From positions 1 through 64,000 of the IMG/VR virus record IMGVR_UViG_3300037067_015007: a stretch of 64,000 bases of DNA. One strand, given 5' to 3'. Below are positions 1 through 64,000 of this stretch, in pieces; position 1 is the stretch's first letter; the number at the start of each line of letters is the position of its first letter. A program made the position numbers and the translations under genes. Source of the DNA: a virus (lineage: Duplodnaviria > Caudoviricetes). The notes beneath the pieces were generated by a model. It searched no databases. It was not told where the DNA came from and saw nothing but the letters and a program-made list of their open reading frames with translations.

Positions 1-201
1 GACGATGTACGATAAGGAAGCAGTAAAGCATGAACATGGCTAGACCCCAAGGCCTTCACGCACAGACTTGCAACAACTGCCGAATCAAGACCGCCTGATA
101 CACCTAGGATGGCATTCTTGTATCCGTTGCCGTGAACATATTTCTGAATAAAATCAACGATATTTTTTTCCACTTTCTGAACATCAATTTGTAAATTCAT
201 T

Positions 202-564
202 TTATTTCTCCTTCAATCTTTTTGCAAAGTTATATGCCTCATCGATACCTTCTTCTGTTGGCTCAAATCTTGCGAATGGTGAAATATGATTATCGCAAAA
301 GTGAGGGTCAAGAAAATTCATTTTTTTAATCTCAGAAGCCTTCACATTACGATAGACCATTACTTTCTTTCCTTCATAATTTGTGCAATCAGGATATTGA
401 ACGACCAACAAAACATTTTTTCCTACTTGGGTAATTTGTAGAATTTTGAAATTCTTTGGATTAGGATTAGGAAATTTTTCTACAATTTTCTCTACAATCC
501 TTTCTATAATTTGCGGTTGTGGCGTAGAGCACCTACAACTTGACATTCCAAATCCTAGTCCCAT
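202..564 (-). CDS. hypothetical protein
   Basis: 120-aa ORF, GAGG SD, directly follows pncB. Confidence 0.65.
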   Translation of the reverse strand: MGLGFGMSSCRCSTPQPQIIERIVEKIVEKFPNPNPKNFKILQITQVGKNVLLVVQYPDCTNYEGKKVMVYRNVKASEIKKMNFLDPHFCDNHISPFARFEPTEEGIDEAYNFAKRLKEK

Positions 565-565
565 T

Positions 566-1735
566 TTATCCTCTTTTCAAAACGCCCTTCAACATCTTCA
601 AATAATCTTCGTCCTCACACATTCCCTTGCCATTGTTGTCAGAAATCTTGGCAACGGGCTGACCGTTGCAATGCGTCATTTTGATAACGATGTTCAAAGG
701 CTCCCGCACCAAGTCATTCGTCAGGTTCGTCCCGATGCCAAATGAAACTTTGATGCGACCTTTGAAATGTTTGTAAATTTCAATAGCCCTAGGAATCGTC
801 AGGCTATCGCTGAAAACAATACTCTTGGTCATGGGGTCAATTTTGAGTTTCTCATAATGAGCAATGACCTTCTCTCCCATTTCAATAGGGTCTCCGCTGT
901 CGTGCCGAACTCCATCGAACAACTTGGCAAAATAAGAATCGAAATCCCGAAGGAATACATCGATGCCGAGTGTATCGCTCAGGGCAATACCGAGTTCACC
1001 CCTGTATTCATCGGCCCATTTCTGAAGCATAAACTTCTGACTGTTTCGAAGATTCGTCAAAGCCTGACCTGCCTGAATCCATTCGTGGGCCATTGTCCCT
1101 ATTGCTTTAACATTGTGCTTGTATGCGAAACAAACATCAGATGTTCCAACAAAATTCTGCGGCACTAAAGTGGCTAAACTTTTAACAACCGTATCATGCC
1201 ACCGCATGCCGTATCTTCGCCGTGCTCCAAATTCGCTGAATTTGAAATTCGGGTCATTCAGTTGCTTGATGATATCGATTTTATCCGACAATTTTTTGGA
1301 GCCTTCAATCAGGTCGTTGACGAGTTTATTTTCGTCCCAAAAATAAACTTCATTCACAATCGCAAGCACGGGAGTTTCAAACAAAATCGTATAAAGCCAC
1401 GGGCCGCTGATGCGAATTATCAATTCCCCATCCATCCAAGAGATATCGATATATTTTCTGTCCATTTTGAACAGACGAAGAAAATCAATGTAATCAGGCT
1501 TCAAAAAATAAATCGTTCTAAGATAAGCCAATTCATCTTCAGTAAAATATAAAGAACAAAGATGATTGACTTGTCTGCCGATTTCGTAAAACTGTTCTTT
1601 GGTAAACTTGACTCCCTTGTTACGGCATTTGAATTTGAATCGGGCATCGACCGAAGGGAACTGATGGAGCACGGCCTGATGCATCGTCAACTTGTACAAA
1701 TCCGTATCAAGCAAACTTTCAATAATAGGTTCCAT
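566..1735 (-). CDS. pncB: nicotinate phosphoribosyltransferase
   Basis: SLLDTDLYKLTMHQA, FSEFGARRR, GTMAHEW, RHDSGDP, FGIGTNLT, KISD motifs of NAPRTase. Confidence 0.95.
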   Translation of the reverse strand: MEPIIESLLDTDLYKLTMHQAVLHQFPSVDARFKFKCRNKGVKFTKEQFYEIGRQVNHLCSLYFTEDELAYLRTIYFLKPDYIDFLRLFKMDRKYIDISWMDGELIIRISGPWLYTILFETPVLAIVNEVYFWDENKLVNDLIEGSKKLSDKIDIIKQLNDPNFKFSEFGARRRYGMRWHDTVVKSLATLVPQNFVGTSDVCFAYKHNVKAIGTMAHEWIQAGQALTNLRNSQKFMLQKWADEYRGELGIALSDTLGIDVFLRDFDSYFAKLFDGVRHDSGDPIEMGEKVIAHYEKLKIDPMTKSIVFSDSLTIPRAIEIYKHFKGRIKVSFGIGTNLTNDLVREPLNIVIKMTHCNGQPVAKISDNNGKGMCEDEDYLKMLKGVLKRG

Positions 1736-1736
1736 G

Positions 1737-2372
1737 TTATTTCACCAAAAGGCCAATTGATTTTGTGCTCACTATAATGTAAACATTTTTTTCATTCAAA
1801 TAGGAGCAAACTTCAGAAATCTTGGTAGGGTCAACGGCTCTTGTTGCAGACAAATTAACAAAAACCATAAATCCTGCCTTCGCCAACTGAATCGCCGTGG
1901 TCTTGACACAATAATCAAATGCCAAGCCGCCGACAATCACAGTATCAATACCTTGACTTTTCAGGTATTCAATAACACCCGTGGACATCTTCTCTTCCAT
2001 GTCGTGATAGCAAGCACCGTAAGGATGAAGGTCAGGCTCCACACCTTTAAAAACGAAAAAGTTGTATTCCCTCACCTTCGGCAGACCGTCAAGCAGTTCG
2101 TTTCCCTTCGTGCCGACAACACAATGGGCGTTCCAATGAATGTCCACATTTGCACCACCGTTCTCCACGGGGCTGAACTGAGGATGTTCCGCATCGGCAG
2201 TCCACAAAGCCTTCGGAGGGTGGCAATCTTTTGAGCCGACACGAATGACAGCATGTTTGGCTTGGGCATTCAATTCATCCACAATTTCATCACCACCCTT
2301 GACAGGCAGTTCATCGGGGCATATCGGCGTGAAACCTTTCTGTGCATCAACGTCAAAACTTGCTATTTTCAT
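1737..2372 (-). CDS. pncA: nicotinamidase (isochorismatase family)
   Basis: DVDAQKGF, KDCH, HCVVGTKG, VFKG, GLAFDYCVKTTA catalytic motifs; start moved to MKIASF after GGAG SD. Confidence 0.9.
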   Translation of the reverse strand: MKIASFDVDAQKGFTPICPDELPVKGGDEIVDELNAQAKHAVIRVGSKDCHPPKALWTADAEHPQFSPVENGGANVDIHWNAHCVVGTKGNELLDGLPKVREYNFFVFKGVEPDLHPYGACYHDMEEKMSTGVIEYLKSQGIDTVIVGGLAFDYCVKTTAIQLAKAGFMVFVNLSATRAVDPTKISEVCSYLNEKNVYIIVSTKSIGLLVK

Positions 2373-2391
2373 TTTTATTTCTCCTTTACTT

Positions 2392-2673
2392 CTATTGTCC
2401 ATAATATTGCCATAGAACAGCATTGCATTGACAATGTACTGCGCCGATAGTCATTCCCGTTTCGTGGTCATGATGTAAATGTACGGGGGTCGCAAAAAAA
2501 TTCGGCGGGAACAAACTGATTTTTATATATTTTTTCAATATATCAATACTTGGGCCGCTTTTGAGATATTCGCCACAATGACTGCATTTCCCGCCCTGTA
2601 ATTTGATGTATTCTTCACGAACCAATCTTCTCTGTTTTGGCGAGAGTGTTGTATAATCTACAGGTAGATTCAT
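2392..2673 (-). CDS. endonuclease VII-like HNH protein
   Basis: CSHC ... LHHDHETGMTIGAVHCQCN resembles the EndoVII DHDH..G..RG.LC..CN motif. Confidence 0.65.
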   Translation of the reverse strand: MNLPVDYTTLSPKQRRLVREEYIKLQGGKCSHCGEYLKSGPSIDILKKYIKISLFPPNFFATPVHLHHDHETGMTIGAVHCQCNAVLWQYYGQ

Positions 2674-2675
2674 AC

Positions 2676-2993
2676 TTAATCCTTTTTTAATTTTCCTTTC
2701 TCCATCTTTTTAAATTCTTTATCCATCACAGGACTCATGGCATACATTCTTGCAAAAGCCATTTGTAAACCTATCCAACTTTTGACAAAACTTTCCAAGA
2801 CTATGCCGCAAGTAACCCAATCCTGACTAGAGGTAAACCCGTTACCACTTTTTTCAATGAGGGCTTTTGCGCCGAATTTCTTGGAAAACTTTTCGGCGGC
2901 TTCCTGTATCATTTTCTTCGCCAACTCTTCCAATTCTTTTCTATGCTTGTCCTCTACTGCTCTAGCGATTGAATAAATTTCATTCTTTTTCAT
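2676..2993 (-). CDS. hypothetical protein
   Basis: ORF in tightly packed operon with SD. Confidence 0.6.
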   Translation of the reverse strand: MKKNEIYSIARAVEDKHRKELEELAKKMIQEAAEKFSKKFGAKALIEKSGNGFTSSQDWVTCGIVLESFVKSWIGLQMAFARMYAMSPVMDKEFKKMEKGKLKKD

Positions 2994-3247
2994 ATTACCT
3001 TCCTTTTCAATTCTTCAATTTCCATTTCTAGTTCTTTTATACGGGCTTCGGCTTTTTCCAATAATCGGTATGGATTTCTTTCCAATTTTTCTCTATATAT
3101 CCGTTCAGATTTTTCTTCTCTTAGTTTTTGTGTTTCAGGATGATGTTGTTTACAATAACCATCTTTCCATTCAAAACGATGGCATCTATGTCCGTGAAAT
3201 GAACCGTATCGTTCTTTGGGATATACCGTTGCTTTACATTTTTCCAT
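2990..3247 (-). CDS. hypothetical protein (Cys/His, coiled-coil C-terminus)
   Basis: ORF, ATGA overlap with next gene. Confidence 0.6.
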   Translation of the reverse strand: MEKCKATVYPKERYGSFHGHRCHRFEWKDGYCKQHHPETQKLREEKSERIYREKLERNPYRLLEKAEARIKELEMEIEELKRKVI

Positions 3248-3249
3248 TT

Positions 3250-3495
3250 TTATTCCTCTTTAGAAATCATTTTTGAAATTGGTTTTGGTTTAGGCCAAGC
3301 AGAACTCAACTGCTCTTTGGTAGGTAAATCAAATCCATATTCTCTAGGGTCAGCATTAAATTCTTGTGCCCTATTTCTACTACCTAAATTATAAATATCC
3401 TGACTTGGAAAAGATTTCCAAAACAGAGTGAATCTGCATTTGTTGTCTTTGTCAGGCATCGAGTGATACTCAATTGTCATTTTTATCTTTTTCAT
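3250..3495 (-). CDS. hypothetical protein
   Basis: ORF immediately downstream of consensus sigma70 promoter, GAGG SD. Confidence 0.6.
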   Translation of the reverse strand: MKKIKMTIEYHSMPDKDNKCRFTLFWKSFPSQDIYNLGSRNRAQEFNADPREYGFDLPTKEQLSSAWPKPKPISKMISKEE

Positions 3496-3510
3496 TCTTC
3501 CTCAAAAAAC

Positions 3511-3539
3511 ATTATATCACAAACTTTTCAGTTTGTCAA
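3511..3539 (-). promoter_or_regulatory. sigma70-type early promoter
   Basis: minus strand TTGACA-17 nt-TATAAT with extended TG. Confidence 0.85.
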
Positions 3540-3629
3540 TACTTTTTCTTTTTGTAAGTTTTTTTATTCCATAGACTATGGAACCGATGATAATTGTAAC
3601 TACCCATCCAAAAATCAATTCTCTAAATG

Positions 3630-4166
3630 TCATTTTAATAAACCCATCCACCACGAGTATTCGGGACAAGTCTCTTTCCAATTATACCAAACAGAAAGAT
3701 AATCTCTAACAATACCTGATAAGTATTTAGGATAAGGGAAATGAGCGAAATCATGAAATGAAACAATCAGTTGGTCTGCGGGTGGTTCTTTAAGTGAAAA
3801 GAGTAAAGGATATTCAGCACCTTCAATATTCATTTTCAATATGCTCGGCAAAGGAAATTCATCCAATACGGATTCAAGAGATACTGATTCTATTTCCTTT
3901 CCCTGACTATTGAAAGTCGGCATGACTGTTGAATCAACTTCATTAAAACCTCTCACGCTAAACTTGTTGGCAAAAGGCATAACTGCGACTCGCCTCAGCT
4001 CGGCTCCTTGTGGTTGATTAATTTCATTCAAATCGAAACCGATTACTTTTTTCTTATCAAAAAAATATGAACTCCAATCCCAACTGTAGCATCCCAAATC
4101 CAAAATTACGCCTGGGTGTCCGAAGCACCTGTCGTCAAATTGAAACCAATTGTCTCTTAATATCAT
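3630..4166 (-). CDS. FkbM-family methyltransferase-like protein
   Basis: VILDLGC SAM-binding loop and LKMNIEGAEY motif. Confidence 0.65.
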   Translation of the reverse strand: MILRDNWFQFDDRCFGHPGVILDLGCYSWDWSSYFFDKKKVIGFDLNEINQPQGAELRRVAVMPFANKFSVRGFNEVDSTVMPTFNSQGKEIESVSLESVLDEFPLPSILKMNIEGAEYPLLFSLKEPPADQLIVSFHDFAHFPYPKYLSGIVRDYLSVWYNWKETCPEYSWWMGLLK

Positions 4167-4615
4167 GTTTTAATTTCAGGTTTCAAATATAAATGAATAC
4201 ACTTTGAATCCATTTCTAAAAATATTCTTGTACCTTTACGAAACCCCGACTTGCGATTTTGTGTCCAATTGTTAAATGCCCGATTGATTACATTCATCAA
4301 TGAAATGGAAAATTCAAGAACTTCACTTTCATGAAAAAATATCTGAAGGTCATTCATATCTATTCCCAACAGAGTATTGATGAAGTCATAAATATCGGAA
4401 TATGAAAACAGTTCTCTTTTGGAAGTGTCTATTTTCCGATTGATGAACAAATCCTGATACACTTCCTCAAACTGCTCACCAACTAAAGTCTTGATATTGT
4501 CAATACCAAATAAATTTTCCAATACAAGTTCGCTGTCGCCTAAATTAATTTGACGTTTTGTCCGTGCATAAAAAGCACGTAACTGAGTACCTAGTTCTTC
4601 TTTACTCATTAACAA
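4163..4615 (-). CDS. hypothetical protein
   Basis: 150-aa ORF overlapping neighbours. Confidence 0.6.
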   Translation of the reverse strand: MLMSKEELGTQLRAFYARTKRQINLGDSELVLENLFGIDNIKTLVGEQFEEVYQDLFINRKIDTSKRELFSYSDIYDFINTLLGIDMNDLQIFFHESEVLEFSISLMNVINRAFNNWTQNRKSGFRKGTRIFLEMDSKCIHLYLKPEIKT

Positions 4616-4800
4616 CCATGCCCATATGCTCTTGCAGAAGTATCTTCTGTACGTTCATCATCAAGTATGAGTTCCGCATCTGTACGAAGTTCCTGTAAAA
4701 GCCCTATTGCTTTTGTGGTATCATCATAACCTTCTCTTTTTGCTTGCATGAGAACCTGTCGAATAGTGTCAATTTTATCAAAAAATTCTTGTTTTTTCAT
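4609..4800 (-). CDS. hypothetical protein
   Basis: 63-aa ORF with GGAG SD. Confidence 0.55.
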   Translation of the reverse strand: MKKQEFFDKIDTIRQVLMQAKREGYDDTTKAIGLLQELRTDAELILDDERTEDTSARAYGHGC

Positions 4801-4899
4801 TTTCTTCTCCTTTTCGTTTTGATTTACGAGCCACTATCAATGTAACGATTATCCCCACTAATCCAACAACAAAACAAATATTCATTATGGTTTCAGTAA

Positions 4900-5121
4900 T
4901 CATTTTTTGATTTTTAGATAAATACGCATCAATTTCCAAAATTCTTTAATTTCCATACGATGTTGTTCTTCAAGAGTTTTCAATAATCGCTCAACTGTGG
5001 AATTACCATGTAACTTGTCTGTTATCGAAAGATAACAAGGGCGGCATAAATTGCCGACAAAGGTTCCTGCATCACTTTTATTGGTACAAGTAGGAATCAA
5101 GCAAGTTTTTACTTTTTTCAT
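4900..5121 (-). CDS. hypothetical Cys-rich protein
   Basis: 73-aa ORF, CxxxxC...CxxC. Confidence 0.55.
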   Translation of the reverse strand: MKKVKTCLIPTCTNKSDAGTFVGNLCRPCYLSITDKLHGNSTVERLLKTLEEQHRMEIKEFWKLMRIYLKIKK

Positions 5122-5291
5122 TTTATATCTCTTTCAAAATCCTTACAATCATGATTTCTATTTTTTTCATAAGTTTTTCTCATGATGAAGCGTTTTTTCT
5201 TTTTAATAATAACCTTTTCTATCAATCGACACAAATTTTCACACCTAAGAAAATATTTACAATATTGACAATATATAGGTTCCTTGTTCAT
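5118..5291 (-). CDS. small Cys-rich hypothetical protein (57 aa, not in ORF track)
   Basis: MNKEPIYCQYCKYFLRCENLC...NRNHDCKDFERDIK; ATGA overlaps at both ends. Confidence 0.5.
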   Translation of the reverse strand: MNKEPIYCQYCKYFLRCENLCRLIEKVIIKKKKRFIMRKTYEKNRNHDCKDFERDIK

Positions 5292-5620
5292 TTCTCACAA
5301 ACCTTCACCAAGAATATACGTTTGGAAAAGCCGCCTCGTTCAGTCAACTTCTTTTGTCGTATGGCTTCGATTTCCGAAAAGGGTATATTCCTGATTCTAC
5401 ATAACTCCATCAGGACTTCCAAGATGTCAGCAAGTTCTTCAGGGTTTTTACTTTCCAAGTATTCCCCTGATTCTTCTTGAAGTTTCAGGATTACTTCATT
5501 CTCATAATCCTGTTCAGGCAAGATATAAAAATCACCTTCTTGGTCGTTGGCTGATATCAATTCAGGAATCTTATCTCGTACCAATTTGTTGTAAATTCTG
5601 TATTCTTTTTCTTTATCCAT
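5288..5620 (-). CDS. MazG-like nucleoside triphosphate pyrophosphohydrolase (PRA-PH family)
   Basis: YNKLVRDKIPELI, KLQEE..EY, EELADILEV motifs. Confidence 0.8.
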   Translation of the reverse strand: MDKEKEYRIYNKLVRDKIPELISANDQEGDFYILPEQDYENEVILKLQEESGEYLESKNPEELADILEVLMELCRIRNIPFSEIEAIRQKKLTERGGFSKRIFLVKVCEK

Positions 5621-5630
5621 GTTGTTTTCC

Positions 5631-5651
5631 TCTACCTAAATTATACCACAC
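5631..5651 (-). promoter_or_regulatory. extended -10 early promoter (TGTGGTATAAT-N-TAGGTAG class)
   Basis: gtgtggtataatttaggtag; related motif at 10434, 12930, 24947. Confidence 0.65.
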
Positions 5652-5666
5652 CTTGTTATGAAAAAT

Positions 5667-5674
5667 AATAAATA
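5667..5674 (+). promoter_or_regulatory. late-promoter-like AATAAATA motif
   Basis: T4 TATAAATA-like motif about 20 nt upstream of the ATG; recurs before structural genes. Confidence 0.5.
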
Positions 5675-5693
5675 AGAATAGAGGTAATACACA

Positions 5694-6479
5694 ATGATAG
5701 AAAAGCATCGCTTATATGAGCAACAATATTTACATAACATCGTAACGTCAGATTTGGCGTGGCATACATTGAATTATGGCTCCATAGCATGCCGTGCAAG
5801 TGGAAACTTTGACCCTACATGGATTGTTAACCCAGGTTGGTTAGAAGTCCTTCCTTGGAGAAAGGCTGTTTATTTGAAAAACCAAGGCGACACCAATGAT
5901 AATTCCACAGACCTTTCACTTGAAGTGTATTTCAACAACTATACAATCAATAAATTCAAATCCGTAGGTTGTGCAACTCCTGCACTTGCCACTACAACTA
6001 CTCATGGATTAGGTTATAACCCAACATCAGGATTATTTGTTCTCAATACGGGCGGCACGTTCACACCTGTTACGGGAAGAACTCCTAATCGCATGTATTT
6101 GGAACTGATGCCGTTTGGCCCACAAGATTCCAATATGTCTGACCATGCTTATCTATCAGCAGTATGCACGGATGTTACTCTCATAGGCGGTAATGTTTAC
6201 AGTTTTGATATTGCTACTTTGGCCTTGCCATACACGGGTCCAGAGCAAGTGAAGCAAATGATAATCAGCAACCTGACTATTCCTAGAGCAAACAATGTAA
6301 GTTTTCATGCTCCTACATTTTATCAATACGAAGCAGTTACTCCTACAACTGAAAGAGGACTTATTTTAGATTTGGGTGAAACTTATTTTGCTGAATTGAC
6401 ATATGATATTTGCATTTGGTATCGTGCTATAGCAACAGCAGATATTGGGGCAACCTTAGTTCTTCAGCAATTGAGGTAA
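5694..6479 (+). CDS. hypothetical, probably virion-associated protein
   Basis: 261-aa Thr/Asn-rich ORF behind a late-type motif. Confidence 0.6.
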   Translation: MIEKHRLYEQQYLHNIVTSDLAWHTLNYGSIACRASGNFDPTWIVNPGWLEVLPWRKAVYLKNQGDTNDNSTDLSLEVYFNNYTINKFKSVGCATPALATTTTHGLGYNPTSGLFVLNTGGTFTPVTGRTPNRMYLELMPFGPQDSNMSDHAYLSAVCTDVTLIGGNVYSFDIATLALPYTGPEQVKQMIISNLTIPRANNVSFHAPTFYQYEAVTPTTERGLILDLGETYFAELTYDICIWYRAIATADIGATLVLQQLR

Positions 6480-6480
6480 C

Positions 6481-6771
6481 ATGAAATTTAGAATGATGGA
6501 AAATGTCGGGCCTGTAGAATGGTGGGATAAAAACCTCGGTGTTTTAGAACAGTTAAAAATGGCAATAGCAAAATCAAACTTCAGGCAACTATGGAAAGAA
6601 AATGATAAAGAAGGTTTGTTTGAACTTTGTAATAAAATAAGAGAAAAAACAGGTGCGCCGCCGTATAGTTATGAAAAGTTTGATGATGGATGGCAATATA
6701 GAAGAGTTCTAGCAGATAAATTAAAAGATGCAAAAAACGAATTCTTAAATCTTGTTTTTGGATGGTGGTAA
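6481..6771 (+). CDS. hypothetical protein
   Basis: 96-aa ORF, operonic. Confidence 0.6.
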   Translation: MKFRMMENVGPVEWWDKNLGVLEQLKMAIAKSNFRQLWKENDKEGLFELCNKIREKTGAPPYSYEKFDDGWQYRRVLADKLKDAKNEFLNLVFGWW

Positions 6772-6772
6772 T

Positions 6773-7192
6773 ATGATACTTTCAGAAGGCGTAATTATTG
6801 CAACATTATTTACAATGGCTTTCACCACATTCATGCGGTGGTTGAAAGATAAGGTTATCAAAAATCCAAAAATCAAACTTTATATTCCAAACGGATTTTT
6901 ACTTTCACTTATTTTTGGGTTGGCTTCCATACCTATCCTGATTCATTTCAATCTTTTAGGTGAACTGAAAGAACCTCTTTGGGAATTTCTAGGAGCCTGG
7001 ATTGTGATTGTCGGTTTATCAGGTGGTGGAAAGATTGCAGGTCAGCGATTGCTTGTTTTTGTGAAAGCCCTGCTCTCGGACAAACAGACCCAAATTGCTC
7101 AGGCTGAAGAAGAACTGAAAACTCTTAAAAATCAGGTTAAGGATAAAAAGGAAAAACTTAACTACTTGACCGAAAGAGAAAATCTCAAATAA
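6773..7192 (+). CDS. membrane protein, possible holin
   Basis: three hydrophobic segments plus charged coiled-coil C-terminus. Confidence 0.5.
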   Translation: MILSEGVIIATLFTMAFTTFMRWLKDKVIKNPKIKLYIPNGFLLSLIFGLASIPILIHFNLLGELKEPLWEFLGAWIVIVGLSGGGKIAGQRLLVFVKALLSDKQTQIAQAEEELKTLKNQVKDKKEKLNYLTERENLK

Positions 7193-7496
7193 CAAAGGGC
7201 TTCAGCAGTTTATCTCCAATCGATTTGAGCCGTTCATCGGTATAGGAATTGTCCTTGAAATTCTTGATGATGGGCTTGTCGATTTTGGCAACACGGCCCT
7301 CATAAACATTGTAATATAAATCACCGTTGTTCCTGATGTAGTAGAAAATGGTAATTTTCTCATTCTTCTTGAACATGATGAATCGACCGATTTCATCGTA
7401 TTCAAGTTTCGGGCGATAGTTGGGATTCTTGTAGAGAAAGTAATGATAAAGTTTCCCGATGTTGGAATCACCAAGTTTGAATTTAAAAACTCTCAT
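7185..7496 (-). CDS. hypothetical protein
   Basis: 103-aa ORF with GGAG SD. Confidence 0.6.
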   Translation of the reverse strand: MRVFKFKLGDSNIGKLYHYFLYKNPNYRPKLEYDEIGRFIMFKKNEKITIFYYIRNNGDLYYNVYEGRVAKIDKPIIKNFKDNSYTDERLKSIGDKLLKPFVI

Positions 7497-7666
7497 TTTT
7501 TCTCTCCTATTTTTATCAAGAAAATTTTTTTACGAAGCGGACAAGCATAGGGTAAATTGTCTTTTGTAAAAAGATAAAGTTCGGGGTCGAACCCACAATA
7601 GTTTCTTTCACCTGCTACGCAATCCATACATTTAGTAACGATTTTTTCTTCAGTTTTTATTTTCAT
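7493..7666 (-). CDS. small Cys-rich hypothetical protein
   Basis: start moved to MKIKTEE; CxxC...C...CPL. Confidence 0.5.
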   Translation of the reverse strand: MKIKTEEKIVTKCMDCVAGERNYCGFDPELYLFTKDNLPYACPLRKKIFLIKIGEKK

Positions 7667-7844
7667 TTTTCTTCCTTTTCTTTTTCCCAAATGATAATTT
7701 CCATAAATGAGCAAATGCTTTTCTAACCTCTTTATCTTTATGAATCGGTTGGACACTAGCAAGTTCTTTCATTATTTCATTGGCTATATCCCTTGAATTT
7801 AACACAGGGATGCCATTTTTATCTTTGTAAATGAAAACGCTCAT
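7650..7844 (-). CDS. hypothetical protein
   Basis: 64-aa ORF, ATGA overlap. Confidence 0.5.
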   Translation of the reverse strand: MSVFIYKDKNGIPVLNSRDIANEIMKELASVQPIHKDKEVRKAFAHLWKLSFGKKKRKKNENKN

Positions 7845-8257
7845 TTGTTAAACCACATAACATGCGTAAAGCGGTTGTCGAAGAAGCCACAATGAAGCAT
7901 GGGAATAATGATTTCAATATTCGATTGAGAATCCTTGAAGGCATAATAGCCTGAGCCATCATCAGAAACAAATAGGCCATCATCAATCGCCTGAAGGAAT
8001 TCTTCCTTTGTGAACAGTTCTCCGTACTCAGACAAGGGCTTCAGTTCAACATCAAGCAATCGGTTCAAAACCTCTTGAAATGAGGTCGCTACGGCTCTCA
8101 AATACGTTGCCCTCATATTATCCTTGTCTTTATAAAGGGCATCGTAAAATTGATTCCAAATTTTAGTGATATCCCGTTTCAGTTTGGCAATGACATATTC
8201 CTTTGGTTGAACTTTTACCTTATTCATTTTTATCTCCTGTATTCCAATCCTCTTCAT
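7841..8257 (-). CDS. hypothetical protein
   Basis: 138-aa ORF ending FTHVMWFNK. Confidence 0.6.
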   Translation of the reverse strand: MKRIGIQEIKMNKVKVQPKEYVIAKLKRDITKIWNQFYDALYKDKDNMRATYLRAVATSFQEVLNRLLDVELKPLSEYGELFTKEEFLQAIDDGLFVSDDGSGYYAFKDSQSNIEIIIPMLHCGFFDNRFTHVMWFNK

Positions 8258-8564
8258 CTTCCCTGCGGAAAGTGCTTTGACGATAGACGTTCAACTGCTT
8301 GGCGAAGGATTCCCGAAAAGCAGTATCCGTTTTATAACCTAGGTACTTCAAAATACTCTGCCGATTGCTTTCAGGTATAGCATAAAAAATCTTGATGTAA
8401 TCCTTCGGCGGCTTTTTGGTATGCTGTAGAATATAACGGTAAACCTCAAAATCGATTTGGGTCTCCGAATAATGGTGAGCACGTTGAAGCGTTCCTTTCA
8501 ATTTTTTATAAAACGCTTCTAGAATTTTTCGCTCACCCTTTTTAAACTTCATTGGGTTTTTCAT
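8220..8564 (-). CDS. hypothetical protein
   Basis: 114-aa ORF. Confidence 0.55.
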   Translation of the reverse strand: MKNPMKFKKGERKILEAFYKKLKGTLQRAHHYSETQIDFEVYRYILQHTKKPPKDYIKIFYAIPESNRQSILKYLGYKTDTAFRESFAKQLNVYRQSTFRREDEEDWNTGDKNE

Positions 8565-8925
8565 GTTTAAACTTCCTTGTTTTGAATTTCAGCGACTCCA
8601 CTTTAAGATAATAAGGTACGGGCCGACCATGTAGAATAAGCCATAATCTGAATTTACGCTTCCATCTTTTTTCTAGCCTGTTAAATTTTCTCCATTTTAT
8701 GATTCCAAAAATAATGGAAATTATAGAGATTGTTAAAACTATTCCTAGCCTTAAATTACTGTACGGACGAAGTGTTGCCTTACTTCCTGCATAGAAAGCA
8801 ATGAGGGAGCCTTCGATGAGAATGGAAGGTATAAGGATAAGACCTAAAAACACTAGGTTCTTTTTATCAGGATAATGATTGGGTTCCACGCCGCCAATCA
8901 TAGCATCTTTTTCGTCTTGTGTCAA
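8542..8925 (-). CDS. hypothetical membrane protein
   Basis: two hydrophobic helices followed by basic tail. Confidence 0.55.
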   Translation of the reverse strand: MTQDEKDAMIGGVEPNHYPDKKNLVFLGLILIPSILIEGSLIAFYAGSKATLRPYSNLRLGIVLTISIISIIFGIIKWRKFNRLEKRWKRKFRLWLILHGRPVPYYLKVESLKFKTRKFKHEKPNEV

Positions 8926-10220
8926 ATTTCACTCGCCCTTTTGTATGTATTGATGATAACGGAAAGATTGTTGTTGAAAACATTGTCTATGTACTGAATC
9001 ATTTCGCTGAGATTGGCGACCTTTTTGCTAGTCGAATTGAACAGGCTGACATAGAAAGTGATAGTATCCCAACTGTCCGTATCCCGCCGAATGTCAATCA
9101 GTTTAACCCTGTTCGAATTACCCCTGAACTCAATTGCAAATCCACCTTCGTCAAAATTGCAGTTGATGTTCTTGATAAAATCGGTAGGTACTAAAGGAAT
9201 GAGATTTTGTGAAAGATAATCCTTGACCCTAATTTCCTCGGCCTTATTCTCTTCCAATTTTTTAGGAAGATTTTTGAAATGCTCTTCATTCTTCAGATAT
9301 GTATTGTTGTTGTTTTCGTAGGCCTTGTTGACAATTCCAAAGAAAACGTTTTCCTTCATACCCTTCAGCATCTTGACATCTTTCGGATATGTTCCACTAG
9401 CAGAGGAAGAAGAAATACCAATTCTTTTTGAGGACAGGAGATAATACTTATTCCAACGGGAACTTTCTACCCTGTCTAATGATGAATACCAACAAAGAGT
9501 GATTTTGGCCCAACTCTGTTTGTTCATCGATTTCATATTTGCATCGTGGATATTGTTGACTAAAATATACTCGGTAAAAATCTTGGCGGTGGTTTCGGCA
9601 CCATCAGGCTTGTCAAACCTTTCATTGAAAACATAAAACTTGATGCCCTTCGAATTTAAAGACCCCTCAAAAAGTTGCTTGTAGGAAGTGAATATATCCT
9701 TGGCAATTTTCAAAGTGCTTTCGTTGGAATTACGAAGAGGTATAGGGTCTTTGATATTGTGCATCTTCTTGATGAACTCTATCCTCTTTTTGGTTCTTTC
9801 CTTCAACTGCGGGAACTCCAAGTTCTCAGGGTCAATTTCCCTTTTGGGTTTTCTCGTCCTGCGAACGACAGGAGCATTCGGGTCAACAGGCTTACGGGTG
9901 TAAGTTCTTTTGGTCTCCGTGTCCACGAACTTGAAGAAAAAGTTGGAACATTCGTAGTTATAAGAATCTCGGAAACGGTCGTAGTTCAAATCAGGGGAGT
10001 TGCGGACGAACGCCCTCAACTCTGCGGAAAAATCGTTATCTTCAATCAAGGCCGATGAAATATGGCCTTCAGGACGTGCCCCATAAAAGTTGTGATACTT
10101 GATGGTTTCCTTCGTGTGGTCGGGGTACTTGTTGATGTATTCTTGGGGAACGGGAAACACGACATGAAACTTACCTTTCAAACCATAACGGTAAAAATGT
10201 ATTTCGTATTTCATACCCAC
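8922..10220 (-). CDS. hypothetical protein (432 aa)
   Basis: long ORF directly behind a consensus sigma70 promoter. Confidence 0.75.
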   Translation of the reverse strand: MGMKYEIHFYRYGLKGKFHVVFPVPQEYINKYPDHTKETIKYHNFYGARPEGHISSALIEDNDFSAELRAFVRNSPDLNYDRFRDSYNYECSNFFFKFVDTETKRTYTRKPVDPNAPVVRRTRKPKREIDPENLEFPQLKERTKKRIEFIKKMHNIKDPIPLRNSNESTLKIAKDIFTSYKQLFEGSLNSKGIKFYVFNERFDKPDGAETTAKIFTEYILVNNIHDANMKSMNKQSWAKITLCWYSSLDRVESSRWNKYYLLSSKRIGISSSSASGTYPKDVKMLKGMKENVFFGIVNKAYENNNNTYLKNEEHFKNLPKKLEENKAEEIRVKDYLSQNLIPLVPTDFIKNINCNFDEGGFAIEFRGNSNRVKLIDIRRDTDSWDTITFYVSLFNSTSKKVANLSEMIQYIDNVFNNNLSVIINTYKRASEI

Positions 10221-10249
10221 ATTCTACCAAATTTTTTGGCATATGTCAA
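10221..10249 (-). promoter_or_regulatory. sigma70-type early promoter
   Basis: TTGACA-17 nt-TAGAAT with TG extension. Confidence 0.75.
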
Positions 10250-10452
10250 TAGTTTCTACGATATTTTTTAATTTTTTTAATGGCCAGGAATTGAACGATG
10301 CACCCTATATCAGCCAACAAAAACGCCGTCATTATTATATACAAATGTGCAAATAAAAATATAAGACTAAAGAAAGAATAATATAGTATTAATAATATAA
10401 GTATTATCCTTAATATATTCATCAATTTTCTCCTACCTATATTATACCACAT
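10246..10452 (-). CDS. small membrane protein
   Basis: hydrophobic 68-aa ORF; true start probably MNILR after GGAG. Confidence 0.5.
   Translation of the reverse strand: MWYNIGRRKLMNILRIILILLILYYSFFSLIFLFAHLYIIMTAFLLADIGCIVQFLAIKKIKKYRRNY
10434..10451 (-). promoter_or_regulatory. extended -10 early promoter
   Basis: tgtggtataatataggtag. Confidence 0.65.
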
Positions 10453-10470
10453 ATAGGTATAAAAAAATGT

Positions 10471-10811
10471 CGAGCGAAGCGAGACCCGAACGAAGTGAGG
10501 CGGGAGGTAATCTTTATGCTCAAATAAAATTTGAGCAGACTTCTAACGTCCACCTTTTCTTTTTTTCATTTTTTAAGAACCGAAAAGTTTTGAATTTTTG
10601 AACCCAAATCCTAACACTTAAAAATTTTAATAACTTACAACTTTTGAGCAGAATACAATCATTAGGGTAAAATGAAAAATTTACTTACAACGTATTTCTA
10701 TGCGACACATCCACATAGCGGAGCTTTGGAACACCAACCTGACAGACCAACTGCTCCTTTAGCGAACTTGTAATTAGGAAAGTGGTTGCTCAGACCACTT
10801 GTTACCTAATT
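10471..10811. other. non-coding region with GCGAAGC-type motifs and hairpins (possible origin or ncRNA)
   Basis: CGAGCGAAGCGAG / CGAACGAAGTGAG at 10471-10500, hairpin 10517-10537, long stem-loop 10772-10811, no ORF. Confidence 0.4.
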
Positions 10812-11468
10812 TATTTGTTCATAATTCTGATGTATTTGTTTTTTTTTATTACTTATTTTTGTTTTCCATTCTTGTAATTTATTATTTGCTATTTTTCCCC
10901 CATATTTTTTAAACCAAATACTATAAAGTGATTTACCAAACATAGGATTATTTTTTCCTTTGTATTTATTTTTTATTATTATTGATATTTTTTCTTTAGT
11001 TTCTTTACTTAAATGAGTTCCAAACATATGATTTTTTTCACCAAGTTTGCCAAACATAGGATTTTTATTACTTTTAAGAGCCTTACTTAATTTTATTTTT
11101 GTTTCTTTTGTAAGAGGTTTTCCAAAATTATGATTATTTTCACCACTCATTTTTTGTTTTGATATTTCATTATGATGTTTATGTTTATGCCCACCCGTTT
11201 CAAGATTATATCCATTTGGGGCTAACGTATTAAATTCTTTTATTAGAAAACTTTCTGTCCAATCTAAATTTTCTTCGGGACAGGAAAATGAAATCCACTT
11301 GAAATTTTCTATATCATATTTTTTAATAGCATTATTGAATGCACAACAAAAAGTAGATTTTTTATGTTTTCTTATTCTTTCCCTTAATATTTGTGTAGTT
11401 TGTCCTATATACTGTTTTCCATTGACTAAATTGGTGGCTATATAAATTGTTCCGTTGTCTTGATTCAT
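10806..11468 (-). CDS. GIY-YIG homing endonuclease with NUMOD3 repeats
   Basis: GTIY..TN.VNGKQYIGQT, E..I, PNGYN, NPMFGK repeats. Confidence 0.9.
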   Translation of the reverse strand: MNQDNGTIYIATNLVNGKQYIGQTTQILRERIRKHKKSTFCCAFNNAIKKYDIENFKWISFSCPEENLDWTESFLIKEFNTLAPNGYNLETGGHKHKHHNEISKQKMSGENNHNFGKPLTKETKIKLSKALKSNKNPMFGKLGEKNHMFGTHLSKETKEKISIIIKNKYKGKNNPMFGKSLYSIWFKKYGGKIANNKLQEWKTKISNKKKQIHQNYEQIN

Positions 11469-11567
11469 CTTTAACCTCTTCTACAAGTTAGAATTTTAGT
11501 GAGATAATTCAAAGTGGTAGAAGCACTTTGAAAAGGTAGCGAACCCTGTCTCTCACTATTATTTATT
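11469..11567 (-). ncRNA. endonuclease-associated pseudoknotted leader RNA, copy 1
   Basis: P1 UAGUGAGA/UCUCACUA, P3 CAAAGUG/CACUUUG, loop CUUCUAC pairs with GUAGAAG at the SD. Confidence 0.8.
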
Positions 11568-12929
11568 GTTTTCATAATATCTATTCATCCTTTTGTTTAA
11601 AATAATTTTTTTATTAATTTTAGATATTTTTTCAAATTTTTCCTTGGTGTCTGCTGTTGATAAAAATTTAAAAATTGCGTCTAAGACAAAATGATTTGTC
11701 CAATATAAATTCGTTAATTGAGTTGTTTCCTTATTGCGAAAATCTTTCCTGATATTTAATCTTCTTTCAATCATTATTTGTGTGGGTTGAGTTATTTTAA
11801 ATTTATCCTCAATATTTTTTCTTGATGGATTTTTTTCCTGCCATAGATACCATTCATAGAAAGGGTCAAAAAATTCCAACCTTCTCTGCTTGATGTATTC
11901 CAACAAAAATGTGATATCAACCTCAATCATTTTGTCGGATGTACTACTCAATGAATCGGTAAATTTTTGAGTTAGTGAACGAACTTTGTTAACCTCTGTA
12001 GTTTGTTCTAAAGTTCCAATCAAATTCAAATTTTTTAGAGTTTTAAAATGTCTTTCAAAATCAATATCAAGTTCTTTCCATTTTTTCTGAAGTAGTTTTA
12101 AATCAAAGGTGAGAGACTTACCTAACAGATAAGTCATAATAAGGTCGCCTGGTTTTTCTTGTTGCATTAGAATATCTAACACATATTTTAACACACTCTG
12201 TTTTAATTTAGGTTGATATTTTACCTGTTCAAAAATTTTCTCATAAATTGAATATTGCCAATCGTCTAATTTTTTCCAAGTCTTATCATTCTTGACAGGC
12301 GGCAACTCTTTCAATATTGGTGGTTTGATGAAGTTTTTATAGAGGAAGGAACTTTTTAAAAATCCTCTATCCATTTCTCTAGAATGGTTCCAATCAAAAT
12401 AAACCTTTTCATCATCGTATGATGTCATATCAGTATAAGTCAAGATGTAATTAATTTCATTTTGATAAAAAGCACACCATTCTGACATTTTGCATGTGCT
12501 TTCACACCGCAAATTTTTTCGTAATTCATTATCTTCTTTTATCCATTCTCTATATTCAGGAGTTTGTTCATAAGTTGGTTCTTTGGATAGGTGTTTATGA
12601 ATTTCCCACGAGGCCCGAAGAATTTCTTCCAAATGACTATCTCTACAAAGCCGCTCCGTCATGGGATGATATTTTTCAGGCTTGTCAATATTCTTATCCT
12701 TGAAAATTCTTATTAGTTCCTTTTCAAAACAGGATAAATGAGTAGCCTCATAAAACCTACAACGTTTATATTTCCCCATTTCTGCACATGGTTCGCATTT
12801 GTACTTAATTAATTGAAAATCAGAAAGATAGGGATAGAAGCATGCCTTTTTTATTTTCCTAAGTTGAAACAAGAGTGGTTCCTTGGGGTTCAACAAAAAA
12901 TCGAAACTTTCCCTAAATTTGAAATTCAC
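11559..12929 (-). CDS. hypothetical protein (456 aa, Cys-rich N-terminus)
   Basis: long ORF behind an early promoter. Confidence 0.75.
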   Translation of the reverse strand: MNFKFRESFDFLLNPKEPLLFQLRKIKKACFYPYLSDFQLIKYKCEPCAEMGKYKRCRFYEATHLSCFEKELIRIFKDKNIDKPEKYHPMTERLCRDSHLEEILRASWEIHKHLSKEPTYEQTPEYREWIKEDNELRKNLRCESTCKMSEWCAFYQNEINYILTYTDMTSYDDEKVYFDWNHSREMDRGFLKSSFLYKNFIKPPILKELPPVKNDKTWKKLDDWQYSIYEKIFEQVKYQPKLKQSVLKYVLDILMQQEKPGDLIMTYLLGKSLTFDLKLLQKKWKELDIDFERHFKTLKNLNLIGTLEQTTEVNKVRSLTQKFTDSLSSTSDKMIEVDITFLLEYIKQRRLEFFDPFYEWYLWQEKNPSRKNIEDKFKITQPTQIMIERRLNIRKDFRNKETTQLTNLYWTNHFVLDAIFKFLSTADTKEKFEKISKINKKIILNKRMNRYYENNK

Positions 12930-12947
12930 TACCCGTATTATACCACA
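12930..12947 (-). promoter_or_regulatory. extended -10 early promoter
   Basis: tgtggtataatacgggtag. Confidence 0.6.
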
Positions 12948-12982
12948 AGGTGTAATAAAATTCAGAGATAAAAATAAAAAAA

Positions 12983-13369
12983 TTATCCGATACGGATTTT
13001 AAACACTTCTTCGCCGTATCTGTCGTTGGCATCCCGTGCAGTAATCTTGGCAGTATAAAGGCCTGAAACCCCACAAGAATATCCGCAGGTTCCTGACCAT
13101 CCTGAATAAATGACAGGCCCACCAGGAGTAGGATTATTATAGGCTGAATATGCAGACCATCCCGAAAATCCTGAATATCCAATTCGGGTATCCCAAAAAT
13201 ATTTATATTTTTGATTTCCTGCTTCTTGCATTTCGGTTCCTGAAACCGCTACGGCATCTGTAACGCTGTGGCGAATTTCAATATCTACATCAGAGATAGA
13301 GGAATCAATACCTTCCATCTCGGCCTCAATTAAAACGGTTTCATTTAACCTGAAGCTAGTACCTGTCAT
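12983..13369 (-). CDS. virion-associated protein with Ser-Gly-aromatic insert
   Basis: Ig-like context (Y.WDT...GLYTAKITA) containing SGFSGWSAYSAY repeats. Confidence 0.6.
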   Translation of the reverse strand: MTGTSFRLNETVLIEAEMEGIDSSISDVDIEIRHSVTDAVAVSGTEMQEAGNQKYKYFWDTRIGYSGFSGWSAYSAYNNPTPGGPVIYSGWSGTCGYSCGVSGLYTAKITARDANDRYGEEVFKIRIG

Positions 13370-13380
13370 TTTATTTTCTC

Positions 13381-13509
13381 CTAAAAATTCCCGCCTAAAC
13401 TTTTAACCTGAACAGCAATACGAATCGCCTTTCTTGTTGTAACCTGTATAACCATTAGGCTCTTTACCCTGTAGGCTATACGAATTGCTTTTCTTACTGT
13501 TATTCTCAT
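13381..13509 (-). CDS. 42-aa ORF with internal RKAIRIA repeat
   Basis: MRITVRKAIRIAYRVKSLMVIQVTTRKAIRIAVQVKSLGGNF; fills the gap between genes. Confidence 0.4.
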   Translation of the reverse strand: MRITVRKAIRIAYRVKSLMVIQVTTRKAIRIAVQVKSLGGNF

Positions 13510-13520
13510 ACTTCTATTTA

Positions 13521-13703
13521 TTATTCATAGACTAAGGTAATTCTAGTTCCCGCACCTGTTGTTGTTATTGTCAACCCGTCATAAAAATCTAATTCAAAAT
13601 CTATAGAACCTAGAATGGCAGTCAGGTCTATCGTGGCTAGTGTGTTTGTTGCTGTTACAGCATCGTAAATTACTAAGGTTCCCACATTATCCCCATTTAT
13701 CAC
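13521..13703 (-). CDS. small virion-type protein, probably N-terminally truncated
   Basis: frame continues upstream as GAGTLHRV-INGDNVGTLVIYD until a TAG inside the upstream gene. Confidence 0.5.
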   Translation of the reverse strand: MINGDNVGTLVIYDAVTATNTLATIDLTAILGSIDFELDFYDGLTITTTGAGTRITLVYE

Positions 13704-13704
13704 C

Positions 13705-13974
13705 CTATGTAATGTTCCTGCCCCCTACAGGCATGGCGTTGGTTTCTATATGGGATAATGCCAATTGACTGACACCATGCGTAGGGTCAGTATGACTTGT
13801 GATTATTTTTTGAATAATGGCTTGGTCATCAGGGTCAGTAATATATCTTTTGGCTGTAAAATAAATCGTCCAACCTGTTATATTTTCTTCAACACCTGCT
13901 GATGTAAAGTGAAATTCCCAACTGTAGTTATCTCCACGGTAGATATCAAGATTTAAAGTGGTAGGTTTACTCAT
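13705..13974 (-). CDS. BppU-N-like structural protein, probably C-terminally truncated
   Basis: LDIYRGDNYSWEF...NITGWTIYFTAK motif; late motif and GGAG SD upstream. Confidence 0.55.
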   Translation of the reverse strand: MSKPTTLNLDIYRGDNYSWEFHFTSAGVEENITGWTIYFTAKRYITDPDDQAIIQKIITSHTDPTHGVSQLALSHIETNAMPVGGRNIT

Positions 13975-14023
13975 TGCAGTCTCCTACCATTATTTAGGGA
14001 AATAAATCAGGGGAAGTTAGATA

Positions 14024-14161
14024 TTACTTCTGTTTATCTTCTTTATCTTTTTCTTCTTTTTTTCTTTTCTCTTCCATCAATTTAAGTTTCGTTTCTGTAT
14101 CTAAAACTTCAACAAGCAATTTTGCTTTCGGTTGAGTCTGTGGGGTTTTGAGTTCCGACAT
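14024..14161 (-). CDS. 45-aa hypothetical protein (not in ORF track)
   Basis: GAGGAGG SD then MSELKTPQTQPKAKLLVEVLDTETKLKLMEEKRKK... Confidence 0.5.
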   Translation of the reverse strand: MSELKTPQTQPKAKLLVEVLDTETKLKLMEEKRKKEEKDKEDKQK

Positions 14162-14357
14162 TTTTGGCCTCCTCTTGAATTTGTTTTGCTTCTTTTTTCA
14201 AAACTTCTTCCAATGCCGCAATTCCACCCAATAGTTGTTGGATTCCTTGTTCTTGTTGATTTAACATTTGAGCCAATTGGTCTCTGCGTTGAACGGCCCT
14301 GTCAATATCTGTGCGGTATTGCTGAATCTGTTTTTGTAAAATTTCCACATTTATCAT
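14109..14357 (-). CDS. coiled-coil hypothetical protein
   Basis: Gln-rich heptad pattern. Confidence 0.6.
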   Translation of the reverse strand: MINVEILQKQIQQYRTDIDRAVQRRDQLAQMLNQQEQGIQQLLGGIAALEEVLKKEAKQIQEEAKNVGTQNPTDSTESKIAC

Positions 14358-14887
14358 CTTTGTTCTCCCATAGTATTTATTGAATCTTCAATGGCTTTGA
14401 TTACATCTTCAGGTTCTACAAAGGCATCTTTATCGTATGTTGCCTGTTCCCACATTTCAAACTGCTTGGGTCGCAGATATTTTTTGTCTTTCAATAAATT
14501 AAAATTTTCCTTATGTCCGAAAATTTCAGGGTCGGATTGAGACCAAATAACAAAGCCTGGCTTCTTCACTTGTAACAAGGCGAAATGATGGAAAAAATTA
14601 TCCACACTAATCCAAGTAACACAATTTTTAATATCTTCTGCCAAGGCCCAAAGGTCTTTATCCCAAAGATGACGGTCAATAAATTTCAGTTTGATTTCTG
14701 CCCCTTGTCCGCATTGCCAAATATCATACCCTTTATCCTTTAGTAATTTGGTTATTTTATTCCACCATTCTTTCGAAGGATTTTTGGCATTCCACCCCCC
14801 GCTACGTAAAGGCTTGGCCCAACAACTGATTAATATTATTTTACTTTGTTCCTTTGTTTCCATCGTTATCATTTGCGACAAAATCAC
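14354..14887 (-). CDS. GT9 (heptosyltransferase)-like C-terminal domain protein
   Basis: K....EWW.K....L...GY...QCG, ISVDNFFHHFA, P..VIW...P..FG pattern. Confidence 0.65.
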   Translation of the reverse strand: MILSQMITMETKEQSKIILISCWAKPLRSGGWNAKNPSKEWWNKITKLLKDKGYDIWQCGQGAEIKLKFIDRHLWDKDLWALAEDIKNCVTWISVDNFFHHFALLQVKKPGFVIWSQSDPEIFGHKENFNLLKDKKYLRPKQFEMWEQATYDKDAFVEPEDVIKAIEDSINTMGEQR

Positions 14888-15524
14888 AACTCATGGTCGC
14901 CGCATAATTGTAAGCCGCATTTACTGTGCGAAGTCCTGAATATCCTGAGTATCCATTGAATCCTTTTACATTCAACGTAGTTGAAATATTTTGCATTATG
15001 TTTTGAGTGAATGCATCGGCTGATGCTCCAATATAAGCAACTTTCCAACCTGTTTTGTCTTGTAGTTCTGTCAATTTGTCTTTGATTTGTTGTGAAGTAT
15101 ATTCATGACTTGAATTTTCCCCACCGTCTGTCAAAATCATCAACAGGGTTCTCGGTGCCTTTTTCATTTTACCATGACGCTCTAAGACTAGGCCGACCGT
15201 TGTACCAATGGCATCAAACAACGCAGTCATACCATCTGGAACATAAGTTTGTTCGTTCAACGGCTCCACTTCTGTAATCTTTACACCGTCATAAAGCAGT
15301 TTTTTCTCAACAGGCGCATTGAAAAACATGGCAGAAATCAAAGTCTTTTTGGATAACTTTTTTTGTTTTTCTAAAAAGGCATTGAACCCGCCGATTGCGT
15401 CCGCTTTCGTTGAATCCATCGACCCGCTTCTATCGATGACACAAATAATTTCAGCCGCTTTGATATCTTTTGTTTTTTTGGCTGTTTTCTTTTTTTCTGT
15501 TTTTTTAGTTTTTTTCAGTTTCAT
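14841..15524 (-). CDS. von Willebrand factor A domain protein
   Basis: IDRSGSM MIDAS, T.L.DAIG, ILTDGGENSS. Confidence 0.85.
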   Translation of the reverse strand: MKLKKTKKTEKKKTAKKTKDIKAAEIICVIDRSGSMDSTKADAIGGFNAFLEKQKKLSKKTLISAMFFNAPVEKKLLYDGVKITEVEPLNEQTYVPDGMTALFDAIGTTVGLVLERHGKMKKAPRTLLMILTDGGENSSHEYTSQQIKDKLTELQDKTGWKVAYIGASADAFTQNIMQNISTTLNVKGFNGYSGYSGLRTVNAAYNYAATMSCDFVANDNDGNKGTK

Positions 15525-15771
15525 ATGAAACCTCCTTTAATTTTTTTTCCATTTCCTTTTCTACAGTTTTCAGGATAACTGTCAGAATTTTCGGGCTTTT
15601 GATTTCTTCCATAGTAAAGTATCCTGTAAGCCCATCGATATGTTTAAATTTGACTGTGATATTACCATCCACTTTTATAAAGATAAAATTTTCAGTCTCC
15701 ATTTTTTGTATTGTTGGGTCTGCTACAAGTTGTCTTGCACATTGCTTGAATTCTTTTTTGGCAATTTTCAT
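15505..15771 (-). CDS. hypothetical protein
   Basis: 88-aa ORF with GGAG SD. Confidence 0.55.
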   Translation of the reverse strand: MKIAKKEFKQCARQLVADPTIQKMETENFIFIKVDGNITVKFKHIDGLTGYFTMEEIKSPKILTVILKTVEKEMEKKLKEVSYETEKN

Positions 15772-16427
15772 ATTTTATCCTCCAAAGTTATCTTTCTCTT
15801 TTTACATAATTGTTTGTATTTTTCTATGGCTTGTATCCAAATTTCAGGATGTTCTTGATGATGTTTTTTTAATCTTTCTCCTGAATTTTTATTTCTTTCT
15901 GCTAATTTTTTTCTTGCTTCAGGATGTTCATTCCACCATTTTTTTCTTTTTATACTCATTTCTTTTTTCATTTTTTCTGTCTTCATAGGATGTAATTCTC
16001 CATATTTTTTCAAGGAAGTTTGTTTCTTTTTTTCTTTTGTTTTTTCGGAAGGATGAGTTCCATATTGAGGATGATTTTCTCCTGAAAAATTTGCATGATT
16101 TTTTCTCATTTTCTTTTTTGTTATTTCCGTAATTATTTTGTTCTTATTCCCACCACCTTCAATATTATACCCGTTCGGAGCCAAAGTTTCTAACTCCTTT
16201 ATTAAGAAGGTTTCATGCCAATCCAAATCTTCTATAATACAGGAATAAGAAATCCATTTAAAATTTTTTTGTCCATATTTTTTAATTGCTCTATAAAGAA
16301 GAATACTGTCTCCTTTTCTATGATGTTCTTTTTGTCTTAAATCAAAATTTCTTATCGTTTGTCCCACATACATTTTTCCATTTAGTAGATTGATAACTAT
16401 ATAAATAGTTCCAACTTCTTGATTCAT
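15768..16427 (-). CDS. GIY-YIG homing endonuclease
   Basis: GTIY...N.LNGKMYVGQT, PNGYN, NUMOD3-like; start placed at MNQEV after GAGGAG SD. Confidence 0.9.
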   Translation of the reverse strand: MNQEVGTIYIVINLLNGKMYVGQTIRNFDLRQKEHHRKGDSILLYRAIKKYGQKNFKWISYSCIIEDLDWHETFLIKELETLAPNGYNIEGGGNKNKIITEITKKKMRKNHANFSGENHPQYGTHPSEKTKEKKKQTSLKKYGELHPMKTEKMKKEMSIKRKKWWNEHPEARKKLAERNKNSGERLKKHHQEHPEIWIQAIEKYKQLCKKRKITLEDKI

Positions 16428-16528
16428 CTTCAACTCCTCACATAAGTTAGATTTATTAGTGAAGTAATCCAAGATGATGTGAGCATCTTGGAAGGGTAGC
16501 GAACCTTGTCCTTCACTAATATTTATTA
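16428..16528 (-). ncRNA. endonuclease-associated pseudoknotted leader RNA, copy 2
   Basis: P1 UAGUGAAG/CUUCACUA, P3 CAAGAUG/CAUCUUG, loop CUCACAU pairs with AUGUGAG at the SD. Confidence 0.8.
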
Positions 16529-16530
16529 TT

Positions 16531-19500
16531 TCAATCAAAATTATCTTCTAAAAACATTTCTTGATATGCTTCAAGTAAGGTAAGTTTTCGTCCTTTATCA
16601 TGGGCCGTCCACAATTTTCGATAAACATTTTGTAATTCTGCTGCTTTTTCCGAAATAATATCTTTTACCTGAAATGGGTGCATGACTTGAATAGGAAAAT
16701 TTTTAAAAAGAAGTGCATAATAAGTTCCTACTATAACTTTTTTATATTTTTCAATAAGTTTTGGAAGTATTTCCATGAATACTATAGTATCGCCTATTCC
16801 CGCATCAATCTGAAATATTTTACCTTCTATGGGAATAGACCAACTTGCCAATTTACGTTTGAATATCTTATCATCGTTTGACCAAAAATCAGGATTGGCA
16901 TGGTCTCTGATGCCGCCCTGCGGATTGCGGAAGTGCCAAGTGATAGCATCTGTCGTTACGAATATTTTCCACCCCTTGCGTACATATTCATGACTGAATA
17001 ATGTTTCTTCACGGTGAGCTGCGGGAGACAATTCCAAGCAATATTTGATATCTTCAACTTTTCGGTATAAGAATGAAGAATACAAATGCTCAACAGGAAT
17101 GACTTTACCTTTTGGATGATAAAGCCATTGCATATTTTCTCTTGTGTCAATATCTGATAATTTATTCGTATTGAAATAATTCGGCGGGGCCATTTGCGAC
17201 AATTTAGGGTCAAGTACAAGACCCGCAACTGCACCAACCCCATCAGTCATCAAGTTGACTAAATCCTGCAATACATTAGGCTCAGCGTATTCATCATCAT
17301 CCAATCTCCAAATGAAATCCGTCTTGGCTCTATCCAAAACAATTTGATGATTGTGATGTTGTCCTTTTTTCGGCCCGAATAAAACTTCCCATTCAATGCC
17401 TTTTTTGGAAATCATGCTGAACAGGTATTGATACATCGGGTCATTGCGAAGGTCAATCATTTTCCCATCAGGGCCATTGTCAGAGTCGTCAACGATGATG
17501 ATTTTTTTGATAGGGTGAGTCTGCATCAAGACGGAAAGTATTGTCAAAGGAAGCGTAGAGTAATAACGATTTTTCGTGGCGATGTCAACGGTAACATCAA
17601 CTTTCCTATTTGATGTTTTTGATACTTCAGGAGTTAATCTTGTTTGTATAGGATTCCAATTTTTCATGGTGCGGTATTTTTCCATTGCCGCTTGCCTACG
17701 TCTATTGAAATCGTTTAGGTTCTTTTCCAAATAATCTTTATCTTCCACTCCCCAACTCGTTTTAGTCGGGTCAGTCCAGATTTTTACATCTTCCCATTTT
17801 CTAGCATGCAATGCTCTGATTCCCAATCCCGCTTCAGGTCGGGTATTCGACCAAATATGTCTGTCATTGTCAGGCAATGCAGAAACAACTATTTTTACAT
17901 CGGTGTATTTTTTCAAGGTGTATGCAAAATGTAAATCATCACCTTCTGTTTCTAAAAGTACGGGTTCACGGAAGAATGTAGAAAACCATTCCTTTCTTCC
18001 AAACCAACTATGACCGCCGACATCTACTTCAACGGCTTCTTCTGTTTTATCTCCGTTATCCCCATATCTTTTTGCAAGACCATCATTCAACTCATTTTCA
18101 TAATACATTCCATATGCAGAGACGACAGCATGTTCTCGTTTTGAAACTTTCAATGTTTCTTCCAAGTATCCTTCAGCGGGGAATACATCATCATCTAATA
18201 AAAGAACATAGTTAGTTTTTGCAAAAAGAGCCGCAGCAAATCGAGCAGGAAGTTTCAAGTCTTGTTCAGTTGATACGAGTGTAACTCCTTCGGGAATATC
18301 AAAATGAGTTTCGACCCACCCCTCTCCTTTTACGACTTCATTATCTGCATATTTCCATTCCCCTTCTTCCCAATGTTTCGACTTCGTAAGCCATACGATA
18401 ATTTCCTTTGGCTTCAATGTCTGCTTCTTGATGGCCTCTACCTGGTCCTTCAAAAGTTCAGGACGGTTGAATGCCGAAATCACAACGGTGATATCGTCAT
18501 CAATCGGTTTCATTCTGTCGTAACGAACCAATTTGACTTTATCTTCTAAATAATCCTGTTTGAAGGTTTCTTCGAACCCTAAAGCCATGAGATAATTGCA
18601 CAGTTTATCAGCAAGACCTTTCTTTCCTTCCCAACGGAAAATATCTTCATGAGTTTCCATGACAATAGTGTGAATTTTACCAAGTGTTTTCAGCGATGCG
18701 CCGTAGAATAAATCATACTCCGCACCTTCGCAATCAACTTTCAATAGAATAGGTTTACCGTCATCAATAGATGCAACAAGATGGTCTAATCCGATTGTTT
18801 CGGTTCCTGACAATGATGGACGTGAATACATTCTTCCATCAGTCGGGCTGAACTCAGGACGATTGACCATTTCAACCCATTCCCCATCTTTCTTCCCCAC
18901 GGCTTTATCAATAACAAGTATTGACCTTCCTGCTACATTTTGTTTTAAAATTTGCAAGGTCGGTGGTTGGGGTTCAACGGCGACAATTCGCTCAGCTCCA
19001 TATTCATCAGCCAATAAACTGAATATGCCAATGTTTGCCCCTACATCGATTACATTTTTTCCAATGAAATCTTTTTTGAAAACTCTGTATTGGTTGGTTT
19101 CAACTATTTCATAAAAAATGGAACTGTTCTGTGCTTGTAAATCCCTTCGGGCAATCAATGGATTGGATGTTGGCGCATCGTCTAAAATAAATGATGCTTT
19201 CTTTTTCAGTTGGCGAAATTCCTCATATGTCATTTGTGCATCTCTTGCATAATGAAATGCCCAATTATTTTTCTTATCTTCATCGCTAACCCTATCTGCC
19301 ATTCTTTTGTTTCTTTCTATGAACTCCGTGTATCCTGCAAACTTGAAATGAAGAAGATATAATGCTTCGCCTGATTTTACAACAGTTCCAATTGGGTTTG
19401 CTTGATGGCATCCCATAGCATAGCGGATGTCAACACATTTCGGATTGAATATCATCGATTTATTCAAATGTTCAGGGTCAGGGAATCCTTCACGAACACA

Positions 19501-21291
19501 ATCATACAATTGCATAATTTGATTATCAGGAAATGTATCGGAAATCATCTGAAATCCAACTACTGTTGGAACGGTGATTCTTGCGCTCCGAAATTCTTCC
19601 AATTTTCCTTTCAGGTTTTTATGCCATAAAAACTCATCCATATCGCAAACGATAACCCAATCGTAATCTTCCCGATATTCTTTCCATGCCTCGTTTCGAA
19701 TTCTCATCAGTTCAAGATTATTCATCTTGTCGTTTGGCACGGGAACGATTTCAACTTTATCACATGCCCGAAGCAGTTCCAAACTCTTATCAGTCGAACC
19801 GCCGTCATAAACAATAATCTTATCTGCGAAAGTCAAATAATGACGAAGGAAAAACGGAATCATTTTTTCTTCATTCCAACATACTGCTTGAACGAGAATG
19901 CTCATAGGTTGTCCGTGGCTTCCTAATACTTCATCTACAAATATCCAAGGTTTTTCTTCAAAACAAGCCTTGGCAAAATCGAAATCATGGGTAACGAGAC
20001 CTGAAGTAACAGGCCCGACTTTTGGCCCTGTTGTTTTATGCCGCCATTTTTCCGCATGCTTTTTTGCGATATCTGCACGAACCAAATAATTTAAAGAATC
20101 GATATGTGTCCATACGGGGAAATTTTGAAATCCAGGTTCAGGTAAATCTTTGTTTTCTTCCAAATGTCTGATTTTACCCCAAGCCCCGCCGACATTTTTC
20201 AAAAATGTTGCTTGCCAAAGTTTCAAAATCCAATCAGAATTTGCTAAATTGTCGCTGTCATGAAAACAAACCCATTCTTTTTCGGTGGAAGGTAGCGAAT
20301 TTAAGACTGATATTCTTGGCCCCCCGCCGTATGCCCCCTCATGTTCAACAAAGGTATATTCTATTTCAGGAGGATTTGGTTTATTTGACCTAATAGGCCA
20401 TTCTCTATTTTTCTTTTCAACCAACTCTTGTACCTTTTCATCATGTCCATCAGAAACAACATGAATTTTAACGTTGGTATAATATTGATTATATAAAGAC
20501 TCCAATGCCTTATCGAGTTTCGTATATCGTTTATAAACAGGGACAATGACATGAACCTTTTCCCAATATTTTTCAGCAAGCAGTAGTCTGTTTTTATAAG
20601 TCTGTGTATTCCATTCGTCCAAAGAAAATAATTTGCCCGAATGCATCGTATTTTCACCAACATGACTGAGAGGAAATGAACCAACTGATGTATGTGTTTT
20701 TCTATCCCATCCATTCACATAGGAATGAATATGATATCCTGCGTTGATTGCCCGAATGCAAAAGTCAGTATCGTCCGCATAGCCTAAGCCCCAAGCAGTA
20801 TCCAATACTCCTATTCTTTCGAACACTTCCCTCTTTATCATTACACACCAACCGAGCGGGAAGTCAACTCCCGTTATAGGGCAAGGTAATGATTTGGCAC
20901 CAACCAATCCCATCAATGGGTCATTCTCAAATGGAGTCTGAAGAATTTCTAACCATCCACGGTCATGAACGATTACATCGTCATTTAAAAAAACAACATA
21001 ATCGGGATTATCATTTGGCCCTAAAATATTTTTTAGACCTTCATTAATGGCCCCGACATATCCTAAAGGTTTGTCATACCAAAGGTAACTTACAATTAAC
21101 CCTTGTTCTGCTAAAGGATTTAAGAATGCATCAAATTTTGCTCTATCTTCCATGCCGTTCATAACAATCAAAATTTTACTATTTATTTTTGGATTGTTGT
21201 TGAGATTCAGGCTTTCAATACATGGTTTAAGAGCATTGTCGAAATTAATCCCTGCGGATGGAATAAGAATAGTTATTTTCTTATCGTTCAT
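16531..21291 (-). CDS. multi-domain glycosyltransferase/methyltransferase (1586 aa)
   Basis: several GT2-like domains (VFLNDDV, CFHDSD, VCDMDE, LLLDDD, WRLDDDE), FkbM domain (IDVGANIG...LKVDCEGAEY), C-terminal GT9-N-like GIGD motif. Confidence 0.85.
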   Translation of the reverse strand: MNDKKITILIPSAGINFDNALKPCIESLNLNNNPKINSKILIVMNGMEDRAKFDAFLNPLAEQGLIVSYLWYDKPLGYVGAINEGLKNILGPNDNPDYVVFLNDDVIVHDRGWLEILQTPFENDPLMGLVGAKSLPCPITGVDFPLGWCVMIKREVFERIGVLDTAWGLGYADDTDFCIRAINAGYHIHSYVNGWDRKTHTSVGSFPLSHVGENTMHSGKLFSLDEWNTQTYKNRLLLAEKYWEKVHVIVPVYKRYTKLDKALESLYNQYYTNVKIHVVSDGHDEKVQELVEKKNREWPIRSNKPNPPEIEYTFVEHEGAYGGGPRISVLNSLPSTEKEWVCFHDSDNLANSDWILKLWQATFLKNVGGAWGKIRHLEENKDLPEPGFQNFPVWTHIDSLNYLVRADIAKKHAEKWRHKTTGPKVGPVTSGLVTHDFDFAKACFEEKPWIFVDEVLGSHGQPMSILVQAVCWNEEKMIPFFLRHYLTFADKIIVYDGGSTDKSLELLRACDKVEIVPVPNDKMNNLELMRIRNEAWKEYREDYDWVIVCDMDEFLWHKNLKGKLEEFRSARITVPTVVGFQMISDTFPDNQIMQLYDCVREGFPDPEHLNKSMIFNPKCVDIRYAMGCHQANPIGTVVKSGEALYLLHFKFAGYTEFIERNKRMADRVSDEDKKNNWAFHYARDAQMTYEEFRQLKKKASFILDDAPTSNPLIARRDLQAQNSSIFYEIVETNQYRVFKKDFIGKNVIDVGANIGIFSLLADEYGAERIVAVEPQPPTLQILKQNVAGRSILVIDKAVGKKDGEWVEMVNRPEFSPTDGRMYSRPSLSGTETIGLDHLVASIDDGKPILLKVDCEGAEYDLFYGASLKTLGKIHTIVMETHEDIFRWEGKKGLADKLCNYLMALGFEETFKQDYLEDKVKLVRYDRMKPIDDDITVVISAFNRPELLKDQVEAIKKQTLKPKEIIVWLTKSKHWEEGEWKYADNEVVKGEGWVETHFDIPEGVTLVSTEQDLKLPARFAAALFAKTNYVLLLDDDVFPAEGYLEETLKVSKREHAVVSAYGMYYENELNDGLAKRYGDNGDKTEEAVEVDVGGHSWFGRKEWFSTFFREPVLLETEGDDLHFAYTLKKYTDVKIVVSALPDNDRHIWSNTRPEAGLGIRALHARKWEDVKIWTDPTKTSWGVEDKDYLEKNLNDFNRRRQAAMEKYRTMKNWNPIQTRLTPEVSKTSNRKVDVTVDIATKNRYYSTLPLTILSVLMQTHPIKKIIIVDDSDNGPDGKMIDLRNDPMYQYLFSMISKKGIEWEVLFGPKKGQHHNHQIVLDRAKTDFIWRLDDDEYAEPNVLQDLVNLMTDGVGAVAGLVLDPKLSQMAPPNYFNTNKLSDIDTRENMQWLYHPKGKVIPVEHLYSSFLYRKVEDIKYCLELSPAAHREETLFSHEYVRKGWKIFVTTDAITWHFRNPQGGIRDHANPDFWSNDDKIFKRKLASWSIPIEGKIFQIDAGIGDTIVFMEILPKLIEKYKKVIVGTYYALLFKNFPIQVMHPFQVKDIISEKAAELQNVYRKLWTAHDKGRKLTLLEAYQEMFLEDNFD

Positions 21292-21342
21292 AAGAAACTC
21301 CTTTGTTTTTCAATCTTATTTTTATTCGTTTTTACTACACTT

Positions 21343-21672
21343 CTATTTATGATATCTCTTATAACTGTTCTCTTTTATGATTTCTTTTGGTTTTGAAAAG
21401 GTCGTTGTTTCTGTTCCTTGATTTTTCTTGAAACAAGAGGTAATCTCAGAACAAAGTTCCCAATTTTTACAGATATGTTTTTTTGATTTGGTGCCATCCA
21501 ATCTTGATACATAAACCATGACAGGAAAAAAATCGGCTTTCGGGCAAGCGGCTCTCGCCTCTCTGTTCATGGAATGTTGGCATGTCAAACATACCCCTTC
21601 ATAATAAGAAACTTTTGCCACACCTTTTTCTTTTTCTTCTTTTATCAATTTTTTTTCGTTTATATGGAACAT
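21343..21672 (-). CDS. Cys-rich hypothetical protein
   Basis: CLTC...CP...C..W motifs. Confidence 0.55.
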   Translation of the reverse strand: MFHINEKKLIKEEKEKGVAKVSYYEGVCLTCQHSMNREARAACPKADFFPVMVYVSRLDGTKSKKHICKNWELCSEITSCFKKNQGTETTTFSKPKEIIKENSYKRYHK

Positions 21673-21674
21673 TT

Positions 21675-22424
21675 TTAACTCTTGACAATAAGATTTGCGG
21701 CTTCGGCTTCCAATTCTTCAGGTGATGCATAACCTTGTTTTATCAATCCTGATACATCTTTGACATTTCTATATCCTGCTCCAATCCATCTTGCGGCTTC
21801 ACGAGGATAAACCACAACTTCTTCCCATTCTTTTGCATCAGCAGGTTTCATATGCAATGCTTTCCATGCTTTCACCAAAGAAGGATATTTGAATCCTGCT
21901 TCTAACCAACTAGCTAGTTCCTGTAATACCACACCTGCCTCTAACCATTTTGGCACATCGGTGAGTTCTATCAGTTCCTTATTGACAAGAGGTTGAACAT
22001 ATTTGCTTAAATTTTCTAAATCGATTTTTAAATCTTCAGAAAAGCGTATCATTACATCGGGGTCTTGTACTCCAATTTTTGCCCATTTTTCATAAGTATC
22101 AGGATTGACTCCTTTCTCTTTGAATGCCGTGGCAACTTCAGGCTGAGCCTGGACCCGATGCCATCCAAGAACTTCTTTGTAGTCTTGAATACCTGCTTCG
22201 TGATAACCTTGAATATCATAAGGATTTAATTTTTGTTTATGATATATCGCCGCAACACTTGGCTCAATGCCAGGAATCATATCTCTCCAATAAGCGGCCT
22301 CTTCTGCCGCTTCTGCATTTTTTCCAAAATTAGTCTGCCATCTTTCACGGTCTATTTCATCGTCAGGAAAAAATTCACCCCAAGCCGCATCATCAGGCGA
22401 CTCTAGTTTAAAATCATCAGCCAT
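21675..22424 (-). CDS. hypothetical protein with W..AG helical repeats
   Basis: KWAKIG, KWLEAG, SWLEAG, RWIGAG repeats. Confidence 0.7.
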   Translation of the reverse strand: MADDFKLESPDDAAWGEFFPDDEIDRERWQTNFGKNAEAAEEAAYWRDMIPGIEPSVAAIYHKQKLNPYDIQGYHEAGIQDYKEVLGWHRVQAQPEVATAFKEKGVNPDTYEKWAKIGVQDPDVMIRFSEDLKIDLENLSKYVQPLVNKELIELTDVPKWLEAGVVLQELASWLEAGFKYPSLVKAWKALHMKPADAKEWEEVVVYPREAARWIGAGYRNVKDVSGLIKQGYASPEELEAEAANLIVKS

Positions 22425-22552
22425 TATTTAGTTCTCCTTCTAAAGATTCTTCTAATCCATCCTAATAAAAGAAAGGATATACCTGTGCCGTAACAAGAAG
22501 CGGCCAGAATTAACATCATCACAATTAGTAGGTTGGAAGCCTTATTCATTCT

Positions 22553-23218
22553 TCACCTACTGTTATTTAGTGTTTTATTACTTTTCATTAAATTTTCCCC
22601 CGCCCATAAAGGTTGAAGATTTGTGTAATGACATGCTTTTAGAAACTCTTTCCTGTTTTGAAGATTGAAAGAGTCTAAAGGTATAATGTGGTCAATATGC
22701 CATCCATAAAATCCGTAGTTATCCCAATTCATACCCTCTTTCCATTTAGATTCCAAATAAGTTTTGAATTCAGGAATAGAACATCCGAGGTCTTTAACTG
22801 CGGAGCCTGATTTTTGATTATTTTTTATTGCTAAACGAATTCTGCTTCTTAAATAATGAGCGAGTTTAAAATGAATATCAGTTTTTAGTTTATTATTAAT
22901 TTGTGTATATATTTTTTCTTTATTATTTTGATAATATTTCTTTTTTTCTATTTTTATTTTCTCTTTGTTGTTTTGCCGATATAATTTTTTTCTATTTTTT
23001 ATCTCTTTTTTATGATTTTCATAATATTTTGTTTCTTGTATAATTATCTCTTTTTTATGATTTTCATAATATTTTTTTTGACGTTCTTTTTGTCTTTTTA
23101 ATTTTTCTTCTTTAGATAATGTTATTCGGGGTAAAATTCCTTTTTTTCTACGATATTTTTCTCTTCTTTTCTTTATTGCTTCTTTTCTTTCTTCATCAGT
23201 AAAGTATTTTTTCTTCAC
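22553..23218 (-). CDS. HNH homing endonuclease
   Basis: WHIDHIIPL...CHYTNLQPLW..EN; KKYYENHK repeats in N-terminus; GTG start after GGAGG. Confidence 0.9.
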   Translation of the reverse strand: MKKKYFTDEERKEAIKKRREKYRRKKGILPRITLSKEEKLKRQKERQKKYYENHKKEIIIQETKYYENHKKEIKNRKKLYRQNNKEKIKIEKKKYYQNNKEKIYTQINNKLKTDIHFKLAHYLRSRIRLAIKNNQKSGSAVKDLGCSIPEFKTYLESKWKEGMNWDNYGFYGWHIDHIIPLDSFNLQNRKEFLKACHYTNLQPLWAGENLMKSNKTLNNSR

Positions 23219-23320
23219 TTTAACCTCCACCAAAGTTTAGTTAGTGTAGGTAATCCGAAAAGTGGTGGCTTTTCAGAAGGGTAGCAACTCCTTGTCCCTA
23301 CACTATTATTTAGTGTTTTA
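22563..23320 (-). mobile_element. leader RNA + HNH cassette bounded by a 15-bp direct repeat
   Basis: TAAAACACTAAATAA at 23306-23320 and 22563-22577. Confidence 0.55.
23219..23314 (-). ncRNA. endonuclease-associated pseudoknotted leader RNA, copy 3
   Basis: P1 UAGUGUAGG/CCUACACUA, P3 GAAAAG/CUUUUC, loop CCACCA pairs with UGGUGG at the SD. Confidence 0.8.
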
Positions 23321-23602
23321 AGAGAGTTCTTGTTGTAAATATTTCCAAAGAGCAGATATTTTTTCTTTATTATTTTGCCAACCAAAGGACAAAATAGCAT
23401 CCCCTACATAGAAAAACTCCTGCTCGGCTATTAGTTTTAGTTGTTTTTCTATATTGCCGCTTTTGTCAATTGTCCGAATCTTGCGTAATTCGACAAGGAG
23501 AACTTGAATTTTTTCGAACTCTTCTTCGCTAAAGTTCTCGGTCAATTGGGTTAAATCTTCTTGCGTTGGCTTTCCTAATTTTCTTTTGGATTTCTTTTTC
23601 AT
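23318..23602 (-). CDS. hypothetical protein
   Basis: 94-aa ORF. Confidence 0.6.
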   Translation of the reverse strand: MKKKSKRKLGKPTQEDLTQLTENFSEEEFEKIQVLLVELRKIRTIDKSGNIEKQLKLIAEQEFFYVGDAILSFGWQNNKEKISALWKYLQQELS

Positions 23603-23744
23603 ATCTTCTGCGTTTCTCTGATGGCTTCATAAAAAAGGTATGTTCACGAAACTCTGCAACTATTTTTTCATCGATGACTTTCTTGCGAAAACGGCGGTAG
23701 AGCGACTCAAACCCTTCTTTTTCCTTTGCGATGACGTATGCCAT
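23529..23744 (-). CDS. rpsU: ribosomal protein bS21
   Basis: E.FESLYRRFRKKV......EFREHTFFMKPSEKRRR signature; GGAG SD. Confidence 0.9.
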   Translation of the reverse strand: MAYVIAKEKEGFESLYRRFRKKVIDEKIVAEFREHTFFMKPSEKRRRYEKEIQKKIRKANARRFNPIDREL

Positions 23745-24004
23745 TTTTTTTCTCCTATTTTATCCATTATGTGTTTTTTAAAACAATGTTGACAAATATC
23801 TACTTCTATTTTTTGACCATCTTCAAAGATGGTGTTATACCCGCATAATTTTTCAATATGAACAAATTCTTGGGCTTCTAAAAATTCCTTCTGACCTAAC
23901 GAAATATCCCATGAATATTTCTTGCCGCAAACATCACAAGTTACGGAATCCAATTTATTAATTTTCGATAATACAAGTTTATAATTTTTCATATTTTCCT
24001 CCAA
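23660..24004 (-). CDS. zinc-finger hypothetical protein
   Basis: CDVCG ... DICQHC. Confidence 0.6.
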   Translation of the reverse strand: MEENMKNYKLVLSKINKLDSVTCDVCGKKYSWDISLGQKEFLEAQEFVHIEKLCGYNTIFEDGQKIEVDICQHCFKKHIMDKIGEKKWHTSSQRKKKGLSRSTAVFARKSSMKK

Positions 24005-24618
24005 CCTTTGTAAAGGGGAACACCTAAAATTTCAAGTTCTCTTTCTCTTTTTGGTATGTAATCAATCAAATCATAAATTATTTTTGTCTGTTCAGGGGTG
24101 AACATCCATCGCTTATTCACGTTTTTGTCAGCCCAAAATTTCGCTGTGTTGGTTCCTCTTTCTGAAGCCGTGGCAAACCAATCGGCTACCATTTCACCGA
24201 TATAAAGTACAGGCATTTTAGTTGCATCGATGGTTTGAGACATTTCATATAATGCATCAGGATTCACCAAGTTTGTTGTTAGCGGACACCAATATTCAGG
24301 ATGGTGTTTATTGGTTTTTATGTGATGAGCCATAGCATCAACCATAGGCTTTTTCATGCAGTCGGGCGGCGACCATTCTATTCCTTTTTTCTTTCTGTTG
24401 TGGCCCCAAGTGATAAAAATATAAGGCTCTCTTTCTTCTTCGTCAAAAAATTTGGAAATGTCATGCGGTGGGTCAATATCACCCTCGGATATTTGATGTA
24501 ATCCTTTGAACATGGGGTCTATTTTTTCGATGAGAGAGCAATAAGATTGAACGGTATGAATATGATTCCAAGTACGCCCAATGAAATAATCTTCCATTTC
24601 GTCTGTGTATTCTTTCAT
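23989..24618 (-). CDS. HD-like protein (DUF5662-type)
   Basis: HD.SKF...E, H.K.NKHHPEYW, EMVADW motifs. Confidence 0.7.
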   Translation of the reverse strand: MKEYTDEMEDYFIGRTWNHIHTVQSYCSLIEKIDPMFKGLHQISEGDIDPPHDISKFFDEEEREPYIFITWGHNRKKKGIEWSPPDCMKKPMVDAMAHHIKTNKHHPEYWCPLTTNLVNPDALYEMSQTIDATKMPVLYIGEMVADWFATASERGTNTAKFWADKNVNKRWMFTPEQTKIIYDLIDYIPKRERELEILGVPLYKGWRKI

Positions 24619-24929
24619 ATCTTACCTTTTTCTATGATGCGGTATTCGTATTGTTTCTTGAACTCAGGATATTTTCTTTTGTCATTTTCCATCGCAACTT
24701 TTGCGGTTTCATAATCGTAATATTTTCTCATCGTTTCCCATTCATTTTCCTTGTGAAAAAACATAGTTGACCAAGAGGTTTTCCATTTCTCCCATGCTTC
24801 AGCAGTATAACGAGTTTGTACCAACCATTTTTTCGGTTGTTTGTGATGAGATTTTGGTTTAGGAATTTCGGGAGCCAACATCCTTTTCTTTCGTTTGTAC
24901 TGTTCTCGCTCAAATGCTCTTTGAGTCAT
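24615..24929 (-). CDS. hypothetical protein
   Basis: 104-aa ORF behind an early promoter. Confidence 0.6.
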   Translation of the reverse strand: MTQRAFEREQYKRKKRMLAPEIPKPKSHHKQPKKWLVQTRYTAEAWEKWKTSWSTMFFHKENEWETMRKYYDYETAKVAMENDKRKYPEFKKQYEYRIIEKGKI

Positions 24930-24946
24930 TTATAACCTCATTATTC

Positions 24947-24965
24947 CTATCTATATTATACCATA
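24947..24965 (-). promoter_or_regulatory. extended -10 early promoter
   Basis: tatggtataatatagatag. Confidence 0.6.
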
Positions 24966-24972
24966 ACCTGTA

Positions 24973-25809
24973 CTAAATCCAATACCTCACAAATCTTTTA
25001 AACAGGTCTTTTATTTCACTCTTCTTCAATTCCTTGTCTTTCAATTCATCTTTGAAAATGGCTTGCCATTTGAAGTAAAGCCACTTCGTCAGGAGTTTGT
25101 AAACAATGTTCCACGGCAAAAAATTTCTACTGCGATATTTTTGCACGATGCCTAAGTCGGCACCTTCAAGACTTTTTGAAAATTCATCGATTCTTTTTTT
25201 ATGGATGGAATCCAACTGATTGATGTAAGTATCCAATTCAAGTTGTAGATAATTCAATCTCTCATCAAAATTCAAATCTGATTTATCGTAATCAGTTACA
25301 AGTCCCTGGACCATTTCTGCAATTTCATCTAATTGAATATCCAATCGTTTTGCAATTTGGGCGGCAAGTTTTTTGGGATTGGCTAACACAGCTTCCACTT
25401 CGTCCACTTCAGCAGGTTCCTTTATCCATTTATCCTGCAATAAATCATAGATGCCGTCAGCCAATGTTTCCATATCTTTCACTTCATCATTGCGGTAATA
25501 AAAATTGATTGGGAAAGGCCCGAAGAAATGACGCTCGTTGATAACCCTTGTGGTCTTGCCATAATTTTTCAAAGTGTCCGCATCGACATCACAAAATACA
25601 TTGCAATCAATGTCGGATTCTTGCGACCAAAATTTTCCCGTAATGGAACCTACGATTATCAATTCACGATACACAATTTTTAGTTCACGAAGAATATCTA
25701 TAATCCGTATGCGAATCAAAGGGTTGATTTTTTTGTCTTTCCACACATAGGGATTTTCCGATTCTTGTGCGGGGTCAATAATAGATTCACGCAAGGTTTT
25801 GAAGTTCAT
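24973..25809 (-). CDS. Pol-beta superfamily nucleotidyltransferase
   Basis: IVGSITGKFWSQESDIDCNV (GS-x-D-x-D) plus third acidic motif. Confidence 0.7.
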   Translation of the reverse strand: MNFKTLRESIIDPAQESENPYVWKDKKINPLIRIRIIDILRELKIVYRELIIVGSITGKFWSQESDIDCNVFCDVDADTLKNYGKTTRVINERHFFGPFPINFYYRNDEVKDMETLADGIYDLLQDKWIKEPAEVDEVEAVLANPKKLAAQIAKRLDIQLDEIAEMVQGLVTDYDKSDLNFDERLNYLQLELDTYINQLDSIHKKRIDEFSKSLEGADLGIVQKYRSRNFLPWNIVYKLLTKWLYFKWQAIFKDELKDKELKKSEIKDLFKRFVRYWI

Positions 25810-25810
25810 T

Positions 25811-26224
25811 TTAAGTTGAGGGGATACTAGAAGTAGTGGTTTCCTGAAATTTAACGATAGTGTCCATTAATTTTTCTACATCCTCATCGTTATAAGTCAT
25901 TCTTTGGTTTCCGACATTACCCAATAATTTAGCCAATTCTAATTTTTCATTTTGAGTCATTGATTCTCTATTGGTTCTCAATTTGTGAATCAACTTTTCT
26001 ATTTTTCCCGCCTTTGGGGATGATACTACTTTATGGTACTCATCTAAATATTGTAAAAAATAATTTTTAAATCTTTCAAAATCAGTTTTTTCCATACCGT
26101 CAATCCCACCAATTATTTTTTTTCTATCTTCTTTAAAGTTGTTTATTAATTTTTTAACTATTGCCAAAACTTTATCTTCTTGAAGTCCCACCATTGCATA
26201 AAAATCGGTATAATCTGCTTTCAT
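25811..26224 (-). CDS. hypothetical protein
   Basis: 137-aa ORF. Confidence 0.6.
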   Translation of the reverse strand: MKADYTDFYAMVGLQEDKVLAIVKKLINNFKEDRKKIIGGIDGMEKTDFERFKNYFLQYLDEYHKVVSSPKAGKIEKLIHKLRTNRESMTQNEKLELAKLLGNVGNQRMTYNDEDVEKLMDTIVKFQETTTSSIPST

Positions 26225-26225
26225 T

Positions 26226-26645
26226 TTACTTCCTCTTCTTTGCTTTTGCTATTTGTTTGTTTCTTTGTGCTAAAAGCGCAGCAAACTCTTCATCTGTCCA
26301 AGGCTTATTCCTATCTTGTTTTTGTTGTCGTTTTCTCTTTGGTTTTGATACAGAGGTTTCCGAAAGACCTAAACTTCTTTGTATAATACCGTTTACTTGG
26401 GGGCTGTTGCTAATCAAACCTTTGATTACTTTTTGCTCATCATCGGTATATTCTTTTTTGTGTTTAAATATTGAGATAACACTACTTACCAAATTTGTCA
26501 TGTTTGTGAGAAACTCTGTTTTTACCCCAAACAACCTACCAATATTTGCAAGATTCTGAATGACATCTGCTGTTTTCTTACCTATTTGTTCTGCTTTGGT
26601 ATCTTCTTGAATTTTTCGTTTGGGTTCTATTACTTTAAATTTCAT
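26226..26645 (-). CDS. hypothetical protein
   Basis: 139-aa ORF behind a late-type motif. Confidence 0.6.
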   Translation of the reverse strand: MKFKVIEPKRKIQEDTKAEQIGKKTADVIQNLANIGRLFGVKTEFLTNMTNLVSSVISIFKHKKEYTDDEQKVIKGLISNSPQVNGIIQRSLGLSETSVSKPKRKRQQKQDRNKPWTDEEFAALLAQRNKQIAKAKKRK

Positions 26646-26661
26646 AATGCTTCTCCATCCT

Positions 26662-26684
26662 TATTTATTATAAATCAATAAATA
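26662..26684. promoter_or_regulatory. back-to-back late-promoter-like AATAAATA motifs at the strand switch
   Basis: tatttatt 26662-26669 (minus) and aataaata 26677-26684 (plus). Confidence 0.55.
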
Positions 26685-26687
26685 GAA

Positions 26688-26924
26688 GTGATGGCTTTAT
26701 ACAAATTTTCTAAGCAACAAAAATATTGCGGGACATGCGATTATTGGTATGGTTGCAGAAAACTCGATTCTATTTGGAATCCAATGTTTGTTATTGTTGA
26801 AGGAGCAGGTGCCGAAGAAATGGGAGTTTGTGGACATCGCCGCAGCGGTTGGTGGAATCAGAAGAAAAAAGCAAATATGACTTGTCCGAAATGGGAATTG
26901 TTTGCAAGGTTGAAGAATCTCTAA
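26688..26924 (+). CDS. small Cys-rich protein
   Basis: CGTCDYW...C...CPKW. Confidence 0.5.
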   Translation: MMALYKFSKQQKYCGTCDYWYGCRKLDSIWNPMFVIVEGAGAEEMGVCGHRRSGWWNQKKKANMTCPKWELFARLKNL

Positions 26925-26926
26925 AA

Positions 26927-27640
26927 ATGGGAACAATATATATAGCAACTAACTTGACAAATCAAAAGCAATATGTGGGTAGAACTGTACAAAATTTTAA
27001 AAATAGGAAAAATAGTCATATAAAATTGAGCAAAGAAGAAAATCCAAAATTCTTTTTTCATAAGGCTATTAAAAAATATGGAGTAGATTCTTTTAAATGG
27101 ATATGTATAGAATATCCCAAAAAAGAGTTGAATGAAATGGAGATGTTTTGGATAAAGACTTTGGGCACAAAGGCACCAAATGGTTACAATTTAACTGACG
27201 GTGGAGAAGGTACTTTCAACCCATCAAAAATAACAAGAATGAAAATGAGTGAAAAAAGAAAAGGTATGTATGAAGGAGAAAAAAATCCTTTTTTCGGTAA
27301 ACATCATTCTACTGAAGTTTGCCAATTTTTATCTGATATCAATAAAGGTGAAAATCATCCGCATTGGGGTAAAAAACATTCTGAAAAAACCAAGCAACTA
27401 CAATCTTTAAATATAAAAAATCATCCACAAAGAAAAGAGATAAATGAAAAAATAAGAAAAGCCAAGTTAAAAATGTTCAAATTCCTATCTCCTAAAGGAA
27501 AAGAAGTTATTTGGAAAAATGGTATCAATAAATTTTGTGAATATTATCAACTAAACTATCATAGTATTTGTGCTATTATGAGCAATCATTGGAAACGAAC
27601 CGAATATAAAGGTTGGAAGTTTTTAGGGATGGTAGAATAA
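26927..27640 (+). CDS. GIY-YIG homing endonuclease with NUMOD3 repeats
   Basis: GTIYIATN...YVGRT, PNGYNLTDGGEG, NPFFGKHH; no leader RNA upstream. Confidence 0.9.
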   Translation: MGTIYIATNLTNQKQYVGRTVQNFKNRKNSHIKLSKEENPKFFFHKAIKKYGVDSFKWICIEYPKKELNEMEMFWIKTLGTKAPNGYNLTDGGEGTFNPSKITRMKMSEKRKGMYEGEKNPFFGKHHSTEVCQFLSDINKGENHPHWGKKHSEKTKQLQSLNIKNHPQRKEINEKIRKAKLKMFKFLSPKGKEVIWKNGINKFCEYYQLNYHSICAIMSNHWKRTEYKGWKFLGMVE

Positions 27641-28794
27641 TGCTACAATTTTCCTCAAATATATATTATTATAATAAAAATATCAAGTCGATGTTGATAG
27701 GATTTCTCAACATATTTCCGCAGATGCAGGTAAAAACCTACAATTCCGAAACAGGCCAACCTGAATCGACAATGACTGTTCCTATCATGTTCGGCCCGAT
27801 TGAAAGAAGCACTTATATGAATTCTGAAGGGCAAAGTGTAAATCGCACAGTTCAAATGCCATTGCTTCATTTTGAATTGACCAATATGGAACTCGACAAG
27901 AACCGTGCCTTTGCAATGAAAAGTTTGCATGCGATAGGTAGTCGCTCAGGGGTTGATATCGATAATCTAATGCCTCAACCTTGGAACTTCACTATTATCA
28001 TGAACATCTATGCGAAGTATCAAGAAGAGTTGATGCAGTTGATTGAACAAATTGTCCCTCTGTTCAATTATCATAGAGTTTACTACACCTATCATCCCAT
28101 TTTTTCAGAGACCATTACATTGCCGCATTGGGCGAACATTACGACATATCCAAATTTTGCATTCAACTATGATTATCCTGCGGACGAACGCCGAGGAATT
28201 CTTGCTGTTCCCGTTACGTTTTTGATTGAAAGTTGGTTGGTTCGTGAGTCTTATGAATCGTATGGATTGGTTAAGGAAATTATCACCAATTACCAAGATT
28301 ACGCAACGCAAAAAGGTTTATCAAAAGTTAGGCTCCTGGCTGACCCGACAATTCGTGAAGTGATTTATACGGCGAACCCTTTATACACTCCTGCACTTGG
28401 ACAGTTACTTAGTGGCTCACATTTTACAGGAACTATCGTTGATGTTGCATCGGGGTTTTCGGGGGTTTCTTCTTATTATTCTGACGGGTCTGCATCGGGT
28501 TGGTCTGGATATTCGGATGGAAAATTAGTTGTAAAATTCAATACGGAAAAAGAAGTCTTTCTCAAAAACGAAGGAATACGGGTTGGACTTTCTGCCGTTG
28601 GCACAACTTGTTCTTGCGAACCATACAAACCTTTTGTACAATCAGATTATGGTTGGTCTGCATATTCGGGGGTTTCTGCTGTCAGCGGATGGAGCATGTA
28701 TTCAGGTGTCAGCGGTTATTCGACATATGTTGTTCACCCGTCTTACTCAGGTTATTCGGAGATAAAAACGGATGGGGTTTCGGGTATTATATAA
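27640..28794 (+). CDS. tail completion / sheath stabiliser (T4 gp15-like)
   Basis: YYY...IK.....F...F, VPI.FGP, P.PWNF...MNIY.KYQE...Q.IEQI.P.F; Ser-Gly tail. Confidence 0.75.
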   Translation: MLQFSSNIYYYNKNIKSMLIGFLNIFPQMQVKTYNSETGQPESTMTVPIMFGPIERSTYMNSEGQSVNRTVQMPLLHFELTNMELDKNRAFAMKSLHAIGSRSGVDIDNLMPQPWNFTIIMNIYAKYQEELMQLIEQIVPLFNYHRVYYTYHPIFSETITLPHWANITTYPNFAFNYDYPADERRGILAVPVTFLIESWLVRESYESYGLVKEIITNYQDYATQKGLSKVRLLADPTIREVIYTANPLYTPALGQLLSGSHFTGTIVDVASGFSGVSSYYSDGSASGWSGYSDGKLVVKFNTEKEVFLKNEGIRVGLSAVGTTCSCEPYKPFVQSDYGWSAYSGVSAVSGWSMYSGVSGYSTYVVHPSYSGYSEIKTDGVSGII

Positions 28795-28856
28795 AATATA
28801 AAATTATGAAACATGATAAAATTCAAAACAATAAATAAGTATGATGGAGGTACAAG

Positions 28857-29168
28857 ATGAATGCAGAAGCAAAAGTAACTATTGTAAATAAGAGTGCTAG
28901 TTTACAAACGGTAACTTATACGAATTGGACATATGCGAGTCCCTCGACATCCCGTTCGGTAGTTATTCCCGCAGGTTCTAGTTTCGTTACTTACAATTGG
29001 TGGGAACTTGACCCCGATGATGGCGTAACTCATGTGGCTGTAACGGAAAATATTTTTAATCTTCCTATTGATGAAGGAACCACCTTGACTAAAATTCTTA
29101 TTCAAGATTTTGCATATGATAAAGACAGGGTGTCAATCACATTAACAGCAGGTAGTTACAGCGCATAA
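28857..29168 (+). CDS. small virion protein
   Basis: late motif, GGAGG SD, precedes sheath. Confidence 0.6.
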   Translation: MNAEAKVTIVNKSASLQTVTYTNWTYASPSTSRSVVIPAGSSFVTYNWWELDPDDGVTHVAVTENIFNLPIDEGTTLTKILIQDFAYDKDRVSITLTAGSYSA

Positions 29169-29179
29169 GGAGAATCACA

Positions 29180-31645
29180 ATGGCAGAATATATTAAACCT
29201 GGAATTTATATCAATGAGTACGACAAGTCCTCATATATTACGGAAGGCCCAACTACAATTACAGGTATTTGTGGAACCTCGGCAAAAGGACCAGCAAACG
29301 AAGTAACCTTGATGACCAACTATTCCGAATTTGTTACGACATTCGGACAGGATAGTGGTTATCTAGATTTTTTTGCTAGATTCTTCTTCAAATATGGTGG
29401 AAATAAATTACTCGTTGTCCGTGCGACTGACCAATTCAGTTTCGCAGGTATCACCAACGGTATTGAGTCGATTTATCAAGTTAAAACAACATTAGCACCT
29501 AGCGATACAGAAATTGATATCGAATATGTTTCGGGAGCCGATTATACATATTGGCCCGATTCAGGACTAGTTCGTTTAGACTACAATGGGGATACTGAAT
29601 ATATTGTCTATCGTGAATTGTATCATCTTTCAGGAGCAAGCAACCTTCAGTTACTTGGTTGTCATAGGGCAGTAGATAGCACAACCGCAATCACGATTAG
29701 CACTTGGGGAATCTCAGTAACTCCAGATGCAACTACGGATTATTTTACCTCAGTAACACCACACGGACTTGTAAATGGACAAAATGTCCGCTTTACAGGA
29801 GTAGGTGGTGGTGTATCAACGGGAACGGATTATTGGGTTATTAATAAATCATCATATAGGTTCCAAATCACCGCAGTTAACGGTGGAACCACCCCATTTA
29901 ATTTGACAGACGCAACAGTAAATACTGCTCAAAAATATCCTGTTCCAACAAAGTATATCCATGTTGTAACACCTGTAGTTTGTGGAAATATTGTTTCAGG
30001 AGAAGGCACAGCGTCAATTGCTCTTGATGGTATGAAATATGGTCAATTGCTTGTTGGTCAGACTATAAAATTTGCAGATATATCAAATACTGAAAGAGTA
30101 ATTCGTGGAATTACCACAGCATTTAGCGAAAGCGCAAGAACACAAGCAATAACCCTTACGGGGTCGGCTCCTGCGGCAGTAGATGCAACTTGGGCATGTG
30201 TGGTTCCAAATCCGTTTTATGGGGAAATGGGAGCATATACTTTACCGATGTATTCAAACTATGATGCATGGGCTTTGCCGAAGTATGATGAAAATGGTTA
30301 CGTAACAAAAGGCGCAGGAATCTCAGACCCAACTGAACCCGCAATTTTCATGAACATTTATGCTCGTTCATGCGGTGCATGGGCAAACACGGACGTTCGT
30401 GTAACAGTTTACACTCATGCAACATGGGATTCAGCAACCGTTACTCCATATTTTAAAAACAAAGTAGATTTCGCTCCATCAACCGATGATGAACTTTTGG
30501 TTATCGTTGAAAGCGTAGCAACAGGAAATATCGAAGAATCTTGGTTGGTATCATTGATTCCAACAAAGGTCGATTATTGGGGTAAGGCAATGTTTATTAC
30601 CGACCTCATCAACGACTATTCAAATTGGATTCGTGTATTCGTGAACCCACAGTATATTGCCGCAACAGGAAGTGCATATAATACACCAACCTCAATCACT
30701 TATCTTCCTCATTCATTTGAACGGTATTATCTTGGTGGTGGGACGGATGGTGCATCAAGCATCACTTCTCTTGGTATTTACAGCACACCACAAGTTAGAG
30801 AATTTAAGATTATGGCAGGATACGACTTGTTTGCCGACAAGAATAAGGTGGACGTTGACCTTATTTCGGCAGGTGGAAATCAATCGTTAGCAATTCAGGC
30901 TAATATCAAGTCTATCTGCGAAACAAGAAAAGACTGCGTAGGTATTTTGAATATTCCTTGGGGCTTGTCAATTACGGATGCTGTTCGTTACAAGAACCTT
31001 TTGGGAAGCACCACATATTCAGCAATCTATTGCAACGGCTCAAAGGTTTTGGATGCATTCACGGGGTCTTATGTAACCCTTCCACCTGCAATTCAGGTAA
31101 CTCCATTGATTGTTAAGACAGACCTCATCAGAGACCCGTGGTATGCCGTGGCAGGTGTCAACCGTGGTATGTTGAATGAAGTTATCGAACTTGAAGAAGA
31201 TATCACCGAAGGTGATTTTGAAACGCTTTATGGTGCAGGTATTAACCCGATTATCAATGATGGCGATGGCCCTGTTATTTACGGTATCAAAACCATGTAC
31301 ACAGGTTCGTCTGCTTTCAATAAACTTCCAATTCGTAGATTGATGTTGAAGATGGAGAAGGACATCAAGAATAGCATGAAGGCTTTCTTGTTTGAACCGA
31401 ACACTTTCGATACGAGATTGAGAATTGTTAGAACGGTCGAGCCTTACCTTGAATCAATCAAAGCAAGAGATGGTATCGAAGATTTCCGTGTAGTCTGCGA
31501 CTCTACAAATAATACCAATCAGACTATAGCACAGGGTCAAATCATTGTTGACATTTACATCAAGCCTGTATTCGCCGCAGAATACATCATCTTTAACTTC
31601 ACGGTTACAAAGGATGAAATTAGCTCGATTATTAACAATGCATAA
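29180..31645 (+). CDS. tail sheath protein (T4 gp18-like)
   Basis: PGIYINEYDKS N-terminus; PWYAVAG.NRG, GINPI, IRRL, FLFEPN..T C-terminal sheath motifs. Confidence 0.95.
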   Translation: MAEYIKPGIYINEYDKSSYITEGPTTITGICGTSAKGPANEVTLMTNYSEFVTTFGQDSGYLDFFARFFFKYGGNKLLVVRATDQFSFAGITNGIESIYQVKTTLAPSDTEIDIEYVSGADYTYWPDSGLVRLDYNGDTEYIVYRELYHLSGASNLQLLGCHRAVDSTTAITISTWGISVTPDATTDYFTSVTPHGLVNGQNVRFTGVGGGVSTGTDYWVINKSSYRFQITAVNGGTTPFNLTDATVNTAQKYPVPTKYIHVVTPVVCGNIVSGEGTASIALDGMKYGQLLVGQTIKFADISNTERVIRGITTAFSESARTQAITLTGSAPAAVDATWACVVPNPFYGEMGAYTLPMYSNYDAWALPKYDENGYVTKGAGISDPTEPAIFMNIYARSCGAWANTDVRVTVYTHATWDSATVTPYFKNKVDFAPSTDDELLVIVESVATGNIEESWLVSLIPTKVDYWGKAMFITDLINDYSNWIRVFVNPQYIAATGSAYNTPTSITYLPHSFERYYLGGGTDGASSITSLGIYSTPQVREFKIMAGYDLFADKNKVDVDLISAGGNQSLAIQANIKSICETRKDCVGILNIPWGLSITDAVRYKNLLGSTTYSAIYCNGSKVLDAFTGSYVTLPPAIQVTPLIVKTDLIRDPWYAVAGVNRGMLNEVIELEEDITEGDFETLYGAGINPIINDGDGPVIYGIKTMYTGSSAFNKLPIRRLMLKMEKDIKNSMKAFLFEPNTFDTRLRIVRTVEPYLESIKARDGIEDFRVVCDSTNNTNQTIAQGQIIVDIYIKPVFAAEYIIFNFTVTKDEISSIINNA

Positions 31646-31657
31646 GGAGAGTAAAAC

Positions 31658-32212
31658 ATGGCTAATGCAGTAATCCCACCGACAGCGTTTTTTGATAGAA
31701 CAATTCCGAAAACGGATTATCACCGTCAGTATTTGTTCAAGGTCGTTCTTGACAAAATTGCGGGAGCCGCTGATGAATCGTTAATTACGTATTTTGTTGC
31801 CAACACATCTTCACCTACTGAAACTACAGGTATGATTCCTGTCGATTGGATGAACTCCCAACTCAAACTCGGTGGCAGAACCATCTATGCAGAATGGACA
31901 GTAACAGTTAGAGACGATACAGATTCGAAGGCTTATCAATATTTCAAGTTATGGAGACGTTTGGTTTACCAAACCTCCGACCAAGGTGGTGTAGCAGGTG
32001 GCGGTGGACAATCAAGCCTTCCTTGGGAATATAAAAAGAGCATCAGCCTCTTTCTTTTGGATAATCGTGGAGACGAAACCAAAAGAGGGTATGTTTTGAA
32101 AGGAGCATTCCCAACAGTTATCGGGGCGATGACTTTAGATTATTCGACAGAAGGAATTGTTACCTTCCCTGTTACCATACAGTATGACGAGTTCTTACCA
32201 TATCCTCTATAA
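31658..32212 (+). CDS. tail tube protein (T4 gp19-like)
   Basis: R.YLF.V, KLGGR..Y.EWTVT.RDD, Y.L.GAFP..IG...LDY, F.VT.QYD. Confidence 0.85.
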   Translation: MANAVIPPTAFFDRTIPKTDYHRQYLFKVVLDKIAGAADESLITYFVANTSSPTETTGMIPVDWMNSQLKLGGRTIYAEWTVTVRDDTDSKAYQYFKLWRRLVYQTSDQGGVAGGGGQSSLPWEYKKSISLFLLDNRGDETKRGYVLKGAFPTVIGAMTLDYSTEGIVTFPVTIQYDEFLPYPL

Positions 32213-32259
32213 TTGATATAAATTTTATATTTGGTACAGGGGGTAAGGAACAAAACTAA

Positions 32260-33066
32260 ATGGAAAGATTATCCCCGAAAAGTTTTAGTACAATCATTGA
32301 TTCTATTGAGTATCAAAAAGCCTATCTATTTCGTATTCTGCTTCCTGAAGTTGACTTGATTGATAGTTCAGGAAATAGAGGGGCCACGAAACTAAAACCA
32401 TTTGAAAAATTCGAATTATGCACTTCAGCAACAGCATTGCCTGGTTTACAAACGGATGTTCAACCTATTCCTTATTACAATGGAGAATTGAAGATTGCCA
32501 CTAAAACCAAATATGGAAATTGGGGTGCGACATTCAGATTGGATATAAACAAACAAGCGGCAGGGCATGGACTTGGGCCTATAACTAAAGTCTCTAGTCC
32601 TCTTTTAAGTTATTTTTTTGGAATCAATGCCAATATCCCATTAGACGCTACGAGCACATATCAATATTTTTACAATTGGGCTAGGGTCGTTTACAATATT
32701 AAGACCCGTGTTTCTTATTTACCAATAGTTTATAAACAACCGATAGATTTATTTTTACTCAATGAGCAAGGTCAAGACATTTTGAACTTTACATTGTATG
32801 GAGCATTTCCTGTCAATATTAGTGGTGGAAATTTGGATTATGCCAATGATGGTCTATTGACTTATAATGTTGATTTCGCATTTGATAGTTTTGAGTTAAA
32901 AGATGTAGGCACGTCTCAATATGTATCGGCATCAACAGCGGCAGACCAAAGAGCGACACAACTAAAGGCCATTGAAAATATTAAGAATTCTACTGTAGAA
33001 ATTGTGAAAGAGGGAATAGAAGGTGTTAAAAACGAATTGGAAGCGATAGCAACAATATTCAAATAA
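32260..33066 (+). CDS. tail tube-like paralog
   Basis: KAYLFRI, LPG, YGNW..TF, L.GAFP.NI....LDY, V.FAFD. Confidence 0.75.
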   Translation: MERLSPKSFSTIIDSIEYQKAYLFRILLPEVDLIDSSGNRGATKLKPFEKFELCTSATALPGLQTDVQPIPYYNGELKIATKTKYGNWGATFRLDINKQAAGHGLGPITKVSSPLLSYFFGINANIPLDATSTYQYFYNWARVVYNIKTRVSYLPIVYKQPIDLFLLNEQGQDILNFTLYGAFPVNISGGNLDYANDGLLTYNVDFAFDSFELKDVGTSQYVSASTAADQRATQLKAIENIKNSTVEIVKEGIEGVKNELEAIATIFK

Positions 33067-33067
33067 A

Positions 33068-33577
33068 ATGGCAAACATATTCACTATCAAACAATTTAAT
33101 GAAATAGCAATCAAGGATTATCTTCGAACCTATCTTTTTCAAGTGGATATATCTTATCAAGGTTCGGCTCAATTTAACTGTCAATGGATATCAAATACAG
33201 CAACTCCTGTCGTGGTTACAAGTGCCCAAGTTATCGATTACATGCACACCCAAGTTAGAAGAGGCGGCAAAACCATTCCCCAACAATGGCAAATTACTGT
33301 AAGAGATGATAGTATGGGAGAAGCATTTTCTTTTTTTAATACATGGAGAAATTTGATATATCCTCATATGAAAACATCCGTCCCGTTTGATTATAAGGGG
33401 TTTGCTACGTTGAGATTGATGAACCCTTCTTTTGAATTGGACAGGATTTATAAACTTTATGGTGTATGGCCTATGGAAATTGGTGCTATCACATTGGATT
33501 ATGAATCAGATAATATCAGTACATTCCCCGCAACCTTATCTTTTGATTTTTTTGAAACAGGAAGTATATCAACATGA
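33068..33577 (+). CDS. tail tube-like paralog
   Basis: RTYLFQV, WQITVRDD, LYGVWP.EIG.I.LDY. Confidence 0.75.
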   Translation: MANIFTIKQFNEIAIKDYLRTYLFQVDISYQGSAQFNCQWISNTATPVVVTSAQVIDYMHTQVRRGGKTIPQQWQITVRDDSMGEAFSFFNTWRNLIYPHMKTSVPFDYKGFATLRLMNPSFELDRIYKLYGVWPMEIGAITLDYESDNISTFPATLSFDFFETGSIST

Positions 33578-34158
33578 TGCCGATGTCGCCTTCAGAATTC
33601 CAAAATACTTTAAACAAATATTTAGATTTTCATAGAGCATATTTGTTTAGAGTTCTATTTTTTGATAACATTGTTGGAACCGTAGGCGGCATTTTAGTAA
33701 CTGAATTAATCTCCGCAACAGATACTCCATCTTCATCAACAACTCAAATTAACGTTGGGTGGATGGGAAGTAAATTGAAATTGGCGGGTAAGACTGATTA
33801 TGTAAATTGGAAAGTGAGTGTTCGTGATGACGCTAGAAATGTGGCCTTTTCTTATTTTCAGGATTGGCGGGAAAGGGTATATAGCATCAAAAGCGGACGA
33901 AGTTATAGAGAATCGGGGTCTTTATCAAAATTGGGATATAAAAGGTCAGCAGTAGTTGCCTTGATAGGAAATAGGCCAACAGATTTGACAATTGCAAGAG
34001 CATATATTTTACGTGGAATATGGCCTACTGATGTCGGCCCTGTTTCGCTTGATTATTCTACAGAACAATTATCAATTTTTCCTGTGAATTTTTCGATGGA
34101 TTATTTCGAACCTTATTCTTTAACTTCCGAACTTAGTAAACTAATCACAAAAGTATAA
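33574..34158 (+). CDS. tail tube-like paralog
   Basis: HRAYLFRV, WKVSVRDD, L.GIWP.DVG.V.LDY. Confidence 0.75.
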   Translation: MMPMSPSEFQNTLNKYLDFHRAYLFRVLFFDNIVGTVGGILVTELISATDTPSSSTTQINVGWMGSKLKLAGKTDYVNWKVSVRDDARNVAFSYFQDWRERVYSIKSGRSYRESGSLSKLGYKRSAVVALIGNRPTDLTIARAYILRGIWPTDVGPVSLDYSTEQLSIFPVNFSMDYFEPYSLTSELSKLITKV

Positions 34159-34230
34159 ATCTCAAAAAACGAAATAATCAACATTTTACATAAATAAAGG
34201 TGTCCAAGTACAAAGGAGGATTTTATACAA

Positions 34231-35148
34231 ATGGAACAACCAAAAAATTTACAACAAATTGCGAAGGAAAAGGCTCAGGCGCAGATGCCTAATGCCCCAA
34301 CCCCCGCACCTACAGTTCCCAACGTGGAAGCTGAGGGGATGGAAAAGTTAAATGCTTTACCATCCAATCACATCATGAATGTTATCAGGTCGTTGAAGGA
34401 AAACCAAACAAGACCGACCGTATGGTTTGATTTTGAATTACCTTCAAATGGGAAATGCGGTTATCCGAAAGACATCAAATTGAGGGAGTTAACAACTGAA
34501 GATGAGAAAATTCTTATCAAAGAAATGTTTGCTTCAAAGGACAATTCACTCTTGGATGTTATCAAAAAATGTGCCAAGTTTGAGACCATGCCGAACTTCG
34601 ATTTTGAAAACTTGACGAATTTTGACCAAGACTTCATTATTATTGAATTGTCGGCAATCACTTTCCCAGGTGAAAAAGACATCACCATTACGGATGATAA
34701 GAACCACAAAATCGGAATCAAATTGAACAAGGAAGATTTATCTTTTACTCCTGTTCCTGCCGATTTAGAATATCCGTTAAAAGTGGTCTTGCCTTCAACT
34801 AAAATCGAGTGGTATCTCAATTTTATTACTTTGAAAAAAGTGAAAGAAATTGATAAGGCTGTAAAGTCTTTATCTGCCGATGTCTTGACCCGCTTGCTCG
34901 TTTCTATTGCTCTTTCAACAGAGAAAATAGAGAAAAACAATCAACCGATTACGTCTGAAAACTTTTATGAACTCGTAAAGTTGCTTGACAGCCTTCCCCC
35001 GACAGATTTGAAAAAAATCATCGACTCGTATAATGAAATGAGTGAAGCGTATGGTTATAAACTGACCAAAGACTATTACTGCACCGAATGCGGTAAGGGA
35101 GGGCAGATGGAGCTTGAACCGCTCAACTTTTTTCGGATTACAATATAA
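34231..35148 (+). CDS. baseplate hub / tail assembly chaperone (T4 gp26-like)
   Basis: LPS.G, I.LRE.T..DEKIL, C-terminal CTECG...LNFF. Confidence 0.7.
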   Translation: MEQPKNLQQIAKEKAQAQMPNAPTPAPTVPNVEAEGMEKLNALPSNHIMNVIRSLKENQTRPTVWFDFELPSNGKCGYPKDIKLRELTTEDEKILIKEMFASKDNSLLDVIKKCAKFETMPNFDFENLTNFDQDFIIIELSAITFPGEKDITITDDKNHKIGIKLNKEDLSFTPVPADLEYPLKVVLPSTKIEWYLNFITLKKVKEIDKAVKSLSADVLTRLLVSIALSTEKIEKNNQPITSENFYELVKLLDSLPPTDLKKIIDSYNEMSEAYGYKLTKDYYCTECGKGGQMELEPLNFFRITI

Positions 35149-35341
35149 CGCTTCAAAACTAGTCAGTCGCTACAAGGATTTATTGACGGAAGTTTTTAAC
35201 CTTAGTTATTTGGGGCATTTAGGCGGTATTAACGATATTTTTGCTTTATCAGTAAACGATAGAATCATATTTTTAGATATTTTGAATAAGACGCTAAATG
35301 CAGAGAAAAATAGTCAAAACGCTATACAACAAATACGATAA
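35114..35341 (+). CDS. small tail assembly ORF (gp51-like or frameshift extension)
   Basis: overlaps the previous gene across TTTTTTC; no internal ATG. Confidence 0.5.
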   Translation: MNRSTFFGLQYNASKLVSRYKDLLTEVFNLSYLGHLGGINDIFALSVNDRIIFLDILNKTLNAEKNSQNAIQQIR

Positions 35342-35342
35342 C

Positions 35343-35441
35343 AATAAATAGTAGTGAAGGACAGGGCTGACGAGCCTTTTTGAGATGCCTTAATCATTTC
35401 AAATTACTTCATTTATATTTTGACCGATTAAGGAGGGCAAA
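35343..35441 (+). ncRNA. endonuclease-associated pseudoknotted leader RNA, copy 4
   Basis: P1 AGUGAAG/CUUCAUU, P2 GGCU-GACG-AGCC, P3 UUGAGAUG/CAUUUCAA, loop CCUUAAU pairs with AUUAAGG at the SD. Confidence 0.75.
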
Positions 35442-36011
35442 ATGAATTATAAACATCTTACTGAAGAAGAAAGAAAACAATCAAAACAAAGAAGAAATCA
35501 TAGATATTATGAAAATAATAAAAAAAAGATAATTATAGAAGTAAAAAAATATCGTAAAAAACATAAAGAAATTTTACAGAAGTACAGTAAAAATTATTAT
35601 CAAACTCATAAAAAGGAAATAAATACTAATCATAAAAATTATCGTGAAAATCATAGAAAAGAAATGTCCAAATATATTGTAAATAGATTAAAAACAGACA
35701 TAAATTTTAAACTTGCCCATAATTTACGAAATAGATTGAGAAAGGCTTTACATCGTAACCAAAAATCGGGTTCCGCAGTTGGAGATTTAGGTTGTTCTAT
35801 TTCTGCCCTCAAAACATATTTAGAATCCAAGTTTCAAGAGGGAATGGCTTGGGAGAATTGGAGTAAAACAGGTTGGCATATAGACCATATTATACCTTTG
35901 GATTCATTCAATCTTCAAAATAGGGAAGAATTTCTAAAGGCTTGTCATTACACAAATCTTCAACCACTTTGGGCTGAAGAGAATATTACTAAAGGAAACA
36001 ATTTATTATAA
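35442..36011 (+). CDS. HNH homing endonuclease
   Basis: WHIDHIIPLDSFNLQNREEFLKACHYTNLQPLWAEEN. Confidence 0.9.
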   Translation: MNYKHLTEEERKQSKQRRNHRYYENNKKKIIIEVKKYRKKHKEILQKYSKNYYQTHKKEINTNHKNYRENHRKEMSKYIVNRLKTDINFKLAHNLRNRLRKALHRNQKSGSAVGDLGCSISALKTYLESKFQEGMAWENWSKTGWHIDHIIPLDSFNLQNREEFLKACHYTNLQPLWAEENITKGNNLL

Positions 36012-36064
36012 TAAATAATATTGAAAAGGATTTTCTCTTTCACTTTCAATAAGGATTTCACAAT

Positions 36065-38785
36065 ATGGCAGAAGTTAATTTAAAAGACCTCGAAGCAATT
36101 CAAACCTCTCTGAAAAGCATTTCAAGCAAGACAACTTTTGATGAAGTCAAAAAATCCATTGTTAATCTTGCTGATTCCTTAAAAGACAGTTTGGAAGAAT
36201 TTCAAAAGAATGAAGCCAAAGCCCGACAGAGAAGAACCCAACTGAATGCAACCCATTTACAAGAAGAATTGAAAAAAAGACTTGACCTTAATAAAAAAAT
36301 AATGACTTGGGAAGCAAAACAGTTTGACGAAAGATTTGAATTGAACAAGCGTTATCATACAAGAGTAGTCAATGAACTGAAGAAGCAACATAAGGAAAGA
36401 GAGTTTCTTGAAAAAAGGATGTTCTTGCGCCAAGCCGCAATGAATAAAGAATTTTACGGAAAGATAGATGAGAGTTTTAAAAAATTAAACGATAGGACTT
36501 CAAAACTTGCAGGAAAACTTGACTCTGTTTTTGGTACAGGATTTTTTACTTCTCTTCAAAAAATTTCAAGTTTAATTACAGGATTCACTAAAAATGCTTT
36601 GAAACTAACACTTGGGGGCTTACAATTTATACAAACAGCAAAACAAGGTGGGATAAAAAAAGCCTTTGCACAAACCAAAATAGGTAAAGGAATTCATACT
36701 GCTAAACGAACAGTAAGACGAGCCGCAAGCACTATTAGAAAGATTACAGGTGCAGGGGTTAGTGGAAGAATAGAAAGTAGAAAGGAAAAAGAAGAAGCAG
36801 AAAAATCCCAATCAGGTATAGCCAAAGGAATAGGAAAAACAGGAAAGACACAAGAAGCCGCACTTATAGGCCAAGTTAAATTTTTTGAATGGTTTAAAAA
36901 ATTTGCAATATTTAAATGGCTTTGGGAAAAAGCAAATTTCGCCGCTGATAAATTATCCAAACTATTAGGCCTTGGTGGTGAAGGTGGGATTAAAGGTTTA
37001 TTCAAAGCAGGATTAGGTAAATTTTTTAGTACGGGAATAGGAAAATTTATAGGCGGTACTTCAGGCGGTCTCTTACAAAAAACTCTCACATCAATAGTGG
37101 GCCTAGGCGGGGCCATCGGCGGCATCAAAGGAGCCATCAAAGGAATAAGCCAATTTGGAGCTGTATCAAAAAAATATGGTGGGGGTGCTGAAGGCGATGC
37201 TATGGGTGTCGCTTATACTGCCAAAAAAATATCAAGTGGAATTTTATCAGGATTGACGTTGGGGTTAGTTTCTCCAAAAAGCATGGATAAACTAATCAAT
37301 GCTGGTAGTAGAATAACTGAAAAATTTGTGGATGCTTTATCTCCTAATCAAAAATTTTATGATAAACTCAGTCAAGCAAAAACAGGATTAAGTAAACGTT
37401 CAATAGATATAGGAAAGACATTGGATTCCATTATGGAAAAAACAGGGACAAAAGGCACGGGAGCCTCCCAAATGAAAGCAATTATGGCTGACAAGGAAAA
37501 ATGGAACAAACTCAATAAAGAAGAACAAGAACTTGTTAGAAAAAAAGTAGAAGGTGCCAAAAAACTTCAACAAGTTGCCCAACTCCCTGCAAATAAACCT
37601 GTAGAAAAGAAGGCCGCACAAGGATTCCCTGGTATTAAAACACCAACAAAACTTGGAGACCTTTTTGGAAAAATTAGTAGGCAAACCAATCTTACTGTAG
37701 GTGAAGGTGGTGAAGAATACTTAGCGGTTTTGAATAAAGAGCAATATAACGATATAAAAGGCTTACTAGGTACAAATTTACAATCTTTCAATTTATCGCA
37801 AAAATTAAAACCAAAACCAAAAACATTTATGCAAAATTTAGTTGATAAATTTAAACTATCAAAAAAGAAAGAATCTCCATTAGAAGATAAACCAAAAGAC
37901 CAACAAAATATGGCCCCTAGTGCGAATATTGATTTGAGTTCTTTCACCATTCCTAATATCAACACAAGTATTCAAAAATTACAACCAACATTTAAAACTA
38001 AATTACTTGGAATGTTAGGAGAATATAAAAAATTATCAGGAAAACAAGCTCCTGTTAATGAGGCTTATCGTGATACGGAATATCAAAAAAAATTATATGA
38101 AGCAGACATTGCCAAAAAAAGATTAAATCCTGCTCATAGAATGAAAACAAATAAACCAGGAACATCTCCTCATGAAAAAGGCATCGCTGCCGATTTGAAT
38201 ACTGCTGATTTGGATGCGATGGATTATAAGTATGGTTTAATAGATAAATATAAACTTAAAAGAGCATCAAGTTATTCTCGAATTGGTCCAGGTAAGAGAC
38301 ATGAAAGTTGGCATGTCCAAGCCGCAGAAGGTGCGGCATTTGATAAAGCACCTAAAGATTTCATGATGAAGGGTCATGCAGGAGAAGGGGCATTTGTTGC
38401 CAAGTCTAAAGAATTTACAACCGTATTCAAATATTTTGAAATGGGTAAGAAACTTGCGGAAGAGGCTTCAGGTGCGGTTAAAGATGTATCGATGGCATTT
38501 GCTAAGGATAAGCCAGGACAAGCATTGAAAAATATGCAAAAAGAACAAGGCATAGGAGAAGGTAAAGATTCAAAAATTGTTAAATTACTTTCCGATATCA
38601 AAACAGGAATTGAAAAAGGAGCAAAACCTTCTGAAGAAAAAGAGGCTTCAAAATCCTCACCATCTGTTCCACCGTCAACAAAAGGCGGCGAGGCCAACTA
38701 TAAATCAAGAAGTGATGTCTTTCCATCTGATACGATGTTTACAAATATGTACGCTCTAGTTTCGCAATTCAGCGGAGGATATTAA
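36065..38785 (+). CDS. tape-measure-like protein with M15 peptidase domain
   Basis: coiled-coil then Gly/Ala-rich helices; AYR...YQ, GTSPHEKGIAADL, ESWHVQ. Confidence 0.7.
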   Translation: MAEVNLKDLEAIQTSLKSISSKTTFDEVKKSIVNLADSLKDSLEEFQKNEAKARQRRTQLNATHLQEELKKRLDLNKKIMTWEAKQFDERFELNKRYHTRVVNELKKQHKEREFLEKRMFLRQAAMNKEFYGKIDESFKKLNDRTSKLAGKLDSVFGTGFFTSLQKISSLITGFTKNALKLTLGGLQFIQTAKQGGIKKAFAQTKIGKGIHTAKRTVRRAASTIRKITGAGVSGRIESRKEKEEAEKSQSGIAKGIGKTGKTQEAALIGQVKFFEWFKKFAIFKWLWEKANFAADKLSKLLGLGGEGGIKGLFKAGLGKFFSTGIGKFIGGTSGGLLQKTLTSIVGLGGAIGGIKGAIKGISQFGAVSKKYGGGAEGDAMGVAYTAKKISSGILSGLTLGLVSPKSMDKLINAGSRITEKFVDALSPNQKFYDKLSQAKTGLSKRSIDIGKTLDSIMEKTGTKGTGASQMKAIMADKEKWNKLNKEEQELVRKKVEGAKKLQQVAQLPANKPVEKKAAQGFPGIKTPTKLGDLFGKISRQTNLTVGEGGEEYLAVLNKEQYNDIKGLLGTNLQSFNLSQKLKPKPKTFMQNLVDKFKLSKKKESPLEDKPKDQQNMAPSANIDLSSFTIPNINTSIQKLQPTFKTKLLGMLGEYKKLSGKQAPVNEAYRDTEYQKKLYEADIAKKRLNPAHRMKTNKPGTSPHEKGIAADLNTADLDAMDYKYGLIDKYKLKRASSYSRIGPGKRHESWHVQAAEGAAFDKAPKDFMMKGHAGEGAFVAKSKEFTTVFKYFEMGKKLAEEASGAVKDVSMAFAKDKPGQALKNMQKEQGIGEGKDSKIVKLLSDIKTGIEKGAKPSEEKEASKSSPSVPPSTKGGEANYKSRSDVFPSDTMFTNMYALVSQFSGGY

Positions 38786-38786
38786 A

Positions 38787-39608
38787 ATGGCAGATAATTT
38801 TGTAGCCGCAGATGAAAGGAATATGACATATGCGGAAAGAGCAAATATCAGATTGGATTTTCATAGATGGATTCCGTCCAAAGAAAATCAAACACAAGAA
38901 GTAGAGGAAGATGTTTCTTCTCCTGCGGATGATATAGAGAGGTCATCTCAATCAACAAGCACTTGGTATCATTCTCTTTATGGATTTTTAAAAGACGAAG
39001 GTTTATCTTTAACACTCAATAATAAATTTGAAGTTGCTTTGAATTTAGTGGGTGGATTATTGGGGCAATTGGGTGAATTGACTGCGGGAGTTACTGCTCT
39101 TGGAAAAGCAATAACAGGTAATCAAACCCAAGGATATATTACAACAGGATTTGGAGAAAATGCAAGCATTATTTTGAATACACCTTTGTTTTGGCAAGGT
39201 ACAGACCCTATAGAATTTTCAGTTTCATTATTTCAAATTGCAGATAAAGAAAATCAAATCATAGAAAATTATCAAAGGATTTTAGAAGTTCTATCTCCAT
39301 CTACAGGCCAAGGGGCTATGACAGCCACTTTATCAGGAGAAGGGCCAGGAATTATATATGTGCATTATTTTCCTGAAGTTCAAAGTGGGACAGGAAACGC
39401 CGCCGCAGGACAAGGTAAAATTATATTCGGCCCGTGTCTTTGTAGAAGAGTAGATATGAGAATTGCGCCGCCATATTCATTTCAGTTTATGCCGATTGTA
39501 GGAGAATATACTTTCACTATGGTAACATCCAGAATACTTGACAGGTCTCAAATTCAATCACTTTTTAATAAACAGTTTCCATATCCAAAAACAGGAACCA
39601 TAACATGA
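38787..39608 (+). CDS. baseplate tail-tube cap/initiator-like protein (gp48/gp54-like)
   Basis: position after tape measure; P..W.G..P..F.....F, F.PCLC..V motifs. Confidence 0.55.
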   Translation: MADNFVAADERNMTYAERANIRLDFHRWIPSKENQTQEVEEDVSSPADDIERSSQSTSTWYHSLYGFLKDEGLSLTLNNKFEVALNLVGGLLGQLGELTAGVTALGKAITGNQTQGYITTGFGENASIILNTPLFWQGTDPIEFSVSLFQIADKENQIIENYQRILEVLSPSTGQGAMTATLSGEGPGIIYVHYFPEVQSGTGNAAAGQGKIIFGPCLCRRVDMRIAPPYSFQFMPIVGEYTFTMVTSRILDRSQIQSLFNKQFPYPKTGTIT

Positions 39609-39991
39609 AATACACATATACTAAAACTACAAAAAATATTTTAGATTTTTTCGGTACGAAAATAAGATACACTTATTCTAAACTTGACGGACTCATCTAC
39701 AAAGATGTAGCCAATAATACTTATTTTCAAACTGTGGATATGGAGTTAAAAATCGATAAAGGGACATATCGTGATTCTCAATTTTATACTATTACCGAAG
39801 AAACTAAATACCGTCCCGACCGCTTGGCTTATATTGCTTATGGGGATGAAACGCTTGCTTGGATAGTCTTGCGTTTCAATGACATCACAAATCCGTTTGA
39901 ACTTGAAGTTGGTCGGATAATAGAGATACCATCTCTCACTAGAGTAAACAATACCCTCCAAGCAAAGAGACAAAAATTGCAATACCGTTAA
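39605..39991 (+). CDS. baseplate wedge protein (T4 gp53-like, LysM-like)
   Basis: YRPDRLAY.AYGDE.L.W.VL.FNDI.NPF. Confidence 0.8.
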   Translation: MKYTYTKTTKNILDFFGTKIRYTYSKLDGLIYKDVANNTYFQTVDMELKIDKGTYRDSQFYTITEETKYRPDRLAYIAYGDETLAWIVLRFNDITNPFELEVGRIIEIPSLTRVNNTLQAKRQKLQYR

Positions 39992-40000
39992 CATGAAAAC

Positions 40001-40103
40001 AATAAATAATAGTGTAGGGACAAGGAGTAATTACCCATTCAGAATACCTCGTATATTCTGGATTACCTACACTATTTTAATAATTTTACGAGGGGGTTAT
40101 TGA
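40001..40103 (+). ncRNA. endonuclease-associated pseudoknotted leader RNA, copy 5
   Basis: P1 UAGUGUAGG/CCUACACUA, P3 CAGAAUA/UAUUCUG, loop CCUCGUA pairs with UACGAGG at the SD. Confidence 0.8.
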
Positions 40104-40685
40104 ATGTCAATACAAAAATATTTTACTAAAGAAGAAAGAAGAATTGCACACAATAAAACTAATGAAAAATATCGTAGAAGTAAAGAAATAGTAGCAAGAA
40201 AAAAATTCAATACGGAAAATGAAAGAATAGCAGCAGGAATAGAATATCAAAAACAATATTATCAAAACCACAAGAAAGAAAAATTAAAAAAAGAAAAAGA
40301 ATATCGTAAAAATCATAAAGAAGAAAGAAATTTATGGGCAAGAAAACATGATAATGAAAAATATGAAACGAATATTAAGTTTAAACTTGCTAAAATTTTA
40401 CGAAGTAGAATGCGTTTGGCAATTCACAATAATCAAAGAGCAGGTTCAGCAGTTCGAGACCTTGGATGTTCTATTCCTGAATTAAAAATATATTTAGAGA
40501 ATAAATTTCAAGAAGGAATGACTTGGGAAAATTGGAAACATAATGGTTGGCATATTGACCACGTTATTCCCTTGGATAACTTCAATCTTCAGAACAGGGA
40601 AGAGTTTCTAAAAGCATGTCATTACACTAATCTTCAACCTTTGTGGGCTGAAGAAAATTTAAGTAAACATAATAAGGTGATATAA
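40104..40685 (+). CDS. HNH homing endonuclease
   Basis: WHIDHVIPL...CHYTNLQPLWAEEN. Confidence 0.9.
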   Translation: MSIQKYFTKEERRIAHNKTNEKYRRSKEIVARKKFNTENERIAAGIEYQKQYYQNHKKEKLKKEKEYRKNHKEERNLWARKHDNEKYETNIKFKLAKILRSRMRLAIHNNQRAGSAVRDLGCSIPELKIYLENKFQEGMTWENWKHNGWHIDHVIPLDNFNLQNREEFLKACHYTNLQPLWAEENLSKHNKVI

Positions 40686-41954
40686 ATGCAAGGAATTGGG
40701 GATGCTCCAAAGATTACAATAAAAGGACATAAACAAGATATTAGTTTATCAAATTGGCACTTCGAAAATTTTCGTTATGTTGAAGATATCAACCTTGGAT
40801 TCCCAACGATTGAGTTCGCTTTGAGAGATAATACATACAAACTTTTACGAGAAGGATTATTCGGAGATGAAGAACTGATTGTCGAGGAATTCGTAAGAGA
40901 CCAATTTAAATTTGATAAAAAAAGTTTTACGATAAAGTCAATAGGGTCATTGGGTGAAGAACCAAAACCAATGGCAAGTCAAGTTGTCAAACTATTGGCA
41001 ATCGACAAAAATTATGATTCTATTTTAAAAAATCAAAAATCTGTTTATTTTCTTTCTAGCGAAAAGAAGAAAATTTCTGATTTATTGAAGAAACTTTTGA
41101 CACAAGTTGGTATTGTGGAAGCAGAAAATTTCAAACTAGTTATTGAAGAAACAGCACCTTTACTTGACCAAGGATTTCAAAATTTATTTATACCATACAG
41201 CAGAGACCCAATGAAGGTGATGAGAAAACTTTCCAATTACGCAATGACTCCTGATGGGACAGGAGCCTTTACGTTTTTCATCAATCGCAGAGGGTTAAAT
41301 TTCGTTCCTGTTAGTAAGTTATTTGTGGATATCGTTAAAGATAAAACGCCATATTTAAGAATTTCAGATATTCGTCAAACTTACGGAATCAGTAGTGCTA
41401 AACTTTCCACTTTCAATGCATTTTCGAATTTCATTACAGGTCATGAAAAGAAAATCATGGGGTTCAACCTGTACGAAAAGGAATACAACTCGATATGGTA
41501 TAAACCGAATGCAAAATACATCGAGCATTCAGAATATATAGATAAACCCGAAATCGTATCAAATGTCAAAACCATGCCATTACCCCAAGTTGCCAATAGT
41601 AATGCTATTCCTTTTTCGAAAGATTTCATTACAGGGAATATCAAAACATATTACACCCCTCTTGACAATCCAATGGCTCTGAAGGCATTTGGTGATAGAT
41701 TGTATTATTCACAAATGTTCAACTATGTATTAGAACTAAATGTGGACTTGATACAAACCATGCCCGATTTTGCTATTGGGGAAATGGTTGATGTAGAATT
41801 TTTTGTTACTGATAAAGATTCATGGTCAGCCTTGAATGGTGGTTGGCTTTTAAAAAGTTTCGCATATACATATCCTGGCGATAATGTAACTTTGAAGTTG
41901 ACAAGAATTGGGATTGGTACTCTTCCCGAACAGTACATAAAAGTGGGTGAATAA
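40686..41954 (+). CDS. baseplate hub protein (gp27/gpD-like)
   Basis: position between gp53 and gp5; Y.EDI, FAIGEMV..., G.WL.K.....Y......L.L.R. Confidence 0.6.
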   Translation: MQGIGDAPKITIKGHKQDISLSNWHFENFRYVEDINLGFPTIEFALRDNTYKLLREGLFGDEELIVEEFVRDQFKFDKKSFTIKSIGSLGEEPKPMASQVVKLLAIDKNYDSILKNQKSVYFLSSEKKKISDLLKKLLTQVGIVEAENFKLVIEETAPLLDQGFQNLFIPYSRDPMKVMRKLSNYAMTPDGTGAFTFFINRRGLNFVPVSKLFVDIVKDKTPYLRISDIRQTYGISSAKLSTFNAFSNFITGHEKKIMGFNLYEKEYNSIWYKPNAKYIEHSEYIDKPEIVSNVKTMPLPQVANSNAIPFSKDFITGNIKTYYTPLDNPMALKAFGDRLYYSQMFNYVLELNVDLIQTMPDFAIGEMVDVEFFVTDKDSWSALNGGWLLKSFAYTYPGDNVTLKLTRIGIGTLPEQYIKVGE

Positions 41955-43800
41955 GATGTTTGATTTGGACAGCATTAAATCCTTAGAAGATACACAACGC
42001 AGTAATTTTTATCGTGCCCAAGTGATATCTTTGGACGACCCTTTAAATTTGAACAGAATACAAATTAATATTTTTGGCTTAACGGATGATATCCCAAGCG
42101 AAAGTTTGCCTTGGTGTGAATTGCAATTTACAGCAGGATTTTCAACTTACCCTATTCTTAATGACATTGTTTGGCTCTTTTTTGAAGGCGGTGATATTTT
42201 TCGTCCTGTATATTTAGGTACAATTTATGCGGGGCTTGATATCGATACGGATACAGGTTATGAGAAATTTTCTTTAGCAGCAGGAAGTATAACGGAATCC
42301 GCAACAGGGGTATTAGGTATAGGATACGATTTTAAAGGTATTGATGATAAAGACTCTTATCGTTCAGCCTTGCGAACTGTAAACAATGTTGAGGAAGATA
42401 AACACTTGACATTGAAAGATACAATTTCCCATTACGATGCCATTTCTTCAGGAAATACTTGGTGGAGAAAATTTTCAGGATTAGATTCTGTTAATACTGA
42501 TGATATAGCACCAGGACAAACTTTATGGCTTTCAGGGGTTGACCCCACTTATGGTAAATGTCCCTTCAAAGAGAAAAAAGTTTATCCGTGGTATGAACTT
42601 CGAGAAACTAATCAAAATAGTTGGAAATCAATTTATGGTGGATGGAGATTTTTTACAGAGACAGACTTAATTAATGGTTTAGGTTCTTTCCCTGACAATA
42701 TTCGCCGTACATATATGAAGCGTGTAAGAAATTGGGCAAATTGGACAGTTTGGAAATCACGAAAAGAAATATGGGTTCCTGAGTCGGGTCTTTATAAAAA
42801 TGCAGTTCCTAAAAGTTGGAATTTTATTCCTATGTCTGTTACTCTTTATTCCGACCCTGAATTATTCAGCGTATCTTTTTCTAGAGATGCAATAAACACC
42901 GACCCCGAAACATTAGATGAGCGTCCTGGTGGGGATTTACATACTGAAGAAATGCAGGGATTTGTCAACATTAAACCGTTCCCATTAGGGACAATGAAAA
43001 TAAAAAATCGCAAGTTTTATAAGCAATCTACATGGATGAGTTATGATGGAAAATCTGCAATAGAACTAGATGATAATGACAACTATGAACGATTAAGATT
43101 AGATTATAACTACAGCGAAGGCGGTCTTGAATTTTCCCGTGTCGGTTGGCATGGCTTGAATATATGGACAGAAGGTTCATTCATGATGAGAGCATGGGGC
43201 AGACAAGGAAATGGTAAAGGGGAAGGAATGTTTGTTGATAGTGCTATTGAATGTATTGACCATTCTCTTCTCATTAGTTCCAATAAAGCATTAATGCTTG
43301 GTGGAGATAGTTCAGCATCTTTGACATCTCTTGGCCCTGCGGGTGTCAGGTCAAAAATGAATGTAACTTCCATCACAGGTGGTGGTGGAGTAGTTATTCA
43401 AACAGAAGCAGGATTATCAACAAGAGAAGGAGTAAGTGATTTTAATAGAGGTATTTGGATGGGTTCACCTATTATTGGTGGTAATGGTCAAGCAGGTGGA
43501 GATGGTGGAATGAACGGGTGGATGCCTGTGTTATGTGATAAAGATAAAGGTGAAGCAGAAAAATATTTCAGAGCACTTAATAGTGTATTGCTTATGGTGA
43601 GAAAATTAGCGTCTATGTGTTATCAACAACCAATGGTTACAGACCAATATACAGCAGTTCCACTTGCCGTCCAACTGCGGACTTGGGCAATAGGAGCCAT
43701 GCAAGTTGTTAAAGATATTAAAGAAGGTTCCCTTTCAGCAGTATCAGTTATGGCAGGAAGTGAAAAAATTAACATAGAGGGTGCCGTAAAAGGTAAATGA
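41947..43800 (+). CDS. baseplate central spike (gp5-like)
   Basis: OB-fold YRAQV...DDPL.L.RIQ...LPW...P.LND.VW.FFEGGD..RPVYLG. Confidence 0.8.
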   Translation: MNKMFDLDSIKSLEDTQRSNFYRAQVISLDDPLNLNRIQINIFGLTDDIPSESLPWCELQFTAGFSTYPILNDIVWLFFEGGDIFRPVYLGTIYAGLDIDTDTGYEKFSLAAGSITESATGVLGIGYDFKGIDDKDSYRSALRTVNNVEEDKHLTLKDTISHYDAISSGNTWWRKFSGLDSVNTDDIAPGQTLWLSGVDPTYGKCPFKEKKVYPWYELRETNQNSWKSIYGGWRFFTETDLINGLGSFPDNIRRTYMKRVRNWANWTVWKSRKEIWVPESGLYKNAVPKSWNFIPMSVTLYSDPELFSVSFSRDAINTDPETLDERPGGDLHTEEMQGFVNIKPFPLGTMKIKNRKFYKQSTWMSYDGKSAIELDDNDNYERLRLDYNYSEGGLEFSRVGWHGLNIWTEGSFMMRAWGRQGNGKGEGMFVDSAIECIDHSLLISSNKALMLGGDSSASLTSLGPAGVRSKMNVTSITGGGGVVIQTEAGLSTREGVSDFNRGIWMGSPIIGGNGQAGGDGGMNGWMPVLCDKDKGEAEKYFRALNSVLLMVRKLASMCYQQPMVTDQYTAVPLAVQLRTWAIGAMQVVKDIKEGSLSAVSVMAGSEKINIEGAVKGK

Positions 43801-43819
43801 TAAATATATTGGAGGGAAA

Positions 43820-43984
43820 ATGTCAGAAATCACAATTATTTCTATAGATGCCTCAGAAATTGAGGGAGCATTTAATGCCGCCGCTCATACCCCACCTTTT
43901 GCGGGAGCAAATCAATTAAAAAATCAATTGGAAGCAGATATTTTAGAACTTTTAGAAGATAATGGGTTTACCCCCGTAGAGTAA
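43820..43984 (+). CDS. 54-aa hypothetical protein (not in ORF track)
   Basis: GGAGG SD, MSEITIISIDASEIEG...FTPVE, fills the gap. Confidence 0.5.
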   Translation: MSEITIISIDASEIEGAFNAAAHTPPFAGANQLKNQLEADILELLEDNGFTPVE

Positions 43985-43987
43985 AAC

Positions 43988-44416
43988 ATGGCAGAAAAAA
44001 CACTACAAAACTATTACAACAATAATATTGTTGTTGATAAGGATATTAAGAAAATTTTTGCATTTTCTATGGGTGATTTACAGACCGTAACAAACTACAA
44101 CTCTATAGTTCAATCCATAAGAAATATACTAAATACAAGAAAGGGTGAATTGATTGGACTAATCGAATACGGTTGTTCAGTTTACGAATTTTTGTTTGAA
44201 CAAATGAGCGTGGCTAATATTGAAGGGTTACGGGCTATATTGATTTCTGAAATCCAACGATGGGAAAATCGGGTTAATATAGTAGATTTTCAATATGAAA
44301 TGAACAATCCGATTGGAACTTTGAAATTGGATATGATTTTCAGCATTAAGGCTTTAGGAGCAAATCAACTATTTCGTGAAGAGTTTCTTTTGAGCAATTC
44401 GGCTGAAGCGAGGTAA
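43988..44416 (+). CDS. baseplate wedge protein (T4 gp25-like)
   Basis: SI.QSIRNIL.T.KGE.....EYGC....FLFE, I..WE.RV. Confidence 0.9.
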   Translation: MAEKTLQNYYNNNIVVDKDIKKIFAFSMGDLQTVTNYNSIVQSIRNILNTRKGELIGLIEYGCSVYEFLFEQMSVANIEGLRAILISEIQRWENRVNIVDFQYEMNNPIGTLKLDMIFSIKALGANQLFREEFLLSNSAEAR

Positions 44417-44419
44417 AAC

Positions 44420-45922
44420 ATGGCTGATAGAATAAATGTATTGGCAGGAGATTTTGATACAATCCGTTCCGAACTGAATGCCAAATTATCCGTCCTTCCT
44501 GGTTGGAAAGACAATGTGGAAAGCGGAGTTGGTTCTAGTTTGGTTCGTATGTTTTCATATGTTGCAGATTTACTAAACTATCGTGTCAATGTTTTGGCAA
44601 ATGAAAACTATTTAGATACAGCACAAATAAAAGAAAACATGATGAAGATTATCAAACTCTTGAACTATAAAGTAAAGAGAGCGGTTCCTTCTCATGGAGA
44701 CCTTACCTTGTGGCTGAAAAATGTTTCGGCTAACAATATCGTTATCCCACAAGGAACACGGTTATCAACCGCCGATAATACTCTCTTTTATACGGTTTAT
44801 GAAAATGAAATCATAGCAGGTGATAAAGAAATCAGCGTAAAGGCAGTTCAGGGAGTACAAAAAGAAATTAGTTATGTGTCAGATGGTTCGAAAAATCAAG
44901 AGTTTCTTTTGAACTCCGATAGCAAGAACTATTACATAGGTGGTGCAATTTGGCCCAATTCAGAATATGAATATTCAGGGCTGACGGTTTATGTCGATGA
45001 CGTAGAATGGACGGAAATAGATTCGTTGGTCAATGCAACCGCTACCGATATGGATTATTATGCGGAACAATATTCTGATTATGCGGTTCGAATTGTTTTC
45101 GGAGATGGAGACTTAGGGAAAATCCCGCCATCGGGTTCTATCATCAAGTTTGTATTCAACTTGAATATTGGAAAATTCGGGAACATCAACGCAGGCTCCA
45201 TTACTCGTGTTCTCGATACTATCAATGACACGGAAGCAAATCCTGTAACGGTTTACGTTACCCAATCACAATCATTCTTGAATGCAGGAGACCCTGAAGA
45301 TATAGAATCAATTCGTTCCAATGCCCCAAAATATTACACGACAGGAGACCGTGCAATTACCAATGATGATATCACAGCACTAATCAATGCCAACTTTTCA
45401 AATATTCTTGATATTTATATTCTTTCAGAAGAAGATAAAAACCCGCCTAATTTCAAGGAGTTCAATCAAATCACTATTGGTTTGTTACTGCAAGATACAG
45501 ATGGTGCCCCGCTTATCCCATCATCAAATGGGGAAAATTATCTTTCCTATTATGAATCTGTTGATGAGTTGATAAAGAAAAAGAGGTCAATTACCGTTCA
45601 TCGCAAATACATCATTCCTGCTCCTGTAGAAATACTTTTCAAAGTAACCTATAAAAAATATGACGGCTATACAGATTCATCAACTAGAGCCGCTATTCAA
45701 GGAGCCATTGAACAATATCTTTTGAATTATGGTCGATTGGGGGCAACCGTGAAATATTCAGATATAGTGTATGCCATTGAATCGCTTAGCAGTATTGATT
45801 GGTGTTACCTTGAAATGAAAAGAAGCACGGATGCAAGTTATTCAAATCAAAATATCGTTTGTGGAGAAACAGAATTTCCCGTAAAAGCAACAGGAACATA
45901 TCTAACACTCACAAGGTCGTAA
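44420..45922 (+). CDS. baseplate wedge protein (T4 gp6 / baseplate J-like)
   Basis: DFD.IR..L, E.YLDTA, I.FGDG.LGKIP, E.IESIR.NAP, RAIT..D. Confidence 0.9.
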   Translation: MADRINVLAGDFDTIRSELNAKLSVLPGWKDNVESGVGSSLVRMFSYVADLLNYRVNVLANENYLDTAQIKENMMKIIKLLNYKVKRAVPSHGDLTLWLKNVSANNIVIPQGTRLSTADNTLFYTVYENEIIAGDKEISVKAVQGVQKEISYVSDGSKNQEFLLNSDSKNYYIGGAIWPNSEYEYSGLTVYVDDVEWTEIDSLVNATATDMDYYAEQYSDYAVRIVFGDGDLGKIPPSGSIIKFVFNLNIGKFGNINAGSITRVLDTINDTEANPVTVYVTQSQSFLNAGDPEDIESIRSNAPKYYTTGDRAITNDDITALINANFSNILDIYILSEEDKNPPNFKEFNQITIGLLLQDTDGAPLIPSSNGENYLSYYESVDELIKKKRSITVHRKYIIPAPVEILFKVTYKKYDGYTDSSTRAAIQGAIEQYLLNYGRLGATVKYSDIVYAIESLSSIDWCYLEMKRSTDASYSNQNIVCGETEFPVKATGTYLTLTRS

Positions 45923-45925
45923 AAT

Positions 45926-48900
45926 ATGGCAATAAAGTTCGTCAATCTTTTATCAAAATATCTTCCAGCACATTTCAAGATAGCCCCAAAAGATGTAGAA
46001 GTATATCTTGATGAACCCCTTGAACTTGTTCCTATTGAAAGAAACAAATATCTTGTAGGAACATTAAACCCCGATTCAACAGAAATCGAATACAATATGG
46101 GAGATAATACTTATCTTCTAAAAGATAAAGGGGTTGTAAAAATTGAAAACGAATATATCAAATACGACACAAATGACCTTGTAGAGCACAAACTTAAAAA
46201 TCTTGAACGTGGATTTTTTGGAACAGAAGCAACAGCCCATTGTAATGAAGTATTATGGGGTGCTCTATTAGCAGAAGAAATAGATGCTTATACCACAACT
46301 GTAAATTTTACTTCAATTTCTGATGTGTCTGCAATTCCAAAACAAGGAAAGTTTGCACTATTTTCAGACAATAATGACCTTGAAGTTATTTCATACAGCG
46401 GCTATAATCAATGGCTGAATGGATATCAATTTACAAATGTAACAAGAGGGGATGATGGTACTACTGCCAATAATCACGGCAAAGGAGCATATCTTCAAGA
46501 ATATTCCGATTTGTTAATCAGCGAAGTTGAAACCATAAAGTATGATAAAGGATTATGGTCTGCTACTCTTGCAACAGCCTTGACAGAAACATCAACCGAA
46601 GCCGTCATTGCTTCTAAGTTTGTTGCCGCCTTGGATTCAGCCATGTCAGCGGTTGATAAAATCGTTTATTTAAAAAATATAGTAGGTACAGTTCCGAAAA
46701 ATGGATATATTTTAATTGATAATGAAATCATCCGTTATGGAAAATTCACAGCAGACCCGTTTATAGCAGATAGTGGATATCTCGAACAATGTATCAGAGG
46801 AAGTCAAAGTACCACAGGCGTTATTCATTTAATATCTGCTGTAGTTTATTATACTTTCCCGCAGAACGGAGAGTTTCTTGTTGATAATGAATATATCAGA
46901 TACACGGCCTATGATAAAATCACAAGAACATTTTCAGGATTGCTCCGTGGACGATATGAAACAACTCCTGATACACATACTGTTGGTACTTCTTTAACCG
47001 AACGCCGCCATACGGAATTGGAACCTATGGGAGTATTTCGTATTGGAAATGAATATTTCAAATATTGGTATTTGGATAATGAATATTTTTATATTGACAA
47101 ACGCCCCGCTCTTAATGCCAAAACATATTATCACACTACAGGAGCAAATGTTACTTCAATTATCGAGGCACACTATGAAGGAGAAGTTATAACCACATAC
47201 CATTTTGATGATGAGAATTCATATTTGGTGGATTTTATTCATACAGTTGCAGAACATTTGGACTTGGCAATCAATACAAAAATTGACTCTTTTGAAAATT
47301 TCTCCGATGTGGATACTGTTGATGCAAATTATCTAAAATATATCGTCAAGGAGTTGGGTGAAAATTTAGAGGATTATCAAAACCTACCATTCTTTACAGG
47401 GGCCAATAGCGATTATCGCACTCGTTTATTTACAAAGGAATTGGTCAATATATACAAAGAAAAAGGATTGCTTGTGGCTCTGAAGTTATGGCACACAATC
47501 ATTTCAGAACCTTTGACTTCATATCAGGATTTGTGGACATTCAACTATTGCAGTTTTTATTCATTACCTTTCTTGGTTTTACTGCTTTACGAACCATTGA
47601 GAACATTTTATCCAAGCAATGAAAATTTCTTTCGTCCTCAAATTTCAAAAGCCTTGCAGGAAGAATTGGCTGAGTTTTATGAAGATGAAAAAATAAAGGA
47701 TGTGGCAACGACTCTTTCTTATGCTGTTCCTGATTTGAAACTTCTTGTTCATGAATGGAACTATTTTCGTAGAACAGATGATGATTTAAAAAGTTCGGGC
47801 GGCGGCAGTTTTGATGATAAATTAGTTCCTTGTGATTCTGCAAATGACCTCGGAATCAATTTTGACCAAACAAACGTGGAACTTCAGGTGCGGGATACTT
47901 CAACCACACTTCCACTTCCTTTTTATGTAGAAGATTACGATGTAGATTTATTCAAATTTGAAGAAGAACTAGATGCAACGAAAGATGAAATGCCGACATC
48001 TTCAACAGTATGTGAGCCTACAAAAACTGATGAAGGACTTATTTCAGATTATTCTTTTGAATGGATTAGGGATATTTATGGTGAAGATATTTTTGATTAT
48101 TGCACTCTATCTGACAGACTTGAACCTATCCGTACTGATTTGAATGTTCTTCGGGATTTGACTAGTGATATCAGTAATGCTTCTTTGGAACTAGACCATA
48201 ATATCGGAGCGGATGATACCGAAATAATTGTAAAGGTCATCGATGGTAAACTTTATGACCCTGCTGACCATATTATTACGAACACTAATCCCAACATTGT
48301 TCCAAAAGGATTTGTTAAATTCGGAAATGAAATCATTTCATATACAGGCGTTGAATTTTACGACCATCACGAAGGAACGTTTACGGATAAGAGATACAAA
48401 CTCACGGGATGCACAAGAGGAGTAAACAGCACAACCGCATCTGCTTATCAGGTTAATATTTATGAAGGAAACGAAAGATTATTAGCAGGAAATTATATTG
48501 AAGTGGTTTATGACCCGCACGTACTTTATTGTTCAGTAGATATTATTGATAATATTTTAACTCATGTCAATCATGGATTAGTAACAAATGATATTATTTT
48601 ATTTGACCCATCTGTTAGCGGCGGCGGGATTATTGGTACAAAAACAACAGATGCCATTCCGTCTTATTATTATGTTTATAAAATCAATGCAGATTCATTT
48701 AAGATTTCTTTGACACCAATCACAGGAACTTTAACCCCTGTTGATATTACATCCAATACCCCTGTTACCTGTCATAAAATTTATTTTAGACTGTTGTTGA
48801 CAAGAGACCCTAAAGGATATGGAATTTCAGTAGGTGATTATCTGCAATTGGTACAAACAGGATACAATTATCAGCATCTCATCACAGCAGTTATTAGTGA

Positions 48901-50413
48901 ATATAATTATTGCACATTAGAACATACTTATGGAATCGATTTTGTAACAGGCGTATTACCTATCCCAACGGTAAAAACATTGGGTGCGGCAGGACTACCT
49001 TCTCTAGCCCCAATCACAACCTTCGATTGTAGAATCGATGAAGATAATTTTACTATAAATTATATCGATTCTGATGGCAATACCATCGTACATGGATTAT
49101 CAGATGCGGACGTAATCTATTTCCTAGCAAGCGTGGGAAATATTGATGCATATACTAATTATTATGTGAAGGTTCCCGCTCCTGATTATTTTGAAATAAC
49201 AGCATCGATGACCCCGTGGGGAGTTGCTGTTACTTCCACAGCTTCTAACACTTTTAGCAGCGGGGCAACAGCACACGGATTAAATGATGGAGACTTGATA
49301 GTTTTTTCAGGAACAGGTGGAAATATTGACTCAGGTAAACACTATCTCGTAGGTAATGTTACGACTTACACTTTTAAAATCAGGGATATTCTAACAGGAG
49401 AATTGATTACACTAAATCCACTAGAAGCCAATACGATTTCATATTCATCTTTGGCTTTGACAAATATCAATAATCCATTAAACACATATATGATTTCAGG
49501 AACAAGAGTGATTTCAACAGAAGAAGGATATCAGCATCGGTATTCCTTGATTCAACATCTTTTGTGGAGATTGGATAATGAAGTGAATGGTAATGATTTA
49601 TCTTTGGTTTATGGGTTCACTACTTCAGAATTAAAAACCAAGAAATTGAATTCTTACACAGGAGTTCGTGATGGCATTATTTGGCCCACACCACATTTCA
49701 AATATGGATTTGAAATATCGACAGCAGATATTGGTAATTTCCCGCCTGATGAAGTTGTTGAATTAGTGTTAAGAAAACTTAAACAATATAAACCAAAACA
49801 CACAGTTGCCGATTTGACAGTTGATTATCCGTTGGGTGGAAACCAACTTGCAATGACCCCAATGATGGAAAATTTTGAAACAGAAAATCTTATGAGTGAT
49901 GCTTATAGGACTTTCAATGGCACCACCGATAATATAACGAATACTATAACGGCATACAATCACGACCTTCGTGAAGCCGAATCAATTTATATCGAAGGTG
50001 GGGATGGAGTTGGGTTAACTTTTGGAACCATTTATTATGTGAAATATGTAGATGCCAACTCATTTCAAGTTTCGACATCGACAAGTGGAACACCACCCGA
50101 TGTTATTTCTGGACCTGCCGTAACTTTAACGGGGGTAACAACGGTGGTAATCACCCAAGCTCCTGTAGCAGAATATCGCATTGAACTTGACCATGATGTA
50201 ACAGATAGTGTCATTGACAAGACTTACGATTTACCAATAATCACTTTAGATGAAGTGGTAGATTATGGAAGTACCGCAGATTTCTTTTATATATGGAAAG
50301 ACGGAACCTCTGAACAAACAACTTTCTATTATTCCCCTTTCGTGGCATATCCGTATGGGTTAAAAACTGATGTGTACAGGAATAGAAAGAGATTTTTGAG
50401 TTATGTTGACTAA
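45926..50413 (+). CDS. large baseplate wedge protein (gp7 / P2 gpI-like core with repeats)
   Basis: LKYIVKELG...R...KELV.IYK.KG core; six G.I.ID.E.I.Y...RG..GT repeats; HGL..GD modules. Confidence 0.7.
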   Translation: MAIKFVNLLSKYLPAHFKIAPKDVEVYLDEPLELVPIERNKYLVGTLNPDSTEIEYNMGDNTYLLKDKGVVKIENEYIKYDTNDLVEHKLKNLERGFFGTEATAHCNEVLWGALLAEEIDAYTTTVNFTSISDVSAIPKQGKFALFSDNNDLEVISYSGYNQWLNGYQFTNVTRGDDGTTANNHGKGAYLQEYSDLLISEVETIKYDKGLWSATLATALTETSTEAVIASKFVAALDSAMSAVDKIVYLKNIVGTVPKNGYILIDNEIIRYGKFTADPFIADSGYLEQCIRGSQSTTGVIHLISAVVYYTFPQNGEFLVDNEYIRYTAYDKITRTFSGLLRGRYETTPDTHTVGTSLTERRHTELEPMGVFRIGNEYFKYWYLDNEYFYIDKRPALNAKTYYHTTGANVTSIIEAHYEGEVITTYHFDDENSYLVDFIHTVAEHLDLAINTKIDSFENFSDVDTVDANYLKYIVKELGENLEDYQNLPFFTGANSDYRTRLFTKELVNIYKEKGLLVALKLWHTIISEPLTSYQDLWTFNYCSFYSLPFLVLLLYEPLRTFYPSNENFFRPQISKALQEELAEFYEDEKIKDVATTLSYAVPDLKLLVHEWNYFRRTDDDLKSSGGGSFDDKLVPCDSANDLGINFDQTNVELQVRDTSTTLPLPFYVEDYDVDLFKFEEELDATKDEMPTSSTVCEPTKTDEGLISDYSFEWIRDIYGEDIFDYCTLSDRLEPIRTDLNVLRDLTSDISNASLELDHNIGADDTEIIVKVIDGKLYDPADHIITNTNPNIVPKGFVKFGNEIISYTGVEFYDHHEGTFTDKRYKLTGCTRGVNSTTASAYQVNIYEGNERLLAGNYIEVVYDPHVLYCSVDIIDNILTHVNHGLVTNDIILFDPSVSGGGIIGTKTTDAIPSYYYVYKINADSFKISLTPITGTLTPVDITSNTPVTCHKIYFRLLLTRDPKGYGISVGDYLQLVQTGYNYQHLITAVISEYNYCTLEHTYGIDFVTGVLPIPTVKTLGAAGLPSLAPITTFDCRIDEDNFTINYIDSDGNTIVHGLSDADVIYFLASVGNIDAYTNYYVKVPAPDYFEITASMTPWGVAVTSTASNTFSSGATAHGLNDGDLIVFSGTGGNIDSGKHYLVGNVTTYTFKIRDILTGELITLNPLEANTISYSSLALTNINNPLNTYMISGTRVISTEEGYQHRYSLIQHLLWRLDNEVNGNDLSLVYGFTTSELKTKKLNSYTGVRDGIIWPTPHFKYGFEISTADIGNFPPDEVVELVLRKLKQYKPKHTVADLTVDYPLGGNQLAMTPMMENFETENLMSDAYRTFNGTTDNITNTITAYNHDLREAESIYIEGGDGVGLTFGTIYYVKYVDANSFQVSTSTSGTPPDVISGPAVTLTGVTTVVITQAPVAEYRIELDHDVTDSVIDKTYDLPIITLDEVVDYGSTADFFYIWKDGTSEQTTFYYSPFVAYPYGLKTDVYRNRKRFLSYVD

Positions 50414-50432
50414 ATAATATGGAGATATAAAT

Positions 50433-50930
50433 ATGGCAACGGTAAATAGCATACAAGTGGCTGTTACTACTGAAGGGTTAGAAAGTATAGCGGCAATGAT
50501 AGCGGAAGGAACAGTTTTTACAATTGCAACTTTTCGTCTATCAAATTTAGGAAATGAAAGTTATTTTGAAGCACAAAAAAGTTATACAGGCCTTGACCCT
50601 GATGCATTTTATATGCCATATACAGCGGATGATTATGACATAAATGACGATGACCCCGCTATTGACGCACAACTTTATGCGGCAGGATTAGCCGATTCTG
50701 ATGGTTATGTAACGGTCAATTCAATCAGTTTGGCTGACCATATTACAGTTGAGATAGATTGTTATATTCCACCTGCGGTCGGAACTGCTTTCACTTCTAA
50801 CGAAATCATGATTTATACGGGTTCAGGAACATTGGCAGACCCTTATAAATCTTTTATATGGGGAATTTTTCCTGAGATTACAAAACAGGAAAAATACGGA
50901 ATCAATTTCAAAGTATTATTACAATTCTAA
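50433..50930 (+). CDS. baseplate/tail fibre attachment protein
   Basis: V.VTTEGL, EI.IY, F..ITK pattern of tail-fibre N-terminal domains. Confidence 0.55.
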   Translation: MATVNSIQVAVTTEGLESIAAMIAEGTVFTIATFRLSNLGNESYFEAQKSYTGLDPDAFYMPYTADDYDINDDDPAIDAQLYAAGLADSDGYVTVNSISLADHITVEIDCYIPPAVGTAFTSNEIMIYTGSGTLADPYKSFIWGIFPEITKQEKYGINFKVLLQF

Positions 50931-50942
50931 TATGATAAAAAC

Positions 50943-51039
50943 AATAAATAATAGTGTAGGGACAAGGAGTAGCTACCCTTTCAAGATGCCTGTTCATCTT
51001 GGATTACCTACACTATTTTTGACCGAACAGGAGGGCAAA
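50943..51039 (+). ncRNA. endonuclease-associated pseudoknotted leader RNA, copy 6
   Basis: P1 UAGUGUAGG/CCUACACUA, P3 CAAGAUG/CAUCUUG, loop CCUGUU(C) pairs with GAACAGG at the SD. Confidence 0.8.
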
Positions 51040-51639
51040 ATGGAAGAAGTAAAAAATATTATTTACAAAGCAAAGAATGAAGAAAGAAAATGTTTTTATG
51101 TTGGAAAATCTGTTTATGGATTAACTGCAAGAAAACATCAGCATAAACATCGATGTTTTAAGACGAATTCAAATTATAAACTTTACAATTTTATCCGAAA
51201 ATACGGTTGGGATACTTTTACTTGGGAAATATTAGCAGTTTATTCCACACCTGAAGAACTACCACAAGCAGAGATAGATTGGTTAGTAGAACAAAAGAAA
51301 GAGTTTTCGGATTGGAAGTGTTTGAATTTGACAGATGGTGGAGATGGAAATTTAGGATGGAAACCTTCGGAAGAAATAAAAAGAAAAATTAGTGTTTCTA
51401 ATAAAGGAGAAAAAAATCATAATTTTGGGAAAACAATGACAAAAACACAAAAAGAAAAAATAGGTAAAAAATTAAAAGGCCGAATATTATCTAAAAAAAC
51501 AAGAGAAAAAATGTCAAATTCAAAAAAAGGTAAAAATAATCCTATGTTTGGAATCCATCGTTTTGGGGAAAATGCTCCTAATTTTGGTCGTTTGAGAACT
51601 GATGTATCCACTTTGGAGAGAATAAAAAATGCCTGTTAA
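51040..51639 (+). CDS. GIY-YIG homing endonuclease with NUMOD3 repeats
   Basis: IIYKA.N.....YVGKS, E..W, NLTDGGDG, NPMFG. Confidence 0.85.
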   Translation: MEEVKNIIYKAKNEERKCFYVGKSVYGLTARKHQHKHRCFKTNSNYKLYNFIRKYGWDTFTWEILAVYSTPEELPQAEIDWLVEQKKEFSDWKCLNLTDGGDGNLGWKPSEEIKRKISVSNKGEKNHNFGKTMTKTQKEKIGKKLKGRILSKKTREKMSNSKKGKNNPMFGIHRFGENAPNFGRLRTDVSTLERIKNAC

Positions 51640-53194
51640 TTTTGGTATTGATGGTACACAAGTAGTAAATTATCATTATAAAAATAGACTTATTTCAAGT
51701 ACGTCTAATAAACTTCTTTTTAATATATTTAATAAGGGTGTAATTCCTGAAAGTGGAACACCCACAATAGTTGATATAAATGGTGATGTTAGCATCCAAG
51801 GAATACAAATAAAAATTCCATCAGGATTCTCATTCTTCATTTCTCCAAACAATAGATATAAAACAGGAGTCATTCAAGACGATTTTAATTCTCTTTCTAC
51901 ATTAGAACAAGCCATTCTCGAAAGACAGATTTTAAAATGTGATATTGTGAAAGATTTTTTTGTAACTCCAAAAAATTTTACGGGAACAACTGATGTTATA
52001 AATAAAAGAATTGTAGCCGCTGACCACGGATTTAATGCAGGTGATATTATTTTTATCAAAGGTGGAGAATCCGCAGGTTTAACTTATGGAACCCGATATC
52101 GAGTATTGGCAGGAGTAACTGAATACGATTTTCAAATTTCGGAATTTCATGACGACCCCGCCGATGATGAAGTTTTTGAATTTACTACAAATGTCGAAAT
52201 AACTGTTATTCAAGCATTTGGTGGTTGGTTGGTTGCGGAATATAACTATTTGGAATTTGCGGATTTACCTGTAGAATTTAGTGTTCTTACAGAAGCCATC
52301 AAACCATCAGATAATAAAGTGGTTTTGGGAGAAATAGCAGGAGACCCAATTAACGGATATATTCAAACTATTTCCACTATTCAACAGGATATTACACAAC
52401 TAAGTTCAAATATTTTTTATGAAATGAATGTTGATAGGGTTGATGGATACCATGCAGGAAATGAATCAGGATATATTCCTATATCAAATAGCGGAGTGTG
52501 TTATGGTTTAAATGCCGAAATGATAAATGGATATTCAGGATATGAAGCCGCAGAAAAATGGACACAAAATTTAGGTTTAAATGCGGAATACATAGCCGAT
52601 GAATTTGGTCGATATTATCAACCAGGAAATACTTCTGTAAAAATTCCATTAAGTAATACATTGATGAATCGGGATTTGAATGCTGAATTTGTTGGTGGGT
52701 CAGGATATACAACATTAGAAAGTGCAAAACACACACATTCTCTTGACAATATCACAGACGGCCCAACATTTAAAAAACCACTCAATGTCAATATCAATCA
52801 ACACTTGACGCATGACTCATTCAAAAATAGAGCAATCACAAAAGATAAAATACATAATGAATGTTTCTTTGCTCGTAATGATGACCTTGGTGGAAAACCA
52901 ATGATAGTTACGGGACAGGAAACATTGACGGCAAACTATTCACATATTTCATTTGACCCTGAACATCAATTTGATGCTTCGTTCACAGAACCGCCTGATA
53001 TCATGTTACAGATTATTGACACAGCGGGAGATTTTGGAGCTTGGAGTCATATTAAAGTCAAAGCGGCTGATATCACACCATCTCATTTTACTGTTGAATA
53101 TACAGGATATTCGGGTCTTGATGCGGGTCAATATTCAGGAGTTAGTTTATCAAGTTTGACAATACAATATGTTGCATTTGGATATGGGGCATAG
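51629..53194 (+). CDS. tail fibre / baseplate protein, paralog 1
   Basis: GTQVVNYHY, LNAE.., HTHSLD.ITDG motifs shared with the next paralogs. Confidence 0.7.
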   Translation: MPVNFGIDGTQVVNYHYKNRLISSTSNKLLFNIFNKGVIPESGTPTIVDINGDVSIQGIQIKIPSGFSFFISPNNRYKTGVIQDDFNSLSTLEQAILERQILKCDIVKDFFVTPKNFTGTTDVINKRIVAADHGFNAGDIIFIKGGESAGLTYGTRYRVLAGVTEYDFQISEFHDDPADDEVFEFTTNVEITVIQAFGGWLVAEYNYLEFADLPVEFSVLTEAIKPSDNKVVLGEIAGDPINGYIQTISTIQQDITQLSSNIFYEMNVDRVDGYHAGNESGYIPISNSGVCYGLNAEMINGYSGYEAAEKWTQNLGLNAEYIADEFGRYYQPGNTSVKIPLSNTLMNRDLNAEFVGGSGYTTLESAKHTHSLDNITDGPTFKKPLNVNINQHLTHDSFKNRAITKDKIHNECFFARNDDLGGKPMIVTGQETLTANYSHISFDPEHQFDASFTEPPDIMLQIIDTAGDFGAWSHIKVKAADITPSHFTVEYTGYSGLDAGQYSGVSLSSLTIQYVAFGYGA

Positions 53195-53197
53195 AAA

Positions 53198-54517
53198 ATG
53201 AAAACACTAAATGATGGGACACAAGTTTTGAACATTCATTATCGCCAAGAATTAGCCCCTGACGTTCTCAATAAAATATTTTATAAAGTATTTACCGCAG
53301 GGGTAATTGAAGGAACCTTTGAGTTTGGTTTAGATTCCGTTACAATTTCTTCTGTAAGTTTTTTGATTGCTCCGCAAAATCAATCAGATTTATTAGTTCG
53401 TATCGATACAACAGAACCAATAACCATAAAAAATACTTCTCCGACAAATGTTTATTTGACAGCACGATATCGTTGGGAAAATGAAAACACAGGCGCAGAA
53501 TTTTTATTTGCTGATGATTCAACAATTGTGGAAACAGACGTGATTCTTGTTGGCTTGGTTCTTGATGAAGATGGAAAAATATCTTCGCTTGATTATGACG
53601 TACAGGAACGAGCAAAATTGAAACTTATTCAGACTAATACAGCATTCCCGCTGATTTCTAAATTGGATGGTTATGGTGTTGGGCATGATTATGGACAGAT
53701 TCCTGTTTCCGATGGAATATTAAACTCCTCTCTCAATGCTCAATATTTCAATGGAAAAGAAGTAACAAAGTTTGCAGTCTCAAAACAACTTCCACAAATT
53801 GTAACAGGTGGGGATATTGCTACTATTATTGAACCTACTCTTCCTGAATGGATGGATGGTGTAGCGGTCGGAAAAGGAGAAGGCGTTACTGCTGAGTTTG
53901 TAATGGATAAAAAAGTTCAACCACAAGACGGAACAACAAAACCAGGAACGCAAAACCAAATTCCTGTAGCCAATACCGTTTTACAAAAAGATTTGAATAT
54001 TGAATTTTTAGGTGGGCATCTTCATACAGAGTTTGCAAAAACAACACATTCACATTCTTTGGATGAAATTTTTGACAATGGCAACCCTTCAGCACCTAAT
54101 TATATTCGGATACTTGCCGTCAAAAACAATCTAGCCACGGGCGATTCAATCGAAGAAGATGATATCGAATATACCAATGTCGATATGATTGCTTATGACC
54201 CAACAATTTCTAACAGATTTCAACCCGTGTATGAAACAGGAGATTTTGATTTAGCAGGGGCGGTAGAAGGAACTGTTACATTTCAAAGACCAATGAAAAA
54301 CGCTCGTATCATTTTACAGAGGGCACCAAAATCAATAGAAACGGTTGTTGCGGGGGCAGAAAAAAGAACAGCACGAATTACCGAAATTACAAATGCGGGG
54401 TTCAAGGCAAAACAGATGGGTAGTATAATAAAATCAGGAGCCACTTATATAAGAACAGATGCTTCAGATGCGGCGGCTAATCAATATTATTGGTTTGCGA
54501 TTGGGGAGAAGGTATAA
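53198..54517 (+). CDS. tail fibre / baseplate protein, paralog 2
   Basis: GTQVLNIHY, LNAQYFNG, HSHSLDEI, YYWFAIG end. Confidence 0.7.
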   Translation: MKTLNDGTQVLNIHYRQELAPDVLNKIFYKVFTAGVIEGTFEFGLDSVTISSVSFLIAPQNQSDLLVRIDTTEPITIKNTSPTNVYLTARYRWENENTGAEFLFADDSTIVETDVILVGLVLDEDGKISSLDYDVQERAKLKLIQTNTAFPLISKLDGYGVGHDYGQIPVSDGILNSSLNAQYFNGKEVTKFAVSKQLPQIVTGGDIATIIEPTLPEWMDGVAVGKGEGVTAEFVMDKKVQPQDGTTKPGTQNQIPVANTVLQKDLNIEFLGGHLHTEFAKTTHSHSLDEIFDNGNPSAPNYIRILAVKNNLATGDSIEEDDIEYTNVDMIAYDPTISNRFQPVYETGDFDLAGAVEGTVTFQRPMKNARIILQRAPKSIETVVAGAEKRTARITEITNAGFKAKQMGSIIKSGATYIRTDASDAAANQYYWFAIGEKV

Positions 54518-54518
54518 A

Positions 54519-55136
54519 ATGTGGGGATTTATTTACGCTTATACCATAAAAAATAAAAAATATATTGGTCAGGCTATTAATTTAAAAGATAGAATGAAAA
54601 AACATTTTAAAGAAACAGCAAATCCTTATTTCCATAATTCTTTACGAAAATATTTTAAACCTGGCGATTTTCGTATTTTGGAAGCACATTATGATACTCC
54701 TGAAAAACTTAAAATTTTATTAGATAATAGAGAAATTTTTTGGATTGATAAATTAAATACTTATGACCCTAAACAAAAAACAGGTTGGAATTTGACGAAA
54801 GGTGGTAATGGACAGTTAGGATGGGTGCCTAATGAAAAAACAAGAAAAAAAATGTCAGATATTAAAATAGGTAAACCCACATGGAGTAAGGGCCAAAAAT
54901 TTACCACAAAACACAAAGAAAATATTTCAAAAAATCATGCAAATGTTGCTAATGAAAATAATCCACGGGCGAAATCAGTTATATTAATCTCTCCAAATAA
55001 TGAAAAATATCAATTAGAATGTTATGCTCCTTTTTGTAAAAAAAATAAATTAAGTCCAGCGTCTATTTGTTTTGTTCTTCAGGGAAAACAAAAACATCAT
55101 AAAGGATGGACAGGGAATTATATAAATGCAAGGTAA
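54519..55136 (+). CDS. GIY-YIG homing endonuclease
   Basis: GFIYAY...KKYIGQA, RE..WI, GWNLTKGG; no leader RNA upstream. Confidence 0.85.
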   Translation: MWGFIYAYTIKNKKYIGQAINLKDRMKKHFKETANPYFHNSLRKYFKPGDFRILEAHYDTPEKLKILLDNREIFWIDKLNTYDPKQKTGWNLTKGGNGQLGWVPNEKTRKKMSDIKIGKPTWSKGQKFTTKHKENISKNHANVANENNPRAKSVILISPNNEKYQLECYAPFCKKNKLSPASICFVLQGKQKHHKGWTGNYINAR

Positions 55137-56805
55137 AATAGGAACTGCGGGGCAAATTATTAATTTTAATTATGTCCACGAATTTATTGCACAAAATTTG
55201 AATAAGATTCTTTATTCAACTTTCACACCAGGCGTTTTAAAATTAGTTTTATCTGATTTTTCAGTAATCACAACAAAAGTTGAAATTCTTGAATTTTCAG
55301 GATTAATTAGACCATACAATAAAAACTTCATTGTAAAAGTAGATACAATGAACACTATAACGGTATTAACAGATTCTACAAAACCATATTTAGTAGCTCG
55401 TATGGATTGGATAACGCCGCCTGATGGATATGATTATGAAACGGCAACTTATGGAGTATCAGGATATTCTGGATATTTTGAAGATACTGCAATATCTTGT
55501 GAATCATTTGACCCTGTTGGAGATAAAATAATTTCAACAGACCATAAACTTGTGATAGGAGATGTGATTCGTTTTAGTGCAACGGTCGGCGGGGTTACAA
55601 AAGATGTAGATTATTATGTAGTCAATACCGATTCAAACTCATTTCAAATTTCTACGACAGCAGGTGGGACTGTTCTTGATATCATTAGCACTTTGTCAAT
55701 TACCAATACATATCGAAAAATGAATTCTCATATTGTGAGATTTGATATGGTTGCTGAAAATGACATCAATCCCGATTATGATGTCATTTTAGTGAAATTG
55801 GATTTCGGCCCTGGTGGAGCGAAAGTGGTACTTAATTATGCGGAACAAACCCAAGTTTATTTGAATGATTATTGCATAAATTATAATTTAGTTCAGCGGT
55901 CGGGAGTTCGAACTTTAGAAGGAACCAATACAGACTATATTGGCATTTTAGGATTTAGTGGGACATCAGGAATATATGATTCAACAGATGAAACAATCGA
56001 ACGTCATGTGGGCCACGCTTCAGGGCACATTCCTTGGAGTGAAGTATCGGGTTATACACCTGTAATGAATTATGGCCTCAATGCTCAATATGTAAATGGA
56101 ATAACAGTAAGTAATGCGGATAATAGTATCGGATTAAAAAATAATATTTTGTCAAAAAATATGGTCGCCGCTAGATTATTTTTAAATGGATTCGAATATG
56201 CAATAGGACAATCAGGAGTAACAACCTATTCGGGATTTTCAGGCTATACAGGAATTTCGGGATGGAGTGGCGTTTCGGGATATTCGGCTTATTCAGGATA
56301 TTTGCCCCTCAACAATGCCGTGTTGCAGACTTCATTGAATGCGGAATATTTCGGGGGATATAAAATTTCAGACTTTACTCCCGCAGGGCATACCCATAAT
56401 CTTGATGAAATTGCCGATGGAGTATCATATATAAGAATGAGAGGAGTAGATGTTGACGGTTTGGTAACAACCGATGGTCTGACTGATGGGGCATTGGAAT
56501 ATCGGCATCAAAGTATTTCCGTTCCATTTCGCTATGATGGAGCAACAGAAAAGAAAATGTTCGCATTGGCAGGAGAAATAATGAAGAATGGTTCGACAAC
56601 AGTAGCATTTAGAAAAACTTTCACTTCAGCTCCACGAGTGTTTATTCTAAATAATGAAAGTGATGAATGGAAAGCTGTAGATGAGGTATCAATAACTACG
56701 ACAGGATTTGTAATTCATCACCATGAAAATACTTCAGGTACTTCATTAGTAGCAGACACAACACTTTTTAGAACTCATTGGATTGCGATTGGAGAGTTGT
56801 CTTAA
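55126..56805 (+). CDS. tail fibre / baseplate protein, paralog 3
   Basis: GQIINFNY, LNAEYFGG, HTHNLDEI, SGYSG inserts, HWIAIG end. Confidence 0.7.
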   Translation: MQGKIGTAGQIINFNYVHEFIAQNLNKILYSTFTPGVLKLVLSDFSVITTKVEILEFSGLIRPYNKNFIVKVDTMNTITVLTDSTKPYLVARMDWITPPDGYDYETATYGVSGYSGYFEDTAISCESFDPVGDKIISTDHKLVIGDVIRFSATVGGVTKDVDYYVVNTDSNSFQISTTAGGTVLDIISTLSITNTYRKMNSHIVRFDMVAENDINPDYDVILVKLDFGPGGAKVVLNYAEQTQVYLNDYCINYNLVQRSGVRTLEGTNTDYIGILGFSGTSGIYDSTDETIERHVGHASGHIPWSEVSGYTPVMNYGLNAQYVNGITVSNADNSIGLKNNILSKNMVAARLFLNGFEYAIGQSGVTTYSGFSGYTGISGWSGVSGYSAYSGYLPLNNAVLQTSLNAEYFGGYKISDFTPAGHTHNLDEIADGVSYIRMRGVDVDGLVTTDGLTDGALEYRHQSISVPFRYDGATEKKMFALAGEIMKNGSTTVAFRKTFTSAPRVFILNNESDEWKAVDEVSITTTGFVIHHHENTSGTSLVADTTLFRTHWIAIGELS

Positions 56806-56812
56806 ATGAAAA

Positions 56813-56910
56813 TAATAAATAGTAGTGTAGGGACAGGGAGTCATGACCCTTTCAAGATGTCCACTCATCCTGAATTACCTACACTATATTTTGACCAAGT
56901 GGAGGGGCAA
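56813..56910 (+). ncRNA. endonuclease-associated pseudoknotted leader RNA, copy 7
   Basis: P1 UAGUGUAGG/CCUACACUA, P3 CAAGAUG/CAUCCUG, loop UCCACU pairs with AGUGGA at the SD. Confidence 0.8.
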
Positions 56911-57456
56911 ATGGATAATCAAAACGGAACGATTTATATAGCCACCAATCTAATCAATAGAAAGCAATATGTGGGGCAAACTATTAGAACTTTGAAAGAA
57001 AGAATAAACTGTCATAAATCTTCTCTTTCTTATTGTTTTGGAAATGCTATCAAAAAATACGGAATTCAAAATTTTAAATGGGTTCCTATTGAATATCCTA
57101 TTGAAGAATTAGATAAAATGGAGTGTTTTTGGATTCAAACACTAAACACCATTAGGCCTAATGGATATAATTTACAATATGGTGGACAAAAATCTCATTC
57201 TTATTCAGAAGAATTAAAAAGAAAAATGAGAGAAAATCATACAGATTATTCAGGAAAAAATCACCCTCGTTTTGGTTTACATTGGGATGAAGAACACAAA
57301 CAAAATCAAAGTAAAAAATTAAAAGGTAGGTTTATAGGTGAAAAAAATCCTAATTTTGGCAATAAATGGACACAAGAACAAAAAGATGCATTGAGTAAGA
57401 AAAAGAAAGAAATGCATCAAAATAAGATACAAAGAATAAATAATATAGAGGAGTAA
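56911..57456 (+). CDS. GIY-YIG homing endonuclease with NUMOD3 repeats
   Basis: GTIYIATN.IN.KQYVGQT, PNGYN, NPNFG. Confidence 0.9.
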   Translation: MDNQNGTIYIATNLINRKQYVGQTIRTLKERINCHKSSLSYCFGNAIKKYGIQNFKWVPIEYPIEELDKMECFWIQTLNTIRPNGYNLQYGGQKSHSYSEELKRKMRENHTDYSGKNHPRFGLHWDEEHKQNQSKKLKGRFIGEKNPNFGNKWTQEQKDALSKKKKEMHQNKIQRINNIEE

Positions 57457-57462
57457 GATAAA

Positions 57463-58566
57463 ATGGCAAAATATAAATCAGTTGCGGGTTATACAGGAAC
57501 AAATTATGACCAAAGTGTTATCTGGTCATATAAAACGGACATAGATAGAAATGTTCTTGCAAGATGGTTTGTTAATATTTACGAACAAGGGGTATTAAAA
57601 TACACTCCATCGGCTACAGGCCAAGTGGGGCCGACTATTGCGGCAGGAACATCTTTCTTGATTAAACAAAAAGATGCAACAAGTCCAAATGAAAAAATAG
57701 CCAAAGTCGATATGATTTATGACTATACTCTTCCTGTTTATGGTGATGCTGCGGGGTATGCTTTAATTGCTATGTGGGAAAACGCCGCAGACGAATATCG
57801 AGGCGTTGAATTTTATTTAAAAACCCCTGCTGAAATGGTATTAATAGTTGCCGCAGGATACAATTATGTTCAGTTCGGAACAGTAGAAATAGATTCAACG
57901 GCAGGGGCACCGACCCCAGGTTGGGTGGTTTCAAACACTACAGTTGGAATGACCCAAGCAGGTATGTCATCAGGATTGTTAGGTTATTCAGGATATAGCG
58001 GTATAGGTTTATCGGGATTCTCAGGTTATTCAGGAGACCCTGCCGCCAATTCAGGATTCTCAGGCTGGTCAGGAACATCGGGAGAAAAAGGTGATATCGG
58101 TCCAGGCGGTGGAGATTCAGGATTTTCAGGATGGTCGGGTGTATCAGGATATAGTAGTACAGTCCCAGGAAGTCAGGGAACTTCAGGATATTCAGGAAGG
58201 TCTGGCTTTTCAGGACTCACAGGTTCAGAATGTATTCTATTGACTTGTTCAGACGAAACTACTCCTTTGACGACAGGGACAAAAATAACATTCAGAATGC
58301 CTTATGCTATGAGTTTCTTATATGGTAGAGTCAAAGCAAGTTTAACAACTGCAAGTAGTGTAGGTATTACTGATATCGATGTCCGTAAGGCAGGACTGAC
58401 TATTTTATCAGCGTCAATATCTATGGGGCCAACCGAAGAAGTAAAAACAGGTGCAGGATTTTCTACAACTTCTTTAGTTGAAAATGATAAAATAACTGTT
58501 TATTTATCTTCAGTAGGAACAGGGGCAACGGGACTTAAAGTTTATTTGATTGGAAACAAGGCATAA
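57463..58566 (+). CDS. tail fibre-like protein with Gly-X-Ser collagen-like segment
   Basis: SGYSG/SGFSG run, then TTGTKITFRMPY...GLKVYLIG C-terminal domain. Confidence 0.7.
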   Translation: MAKYKSVAGYTGTNYDQSVIWSYKTDIDRNVLARWFVNIYEQGVLKYTPSATGQVGPTIAAGTSFLIKQKDATSPNEKIAKVDMIYDYTLPVYGDAAGYALIAMWENAADEYRGVEFYLKTPAEMVLIVAAGYNYVQFGTVEIDSTAGAPTPGWVVSNTTVGMTQAGMSSGLLGYSGYSGIGLSGFSGYSGDPAANSGFSGWSGTSGEKGDIGPGGGDSGFSGWSGVSGYSSTVPGSQGTSGYSGRSGFSGLTGSECILLTCSDETTPLTTGTKITFRMPYAMSFLYGRVKASLTTASSVGITDIDVRKAGLTILSASISMGPTEEVKTGAGFSTTSLVENDKITVYLSSVGTGATGLKVYLIGNKA

Positions 58567-58582
58567 AAATGGAGATTGAAAT

Positions 58583-59794
58583 ATGATTGGATTTGTTGAC
58601 CCTTATCAATTTACTAATGTTCCTGTAGGAGTTATTATTCCTTGGGCATCGGGAGCGCATATACCGCCTACGGGTTGGACTTTCTTTACTGCTCCAAATC
58701 CAGGTGTTGGTGGATTTAGCGGATGTTACATAAGAGCCGCAGGGGGAACAGTAGGTGTAAATACAACGGGAATTGGAGGCACTCCTGCGGGGCATGTAAG
58801 ATTTGATTCACAACCTGATGGGACACATCTTGGTACAGGCGGGGCAGCAAACCAAGCAGAAGCATATACGCAAGATGTACAATGCCCTGCCCATAATCCT
58901 TCTTGGAGATTAGAAGGCGGCGAAGAATCTGGAAATCATACACATACTTTAGATGCAACACCTGTAATGGGATATACACAATTTCAATTTATTAGGGCTT
59001 CAGTACAAGTTGAAAAATTTCCGATAAACGGTGTTCTCCTAAACACTACACACTCTGCAAGTTCTCTTCAATCAATTTATACTCAAATAGCAAGTACAGG
59101 AAAATATCTTCGAGCTGCCGATAGATATTCTTCCGCAGAAACTTCATGTCCGACAACAATGGACAATACTCTTGATAATGGAAAACACAGACATTATTGG
59201 TGGCCAGCATATTGGGCTTTAGGCCCAGGTGGGACAAATAGCCAAAATATTTTTTATAGTTCTGTTGGGCCAAATTGGGACGGATGGACAGGATATCATT
59301 TGCATACAATCAACTCAGTTAGTTTAGTAGATAATATTAAAAAAATATATACAACTGCATGGACAAATCAAACAACAGAATTTACAGGATTCAGAGGAAT
59401 GCTTGCATTTTGGGATGGAATAACACCTGCAACTTGTCCTGATGGATGGTCTCTCTGCGATGGTTCTAATGGAACAATTGATATGAGGGAATATTTTATT
59501 ATGATGGGTGGTATAACAGAAACAACGCCTTTGGGATTCAAAACAGGAACTAACCAAATTAATGTTGTACCCGCATCGGGAAATATGTTAGCGACTCAAA
59601 ACTTTACCAATCTTCCTGGTGGTCAGGGTCATAGGCATACTGAAAATGAATATGTAGATATTAGTGGTGGTTATAGATTAACAAGTGCATGGCATATGCC
59701 TTTTGATGTGAACCATTGGCACGGTTCAACACAAGGACTTAGCCTATCATATTATCCACAATATTATGGACTTTATGTTATTCAAAAATTATAA
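58583..59794 (+). CDS. tail collar-domain fibre protein
   Basis: VPVG.I..W....IPP.GW and P.GW.LCDG.NGT.D.R collar motifs. Confidence 0.75.
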   Translation: MIGFVDPYQFTNVPVGVIIPWASGAHIPPTGWTFFTAPNPGVGGFSGCYIRAAGGTVGVNTTGIGGTPAGHVRFDSQPDGTHLGTGGAANQAEAYTQDVQCPAHNPSWRLEGGEESGNHTHTLDATPVMGYTQFQFIRASVQVEKFPINGVLLNTTHSASSLQSIYTQIASTGKYLRAADRYSSAETSCPTTMDNTLDNGKHRHYWWPAYWALGPGGTNSQNIFYSSVGPNWDGWTGYHLHTINSVSLVDNIKKIYTTAWTNQTTEFTGFRGMLAFWDGITPATCPDGWSLCDGSNGTIDMREYFIMMGGITETTPLGFKTGTNQINVVPASGNMLATQNFTNLPGGQGHRHTENEYVDISGGYRLTSAWHMPFDVNHWHGSTQGLSLSYYPQYYGLYVIQKL

Positions 59795-59795
59795 A

Positions 59796-60338
59796 ATGAA
59801 AAAGAAATATTTTACAGAAGAAGAAAAAATAATTGCTAAAAAAGAATATCAAAAGAAGTATAAAAAAACGCATAAAGAAGAAAGAAAAAAATATGATAAA
59901 AAGTATTGTCAAAATCACAAAGAAAATATAGCCATAAAGAAGAAAGAATATTATGAAAACCATAAAGAAAAAACAAATATATATCAAAAAGAATATAGAA
60001 ATAATAGATTAAAAAAAGATATTAATTTTAGAATGATTTGCTATTTACGAAGTAGAATGTATTGGTCAATTAGAGGAAACTATAAATCAGGCTCCGCAGT
60101 CAGAGACCTCGGTTGTCCTATTTCTGAATTTAAGACCTATATAGAATCAAAGTTCCAAGACGGAATGACTTGGGAAAATTGGAGTAAAACGGGTTGGCAT
60201 ATAGACCATATTATACCTTTAGATTCTTTCAATCTTCAGAATAGGGAAGAATTTCTAAAAGCCTGTCATTATACAAATCTTCAACCTATGTGGGCTGAAG
60301 AGAATTTGAGAAAAGGGGGTAAAGTATGCCGAACATAA
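59796..60338 (+). CDS. HNH homing endonuclease
   Basis: WHIDHIIPLDSFNLQNREEFLKACHYTNLQPMWAEEN; no leader RNA upstream. Confidence 0.9.
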   Translation: MKKKYFTEEEKIIAKKEYQKKYKKTHKEERKKYDKKYCQNHKENIAIKKKEYYENHKEKTNIYQKEYRNNRLKKDINFRMICYLRSRMYWSIRGNYKSGSAVRDLGCPISEFKTYIESKFQDGMTWENWSKTGWHIDHIIPLDSFNLQNREEFLKACHYTNLQPMWAEENLRKGGKVCRT

Positions 60339-61165
60339 ATGCCCGTGAAATCATGGGGCTAGGAGCCGTATCAGGAATATCAGGATACAGCGGAAAAGTT
60401 GGAACATCAGGATATTCAGGAATTTCAGGAATATCAGGATGGAGTGGGGAAAATCCTGGTGCATCGGGACTTTCAGGATATAGTGCATGGTCAGGATTTT
60501 CAGGAATAAGTGCATGGTCAGGATTTTCAGGAATAAGTGCATGGTCAGGATTTTCAGGAGCAACAGGGGCATCAGGTTTTTCAGGAGTAGCAAGCGCAGC
60601 AACTTCAGGATGGTCTGGACCAAGTGGATTTTCAGGTTACTCAGGTAAAAGTGGATTCAGCGGCTACTCAGGTGTCTCAGGATTTTCAGGAGCAGGTACA
60701 AGTGGATTTTCTGCATGGAGTGGATATAGTGGATATAGTGGGTATAGTGGTAAAAGTGGGTATAGTGGCCCTTCAGGATATTCAGGCCCAAGCGGATATT
60801 CAAGTATAAGTGGATACAGCGGCCCTTCAGGATTTTCAGGATATAGTGCCGCCAACCTTGGATATTATTCAGCAACTTTTGATGCCTCTGCTTCTTGGTC
60901 AGATGCAACAACTTATTACAGAGTTGATTTTACTCACAATCTTAATTCACAAAAACTTCTCGTTCAAGTTTGGGATGAAACTATTTCACCAGGAAATTCG
61001 GGATATGACCCTGTTCCTGTAGCACCATATTATGAAACACAAACAATTCCTAAACCGTTCCAACTTGTAAAAAGAGGAGCAAATGTTCTCAGATTGCAAG
61101 TAAACCAAACACCAGGAGTTGATGGACGTTTTGCAGGTAGAATTGTTATTGTAAGTGTACCGTAA
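60326..61165 (+). CDS. collagen-like (Gly-X-Ser)n virion protein
   Basis: about 165 aa of SGYSG/SGFSG/SAWSG, then F.HNLN...LVQVWD domain. Confidence 0.8.
   Translation: MPNINAREIMGLGAVSGISGYSGKVGTSGYSGISGISGWSGENPGASGLSGYSAWSGFSGISAWSGFSGISAWSGFSGATGASGFSGVASAATSGWSGPSGFSGYSGKSGFSGYSGVSGFSGAGTSGFSAWSGYSGYSGYSGKSGYSGPSGYSGPSGYSSISGYSGPSGFSGYSAANLGYYSATFDASASWSDATTYYRVDFTHNLNSQKLLVQVWDETISPGNSGYDPVPVAPYYETQTIPKPFQLVKRGANVLRLQVNQTPGVDGRFAGRIVIVSVP
60482..60559 (+). repeat. 27-bp tandem repeat x3
   Basis: agtgcatggtcaggattttcaggaata repeated, encodes SAWSGFSGI. Confidence 0.85.
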
Positions 61166-61191
61166 TTTTTCGATAAGGATAAATAATTTAG

Positions 61192-61515
61192 ATGGGCTTA
61201 CAAGCAGGAGAGATACTTCTAAACAATAATCAATCAGCATATGCTGACCTGCTAACCTTCTACACTTTAACTTTCAAAGGTGCGAAAATAGCATACACCA
61301 TAATTCGAGGCGACCTAGTTGAACAAGGCGATATTTATTTATCATACAATCGATTTGCTGATACTGCACAAATAACAACAGAAGCAAATTTTGACGATAC
61401 AGGTGTTCAATTTTGCGCTTCAGTTAATGAAGGGTATATTCGTCTTTTGTACACATCGACAAATACGGGAATAACTCCCATTTTCAAACATAACATAACA
61501 TTCTTTCCACTATAA
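61192..61515 (+). CDS. small virion-type hypothetical protein
   Basis: 107-aa ORF behind a late motif. Confidence 0.65.
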   Translation: MGLQAGEILLNNNQSAYADLLTFYTLTFKGAKIAYTIIRGDLVEQGDIYLSYNRFADTAQITTEANFDDTGVQFCASVNEGYIRLLYTSTNTGITPIFKHNITFFPL

Positions 61516-63125
61516 TGAGCAAGAGAATATTTCAAAACTGCGGTAAGGTTTTTACAATAGAAGATAGTGGTCTAATTACCGCAGGAGATACTTCTCAATA
61601 TGACACATTAGTAACAAGCGATAATGATATTCCAAATAAAGCATATGTAGATTCTCATGGTGCTGGTGCATCAGGATGGTCAGGATATTCTGGACCAAGT
61701 GGTTATTCTGGACCAAGTGGGTATTCAGGTATATCAGGATTTTCAAGTCAAAGTGGCTATTCAGGAGTCAGCGGATTTACAGGTTATTCAGGAGTTAGTG
61801 GTTATTCAGGATATTCAGGAGTAAGTGGATATTCAGGATATTCAGGAGTCAGCGGTTATAGTGGAACAAGTGGATATTCAGGCTATTCAGGCGTAAGTGG
61901 TTATTCAGGGGTAAGCGGTTTCTCTGCCTACAGCGGAATAAGTGGATATTCAGGCGTAAGTGGTTATTCAGGTAAAAGTGGATATAGCGGCTACAGCGGG
62001 GCTAGTGGTTTTAGTGGATTGGCTTCAATTGGGGGAGCATATGTTTACACTAAACTAGTTGGTGATGCAAATGCCACTTGGACTATCGTTCATAACTTAG
62101 GTCAACAATATGTTAATGTACAATTAATTAATGGAGCAACAGGAACGGCATTTGATGGAACTTATGATTTTCCAACAATAACTTTTGATAATGCAAACCA
62201 ATTAACAGTTACATTTGGTTCTGCACAATATGGTTGGGCTTCAGTTGTATCAGGCGGCGGCATTAGTGGATACTCAGGTTCAGATGCACAGCAATCAGGA
62301 TATAGCGGTGTTTCAGGATATAGTGGAGTAAGTGGATATAGTGGAGTCTCAGGATTTTCTGGAACAGTAACAAAGGGAAATACAGGAGATTCAGGATATA
62401 GCGGTTATTCAGGGGTCAGCGGTTACAGCGGAGTCAGCGGTTATTCAGGTAAAAGTGGATATAGCGGTTACTCAGGCGTAAGTGGTTACTCTGCATACTC
62501 AGGCGTAAGTGGTTATTCAGGCTATTCAGGGACTAGCGGTTATTCAGGCAAAAGTGGATATAGCGGTTACTCAGGCGTATCAGGCACTTCGGGTTGGAGC
62601 GGTACTTCAGGCACAAAAGGCAATACAGGCGCAACAGGCACATCGGGCTACTCAGGCACATCAGGCGCAAAGGGTGCATCAGGCGCAAAAGGCACATCGG
62701 GCTACTCAGGCACATCTGGATACTCCGGAGTTGGTACTACGACAGGAACTTGGACTCCAACAATTACAGGGGGCACTACAGAAGGAACAACGACTTATAC
62801 TATTCAAGATGGTTATTATATTCAAATAGGAAAATTAGTATATGCAACTTGTAGGGTAACTTGGACAAATGCTACAGGCACAGGCACAATAAAGTTAGAT
62901 GGTCTTCCTGCAACAGTTAAAAATGTTACAAACGGAACGCAAGTTATAACGATATATGCTCAAAGTGGGATTGCACATACTGCGGGAAATTTAATACAAG
63001 GATATTTAGTTCCTAATACAACTTATGGACTTATGACCCAAGTGGATAAAGATGGAGTACTTGATAATTTATATATAGTTACAGCAGGTTCATTCAGACT
63101 TGGGATAACATATTTGGCAGAATAG
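61515..63125 (+). CDS. collagen-like (Gly-X-Ser)n tail fibre
   Basis: two long SGYSGVSGYSG blocks, W.I.HNLG domain, C-terminal GTWTP...Y.QIGKLV fibre domain. Confidence 0.85.
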   Translation: MSKRIFQNCGKVFTIEDSGLITAGDTSQYDTLVTSDNDIPNKAYVDSHGAGASGWSGYSGPSGYSGPSGYSGISGFSSQSGYSGVSGFTGYSGVSGYSGYSGVSGYSGYSGVSGYSGTSGYSGYSGVSGYSGVSGFSAYSGISGYSGVSGYSGKSGYSGYSGASGFSGLASIGGAYVYTKLVGDANATWTIVHNLGQQYVNVQLINGATGTAFDGTYDFPTITFDNANQLTVTFGSAQYGWASVVSGGGISGYSGSDAQQSGYSGVSGYSGVSGYSGVSGFSGTVTKGNTGDSGYSGYSGVSGYSGVSGYSGKSGYSGYSGVSGYSAYSGVSGYSGYSGTSGYSGKSGYSGYSGVSGTSGWSGTSGTKGNTGATGTSGYSGTSGAKGASGAKGTSGYSGTSGYSGVGTTTGTWTPTITGGTTEGTTTYTIQDGYYIQIGKLVYATCRVTWTNATGTGTIKLDGLPATVKNVTNGTQVITIYAQSGIAHTAGNLIQGYLVPNTTYGLMTQVDKDGVLDNLYIVTAGSFRLGITYLAE

Positions 63126-63136
63126 GAGATAAAGAA

Positions 63137-63223
63137 ATGGCAACAACTAAACTAAACAATTTCTATCGGGGTGATACACGGTCATATGCTTTAACATTCA
63201 CAAGCAATAGTGTTTGCCTATGA
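63137..63223 (+). pseudogene. truncated BppU-N-like gene start
   Basis: GGAG SD, MATTKLNNFYRGDTRSYALTF then frameshift; homologous to the N-terminus of 13705-13974. Confidence 0.5.
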
Positions 63224-63740
63224 TATTACAGGTGCTGCGGGAACAGGTAACACAGGCGCAGGTGGAACTTATTGTTTTTCAGTTCCCGCTACAGGAGCGC
63301 ACAGCGACCATTCTTGCTCAGCAGTCCTCAATAACGATGCGGTTAAAAAAGCAATATTGACAGCATGGAGTAATGCTTCAGCAGATTTTAGTGCGGTCGC
63401 AGGAATGATAGCAATGTACGAAAGTACAACCCCCCCTGCGGGATGGTCTCTTTGTAATGGTGCTGGAGCCACGATGGATTTACGGGATTACTTTGTTTAT
63501 ATAGGCACAACAGGAACACACGGAACGAGGTCAGGAACTAACAGAGTATCTGTTGATATTACTATTGGTTCATCTAGCAACACCCACAATCACCAATCAG
63601 GAGGGCATTTAGAAGAAGGAGACACCTTTGTTCGCCACGGCTCATATTCTAACACTCATTCGCATGATGGAACAATTACAGGCTCAATTCATAATTTTAT
63701 TCCTGTTTATTATGCCTTAGCATTTATTCAAAAAGATTAG
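63210..63740 (+). CDS. tail collar-domain fibre fragment
   Basis: GMIAMY...PP.GWSLCNG.G.T.DLRDYF, resembles the C-terminal half of 58583-59794. Confidence 0.6.
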   Translation: MFAYDITGAAGTGNTGAGGTYCFSVPATGAHSDHSCSAVLNNDAVKKAILTAWSNASADFSAVAGMIAMYESTTPPAGWSLCNGAGATMDLRDYFVYIGTTGTHGTRSGTNRVSVDITIGSSSNTHNHQSGGHLEEGDTFVRHGSYSNTHSHDGTITGSIHNFIPVYYALAFIQKD

Positions 63741-63748
63741 GAGGAAAA

Positions 63749-64000
63749 ATGAACAGCAAAATGTTTTTAATTGAAAAGGGGAAATTCGTTGTGATTAGAG
63801 ACAACAACGACAACGAAATCTCATTCAGTACGATAGAAGAGTTTAAAAAATTCTATCCTGAAATTGGGACTTTTATTGATAGTAAATGGTATGTTGACTA
63901 TGAACCAAATCGATATTGTCATTTTATTATCATAGATAATAATACAGAGAATATTTTTAAAACCAATCCGTTTGTTCAGGAATACGAACAGGCCATTGTC
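63749..64000 (+). CDS. hypothetical protein, partial (possible fibre assembly protein)
   Basis: GGAGG SD, ORF runs off the window end. Confidence 0.5.
   Translation, partial: MNSKMFLIEKGKFVVIRDNNDNEISFSTIEEFKKFYPEIGTFIDSKWYVDYEPNRYCHFIIIDNNTENIFKTNPFVQEYEQAIV

Follow-up and report, generated by a model that had tools for sequence, protein, structure and literature searches.

Seven copies of a structured leader RNA, each placed directly before a homing-endonuclease gene, were found in a 64-kb stretch of phage DNA (the window). Our analysis suggests, with a probability of roughly 0.6, that this leader is a cis-acting lock in which two kissing hairpin loops hide the ribosome-binding site and brake translation of the nuclease, within a portable cassette. 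The sequences contain four helices, a loop-loop complementarity that covaries, a promoter-like 5' block and an exclusive link to nuclease genes.

All seven copies named in a first-pass annotation of the window were present, with coordinates right to within 1-2 nt; for the minus-strand copies these had marked the base beside the start codon, and for the plus-strand copies the 5' end (Table 1). The virus record as a whole spans 89 kb and holds 11 copies, not seven, and together with related IMG/VR records and metagenome contigs it gave a set of 58 distinct sequences. The leader is about 100 nt long, and in the window every copy runs up to a nuclease start codon. The assignment of these genes to four GIY-YIG and three HNH endonucleases was borne out by Pfam for the four GIY-YIG genes. 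For the three HNH genes a Pfam search gave no match, and they were identified by PHROG 1035 ("endonuclease VII") and by an invariant W-H-I-D-H...N...Y-T-N-L-Q-P-(L/M)-W...N..K motif in their alignment. When the downstream genes were tabulated over the IMG/VR and metagenome relatives, all 56 distinct reading frames encoded nucleases or nuclease fragments. These fall into the GIY-YIG and HNH families and, among relatives, a third, DUF7487, all three unrelated. The record also has three nuclease genes without the leader. At the site of copy 6, a strain difference was seen among DNA contigs of four sequencing runs, which showed nothing about starts or ends. Among the public runs listed as containing the record, none was of RNA.

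Table 1. Leader copies and downstream nuclease genes in the window; R1 is the leader model, with scores in bits.
Feature	Position	Strand	Promoter box	P3 loop	P4 loop	R1 (bits)	Remarks
Leader copy 1	11469..11568	-	11565-11560	CUUCUAC 11523-11517	GUAGAAG 11484-11478	94.7	Three-way junction, P4 with SD; structure folded; P1 11558-11551 with 11504-11497
GIY-YIG + NUMOD3 homing endonuclease gene, copy 1	10806..11468	-					Pfam PF01541, PF07460
Leader copy 2	16428..16528	-	16525-16520	CUCACAU 16483-16477	AUGUGAG 16443-16437	92.1	
GIY-YIG + NUMOD3 homing endonuclease gene, copy 2	15768..16427	-					Pfam
Leader copy 3	23219..23315	-	23312-23307, CACTAAATA form	CCACCA 23268-23263	UGGUGG 23232-23227	94.2	
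HNH homing endonuclease gene, copy 3	22553..23218	-					GTG start; PHROG 1035; HIDH...N...NLQPLW motif
Leader copy 4	35342..35441	+	35345-35350	CCUUAAU 35388-35394	AUUAAGG 35427-35433	83.5	P2 most divergent (GGGCU/AGCCU)
HNH homing endonuclease gene, copy 4	35442..36011	+					PHROG 1035; conserved motif
Leader copy 5	40000..40103	+	40003-40008	CCUCGUA 40047-40053	UACGAGG 40087-40093	93.8	
HNH homing endonuclease gene, copy 5	40104..40685	+					PHROG 1035; conserved motif
Leader copy 6	50942..51039	+	50945-50950	CCUGUU 50989-50994	AACAGG 51026-51031	94.6	P1-P4 all in unconstrained fold
GIY-YIG + NUMOD3 homing endonuclease gene, copy 6	51040..51639	+					Pfam
Leader copy 7	56813..56910	+	56816-56821	UCCACU 56860-56865	AGUGGA 56898-56903	91.9	
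GIY-YIG + NUMOD3 homing endonuclease gene, copy 7	56911..57456	+					Pfam

In every copy the promoter box is followed by a three-way junction of P1 (8-9 bp), P2 and P3 (9 bp). Folded alone, each of the seven copies gave this same junction as the structure of lowest energy (z-scores from -2.5 to -5.1). Over the 58 distinct sequences, pairing held in 94% of helix cells. Both sides had changed in 15 of the 22 nested pairs, among them eight of the nine pairs of P3; none of 500 shuffles reached the observed values, and no slid register came close. The compensatory changes earlier noticed in P1 and P3 were thus confirmed. Another pairing, of the junction strand ACAAG with the linker, was rejected, as it showed no correlation across sequence types on inspection. 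In the helices, G-U pairs were far more numerous than A-C pairs (40 vs 8), which argues for an RNA read from the sense strand. This speaks against a reading in which the block is a small antisense RNA, or a DNA operator or recombination site, and the RNA fold a by-product. I-TevI binds to an operator that lies across its own late promoter (PMC2988022), and promoter-containing repeats flank some of the cassettes here, both of which would suit a DNA element. However, the fold fits the sense strand only, the compensatory changes keep pairing and not sequence, and the nuclease families differ, so that one common DNA operator is unlikely; we find this reading scarcely credible.

The Shine-Dalgarno (SD) sequence is carried by a fourth hairpin, P4, which the first-pass annotation did not contain. 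P4 is a weak hairpin whose loop and 3' strand hold the SD and which ends 1-5 nt before the start codon; it appeared in six of seven unconstrained minimum-energy folds, and its stem positions 1-8, counted from the loop, were 76-98% paired, with a drop to 49% at position 9. The P3 loop, 6-7 nt long, was fully Watson-Crick complementary to the P4 loop in 54 of the 58 distinct sequences, which contain 43 different loops. Loop positions 3-6 showed all four pair types and position 7 three, and in an alignment not fitted to the kiss, four alignable loop pairs changed on both sides in 17-28 sequences each. In a first set, complementarity of loop and SD region was found in 45 of 45 instances, and the partner strand was a hairpin loop in all 45 constrained folds. 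Non-cognate loops and tails, in contrast, paired over at least 6 nt in only 1.2% of cases, and the mean energy of the loop duplex was -8.7 kcal/mol for cognate vs -4.0 kcal/mol for non-cognate pairs. Between 3 and 7 nt of the partner strand fall within the predicted SD:anti-SD duplex, which, at -10.0 kcal/mol, is similar in strength to the loop kiss. The earlier claim that the P3 loop differs from copy to copy and is still complementary to 6-7 nt overlapping the SD therefore stands. It had been drawn as a plain pseudoknot, which does not hold, since its "pseudoknot strand" is exactly the P4 loop. As this SD-side strand is a hairpin loop and the P3 loop is complementary to it over its whole length, the two are predicted to form a kissing-loop complex. 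The linker between P1 and P4 measures only 1-3 nt, and the steric fit of a full 9-bp P1 with a straight P3-kiss-P4 stack may be tight.

The 5' conserved block is a predicted T4-type late promoter. At its head each copy has a box of this type, YAATAAATA or CACTAAATA. YAATAAATA occurred 13 times in the record, against 5.2 expected, and every match was co-directional with the local genes; nine lay outside the leaders, most of them immediately upstream of ordinary genes, structural ones included. The TAAATA that had been placed at the head of the leader consensus is indeed conserved, and it belongs to this promoter motif. The tail sheath of the record is nearest to T4-like phages, and a homologue of the late sigma factor gp55 was found in two related records, G001 and G002, one of them complete (E about 1e-7); none was found in the 89-kb record itself, which is incomplete.

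A cassette for free-standing homing-endonuclease genes would thus consist of a late promoter of the YAATAAATA type and a 5' leader of about 95 nt. We propose that the leader folds into the P1/P2/P3 junction and, within a few bases, P4, and that the loops of P3 and P4 kiss in vivo, clamp P4 shut and so hide the ribosome-binding site and lower translation. Two kinds of message would be braked, the abundant ones that read through from the late structural operons around the cassette and those begun at its own promoter. If the start is placed as in T4, about 6 nt after TAAATA (PMC2988020), the cassette's own transcripts would lack the outer 4 bp of P1; only read-through transcripts would have them, and these are maybe locked more tightly. 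The two strands that would pair with the SD region, in the P3 loop and on the 5' side of P4, lie 45-80 nt downstream of the promoter box and downstream of the predicted start, and no opening of the lock is visible in the sequence. No further strand that covaries with either side of the kiss rose above non-cognate controls in a search of the element's 5' part, 150 nt of upstream sequence and 140 nt of coding sequence. A leader peptide was also considered and discarded: not all copies have an in-frame upstream ATG, and sequence conservation by itself accounts for the open frame. Taken together, covariation and loop/SD complementarity support the structured cis-regulatory RNA first suspected here, with masking of the nuclease ribosome-binding site as its proposed action.

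Alternatively, the fold could act mainly on the fate of the message and not on translation: by stabilising its 5' end, by marking it for processing, or by cleaving itself as a ribozyme and so freeing the nuclease mRNA from the upstream operon. P1 would lie at or near the 5' end of the cassette's own transcript if the start is placed as in T4 (PMC2988020), and the cassettes sit within long co-oriented operons without visible terminators. Such a role leaves the match of P3 loop and SD loop in 54 of 58 sequences unexplained, however, and we regard it as very improbable. Nor did the ribozyme version, which had been raised from the start, gain support: no Rfam ribozyme matched even at E up to 10, and the junction strands, at 4, 0-1 and 3 nt, differ from those of a hammerhead core.

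The leader appears to be portable. Leaders were 81% similar between nuclease families and 81% similar within them, and both length variants of P1 were found with both families, which indicates that the leader was exchanged repeatedly and agrees with the movement between unrelated nucleases first proposed for it. Global identity of the coding DNA is uninformative here, unrelated AT-rich genes already reaching about 73%. As defined by R1, and judged from sequence searches, the leader family seems not to extend beyond a narrow clade of giant T4-like phages. GenBank phages gave no nucleotide match to the window or the leader; a pattern scan of IMG/VR returned 63 loci, with the RNA in only part of them, and a metagenome pattern scan gave 12 true matches among 80 loci listed, mostly the same contigs again.

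Comparison with catalogued RNAs bore out the view that the leader is not a known riboswitch or ribozyme. Rfam 15 gave zero matches in the window at gathering scores, and cmscan of copy 6 and three further copies at E up to 10 gave chance-level matches only. The int-alpA model (RF02996, gathering score 35.8 bits) was absent from these lists and matched nothing in the whole 89-kb record at E up to 10, and the motif was not found in the main text of PMC5737381. No paper describing the leader was found, and a search for kissing loops or pseudoknots at homing-endonuclease genes yielded only reviews of T4.

Whereas both kissing loops, P4, P3 and the loop of P2 are free to vary, about 13 nucleotides or base pairs of the junction hardly change (GACA, UUA, the GG/CC pairs of P2 and the basal U-A of P3). 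This conservation exceeds the need of simple occlusion and hints at a bound factor or ligand. The leader might accordingly be a sensor switch, with the junction as aptamer or protein site and the kissing loop and P4 as expression platform, in which a metabolite or a phage or host protein sets the kiss and so times or doses nuclease synthesis. The layout resembles that of cobalamin riboswitches, in which loop L5 of the 5' domain pairs with loop L13 of the ribosome-binding-site hairpin and turns translation off. Our leaders share this arrangement, with the junction as the folded 5' domain and P4 as the later hairpin, and no RNA-only release mechanism is visible in them. In contrast to cobalamin riboswitches, our leaders differ in size and junction type, have no sequence match or Rfam riboswitch match, and precede nuclease genes. 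The genes downstream are selfish nucleases only, of three unrelated families, with no metabolic or transport genes among them, so that no ligand is suggested; the families share no domain able to bind the leader RNA; and a conserved junction could equally serve folding geometry alone. We therefore consider a sensor switch unlikely. Still less should one expect that the junction senses a metabolite or a phage or host protein and so provides the first riboswitch-like or factor-gated control of homing endonucleases, portable and exchanged among unrelated families.

A homing endonuclease is selfish and may harm its own phage, and its persistence depends on how it is restrained. The answer of T4 is a hairpin over the ribosome-binding site; the leader would be a more elaborate and modular one, in which GIY-YIG, HNH and DUF7487 nucleases all use one RNA of four helices, with a kissing loop that is programmable, in up to 11 copies within 89 kb. 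It represents an uncatalogued RNA family with unusually clean covariation over 43 different loop pairs, a putative natural example of an intramolecular kissing-loop translation lock and possibly an orphan sensor. In uncultured phages of the T4-like clade it offers a simple marker for nuclease cassettes and late promoters, and a compact lock whose specificity comes from 6-7 bases could be used to throttle toxic genes.

Fully paired loops of 6-7 nt are the geometry that gives stable kisses in ColE1 RNA I/RNA II and HIV TAR/TAR*. The loops of our leaders have the same size and are likewise complementary at every base, so that a fully paired kiss fits better than an H-type pseudoknot without connecting loop nucleotides. 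Unlike those complexes, which form between molecules or are engineered, the kiss predicted here joins two loops of one molecule and is anchored to a three-way junction. T4 already offers homing-endonuclease genes whose ribosome-binding site is sequestered beside a late promoter: I-TevI, I-TevII, I-TevIII and segB have structures of this kind, as does mobE of Aeh1 (PMC2988022, PMC3014915). The resemblance is extensive: the phages are of the T4 type, a TATAAATA-like late promoter lies just upstream (here the YAATAAATA box, with gp55 homologues in related records), the nuclease genes sit in polycistronic units and have promoters for the next gene embedded in their 3' ends, the SD is buried in RNA structure (here the conserved P4 stem and loop plus the kiss), and the presumed purpose is to keep a selfish nuclease low. 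There are two differences. The T4 hairpins are single and gene-specific, whereas one conserved four-helix module serves at least three unrelated nuclease families here. In the T4 cases, moreover, the late transcript initiated at the promoter loses the inhibitory 5' strand (PMC2988022, PMC3014915); in our leaders, given the predicted start, late transcripts would retain the partners of the SD and lose at most the outer half of P1. Collectively, our results suggest that the leader is most likely a more elaborate, portable relative of the hairpins that sequester the ribosome-binding site at the homing-endonuclease genes of T4.

The same leader, an RNA element of ~100 nt, was read at all seven places in the window where the first-pass annotation had put it, each time running up to a gene's start codon. 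A pattern search covering the full record of 89,320 bases, of which bases 1-64000 are the window, yielded four extra copies (see table). An exact-pattern scan of IMG/VR returned 63 loci. We then built a covariance model, R1, from 45 sequences with helices P1, P2 and P3. Searched against the IMG/VR loci and the full record, window included, R1 matched 63 sequences, of which 58 were distinct; the remaining pattern loci had no R1 match and were set aside as chance. There are 8 copies in a 223-kb relative, which is complete and has terminal repeats, and 5 in a relative of 169 kb. A metagenome scan gained few new leader contigs, window DNA was found in groundwater and landfill sequencing runs, and the leader was absent from isolated phages in GenBank.

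Compensatory changes in P1 and P3, noticed earlier in the seven copies, were borne out on the 58 distinct sequences by changes on both sides of pairs and by a shuffle control. Standard pairs were found in 94% of cells and both-side changes in 15 of 22 pairs, and the observed pairing was approached by none of 500 shuffles and by no slid register. P3 always has 9 bp, is 98.8% paired and shows compensatory changes in eight of its nine pairs. P1 has 8 or 9 bp, and its inner five pairs covary (e.g. G-C 39 vs A-U 18); the outer pairs at columns 11 and 13 each carry uncompensated breaks in 7-8 sequences. P2, a G-C stem, is short, and its loop varies freely. Each window copy folded alone gave the same three-way junction (7/7), whose nucleotides are near-invariant. 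In these helices G-U pairs exceed A-C mismatches (40 vs 8), which assigns the fold to the sense strand.

In all of the first 45 instances, every base of the P3 loop (6-7 nt) has its Watson-Crick complement in a stretch whose 3' end lies 7-11 nt before the start codon; non-cognate combinations of loop and tail reached 6 nt in 1.2%. Full complementarity holds in 54 of the 58 distinct rows, with 43 different loops. Of the other four rows, two are decayed copies, one is a G-U case and one is truncated at a contig end. Over the 58 rows, all four pair types occur at loop positions 3-6, and three at position 7. When the partner strand was held unpaired and the 3' part of the leader was folded, a hairpin, P4, enclosed this strand as its loop in 45/45 constrained folds, the closing pair usually directly adjoining; P4 also formed in unconstrained folds of 6 of the 7 window copies. 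Outward from the loop, P4 pairing is 76-98% at positions 1-8 and 49% at position 9, and the stem occurs in two sequence classes, UUUUGACC/GGGCAAAA and AACUU/AGGUU. In A4, a leader alignment not fitted to P4 or to the loop-loop contact, the four alignable kissing pairs show both-side changes in 17-28 sequences each, and each of the four P4 pairs that were counted has double changes. The first-pass annotation had proposed a pseudoknot. Its pairing with the Shine-Dalgarno (SD) region stands, and the plain pseudoknot does not; since the partner strand is the loop of P4, the contact between the P3 and P4 loops is a predicted kissing loop. Without connecting nucleotides, an H-type pseudoknot would be strained. 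Fully paired loops of 6-7 nt typify stable kissing complexes such as ColE1 RNA I/II and TAR/TAR*.

The conserved 5' block of the leader is a predicted promoter. The window contains 13 matches to YAATAAATA where 5.2 are expected, and every match in the record is co-directional with the local genes. Nine matches lie outside leaders, most of them immediately 5' of ordinary genes, and the SD often begins 6-7 nt past these boxes. These boxes are probably the phage's late promoters, from which late mRNAs would start with almost no leader. In its tail sheath the phage is closest to T4-type phages (28-33% identity), and homologues of T4 gp55, the late sigma factor, were found in both related records searched, G001 and G002. 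Two TAA stops fall inside the matched gp55-like stretch in these relatives. Possible readings are a split gene or a match that extends beyond the ends of the gene. In G001, a leader copy lies 1.4 kb downstream of this match. In T4 late promoters, an 8-bp TATA box precedes the start by about one helical turn (PMC2988020), and by this rule transcription would begin ~6 nt past the box, within the 5' strand of P1. Such a start fits the clean covariation seen in the inner P1 pairs alone. Pairing in the outer part of P1 nevertheless stays at ~90%, suggesting a role also for read-through transcripts, which would carry a complete P1.

Features of the phage record and its relatives (L071, L074 and L075 are stretches of records)
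Feature	Position	Strand	Sequence
Leader copies 1-3	11469, 16428, 23219	-	window
Leader copies 4-7	35342, 40000, 50942, 56813	+	window
Four extra leader copies, to copy 11	67004, 67903, 69995, 77200	+	record
YAATAAATA boxes outside leaders	5666, 13523(-), 14382(-), 26670(-), 26676, 28829, 36009		window
YAATAAATA boxes outside leaders	64421, 72551		rest of record
Leaderless nuclease genes (two GIY-YIG, one HNH)	26828-27640, 54459-55136, 59766-60338	+	window
Nuclease-gene 3' ends with promoter box	22563-22577, 36009-36017, 57430-57456		window
HNH gene behind copy 11	77289-77990 (L071 13289-13990)		record
1586-aa reading frame	16531-21291	-	window
gp55-like match (L075)	54869-55240		G001
gp55-like match (L074)	164632-165000		G002

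Pfam placed GIY-YIG and NUMOD3 domains behind copies 1, 2, 6 and 7. The genes behind copies 3, 4 and 5 had no Pfam hit and matched PHROG 1035 'endonuclease VII'; their earlier label of HNH is fair, because twelve such proteins, when aligned, share an invariant signature of the His-Me finger, W-H-I-D-H...N...Y-T-N-L-Q-P-(L/M)-W...N..K. The 56 distinct reading frames downstream of leaders all encode nucleases or nuclease fragments, of the GIY-YIG (three subtypes), HNH and DUF7487-type families. Leaders are 81% similar whether compared within a nuclease family or across families, and either P1 length is found with both families, indicating that the module has been exchanged repeatedly, as the claim of movement between unrelated nuclease families had held. 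Behind copy 11, the HNH gene carries an unusual C-terminal extension rich in proline and serine and continues into DNA of atypically high G+C content; another element may have disrupted the gene. Immediately upstream of copy 2, in the virion gene region, lies a reading frame of 1586 aa that matches glycosyltransferases and methyltransferases.

Three nuclease genes have no leader. Those at about 54520 and 59796 start right behind the stop codon of the preceding gene, an arrangement suggestive of translational coupling, and the third gene lies ~250 nt downstream of the bare late promoter predicted at 26676. The promoter box of the next gene, sometimes together with its ribosome-binding site, falls within the 3'-terminal part of several nuclease genes, so the cassettes appear flanked by promoter-containing repeats; nuclease-gene 3' ends in T4 likewise hold the next gene's promoter or ribosome-binding site (PMC2988022). 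A contig of landfill metagenome run X2 (record 13) is identical to the window up to the promoter (to 50955) and rejoins it at 51648. Between these points, right after the promoter, a different 818-base insert replaces copy 6 and its GIY-YIG gene, a presence/replacement polymorphism consistent with cassette mobility.

The SD lies within the loop and 3' strand of P4, and 1-5 nt separate the P4 stem from the start codon. Mean duplex energies were -8.7 kcal/mol for cognate loop-loop pairing, -4.0 for non-cognate loops and -10.0 when the SD pairs with the 16S tail, and the loop-loop duplex overlaps the SD duplex by 3-7 nt. The reading best supported by these sequence comparisons is that the leader would act in cis as a lock on the ribosome-binding site: P4 is weak by itself (-1 to -7.5 kcal/mol), and the kiss with P3, positioned by the junction, would keep it shut. 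No alternative covarying partner able to open the lock was found. The near-invariant junction leaves room for a ligand or protein acting there, for which the nuclease-only gene context offers no candidate. Little support exists for stabiliser, antisense and DNA-level roles or for the ribozyme suggested in the first-pass annotation.

The leader matches no Rfam family, the int-alpA model had no match in the record, and our literature search for similar leaders found only the work on T4 hairpins. An int-alpA or antisense reading of this leader disagrees with our tests. As in the T4 paradigm (PMC2988022, PMC3014915), the leader would bury the ribosome-binding site of nuclease genes; one defining feature of that paradigm is not shared, however, as the predicted start lies 5' of both partners of the SD region. 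We classify the leader as an undescribed, portable four-helix kissing-loop module, new in this form, that would do the same job as the known simple hairpins of T4.

Follow-up and report, generated by a model that had tools for sequence, protein, structure and literature searches.

A conserved RNA leader with a predicted loop-loop kissing contact precedes homing endonuclease genes of an uncultured T4-superfamily giant phage

Homing endonucleases need to be expressed enough to spread but too little to harm the phage that carries them. How free-standing homing endonucleases are controlled is largely unknown, and a review of the T4 enzymes names this as an open area (PMC2988022). At the locus studied here, a structured stretch of DNA separates the start codon of a homing endonuclease gene from the end of the phage gene before it. 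It lies in the window, by which we mean the whole stretch of 64,000 nucleotides that was analysed and that forms the leading 64 kb of a virus contig of 89 kb from IMG/VR. An earlier note on this DNA had read the stretch as a repeated structured leader that combines a promoter box, a covarying helix P1, a pairing between a loop and the ribosome site of the nuclease gene, and a leader open reading frame. Our analysis supports this reading. What such a leader could do for the gene behind it is the question that we address here.

Layout of the cassette and fold of its leader

All features of the locus are on the minus strand. The control region of the homing-endonuclease cassette occupies positions 11575-11466, a unit of about 110 nt, which opens with ATG AAA ACA ATA AAT AAT AG and continues with the structured stretch, a GAGG, six further nucleotides and the ATG of the nuclease gene. 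This gene (10806..11468, ATG at 11468-11466) encodes a protein of 220 amino acids with Pfam matches to GIY-YIG (1e-08) and NUMOD3 (1.5e-12), and its ribosome site is the GAGG at 11478-11475, 6 nt from the ATG. Directly after its stop codon we read from the sequence a hairpin (10780..10800) with arms AAGUGGU and ACCACUU and the loop cugagca, which is probably the 3' end of the cassette. On the other side lies an upstream gene of 456 amino acids (11559..12929), for which we found no PHROG match and no family match. Its final codons are GAA AAC AAT AAA TAA. The earlier note had stated that this gene ends within a promoter motif, and indeed the AAT AAA TAA stop (11561-11559) falls inside an ATAAATA box of the T4 late-promoter type (11566-11560), of which TAAATA itself is 11565-11560. 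A scan for tRNA and tmRNA genes found none.

When the segment 11558-11463 was folded, the minimum-free-energy and centroid structures agreed (-23.8 kcal/mol, z = -2.2). Both folds, together with the covariation described below, give a three-way junction of helices P1-P3 at 11497..11558. P1, UAGUGAGA/UCUCACUA, pairs 11558-11551 with 11504-11497, and its inner pairs in this copy are AGA/UCU. As had been noticed before, it is a compensatory variant, since other copies carry UAGUGAAG/CUUCACUA or UAGUGUAGG/CCUACACUA at this place. P2 is a small hairpin (11547-11543 with 11537-11533), and P3, UUCAAAGUG/CACUUUGAA, pairs 11532-11524 with 11516-11508 and closes the 7-nt loop CUUCUAC at 11523-11517. Within the junction, J1/2 is GACA and J3/1 is UUA. 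A linker of 6 nt leads to a fourth hairpin, P4 (11472..11490), whose arms UAACUU and AGGUUA enclose the loop GUAGAAG at 11484-11478; P4 is followed by AAG and then by the AUG. The GAGG straddles the loop and the 3' arm of P4, so that the Shine-Dalgarno sequence is paired inside a conserved RNA structure.

The earlier note had described a pseudoknot between CUUCUAC and GUAGAAG. The pairing itself holds, because the two segments (11523-11517 and 11484-11478) are exact complements on the minus strand, and the pattern CTTCTAC...GTAGAAG occurs once in the 64-kb window and in none of 100 shuffles. The description as a pseudoknot had to be refined, however. Since GUAGAAG is the 7-nt loop of P4, the contact is a loop-loop kissing complex between the P3 and P4 hairpins. 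In the predicted structure the kiss and P4 together bury the ribosome site of the nuclease gene.

The family of leaders, its covariation and its mobility

The suggestion that this element is one copy of a family has been borne out. Repeat finding and a motif search located seven copies in the window, at 11565, 16525 and 23312 on the minus strand and at 35345, 40003, 50945 and 56816 on the plus strand. The 89-kb contig holds 10 copies by pattern and 11 by a covariance model (R1), and the copy at 11469-11575 has the top R1 score within its own contig, 97.3 bits. By pattern, another 42 loci turned up in about 25 contigs of uncultured viruses, among them genomes of 239, 223 and 169 kb, while the covariance model found eight copies in a complete 223-kb relative (G001), five in a second relative (G002) and two in a third (G003). 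Overall there are about 60 distinct copy sequences in the contig and the related uncultured phage contigs, and individual copies, each folded singly, adopt the same three-way junction and the same P4.

The two loops vary together across these copies. In MAFFT alignments the register of the tail was inconsistent and the kiss was not countable there, so we quantified it with a script and subsequently on an Infernal alignment (A7), for which a model of P1-P4 with the kiss left out (R2) realigned 60 matches. On this alignment, which was not fitted to the kiss, the loop pairing covaries strongly: 92.8% of cells are paired, and both sides change at six of the seven pairs, with up to four Watson-Crick types per position. 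When the partners are slid by 1-3 columns, pairing falls to 38-54%. By script, at least 6 contiguous complementary nucleotides are found in 57/57 distinct copies, which use 47 different sequences for this contact, and among the initial 49 copies the loop/tail duplexes average -9.2 kcal/mol for cognate partners versus -4.4 kcal/mol for non-cognate ones. P4, which has an internal A.G mismatch in some copies and was judged from single-sequence folds and A7, is paired in 81.9% of cells on A7, with both-side changes at 5/6 pairs. In P3 such changes affect 8/9 pairs when 50 copies are aligned with MAFFT. The structure as a whole scores 0.530 for covariation; shuffles score 0.221, and none of 500 reaches the observed score.

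P1 and the junction behave differently from these fully turned-over stems. Covariation in P1 is confined to its two innermost pairs, which change from GC to AU on both sides in 18/59 and 6/59 copies. The outer 5' arm, UAGUG, shows no variation, and a few copies leave its partner unpaired; this 3' arm, CACUA, is kept in 52-57 and decayed in 4-7 of the 59 copies. The junction nucleotides (GACA, the GG/CC of P2 and AUUA) are invariant or nearly so. Helices across the copies contain 28 G-U pairs versus 4 A-C pairs when read on the gene strand, which places the RNA on the strand of the nuclease gene.

Searches for a known relative of this RNA were negative. Rfam release 15 (4227 families) gave no match at gathering score across the window, and for the element itself only chance-level matches at E up to 10. 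Blastn searches with the element and with its 2-kb neighbourhood against 50,697 deposited phage genomes returned no match, and the open-access literature that we searched yielded no kissing-loop or other RNA motif on homing endonuclease genes. To our knowledge the junction strands GACA / UU / AUUA lack the defining motifs of the hammerhead, the pistol and the k-turn, and these readings were dropped. The leader is a conserved folded RNA family that is uncatalogued in Rfam and in the open-access literature searched.

Wherever the gene behind a copy could be identified, it is a nuclease gene, and these nucleases belong to at least four families. Among 48 distinct downstream proteins, 19 are GIY-YIG proteins (15 of them with NUMOD3) and seven carry DUF7487 (three of these also DUF559). 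A group without Pfam match, marked by the motif KKYFTEEER, matches PHROG 1035 (phrog_1035, endonuclease VII-like), and other downstream proteins match HNH or homing-endonuclease PHROGs. With GIY-YIG, DUF7487, EndoVII-like and HNH proteins behind it, the leader thus precedes unrelated nuclease families. An empty site in G001 shows how it came to be there. The G001 orthologue of the upstream gene (51% identity) has a different end and is followed by no box, leader or nuclease gene, and homology resumes at a conserved noncoding element that lies downstream of the nuclease gene in our contig, closely behind the hairpin that follows the nuclease stop codon. This comparison indicates that promoter, leader and nuclease gene are one insertion, and that the last codons of the upstream gene are supplied by the conserved 5' flank of the cassette. 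On this evidence the leader moves with the nuclease gene. The phage that hosts these cassettes is contractile-tailed, with sheath and baseplate genes. Its sheath protein matches those of T4-superfamily phages at only about 28% identity and no cultured close relative was found; judged from its genes, the source is an uncultured giant phage of the T4 superfamily and a distant relative within it.

The probable promoter box and the leader reading frame

The earlier note had taken the TAAATA box for a promoter element, and two observations agree with this. The box, as (A/C)TAAATA, precedes about 20 structural genes of the contig that lack the fold, at 10-50 nt from their start codons, and two relatives, G001 and G002, encode homologues of gp55, the late sigma factor of T4 (E about 1e-7, 29-30% identity); none was found in the source contig, itself only about 39% complete. 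The occurrence before about 20 late genes other than nuclease genes, together with the gp55 homologues in relatives, makes the box very probably a T4-type late promoter. It is present in every copy that keeps the full fold, one divergent copy having TGAATA instead. In three open reading frames an ATG follows TAAATA after 6-7 nt, and we infer a transcription start about 6-7 nt downstream of the box, a T4-like spacing. A start at this distance would put the 5' end of the element's own transcripts at about the fifth nucleotide of P1, in keeping with an outer P1 that does not covary and is partly decayed. The promoter precedes P1, and only the outer 4-5 nt of that helix would be missing; transcripts from the cassette's own promoter would lack the leader AUG and outer P1 and would retain P3, P4 and the kiss.

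The other transcripts that may carry the leader come from the upstream gene. A leader frame of 34 codons plus UAA (11471..11575; AUG 11575-11573, UAA 11473-11471), beginning MKTINNSERQG, had been described as running through the structure, and it does extend through P1-P4 and stop 2 nt before the GIY-YIG ATG. It overlaps the end of the upstream gene by 17 nt, and its AUG stands 10 nt before TAAATA, so that this AUG would occur only on read-through transcripts from the upstream gene. The AUG is also 14 nt upstream of that gene's stop codon and has no good Shine-Dalgarno sequence of its own, so a restart there would need backward scanning.

The frame leaves traces across the family. The promoter box closes two frames (by TAA and by TAA/TAG) and leaves one open, and ATG or GTG occurs at offset -10 from TAAATA in 18/59 copies and at -13 in 8/59, with counts of only 0-4 at other offsets; both favoured offsets are in the one open frame. 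An additional codon, variable between copies, sets the -13 class apart, so what is conserved is the frame and not the sequence. Among the 20 copies with NTGA at -10, N is A in 12, G in six, T in two and C in none. Copies with a leader start more often have their frame reach within 6 nt of the nuclease start (20/26 versus 13/31 without one, p = 0.015) and more often follow an upstream open reading frame that ends within 45 nt (24/25 versus 21/33, p = 0.004), although the p-values for the leader frame are modest (0.004-0.03) and the copies are related by descent and hence not independent. In the tail of start-bearing copies the leader frame contains 0.24 stops per copy, whereas the two alternative frames contain 0.68 and 0.80; where no start is present this bias is absent (0.42 versus 0.52 and 0.52). 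Relative to the nuclease AUG, the frames of start-bearing copies fall into 11 that are fused to the nuclease, 10 that stop at -5 to +1, a class that includes the copy at 11469-11575, and five that stop earlier, at -13 or beyond. Junctions of the types TAAATG, TAATG and ATGA are common in the family, and some copies without a leader start sit behind terminators. The claim of a leader open reading frame thus gains from family-wide statistics of start offsets, open frames and adjacent upstream reading frames. These statistics, with their modest p-values, look like marks of translational coupling, and we consider the 34-codon frame probably functional.

Proposed control of nuclease translation and comparison with known systems

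The reading that we prefer, with moderate confidence, is that the leader acts as a cis kissing-loop translational lock, which in this copy is probably opened by coupled translation. Sequence and covariation show the fold, the kiss, the occlusion of the Shine-Dalgarno sequence, the mobility of the cassette and the frame statistics on which this reading builds; from these we infer repression, leader translation and reinitiation. The cassette would bring its own late promoter, TAAATA, and a 5' leader of about 95 nt. In this leader the P3 loop would kiss the P4 loop, and the kiss and the P4 stem would bury the GAGG and the spacer up to the AUG. With its Shine-Dalgarno sequence buried, the mRNA could not be loaded by 30S subunits by default and the nuclease would hardly be made. 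The junction probably folds P3 back along P1 so that the P3 loop meets P4, because GACA and AUUA are invariant, J3/1 is longer than J2/3, and P1 and P3 are of equal length. In classifications of three-way junctions, P3 bends toward P1 when J3/1 is longer than J2/3. A second layer is likely in this copy and in about 45% of copies, where read-through mRNA from the upstream late gene would be needed. Ribosomes that finish the upstream gene would restart at the leader AUG, translate through P1-P4 and melt the lock, stop 2 nt before the nuclease AUG, and could reinitiate there. The result would be a low synthesis of nuclease that is tied to the translation of the flanking phage gene.

Several observations count against parts of this reading. 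Coupled unlocking cannot be how all copies work, since a leader start is missing from about half of them. Coupling by reinitiation would also have to accommodate the 11 copies with in-frame fusions, whose product would be extended at the N terminus. The junction nucleotides are conserved more strictly than a simple lock seems to need, and transcripts from the cassette's own promoter would still be locked mRNA, a puzzling product for a promoter. We speculate, with more doubt than conviction, that the module is a portable two-input gate on selfish nuclease genes, in which the lock silences the cassette's own transcripts and ribosomes from the upstream gene alone open it. If this were true, nuclease expression would depend on, and scale with, the translation of the flanking host gene, each copy would keep a private kissing sequence of 6-7 nt, and the three-way junction would be a scaffold that pre-positions both loops.

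The same observations can be read in other ways. The lock could be a constitutive throttle that lowers nuclease translation on all transcripts, the leader frame and its start codons being by-products, without effect, of a conserved cassette end that went in directly behind stop codons. The absence of a leader start from about half of the copies fits this view, and so does the promoter box, which by closing two frames leaves one at most open; moreover, the conserved core is free of stops in the leader frame in 23/31 copies even without a start codon, and tight insertion after stop codons is general across the family. A by-product would not be expected, however, to have start codons at two in-frame offsets only, with a -13 class that keeps frame and not sequence, to show the bias of N in NTGA described above (A 12, G 6, T 2, C 0), or to have its start codons tied to adjacent upstream reading frames and to open frames, and we regard a throttle without a working leader frame as rather unlikely. 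In a temporal switch of the kind known from I-TevI, the late promoter would overlap the 5' arm of P1, late transcripts would lose UAGU(G), their weakened junction would allow translation, and read-through transcripts with full P1 would stay locked. The T4 precedent (PMC2988022) speaks for such a switch, as do the position of the promoter box 1 nt before P1, the likeness of the invariant UAGUG to the region after the phage's other late promoters (RTATWG-like), the decay of the outer 3' arm in a few copies whose inner pairs covary, and the three genes whose ATG fits a start about 6-7 nt downstream of the box. But any plausible start is upstream of the masking parts, the P3 loop and P4, which would form all the same. 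Folds of transcripts truncated at the predicted start show no consistent release, P3 persisting in 38/57 copies, and CACUA is kept in the great majority of copies, all of which makes a temporal switch quite improbable.

Conservation of the junction nucleotides during the complete turnover of the stems, and the presence of P1 and P2, which would be superfluous for mere masking of a ribosome site, could also mean that the junction is a sensor, in which binding of a small ligand, or of a protein from phage or host, shifts the P3 loop and so opens or closes the kiss. Yet a scaffold role, with P3 folded along P1, explains the conservation equally, as an aptamer the junction would have a very small conserved unpaired core, and the element has no Rfam match even at the permissive threshold given above; a sensor seems to us very improbable. 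That the fold belongs to an antisense RNA or a separate small RNA from the opposite strand deserves next to no credence, for promoter box, Shine-Dalgarno sequence and start codon are all on the gene strand. A fold on the antisense strand was rejected, since the 28 G-U pairs would there become mismatches. We retain the cis lock with coupled opening as our working model of this copy.

The family would matter beyond this locus. It is a large and strongly covarying RNA module, common to unrelated nuclease families and, as the empty site indicates, mobile with them, and it would provide a naturally occurring translational lock built from a kissing loop in cis. The statistics on the leader frame suggest a testable route by which a mobile gene may couple its own translation to that of a host gene. 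Its small size (about 110 nt) and the pairing rules evident from about 50 natural variants should make the module straightforward to study with reporters in common laboratory bacteria.

Among known systems, the closest are the homing endonuclease genes of T-even phages, for which hairpins that sequester the ribosome-binding site, and possibly translational coupling, are described as control (PMC2988022). Such a hairpin together with a late promoter is found at I-TevI, I-TevII, I-TevIII, segB and Aeh1 mobE (Edgell, Gibb & Belfort 2010, PMC2988022). As in those leaders, an RNA structure in cis would hide the Shine-Dalgarno sequence of a nuclease gene in a T4-type phage, a late promoter of the TATAAATA type stands at the 5' edge of the structure, and the arrangement presumably serves to keep a harmful nuclease scarce or late; a TATAAATA-like box also recurs directly upstream of late (virion) genes of this phage. 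Unlike the single stable hairpin of the T-even genes, the present leader combines a three-way junction of about 95 nt with a second hairpin and a loop-loop kiss of 7 bp. It is a module common to about 60 genes in at least four nuclease families, with which it moves, its promoter lies upstream of the whole masking part, so that late transcripts would stay locked, and in this copy a leader frame runs through the structure. Free-standing endonuclease genes of T4 may also be coupled to upstream genes, through UAAUGA at mobE and through overlapping reading frames at segC, segF and mobA (PMC2988022), and there is a precedent for reinitiation by scanning (Adhin & van Duin 1990, as cited in PMC2988022). 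Our family resembles these in that a start codon overlaps or abuts the stop codon of the upstream phage gene, as in the TAAATG, TAATG and ATGA junctions, and in that nuclease output would be tied to, and remain below, that of the upstream gene. It differs in that an intermediate leader frame of 34-36 codons would have to unwind a structured lock, and in that, depending on the copy, this frame either terminates at the start of the nuclease gene or continues into it in frame. Loop-loop kissing complexes also occur in antisense control by ColE1 RNA I/RNA II and R1 CopA/CopT, where full Watson-Crick pairing of 6-7-nt loops likewise hides a signal for translation or priming. In contrast to those RNAs, both loops are here in cis on one molecule, where about 55 nt separate them and a three-way junction holds them. 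The family also resembles the curated families of Rfam in being a cis-regulatory leader with strong covariation, although it matches none of them. Control by sequestering the ribosome-binding site is known, and this leader differs from the T-even cases in being built of several helices with a kiss, in being portable between nuclease families, in having a promoter that spares the masking part, and in its leader frame.

Decayed leader copies and the leader start codon

The structured leader RNA also exists in two decayed copies, one at L015:8594-8698 (equivalent to 123946-124050 of G001, the complete 223-kb relative) and the other at L038:8852-8954. One of the two breaks off past the 5' arm of P3; in the other, P1-P3 are retained and P4 is gone, as are the Shine-Dalgarno sequence and the start codon. 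At two further loci, L017 and L037, terminator-like hairpins, such as GGCCC..GGGGCC followed by a T-run, lie about 30-77 nt 5' of leader copies that have no leader start codon, an arrangement that fits the suggestion that this codon is kept only where ribosomes come from upstream. Within the window, leader copy 2 is immediately preceded on its 5' side by the gene of a 1586-aa protein (16531-21291, minus strand) that combines methyltransferase and glycosyltransferase domains.

Nuclease genes and TAAATA boxes without the leader

Two nuclease genes of the window, both on the plus strand, belong to the same families as the leader-bearing nucleases and have no structured leader. The GIY-YIG gene (26927-27640) lies directly 3' (TAAAAATG) of a small Cys-rich ORF, and the EndoVII-like gene (59796-60338) starts inside the 3' end of the gene before it. 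The 77-aa Cys-rich ORF (26692-26925, plus) is itself one of three ORFs whose ATG lies 6-7 nt past a TAAATA box, in this case the box at 26678 (plus). The others are a 107-aa ORF (61192-61515, plus) behind the box at 61179 (plus) and a 42-aa ORF of doubtful reality behind the box at 13521 (minus). If transcription starts in a T4-like manner, all three ORFs would be expressed from leaderless mRNAs. The plus-strand region 56200-62750 also carries several tail-fibre-like genes, in which long 9-nt-periodic repeat arrays encode collagen-like G-[YFW]-S-G tracts.

A noncoding element downstream of the cassette

A noncoding element, about 130 nt long, at 10640-10775 (minus), with a counterpart at L079:2965-3090, is placed 3' of the 456-aa gene or of the cassette and 5' of two terminator-like hairpins. 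It shares roughly 75% identity with G001, its core AAAGGAGCAGT..TGTCAGGTTGGTG is invariant, and its GC content is relatively high. A search against Rfam at E values up to 5 gave no match, and the element may be an unknown small RNA.

Promoter classes

The motif TGTGGTATAAT-A(T/C)(A/G)GGTAG occurs in four copies read on the minus strand (5632-5663, 10433-10464, 12929-12960 and 24947-24978), all of them immediately 5' of genes. It is a host sigma-70-type promoter with an extended -10 element, and its copies probably represent the early-promoter class of the phage. Such a putative early class contrasts with the late class marked by the TAAATA box.

Follow-up and report, generated by a model that had tools for sequence, protein, structure and literature searches.

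Sequence comparisons support the presence of a structured RNA leader, whose P3 loop would mask the 5' part of the Shine-Dalgarno (SD) sequence, in front of a homing endonuclease gene of an uncultured phage. This element, leader copy 2, lies on the minus strand at positions 16528 down to 16428 of the window (the whole stretch of DNA that was analyzed, i.e. the first 64 kb of an 89,320-nt IMG/VR virus record with a CheckV completeness of 39%), where it heads a GIY-YIG homing endonuclease gene. It is quite probably a member of a family of cis-acting 5' leaders which hold down the translation of free-standing homing endonucleases in a clade of jumbo phages belonging to the T4 superfamily; the tail sheath of the record shares 28-33% identity with its counterparts in Campylobacter, cyanobacterial and coliphage T4-likes. 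The element is an uncatalogued conserved RNA leader, while the kind of control, by ribosome-binding-site (RBS)-sequestering nuclease leaders, is already known. What is new is the partner of the P3 loop (L3), which proves to be the loop of a fourth hairpin (P4) and makes the contact a kissing-loop lock on the start-site hairpin.

Eleven copies of the leader were found in the 89-kb record. A covariance model built from these copies recovered exactly the same eleven from the record, with E values of 1e-15 to 1e-22, the next-best match being at E = 0.07. Besides copy 2, the window carries copy 1 (11466..11566, minus strand) upstream of the GIY-YIG/NUMOD3 gene 10806-11468, copy 3 (23216..23313, minus strand) upstream of the HNH gene 22553-23218, copy 4 (35344..35444, plus strand) upstream of the HNH gene 35442-36011, copy 5 (40002..40106, plus strand) upstream of the HNH gene 40104-40685, copy 6 (50944..51042, plus strand) upstream of the GIY-YIG gene 51040-51639, and copy 7 (56815..56913, plus strand) upstream of the GIY-YIG gene 56911-57456. 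Six of the eleven downstream genes encode GIY-YIG/NUMOD3 and five HNH nucleases, and the leader subtypes (long or short P1, two types of P4) are mixed across both nuclease families of the record.

A pattern scan of IMG/VR followed by the covariance model yielded 51 further matches, 46 of them distinct, on approximately 35 contigs. One of these contigs is a complete 223-kb genome with terminal repeats and seven leader copies. A free-standing gene of the homing-endonuclease type follows every copy examined (GIY-YIG, HNH and, in the related contigs, also DUF7487 proteins). Two leader-plus-nuclease cassettes, HNH then GIY-YIG, are arranged in tandem at L006:603-2217 (genome positions 66996-68610), each with its own loop/SD address. 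On one related contig (L050:8853-8954) a leader retains P1-P3 and lacks the loop complement, the SD and the start of a downstream gene; it may be a solo relic. A scan of viral contigs with a promoter-free pattern gave no new copy by the covariance model among the 76 new loci listed, these being chance matches which are silent on the existence of leaders without TAAATA. The leader family is young and narrow.

The genes around copy 2 are, like the element itself, on the minus strand. The gene upstream (16531-21291) encodes a protein of 1586 amino acids in which Pfam identified five GT2 domains and an FkbM methyltransferase domain, plus a GT92-like stretch; it has a TAAATA motif of its own at 21350. 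The initial annotation had placed the cassette immediately after the stop codon of this giant glycosyltransferase/methyltransferase gene, and this is where it begins: the ORF list, the sequence and Pfam put the TGA at 16531..16533, and a TAAATA motif (16520..16525), similar to T4-type late promoters, is found five bases past it. The motif adjoins P1, lying one base upstream of its 5' strand (UAGUGAAG, 16511..16518), which pairs with the 3' strand (CUUCACUA, 16457..16464) according to RNAfold and covariation, the inner pairs covarying from GC to AU across copies. P1 of copy 2 comprises 8 bp, or 9 if a flanking U-A pair is added. It is followed by the junction bases GAC (J1/2, 16508-16510), by the small P2 hairpin (16492..16507; AAGG ... 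CCUU), whose loop is of the UUCG type, and by P3 (16469..16491), in which 16491-16484 pair with 16476-16469 around the 7-nt loop CUCACAU (L3, 16477-16483). The junction strand J3/1 (AUUA, 16465..16468) comes next. RNAfold returned the three-way junction for copy 2 at -28.1 kcal/mol (z = -2.9 versus shuffles). The full pairing of P1 and P3 claimed in the initial annotation was confirmed on the minus strand, P3 having 8 bp, one more than the seven listed there.

A linker separates the three-way junction from the sequence AUGUGAG (16437-16443), to which L3 is a perfect complement (7/7 nt), as had been noted before. Its last three bases are the first GAG of the SD GAGGAG (16434..16439), so that the loop partner does overlap the SD in the way first described. 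AUGUGAG forms the loop (L4) of hairpin P4 (16426..16452; 16452-16444 with 16436-16426), supported by RNAfold and by flank pairing across the copies. In copy 2 the second GAG of the SD, the spacer and the first two bases of the AUG all belong to the 3' strand of P4, and the SD is fully covered by the L3:L4 kiss and the P4 stem together. The pseudoknot originally proposed to mask the SD was correct in that L3 complements the 5' part of the SD, but its partner is a hairpin loop, which makes it a loop-loop kiss; the masking extends beyond the first GAG, the rest being buried in the stem.

The nuclease gene (15768..16427, minus strand, ATG at 16427-16425) encodes 219 amino acids with a Pfam GIY-YIG domain and matches the PHROG homing endonuclease family at E = 3e-21. 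Its stop codon is overlapped by the ATG of an 88-aa ORF without a family match (ATGA, 15768-15771, minus strand), after which comes a gene for a VWA-domain protein. Translation of the 88-aa ORF may depend on that of the nuclease gene.

The fold of the junction is borne out by covariation. Two alignments were used, one of the 11 local copies (A3), which was not fitted to the model, and one of 46 relatives (A4), which was fitted to the model and is somewhat favourable to it. In these, 97.8% (A3) and 96.8% (A4) of the cells in P1-P3 are paired, and pairs changed on both sides number 10 of 21 in A3 and 13 in A4. Column shuffles never reached the observed pairing, and sliding the partners by one to three columns lowered it to 42-61%. 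All eight pairs of P3 change on both sides with 99% of cells paired. The inner five pairs of P1 covary and almost never break, whereas its outer four show uncompensated breaks in 2-15% of the copies. Support for P2 is weaker because its changes are on one side only, despite 95% of its cells being paired.

The apex of P2 shows a further peculiarity. Among 25 distinct variants, 11 have a centred perfect palindrome of at least 6 nt (null 17%) and eight one of at least 8 nt (null 4.8%), for example at positions 40024-40037, 50966-50979 and 56837-56851 of the window. The palindromic apices have six different central tetramers, and the remaining variants carry a UUCG-type loop. Self-complementarity is not required of the loop in an ordinary hairpin, and the apex may therefore point to RNA dimerisation or to a protein site at the DNA level.

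The loop-loop contact is specific to each copy. In the 11 copies of the record, the loop matches its own tail over 6-7 nt, versus five at most for non-cognate pairs, and none of 100,000 permutations gave matching as good. Including the relatives, 49 copies were usable, with 41 distinct loops; in 48 of them L3 complements its own tail exactly, while full matches between non-cognate loops and tails occur in only 9 of 2324 combinations. The sequences flanking the partner of L3 pair with each other in 341 of 392 cells (87%) in the 49 copies, as compared to a permuted mean of 289 +/- 5 (74%), a value reached in none of 20,000 permutations; there are 33 variants of this stem, several of them clearly compensatory. 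Because these flanks covary as the stem P4, the contact is best described as a loop-loop kiss with a fully buried SD, and the sequence evidence favours this kissing-loop form over an H-type pseudoknot with a single-stranded partner. Across the copies, the rest of the SD and the spacer lie in the 3' strand of P4, which in some cases also takes in the AUG; the kiss and the P4 stem together cover the SD in 48 of 49 copies.

The same alignments indicate which strand is folded. A G.U pair on the folded strand corresponds to an A.C mismatch on the opposite one, and G.U outnumbers A.C by 108 to 9 in P1-P3 and by 68 to 12 in P4, from which it follows that the gene strand is the folded strand. Promoter-containing repeats flank some of the cassettes, which would be in keeping with the fold belonging to a small antisense RNA on the opposite strand or being a signal in the DNA itself, for example a site of recombination or homing. 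This interpretation was rejected on account of the G.U/A.C asymmetry and is considered extremely improbable; the loop partner also tracks the gene-strand SD in 48 of 49 copies, and reverse-strand matches to the covariance model score 17-21 bits as against 78-108.

It was also considered whether the leader might be coding, as a separate leader peptide or as a coupled N-terminal extension of the nuclease, in which case part of its conservation would reflect the protein. An ATG is present just upstream of TAAATA in about 40% of the copies; copies 2, 6 and 7 are open in frame with the nuclease, and copies 1 and 5 have a leader ORF which stops 0-2 nt before the ATG. The three frames, however, are open in 16, 0 and 5 of 45 copies, and since none is consistently open the leader is not a conserved peptide; furthermore, the changes are compensatory RNA pairs and not conservative codon changes. 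A coding role was discarded on these frame counts, and we give it hardly any credence.

The TAAATA motif is not confined to the leaders. It also precedes at least 15 leaderless genes, structural ones among them, at a distance of 20-30 nt, and a histogram of the distance between TAAATA and the start codon has two peaks, at approximately 25 nt and 97 nt. The motif was found 25 times in the sense orientation versus eight times for the reverse motif, and a purine occupies the sixth position after it in all leaders and in 15 of 15 promoters without a leader. Sequences of the form A/C-TAAATA with a purine at the sixth base are located 20-60 nt upstream of structural and other genes at window positions 5668, 28831, 34190, 36011, 43800, 50410 and 57436 on the plus strand, and at 26668, 22570, 21350, 14380, 13997 and 13521 on the minus strand. 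In this phage clade, A/C-TAAATA probably represents the late-promoter consensus.

The T4-like late promoter TATAAATA is positioned at -13 to -6 (PMC1524935). By analogy, transcription of copy 2 is predicted to start at G16514, the sixth base after TAAATA and the last G of UAGUG, which lies inside P1. An RNA initiated there would retain a P1 of 4-5 bp, having lost the outer four pairs, and the 9-bp P1 would be present only in read-through RNA. The covariation of the inner P1 pairs, together with the uncompensated breaks of the outer four, fits a start inside P1.

This arrangement recalls the T4 gene for I-TevI, and raises the question of whether the origin of the transcript acts as a gate, with only read-through RNA carrying the full 9-bp P1 being locked and the RNA from the leader's own promoter being looser and translated. 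The position of TAAATA one base before P1, a predicted start that strips off the outer four pairs, the tolerance of precisely these pairs for uncompensated breaks while the inner five almost never break, and the T4 precedent (PMC2988022) are all compatible with such a gate. It is nevertheless held to be unlikely. L3 and the 5' strand of P4 are 35-75 nt downstream of the predicted start, which means that the RNA from the leader's own promoter would keep the whole lock, and in many copies RNAfold continues to predict P3, P4 and a shortened P1. Moreover, the upstream genes have late promoters of the same type, so a gate of this kind would add no timing information.

The preferred explanation is a cis-acting translational brake which would work irrespective of the promoter used. 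The RNA would fold as a three-way junction (P1, P2, P3) followed by the start-site hairpin P4; L3 would pair base for base with L4, which bears the 5' part of the SD, and the P4 stem would close over the remaining SD, the spacer and sometimes the AUG. P3 is transcribed first and therefore probably captures the flank of the SD as it emerges from the polymerase. P4 alone is weak (-3 to -7 kcal/mol), and the L3:L4 duplex adds -5 to -9 kcal/mol; in combination they would let the 30S subunit rarely meet a free SD. By comparison, the start regions of ordinary late genes of the same genome are nearly unstructured (mean of -1.4 kcal/mol). The masking would be expected to lower 30S binding: a strong SD would stay locked and the nuclease would stay scarce. 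Since all inhibitory parts are downstream of the predicted late start, the choice of promoter could not unlock the leader. The repression may be constitutive.

Some observations count against a plain brake. Under a lock of -10 to -15 kcal/mol, a well-kept gene with a strong SD would be almost silent, which hints at a release step. The bases of J1/2 (GAC) and J3/1 (AUUA) are near-invariant in the alignments of local and related copies while the stems covary freely, and this could reflect a bound factor and not architecture alone. If the lock is released, the candidates include a protein, a metabolite, RNA processing, and ribosomes arriving from the upstream gene.

These features would suit a signal-responsive switch, in which a small molecule or a protein of phage or host origin, bound by the junction core, disrupts or strengthens the kiss and thereby makes nuclease translation conditional; the lock appears too strong for useful constitutive expression, and the P2 apex is self-complementary far above expectation. 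We regard such a switch as doubtful. The leader copies showed no conserved alternative pairing that could serve as an ON state, and Rfam gave no riboswitch match. In a young and narrow family invariance is weak evidence, part of it having been imposed by the search pattern, and the third position of AUUA varies in about seven copies. In addition, the nucleases come from unrelated families, making self-regulation by the nuclease unlikely. There is, in the same manner, only a slight chance that the leader is a new class of switch with a junction core, perhaps assisted by dimerisation through the P2 apex, that senses a phage or host factor and frees the copy-specific lock. Were this the case, dozens of selfish nucleases from unrelated families would be licensed together at one moment of the infection.

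The translational brake appears to travel with the gene that it controls. The complete relative G001 contains orthologues, 56-75% identical, of the genes which flank copies 5 and 7, and lacks both cassettes. At the copy-5 site the two flanking genes overlap in G001 (TAATG), while in the record approximately 694 bp, consisting of promoter, leader and HNH gene, are located exactly between stop and start. At the copy-7 site G001 has only the native promoter of the downstream gene, which in the record persists at the 3' end of the nuclease gene. From these empty sites it is concluded that the nuclease gene is acquired or lost together with its promoter and leader, as a single unit. Because the leader begins with a late-promoter motif, the three would form a self-contained cassette which can be inserted between tightly packed late genes. 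An empty site for copy 2 was not found, the downstream VWA protein having no relative in the viral contigs or in the four related records.

The gene downstream of the copy-5 cassette encodes 422 amino acids and looks essential. It starts directly after the nuclease stop (TAAATG, window 40683-40688) with its SD within the 3' end of the nuclease gene; in G001 (L179) it overlaps its upstream neighbour (TAATG).

Three nuclease genes of the window manage without a leader (near 26927, 54520 and 59797), and this was counted against the brake. They are located at 26927-27640, 54520-55136 and 59797-60338, all on the plus strand, have no promoter motif either, and encode two GIY-YIG and one HNH-like protein. 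All three start 1-3 nt past an upstream stop, and two have little or no SD. The gene at 54520 is absent from the same site in G001. Judged by their start regions, the leaderless nuclease genes look like a second route to low expression.

Searches against known RNAs and phages were negative. Rfam 15 gave no match at the gathering score in the whole window, and around the element, searched to E = 10, only chance-level matches (E of 1.7 or higher) were obtained. Hammerhead and other small ribozymes were also weighed; the hammerhead core is unlike the junction strands of the leader (GAC, U, AUUA), the Rfam models gave no match, and these candidates were rejected. No terminator, in the sense of a GC-rich stem followed by a run of U, was seen on reading the leader copies. 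Neither the 8 kb around the element (megablast) nor the leader (blastn, E up to 1) had a match among the GenBank phages of INPHARED, and the leader family, as seen here, is therefore known only from uncultured contigs. A full-text literature search found no publication describing the element. Nor is it mentioned in the text of a 2023 catalogue which covers more than 10,000 viral structured RNAs (PMC10690425); the motif may be listed there without a name.

SD-sequestering pseudoknot riboswitches (preQ1-II/III, SAM-II/V) and the loop-loop contacts of purine riboswitches share with the leader a compact junction fold and a tertiary loop contact which includes or governs the SD. The leader differs from these riboswitches in that it has no Rfam match and makes its contact with the loop of an external hairpin, the sequence of which is different in every copy.

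The closest known counterparts are found in the T-even phages, where RBS-sequestering structures with late promoters control I-TevI, I-TevII, I-TevIII, segB and mobE (PMC2988022; PMC3014915). To judge from this analogy, the brake matches the known control logic of the T4 nuclease genes (PMC2988022; PMC3014915). The RBS hairpins of I-TevI, I-TevII, I-TevIII, segB and Aeh1 mobE (PMC2988022) resemble the leader in several respects: the phage belongs to the T4 superfamily, a late promoter of the TATAAATA type is found immediately upstream, RNA structure hides a consensus SD, and the targets are GIY-YIG and HNH genes; both are thought to hold nuclease translation low or late. As in those genes, the SD and/or AUG lies hidden in a helix of the RNA (48 of 49 copies), and the regulated gene is a phage homing endonuclease (11 of 11 copies). 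Each of the T-even structures, however, is one local hairpin peculiar to its gene, and the late transcript lacks the inhibitory 5' half (PMC2988022). Here the late transcript would keep the inhibitory strand, the predicted start removing only the outer 4 bp of P1, and one conserved fold of about 95 nt (three-way junction, start-site hairpin and kiss) is common to unrelated nuclease families.

Two other systems are comparable. PeSL cassettes (PMC2839356, PMC4122927) are likewise short conserved modules of promoter plus stem-loop. They recur across the genome of a T4-like phage on the flanks of accessory genes, and they mark units which come and go, as the empty sites of G001 show for the leader. 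PeSLs are described as composite early-promoter/terminator motifs of hyperplastic regions. The leader, unlike these, has a late-type promoter motif common to structural genes, a fold which would lock the SD, a tie to homing endonuclease genes and no visible terminator, and so lacks the combination of early promoter and terminator-like stem-loop. The 5' UTR stem-loop of IS200 tnpA (PMC4513863) also hides the RBS of a mobile element in mRNA structure, keeping a potentially harmful enzyme scarce; it is described as a simple hairpin acting together with an antisense sRNA and, unlike the leader, is not part of a phage cassette.

For RNA biologists, the leader family is a natural covariation data set of unusual clarity, in which a ribosome-binding site is locked by a loop-loop contact. 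It is a candidate for a new cis-regulatory RNA family in Rfam, and could possibly serve in synthetic biology as a compact, tunable and orthogonal translational brake. For the annotation of uncultured T4-like genomes, the motif flags late promoters and mobile nuclease cassettes. To spread, homing endonucleases need sufficient expression, yet it must stay below the level that harms the phage, a balance which in T4 is achieved separately for each gene by ad hoc hairpins. The giant-phage clade described here would instead rely on a single well-folded, portable leader, shared by three or more unrelated nuclease families, each copy carrying a specific "address", one of 41 loop sequences, that fits its own SD flank.

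Follow-up and report, generated by a model that had tools for sequence, protein, structure and literature searches.

A candidate homing-endonuclease cassette between two identical predicted late-promoter boxes in an uncultured T4-like phage

Free-standing endonuclease genes of phage T4 have nuclease-specific promoters of the middle or late class, and promoters of downstream genes are embedded in the coding ends of segG (gene 32), segA, segE, mobB, and mobC (PMC2988022). Intergenic promoters are precisely where such genes insert (PMC2988022). In the case of I-TevI, the operator overlaps the I-TevI late promoter and resembles the homing site (PMC2988022). In T4-type phages, recombination between the repeated promoter cassettes called PeSLs bounds insertions, deletions, and replacements and yields mini-circles (PMC2839356, Arbiol et al. 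2010); the site of one such crossover was located downstream of the -10 element and ahead of the ATG (PMC2839356).

The locus described here comes from an uncultured T4-like phage. The window analyzed is the first 64 kb (64,000 nucleotides) of an 89-kb IMG/VR record that is estimated to be 39% complete, and a megablast search of the INPHARED phages with 5 kb gave no match. On the minus strand, the 94-aa gene p94 is followed by a 15-bp sequence, a leader RNA (copy 3), a Shine-Dalgarno sequence (SD) with a GTG start, an HNH-like ORF that contains a second copy of the 15-mer, and then the genes p41 and p249 (Table 1). An earlier note on this DNA had reported the 15-mer as a direct repeat bracketing the leader and the nuclease ORF, and both copies are indeed exact, lie on the minus strand, and are the only exact occurrences in the window. 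They stand 743 bp apart. The TAA stop codon of p94 forms the first 3 nt of the left copy, which ends 1 nt ahead of leader stem P1. The right copy, 14 nt 5' of the p41 ATG, falls in the final codons of the HNH-like ORF, whose TGA stop codon overlaps the SD of p41.

Table 1. Features of the copy 3 locus, in window coordinates.
Feature	Position	Strand	Basis or remark
p94, upstream 94-aa gene	23318..23602	-	ORF list; bS21 gene just upstream
Left 15-mer copy, predicted extended late-promoter box of the cassette itself	23306..23320	-	core 23307-23312
Leader RNA copy 3	23219..23305	-	sequence and fold
P1 of the leader	23297-23305 paired with 23242-23250	-	sequence
P3 loop CCACCA	23263-23268	-	sequence
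Pseudoknot strand, complement of the P3 loop	23227-23232	-	sequence
SD	23224-23228	-	sequence
HNH-like nuclease ORF, 221 aa	22553..23218	-	GTG start after SD
Right 15-mer copy, predicted promoter box serving p41/p249	22563..22577	-	core 22564-22569
p41, gene for a 41-aa small hydrophobic protein, first after the cassette	22424..22549	-	ORF list
p249, conserved 249-aa gene	21675..22424	-	anchor for finding related loci

This layout is already known from the T4 seg and mob genes, and the region is a further example of it, with a possible crossover scar. As in T4, nuclease ORFs (here GIY-YIG or putatively HNH-type) occupy intergenic slots between conserved genes and are present or absent among relatives, different nucleases sit in the same slot in different phages, and the nuclease gene appears, from its sequence, to have its own late promoter together with a downstream promoter in its coding end. 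Unlike in T4, the same late box and a conserved pseudoknotted leader of ~90 nt precede both nuclease families, and the two predicted promoters of copy 3 are identical over 15 nt. The earlier note held that classical recombination-based homing would not predict such a pattern; this was mistaken, since T4 endonuclease genes combine a promoter of their own with an embedded downstream one (PMC2988022).

The 15-mer belongs to a box made up of a hexamer core, an A-rich stretch upstream of it, and an AGT a few bases downstream. In a survey of this record and one complete relative, the box was found 14-60 nt before many start codons, and the core stood upstream of an SD and start codon about twice as often as control hexamers of equal composition. 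The box resembles the T4-type late promoter. From its place before structural genes, the twofold enrichment, and this likeness, we infer that the core is a late promoter. The plus-strand cassettes lie among genes for the tail sheath, the baseplate wedge and hub, and fibre proteins. A search of the window that tolerates up to 2 mismatches finds the 15-mer 8 times, compared with 0.77 expected from shuffles. A third exact copy precedes another cassette, J, beyond the window, so the idea that the 15-mer is specific to the copy 3 cassette was rejected; the box ahead of a further cassette, K, matches the left 15-mer at 14/15. The extended consensus is common to native promoters as well. Because the box represents a general late-promoter consensus, any two promoters share much of it by default. 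When 13 cassette boxes and 84 candidate native promoters were compared, 15/15 identity was reached in 2 of about 1079 unrelated cassette/native pairs (14/15 in about 2%) and in 3/3486 native/native pairs. Exact identity between unrelated promoters is thus rare but does occur. The repeat is best described as two predicted late-promoter boxes, the left one being the cassette's own and the right one serving the next genes. The right box was also considered as the start of a second leader cassette, and this was rejected because no leader lies behind it.

The leader of copy 3 folds as a three-way junction (-23.6 kcal/mol, z -4.5). Its pseudoknot had been noted before and holds up: the P3 loop is complementary to bases just 5' of the SD and into the SD, and the loop and the SD region covary across all 7 copies in the window. 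Rfam searches returned no family at the gathering score for the whole window and none at E values up to 10 for the leader surroundings. In the whole record there are 11 leader copies, each with the same box at its start and each followed by a GIY-YIG/NUMOD3 protein or an HNH-like protein. Two nuclease genes of these families have neither a leader nor a box of their own: an HNH gene at 59796-60338, which starts directly behind the upstream fibre gene, and a GIY-YIG gene at 26828-27640. Four of the window copies (1, 5, 6, and 7) have an ATG 10-13 nt upstream of the promoter core (12-13 nt in 3/4 copies), at 11573-11575 (minus strand), 39993-39995, 50932-50934, and 56806-56808, respectively, which opens a short frame through the leader. 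At copies 5 and 7 this ATG follows the stop codon of the preceding gene by 0-1 nt, at copy 6 by 1 nt, and at copy 1 it is inside the preceding gene; copy 3 has no such ATG, and neither do the related cassettes J, K, and M.

Assignment of the 221-aa ORF to the HNH nucleases is provisional and rests on one match to PHROG 1035 'endonuclease VII' (E 2.7e-13) together with a His/Asp/Asn motif block conserved across 5 paralogues. Comparison with Pfam, NCBIfam, and PDB sequences gave no match, the nuclease domain of the AlphaFold model has a pLDDT below 60, and Atlas gave only a weak HNH lead (score 0.87). Sister cassettes encode clear GIY-YIG domains. Members of the HNH family end with conserved Asn-Lys codons, which in copy 3 make up the first 4 nt of the right 15-mer.

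The extent of the mobile unit was examined by comparison with G001, a complete 223-kb genome with terminal repeats that is syntenic with the record and has few intact cassettes. At the sites of copies 2, 5, 6, and L (the last beyond the window), the G001 counterpart genes abut or overlap with no core between them, and each of the four cassettes nevertheless starts with a box. Because these four empty sites lack a core, the target cannot have supplied the box, which must travel with the cassette. In G001, the sites of copies 4 and 7 have a single resident core and a homologous 5' UTR, both of which are found to the right of the cassette in the window, and copy 1 probably follows the same pattern. 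The repeats that the earlier note had placed around copies 1, 4, and 7 are borne out as promoter-core motifs at their 3' ends, that of copy 1 being degenerate. The reverse case also occurs: in G001 the 3' end of an HNH gene without a leader falls within a resident box, which the window has as a single copy (28824-28838). These comparisons uphold the proposal that promoter, leader, and nuclease form one mobile unit, and the unit gained or lost would be exactly this combination. In the J/K tandem (record positions 66989-68600, beyond the window; L005, L007), HNH cassette J and GIY-YIG cassette K lie in this order between two conserved genes. Ahead of K, 90 nt of the 3' end of the upstream gene are duplicated together with the box (86% identity), and between J and K there is a 5' fragment, now diverged, of the radical-SAM gene downstream. 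Such duplicated flanks, together with the remnant that G001 has at this slot, point to homologous recombination with flanking homology and to decay, not to transposition.

G001 itself carries mostly decayed cassettes (L030-L041), for example at about 203640-203900, 22600-22950, 19858-20330, and 123948-124100. In the J slot, an HNH gene survives only in its C-terminal third, and the GIY-YIG gene of the p94/p249 slot has a broken reading frame; elsewhere one leader comes with a truncated HNH gene, and another, itself truncated, is joined to HNH coding sequence. These remnants fit the cycle of gain, decay, and loss of homing endonuclease genes.

To view the copy 3 site across relatives, p249 was used as an anchor: it has 22 homologues at 55-77% identity, and the anchored search led to 18 related loci (L008-L025). 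Homologues of p94 adjoin bS21 in 15 related loci, and the p94 stop of the relatives is at the same codon position as here. The closest relative compared shares 76% amino acid identity in p249 and 43-50% in p94. A nuclease-free slot, with p41 or p249 behind p94, was found in 9 related loci; the order is p94-p249 in L010/L011, L013/L016/L024, and L014, and p94-p41-p249 in L015, L017/L018, and L019. Between p94 and the gene behind it, every empty allele has one promoter core and no more. The comparison of empty alleles suggested in the earlier note thus agrees with it at copy 3, where the junction maps to the repeat and a single core copy is found in alleles lacking the cassette. The core of the right copy and the bases from there to the p41 ATG align with the single promoter of L015, L017/L018, and L019; the core and downstream half of the right copy are therefore resident. 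Other relatives fill the slot differently: L008 has an unrelated 94-aa ORF there, L009 (the G001 locus) has a GIY-YIG gene that is decayed and lacks a leader, and L020/L021 have another insert. Across these loci the slot is seen with an HNH cassette, with the remnant of a GIY-YIG gene, with an unrelated ORF, with p41 alone, or with nothing, always with a core at the left boundary, and the interval between p94 and p249 is a variable slot. The p41 gene is itself variable, being present in L015, L017-L019, and L020-L022 and absent from L010, L013, L014, and G001.

The upstream half of the right copy has a different affinity. Its heptamer occurs in 9/36 cassettes and in 1/83 native promoters (Fisher p 8e-5). 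The left 15-mer has the same sequence as the box of J, which of the paralogues is closest to this cassette (75-80% nucleotide identity), and the J slot in G001 and in a third phage keeps the upstream half of the box. Taken together, the right copy looks like a chimera, cassette-type in its upstream half and resident in its core and downstream half.

Flanks were then compared across the family. A pattern scan of IMG/VR yielded 22 more loci, and 20 cassettes with complete flanks were tested. The longest string common to the left and right flanks averaged 7.7 nt for a cassette's own flanks and 7.7 nt for cross pairs, and among the 12 cassettes with a right-hand core a cassette's own flanks aligned at 10.1/15 identity and cross pairs at 10.3/15. 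An exact 15-nt flanking repeat was seen at copy 3 only (1/20 cassettes); a flanking repeat beyond the generic core was absent from the other 19. Because only copy 3 reaches 15 nt, duplication of a target of fixed length is not a property of the family. A position bias is nevertheless apparent: the nuclease stop lies at a late-promoter core (in the interval from -25 to +35 nt around a core with no leader behind it) in 12/20 cassettes, as opposed to 21% of ordinary genes (binomial p < 0.001). The association of the cassettes with late promoters that the earlier note proposed holds in this respect. The bias could equally be explained by selection, insertions that spare the neighbor's promoter being harmless.

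We favor, with a probability of roughly 0.55, a free-standing homing-endonuclease cassette in a variable slot, with two late-promoter boxes and a junction formed by phage recombination at the boxes. The left box would drive the leader and nuclease late in infection, with the leader RNA masking the SD of the nuclease, and the right box would keep p41 and p249 expressed, the nuclease ORF running into the box and stopping at the p41 SD. The phage's own recombination system would use the promoter boxes as short homology, as with PeSL cassettes, and a crossover inside a box would leave the chimeric right box as its scar. We infer this crossover, the promoter activity, and the nuclease's role in spread. 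A single crossover does not by itself leave two identical copies; it needs either a donor with two boxes or later correction, and the likeliest donor would be one bounded by two boxes. The case for the box in recombination rests mainly on the chimera argument and the position bias. The parallel with PeSLs (PMC2839356; PMC4122927) is that repeated promoter motifs bound variable genes, that the mapped crossover site resembles the chimeric right box, and that gene gain, loss, and replacement at the p94/p249 slot are bounded by a promoter motif. PeSLs differ in consisting of a sigma-70-type early promoter with a terminator stem-loop in hyperplastic early regions, whereas the repeat here is a short late box without a terminator hairpin among late and structural genes.

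Several other accounts of the identical boxes were weighed against this one. The identity could reflect coincidence together with selection for a strong consensus. In this account the cassette, with a promoter of its own, arrived through illegitimate recombination just upstream of a resident promoter unrelated to that of the cassette; ordinary homing then spread it, and homology between promoters had no role. Unrelated promoter pairs do reach 15/15 and 14/15 at the frequencies given above, own and cross flanks are equally similar across the family, and part of the exact identity has independent causes, since the Asn-Lys codons account for some of the right copy and the p94 stop for some of the left. 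The resident box could also have matched the 15-mer before insertion in this lineage. A chance 15/15 match, however, is expected for about 0.2% of pairs, which comes to roughly 2% when all 12 cassettes with a right-hand core are considered, and the upstream half of the right copy is of a type rare among native promoters (1/83), so that we regard coincidence as rather unlikely. Conversion of two differing boxes to identity after insertion seems very improbable: T4-type phages recombine avidly, and the core and AGT start region are common to both boxes, but the identical tract is very short for gene conversion, and copies 4 and 7 are without sign of homogenization.

Another account follows the earlier note: a unit that lacks a promoter or seeks one would enter at late promoters, with 15 bp of the target being duplicated. 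An exact, sharp-ended repeat, a single core at the copy 3 junction in empty alleles, and the enrichment of cassettes beside late promoters would all suit such a model, and a transposon target-site duplication likewise shows a direct repeat that brackets the insert and is single (here at least its core) in empty alleles. Nonetheless, four empty sites are free of a promoter while the cassettes at those sites carry one, 19/20 cassettes lack a flanking repeat beyond the generic core, and own flanks are no more alike than cross pairs. Moreover, the left 15-mer also occurs at paralogue J, at another site, in two phages, and the layout is common to two unrelated nuclease families. In contrast to a transposon, the unit has no transposase, integrase, or other recombinase, only a leader and a nuclease ORF; the other copies lack a repeat of fixed length; and what is repeated is one promoter consensus, not a sequence specific to the site. 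SegA and intron-encoded GIY-YIG enzymes leave 2-nt 3' extensions and not 15-nt staggers (PMC2988022). As a general rule, target duplication is largely refuted, the model as a whole appears improbable, and the copy 3 junction was most likely made by recombination, not by a staggered cut. Hardly better placed is a reading modeled on I-TevI, in which the 15-mer would be a binding site of the putative HNH enzyme, serving both autorepression and recognition of the cassette-less junction. Here too a sequence over the nuclease's own late promoter resembles the insertion-site sequence, the box over the nuclease promoter being the same as that at the junction. I-TevI, though, is intron-encoded and its binding was shown, whereas the sequence shared here, as read from the DNA, is a general promoter consensus; the pattern is absent from the other 19 cassettes, and a binder of the general late consensus would meet dozens of sites in its own genome. 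This account, too, is improbable.

As the evidence stands, the repeat itself calls for no new insertion mechanism. The comparisons fix the boundaries of the mobile unit for this leader-RNA family as promoter box, leader, and nuclease, and suggest that these selfish genes settle where the neighbor's promoter stays intact, as in T4. If crossover in promoter boxes does occur, the regulatory motifs that guide gene shuffling in T4-like phages would include a second class, that of short late promoters. A broader and more tentative idea, which we consider possible yet doubtful, is that the late boxes of this phage group act as portable recombination sites, with two-box cassettes excised and reinserted at other late promoters, leaving chimeric boxes behind. 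Were this true, the portable boxes would be the late-gene counterpart of PeSLs and would explain the 60% of nuclease genes that end at a late promoter.

Two further features of the window were noted. A repeat family distinct from the late box, D18, has four copies (5632-5663, 10433-10464, 12929-12960, and 24947-24978), the reverse complement of which is an extended -10 motif of the sigma-70 type; these are probably early promoters of minus-strand operons, including the operon that continues into bS21, p94, and the HNH cassette. Downstream of the GIY-YIG gene of copy 1, about 585 nt (10221-10805) contain no ORF of at least 100 aa, and searches of this stretch for tRNAs and Rfam families gave no match. 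A segment of it around 10700-10760 (minus strand) is conserved in G001 near 42280-42360, and the stretch may be an unannotated RNA or regulatory region.

Follow-up and report, generated by a model that had tools for sequence, protein, structure and literature searches.

The window analyzed here comprises the first 64 kb (64,000 nucleotides) of an 89,320-bp record of a T4-like virus. On its forward strand, a leader of roughly 100 nt (35342 to 35444) lies between a small conserved open reading frame (ORF), which ends at 35341, and the ATG at 35442 of a homing-endonuclease gene. The features of this leader, referred to below as copy 4, and of its surroundings are as follows.

35343 to 35350, forward strand: late-promoter-like box AATAAATA (in RNA, AAUAAAUA), with TAAATA at 35345 to 35350; 5' edge of the element, near-invariant in 50 copies
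35353 to 35359, forward strand: 5' arm of P1, AGUGAAG, which pairs with 35407 to 35413 in the unconstrained fold
35363 to 35378, forward strand: hairpin P2, AGGGCU/GACG/AGCCUU, 6 bp by RNAfold (35363 to 35368 with 35373 to 35378), loop GACG
35379 to 35403, forward strand: hairpin P3, 9 bp by RNAfold including U35379:A35403, arms 35379 to 35387 and 35395 to 35403
35388 to 35394, forward strand: 7-nt loop of P3, CCUUAAU, a mimic of the anti-Shine-Dalgarno sequence
35407 to 35413, forward strand: 3' arm of P1, CUUCAUU, in the unconstrained fold
35416 to 35444, forward strand: hairpin P4, arms 35416 to 35425 and 35436 to 35444 by RNAfold
35427 to 35433, forward strand: kiss site AUUAAGG, in the loop of P4
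35430 to 35436, forward strand: Shine-Dalgarno sequence (SD) AAGGAGG, across the loop and 3' arm of P4
35442 to 35444, forward strand: start codon AUG, paired into by the base of P4
35442 to 36011, forward strand: HNH-type homing-endonuclease gene, 189 amino acids, matching phrog_1035 ("endonuclease VII") at E = 2.4e-9
36010 to 36017, forward strand: second AATAAATA (AAUAAAUA) box, immediately past the stop codon of the nuclease gene, ahead of the displaced 906-aa gene (36065)

The translation of the nuclease gene shows the HNH motif WHIDHIIP...NLQPL...N, and GenBank phages encode homologues that bear the annotation HNH endonuclease. Genes of the T4_baseplate and gp53 families flank the element, which marks the phage as T4-like. 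Seven relatives have the baseplate gene, the small ORF, and the 906-aa gene side by side and lack the nuclease; because it is missing at the same site in all seven, the copy 4 gene is a free-standing insertion.

Two other features of the window are recorded here in their own right. The T4_baseplate-family gene (34231 to 35148) ends ...AAC UUU UUU CGG AUU ACA AUA UAA, and its end is overlapped by a start-less 75-codon ORF in the +1 frame (35114 to 35341), a candidate programmed +1 frameshift. This ORF is conserved behind the homologous gene in 7/7 relatives at 58 to 72% amino acid identity, and the UUU CGG motif is retained in 8/8. Between 56200 and 62800 (e.g., 60371 to 60850 and 61660 to 62600), long 9-nt-periodic repeat arrays, TCAGGATAT-like, encode Gly-X-Y/GYS collagen-like tracts in several large late proteins.

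Folded without constraints, copy 4 yields P1 through P4 in RNAfold at -23.7 kcal/mol (z = -2.6), with 5 of 200 shuffles equally stable. The SD falls inside this stable RNA structure, the kiss and P4 together covering 35427 to 35444. When the P3 loop of copy 4 was compared with shuffled versions of the 32-nt tail, a perfect 7-bp match appeared in 79 of 10,000 trials (0.8%). By its fold z score and this chance match rate, the evidence from copy 4 on its own is modest, and it is the family of related leaders that is decisive.

A preliminary description had taken this leader for the most divergent copy of a repeated RNA that keeps the shared fold, and both parts of that statement hold. Scored with a covariance model built without it, copy 4 is the lowest of the 11 copies in the genome, at 74.0 bits; its core identity is also the lowest (63%, versus 67 to 76%), and its P2 is only 42% like that of the other copies. 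Unconstrained RNAfold nonetheless gives the same three-way junction as in those copies. The proposed pairings are present as described: P2 contains GGCU/GACG/AGCC (35365 to 35376), P3 pairs UUGAGAUG (35380 to 35387) with CAUUUCAA (35395 to 35402), and the loop CCUUAAU can form Watson-Crick pairs with every base of AUUAAGG, a site overlapping the SD AAGGAGG. The covariance-model check that had been suggested came out in favor of membership, with a model of foreign copies only recovering copy 4 at E = 3.3e-14. Hairpin P4, the late-promoter start of about 17 nt, and the extent of the family beyond four or seven copies had been passed over.

Several properties set copy 4 apart. Its P2 is the most stable of 34 P2 variants (-7.0 kcal/mol) and is unique in sequence within the genome, a near-identical P2 (GGGCUGACGGGCCU) occurring in one metagenome copy, L110. 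Its P1 is a one-pair-shorter variant, GUGAAGG/CUUCA, common to about 20 other copies. Its kiss is the weakest of 49, at -5.0 kcal/mol (range, -11.1 to -5.0; mean, -7.9), and masking by this copy may therefore be leaky. MAFFT alignments misplace its P2 and the 3' arm of its P1; alignments based on covariance models were used instead.

With a covariance model made from four copies, we found 11 leader copies in the 89,320-bp record, seven inside the window and four beyond it. A model (R2) built from 27 metagenome copies only also finds exactly 11 copies in the record, the next-best score, 18.8 bits, being the onset of noise. The six sister copies in the window are as follows.

40000 to 40106, forward strand: heads an HNH gene
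50942 to 51042, forward strand: heads a GIY-YIG gene
56813 to 56913, forward strand: heads a GIY-YIG gene
23216 to 23315, reverse strand: heads an HNH gene with a GUG start
16428 to 16528, reverse strand: heads a GIY-YIG gene
11469 to 11568, reverse strand: heads a GIY-YIG gene

Pattern scans together with the model brought the family, with IMG/VR relatives included, to 50 copies spread over 17 or more IMG/VR contigs, and 26 further distinct copies were found on metagenome contigs. At least 65 copies thus lie outside the record, in contigs of other uncultured phages and metagenomes. Folded alone by RNAfold, all copies form the same junction.

The helices are maintained by compensatory change. 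Across 48 distinct sequences, 91.8% of nested cells are paired, versus 43 to 51% when the partners are slid, and 18 of the 25 nested pairs show compensatory changes. Within the family, such changes occur at 8 of 11 pairs in P1, while P3 is paired in 99.3% of cases with covariation at 8 of its 9 pairs. The same holds for the contact between the P3 loop and the SD region: in 49 of 50 copies, comprising 38 different loops, the loop is fully Watson-Crick complementary to a site overlapping the SD, and the sole exception is a decayed copy that has no SD. None of 640 non-cognate combinations of loop and tail is fully complementary. Among the 26 independent metagenome copies outside the model, the kiss is perfect in 21 and contains a single G.U pair in 3; of the other two, one is perfect with the loop call shifted by one base and one is cut by the end of its contig. 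The covariation includes P4, which forms with the kiss site as its loop in 25 of 27 copies of differing sequence (mean z = -2.5), and the contact is therefore a loop-loop kiss. The family thereby confirms that 35342 to 35444 is a genuine folded RNA leader at the head of a homing-endonuclease gene of an uncultured T4-like phage.

The decayed copy (L036, 8851 to 8951) keeps an intact junction, its kiss is down to 4/7, and neither an SD nor an ORF follows. A nuclease cassette once present there seems to have been lost, leaving this remnant.

Complete ORFs follow 41 of the leaders, and all 41 match nuclease families, of which at least three are unrelated. They comprise 20 GIY-YIG proteins with NUMOD3 (phrog_314, phrog_7168), about 12 of the HNH/endonuclease-VII type (phrog_1035) including the copy 4 gene, 7 of the DUF7487/DUF559 type (phrog_3339), and a few of other HNH types. 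The closest relative of the copy 4 leader, at L028 (1966 to 2069), carries the kiss CCUUAGU/ACUAAGG in place of CCUUAAU/AUUAAGG, a compensatory pair. The L028 leader heads a GIY-YIG gene and copy 4 an HNH gene; therefore, leader and nuclease are separable modules. This pair of sequences indicates that leaders have been exchanged between nuclease families.

The 89-kb record contains 14 nuclease genes, of which 11 have the leader and three do not, a point that counts against the repressive role favored below. The leaderless homing-endonuclease genes (26927 to 27406, 54525 to 54968, and 59802 to 60329) are two GIY-YIG genes and one HNH paralogue of the copy 4 gene, and two of the three overlap the end of the upstream gene.

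What is conserved in the leader is RNA structure and not a peptide, as the preliminary description had also proposed. An ATG or GTG stands just before the TAAATA box in about 40% of copies, and in some of them the reading frame thus opened stops at the nuclease start or continues into it in phase. A short translated leader ORF could in principle melt the structure and couple the nuclease to the upstream gene. In copy 4, however, the frame that has ATG or GTG elsewhere lacks a start, in line with the earlier remark that there is no leader ATG here, and it is stopped by TGA at position 27 of the element. From copy to copy this ORF changes erratically, whereas the helices covary: many other copies have no start, the stop may lie anywhere between positions 27 and 105, and the 3' half, conserved at the nucleotide level, is read in differing frames. 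On account of the missing starts, scattered stops, and inconsistent 3' frames, we rejected a leader peptide, and we regard this explanation as extremely unlikely.

The strand on which the structure acts can be read from the kinds of mismatch that its stems tolerate. G.U pairs outnumber A.C combinations 92 to 14 in the stems and 26 to 2 in P3; therefore, the structure belongs to the sense-strand RNA only. This bias bears on the idea that the element works at the DNA level, as a promoter, a nuclease target, or a recombination site with no RNA function for its hairpins, or else as an antisense RNA. The first 17 nt or so of the element do match the resident late-promoter region at sites of relatives that lack the homing endonuclease, and a second box follows the nuclease gene. 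The G.U excess nevertheless fits sense-strand RNA alone, the P3 loop covaries with the SD region, and we found no signal above shuffles for a sigma-70 promoter or an intrinsic terminator in the element. Taken together, these points leave a purely DNA-level or antisense role with scarcely any probability.

The sites without the nuclease also reveal how the 5' end of the element is composed. In L047 and L048, the promoter region of the 906-aa gene is CAAUAAAUAGUAGUGAAGAC, the very 17 nt with which the copy 4 leader opens, and the TAAATA box also stands before non-nuclease late genes in the window (28832, 34191, 36012, 43801, 50411, and 57437). The 5' end of the element is therefore a late-promoter/initial-transcript consensus of the phage, and by the same sequence identity this consensus would include the 5' arm of P1. 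The late promoter of T4 is TATAAATA, and transcription there begins about 6 nt after it. By analogy, the TAAATA box is probably a late promoter.

In all copies the P1 5' arm follows the box by 2 to 3 nt, so that by the T4 rule transcription would start inside P1. This arrangement raises the possibility of a T4-style temporal switch, in which read-through transcripts carrying the full P1 (11 bp; 7 bp in copy 4) would be locked, whereas transcripts initiated at TAAATA, starting inside the P1 5' arm and folding otherwise, would be translatable late. The same logic has been described for I-TevI, segB, and mobE (PMC2988022). However, the inhibitory P3 loop lies downstream of the box and is present on both transcripts. 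When RNAs were truncated at alignment column 15, the assumed start, they retained P3 and P4 in most of the 11 copies, copy 4 included, and usually 4 to 5 bp of P1 as well, giving no clear switch. We consider a temporal switch of this kind unlikely. As it is not evident, constitutive damping is the simplest reading.

We therefore favor the view that 35342 to 35444 is the 5' leader of the mRNA for the free-standing HNH homing-endonuclease gene (35442 to 36011) and that it probably holds translation low by masking the ribosome-binding site (RBS) and the AUG. In the mechanism that we propose, the RNA would begin at or just past the TAAATA box, and the P1/P2/P3 three-way junction would fold, followed by hairpin P4. 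P3 would be transcribed and folded before the RBS emerges, its loop CCUUAAU serving as a built-in copy of the anti-Shine-Dalgarno tail of 16S rRNA. The emerging SD region would be captured by this loop, through the 7-bp loop-loop kiss with AUUAAGG, and by P4, while the rest of the SD and the AUG would be held in the P4 stem. With RBS and start codon masked, binding of the 30S subunit would be impeded and translation of the nuclease held low in cis. Judging from the modeled fold and from the T4 precedents, such repression in cis is likely. A low dose of nuclease would likely limit self-damage and allow the cassette to be tolerated behind a strong late promoter, and it may be the effect for which the leader is selected.

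Simple masking does not explain every conserved part of the leader. In the junction, GACA and AUUA show more than 90% conservation against a background of freely varying stems and kiss sequences; for the SD, a plain hairpin would suffice. These junction bases and the P1/P2 scaffold leave room for a protein or ligand sensor, and a three-way junction with a loop-loop contact recalls, from general knowledge, ligand-sensing RNAs. The junction might thus be bound by a small ligand, or by a protein of the phage or its host, that would stabilize or open the kiss. Against this, the kiss is already a perfect 6- to 7-bp helix for which no ligand is needed, no candidate partner and no Rfam match came to light, and the conservation of the junction may reflect recent spread of the copies. 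We regard a regulated sensor as quite unlikely.

A compact conserved junction in a phage could alternatively be a self-cleaving ribozyme, or a target of RNase processing, at which the nuclease mRNA is cut away from an upstream late transcript, and copy 4 contains CUGACGAG, which resembles a hammerhead core. No ribozyme family matches the element, however, even at E <= 10, and cleavage or processing of this kind seems to us very unlikely. The CUGACGAG candidate was rejected because it is confined to the variable P2 and absent from other copies. A self-complementary P2 loop as a dimerization site was likewise discarded, since the loop is palindromic in only 25 of 77 copies and not in copy 4.

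Homing endonucleases are selfish: they have to be made in amounts that suffice for spread and yet do not harm the phage. T4 solves this problem of dosage gene by gene with simple hairpins, whereas here a single RNA module serves GIY-YIG, HNH, and DUF7487-type nucleases. The 38 or more naturally covarying pairs of loop and SD constitute a ready-made mutational series, which shows that the contact is under selection. The module itself suggests a testable account of how such cassettes are kept in check and reshuffled among late promoters, and it is a small natural template for translational locks that are programmable and orthogonal.

A more speculative extension, which we hold to be doubtful, would make the leader a plug-in control unit that travels with selfish nuclease cassettes and whose junction sensor opens the kiss at a set time. 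The cassette would then insert behind a resident late promoter, with the promoter-proximal transcribed bases serving as the P1 5' arm, and the private anti-SD/SD addresses (38 or more kiss sequences) would avoid cross talk among 11 mRNAs per cell. The junction would sense a phage factor or ligand; if this were true, the leaders would be regulated RNA switches of a new class, one devoted to mobile nucleases.

The family is uncatalogued; its members, leaders of about 100 nt, precede homing-endonuclease genes of one clade of T4-like phages that have not been cultured. Rfam 15 gives no match in the window at the gathering threshold and nothing relevant at E <= 10 for copy 4 or for 8 copies. By blastn, GenBank phages show no match to the leader and almost none to the region, and full-text literature searches for an endonuclease leader containing a kiss, a pseudoknot, or an anti-SD led only to the work on T4 hairpins. 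The leader merits its own entry in the RNA family catalogue.

Among known structured RNAs, the int-alpA motif (RF02996) is likewise small and structured and occurs near mobile-element genes; it has no match at E <= 10 in the whole 89-kb record or in 24 kb around 8 copies. HEARO, or omega-RNA, the guide RNA of IscB, likewise lies beside an HNH nuclease gene, but it is about 300 nt long, compared with about 100 nt for the leader, which has no Rfam match. In addition, the variable segment of the leader pairs with the SD of its own mRNA and not with a DNA target, and the leader also heads GIY-YIG and DUF7487 genes. Like junctions of the purine-riboswitch type, the leader combines a three-way junction with tertiary pairing between loops, and its control would be exerted at the SD. 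Here, however, the kiss joins an arm of the junction to an external hairpin, there is no similarity in sequence or covariance model, and the pairing needs no ligand.

The closest parallel is with the RBS-sequestering structures that control I-TevI, I-TevII, I-TevIII, and segB of T-even phages and mobE of Aeh1 (PMC2988022). In both cases a T4-like phage carries a homing-endonuclease gene whose SD is buried in stable RNA, with a late-promoter box adjoining, and in both the presumed purpose is to limit or time translation of the nuclease. The T-even structures are simple, gene-specific hairpins, whereas the leader described here is one conserved module of about 100 nt that serves at least three unrelated nuclease families at dozens of loci. 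The anti-SD of the T-even structures is the opposite strand of one stem; here it is the loop of a distant hairpin. In the T4 homing-endonuclease hairpins, the position of the late promoter leaves the inhibitory strand out of late transcripts (PMC2988022). In the present family, the box is upstream of all inhibitory parts, and late transcripts, as predicted from the assumed start, would keep P3, its loop, and P4. The leader is thus a more elaborate variant of RBS sequestration at phage homing-endonuclease genes.
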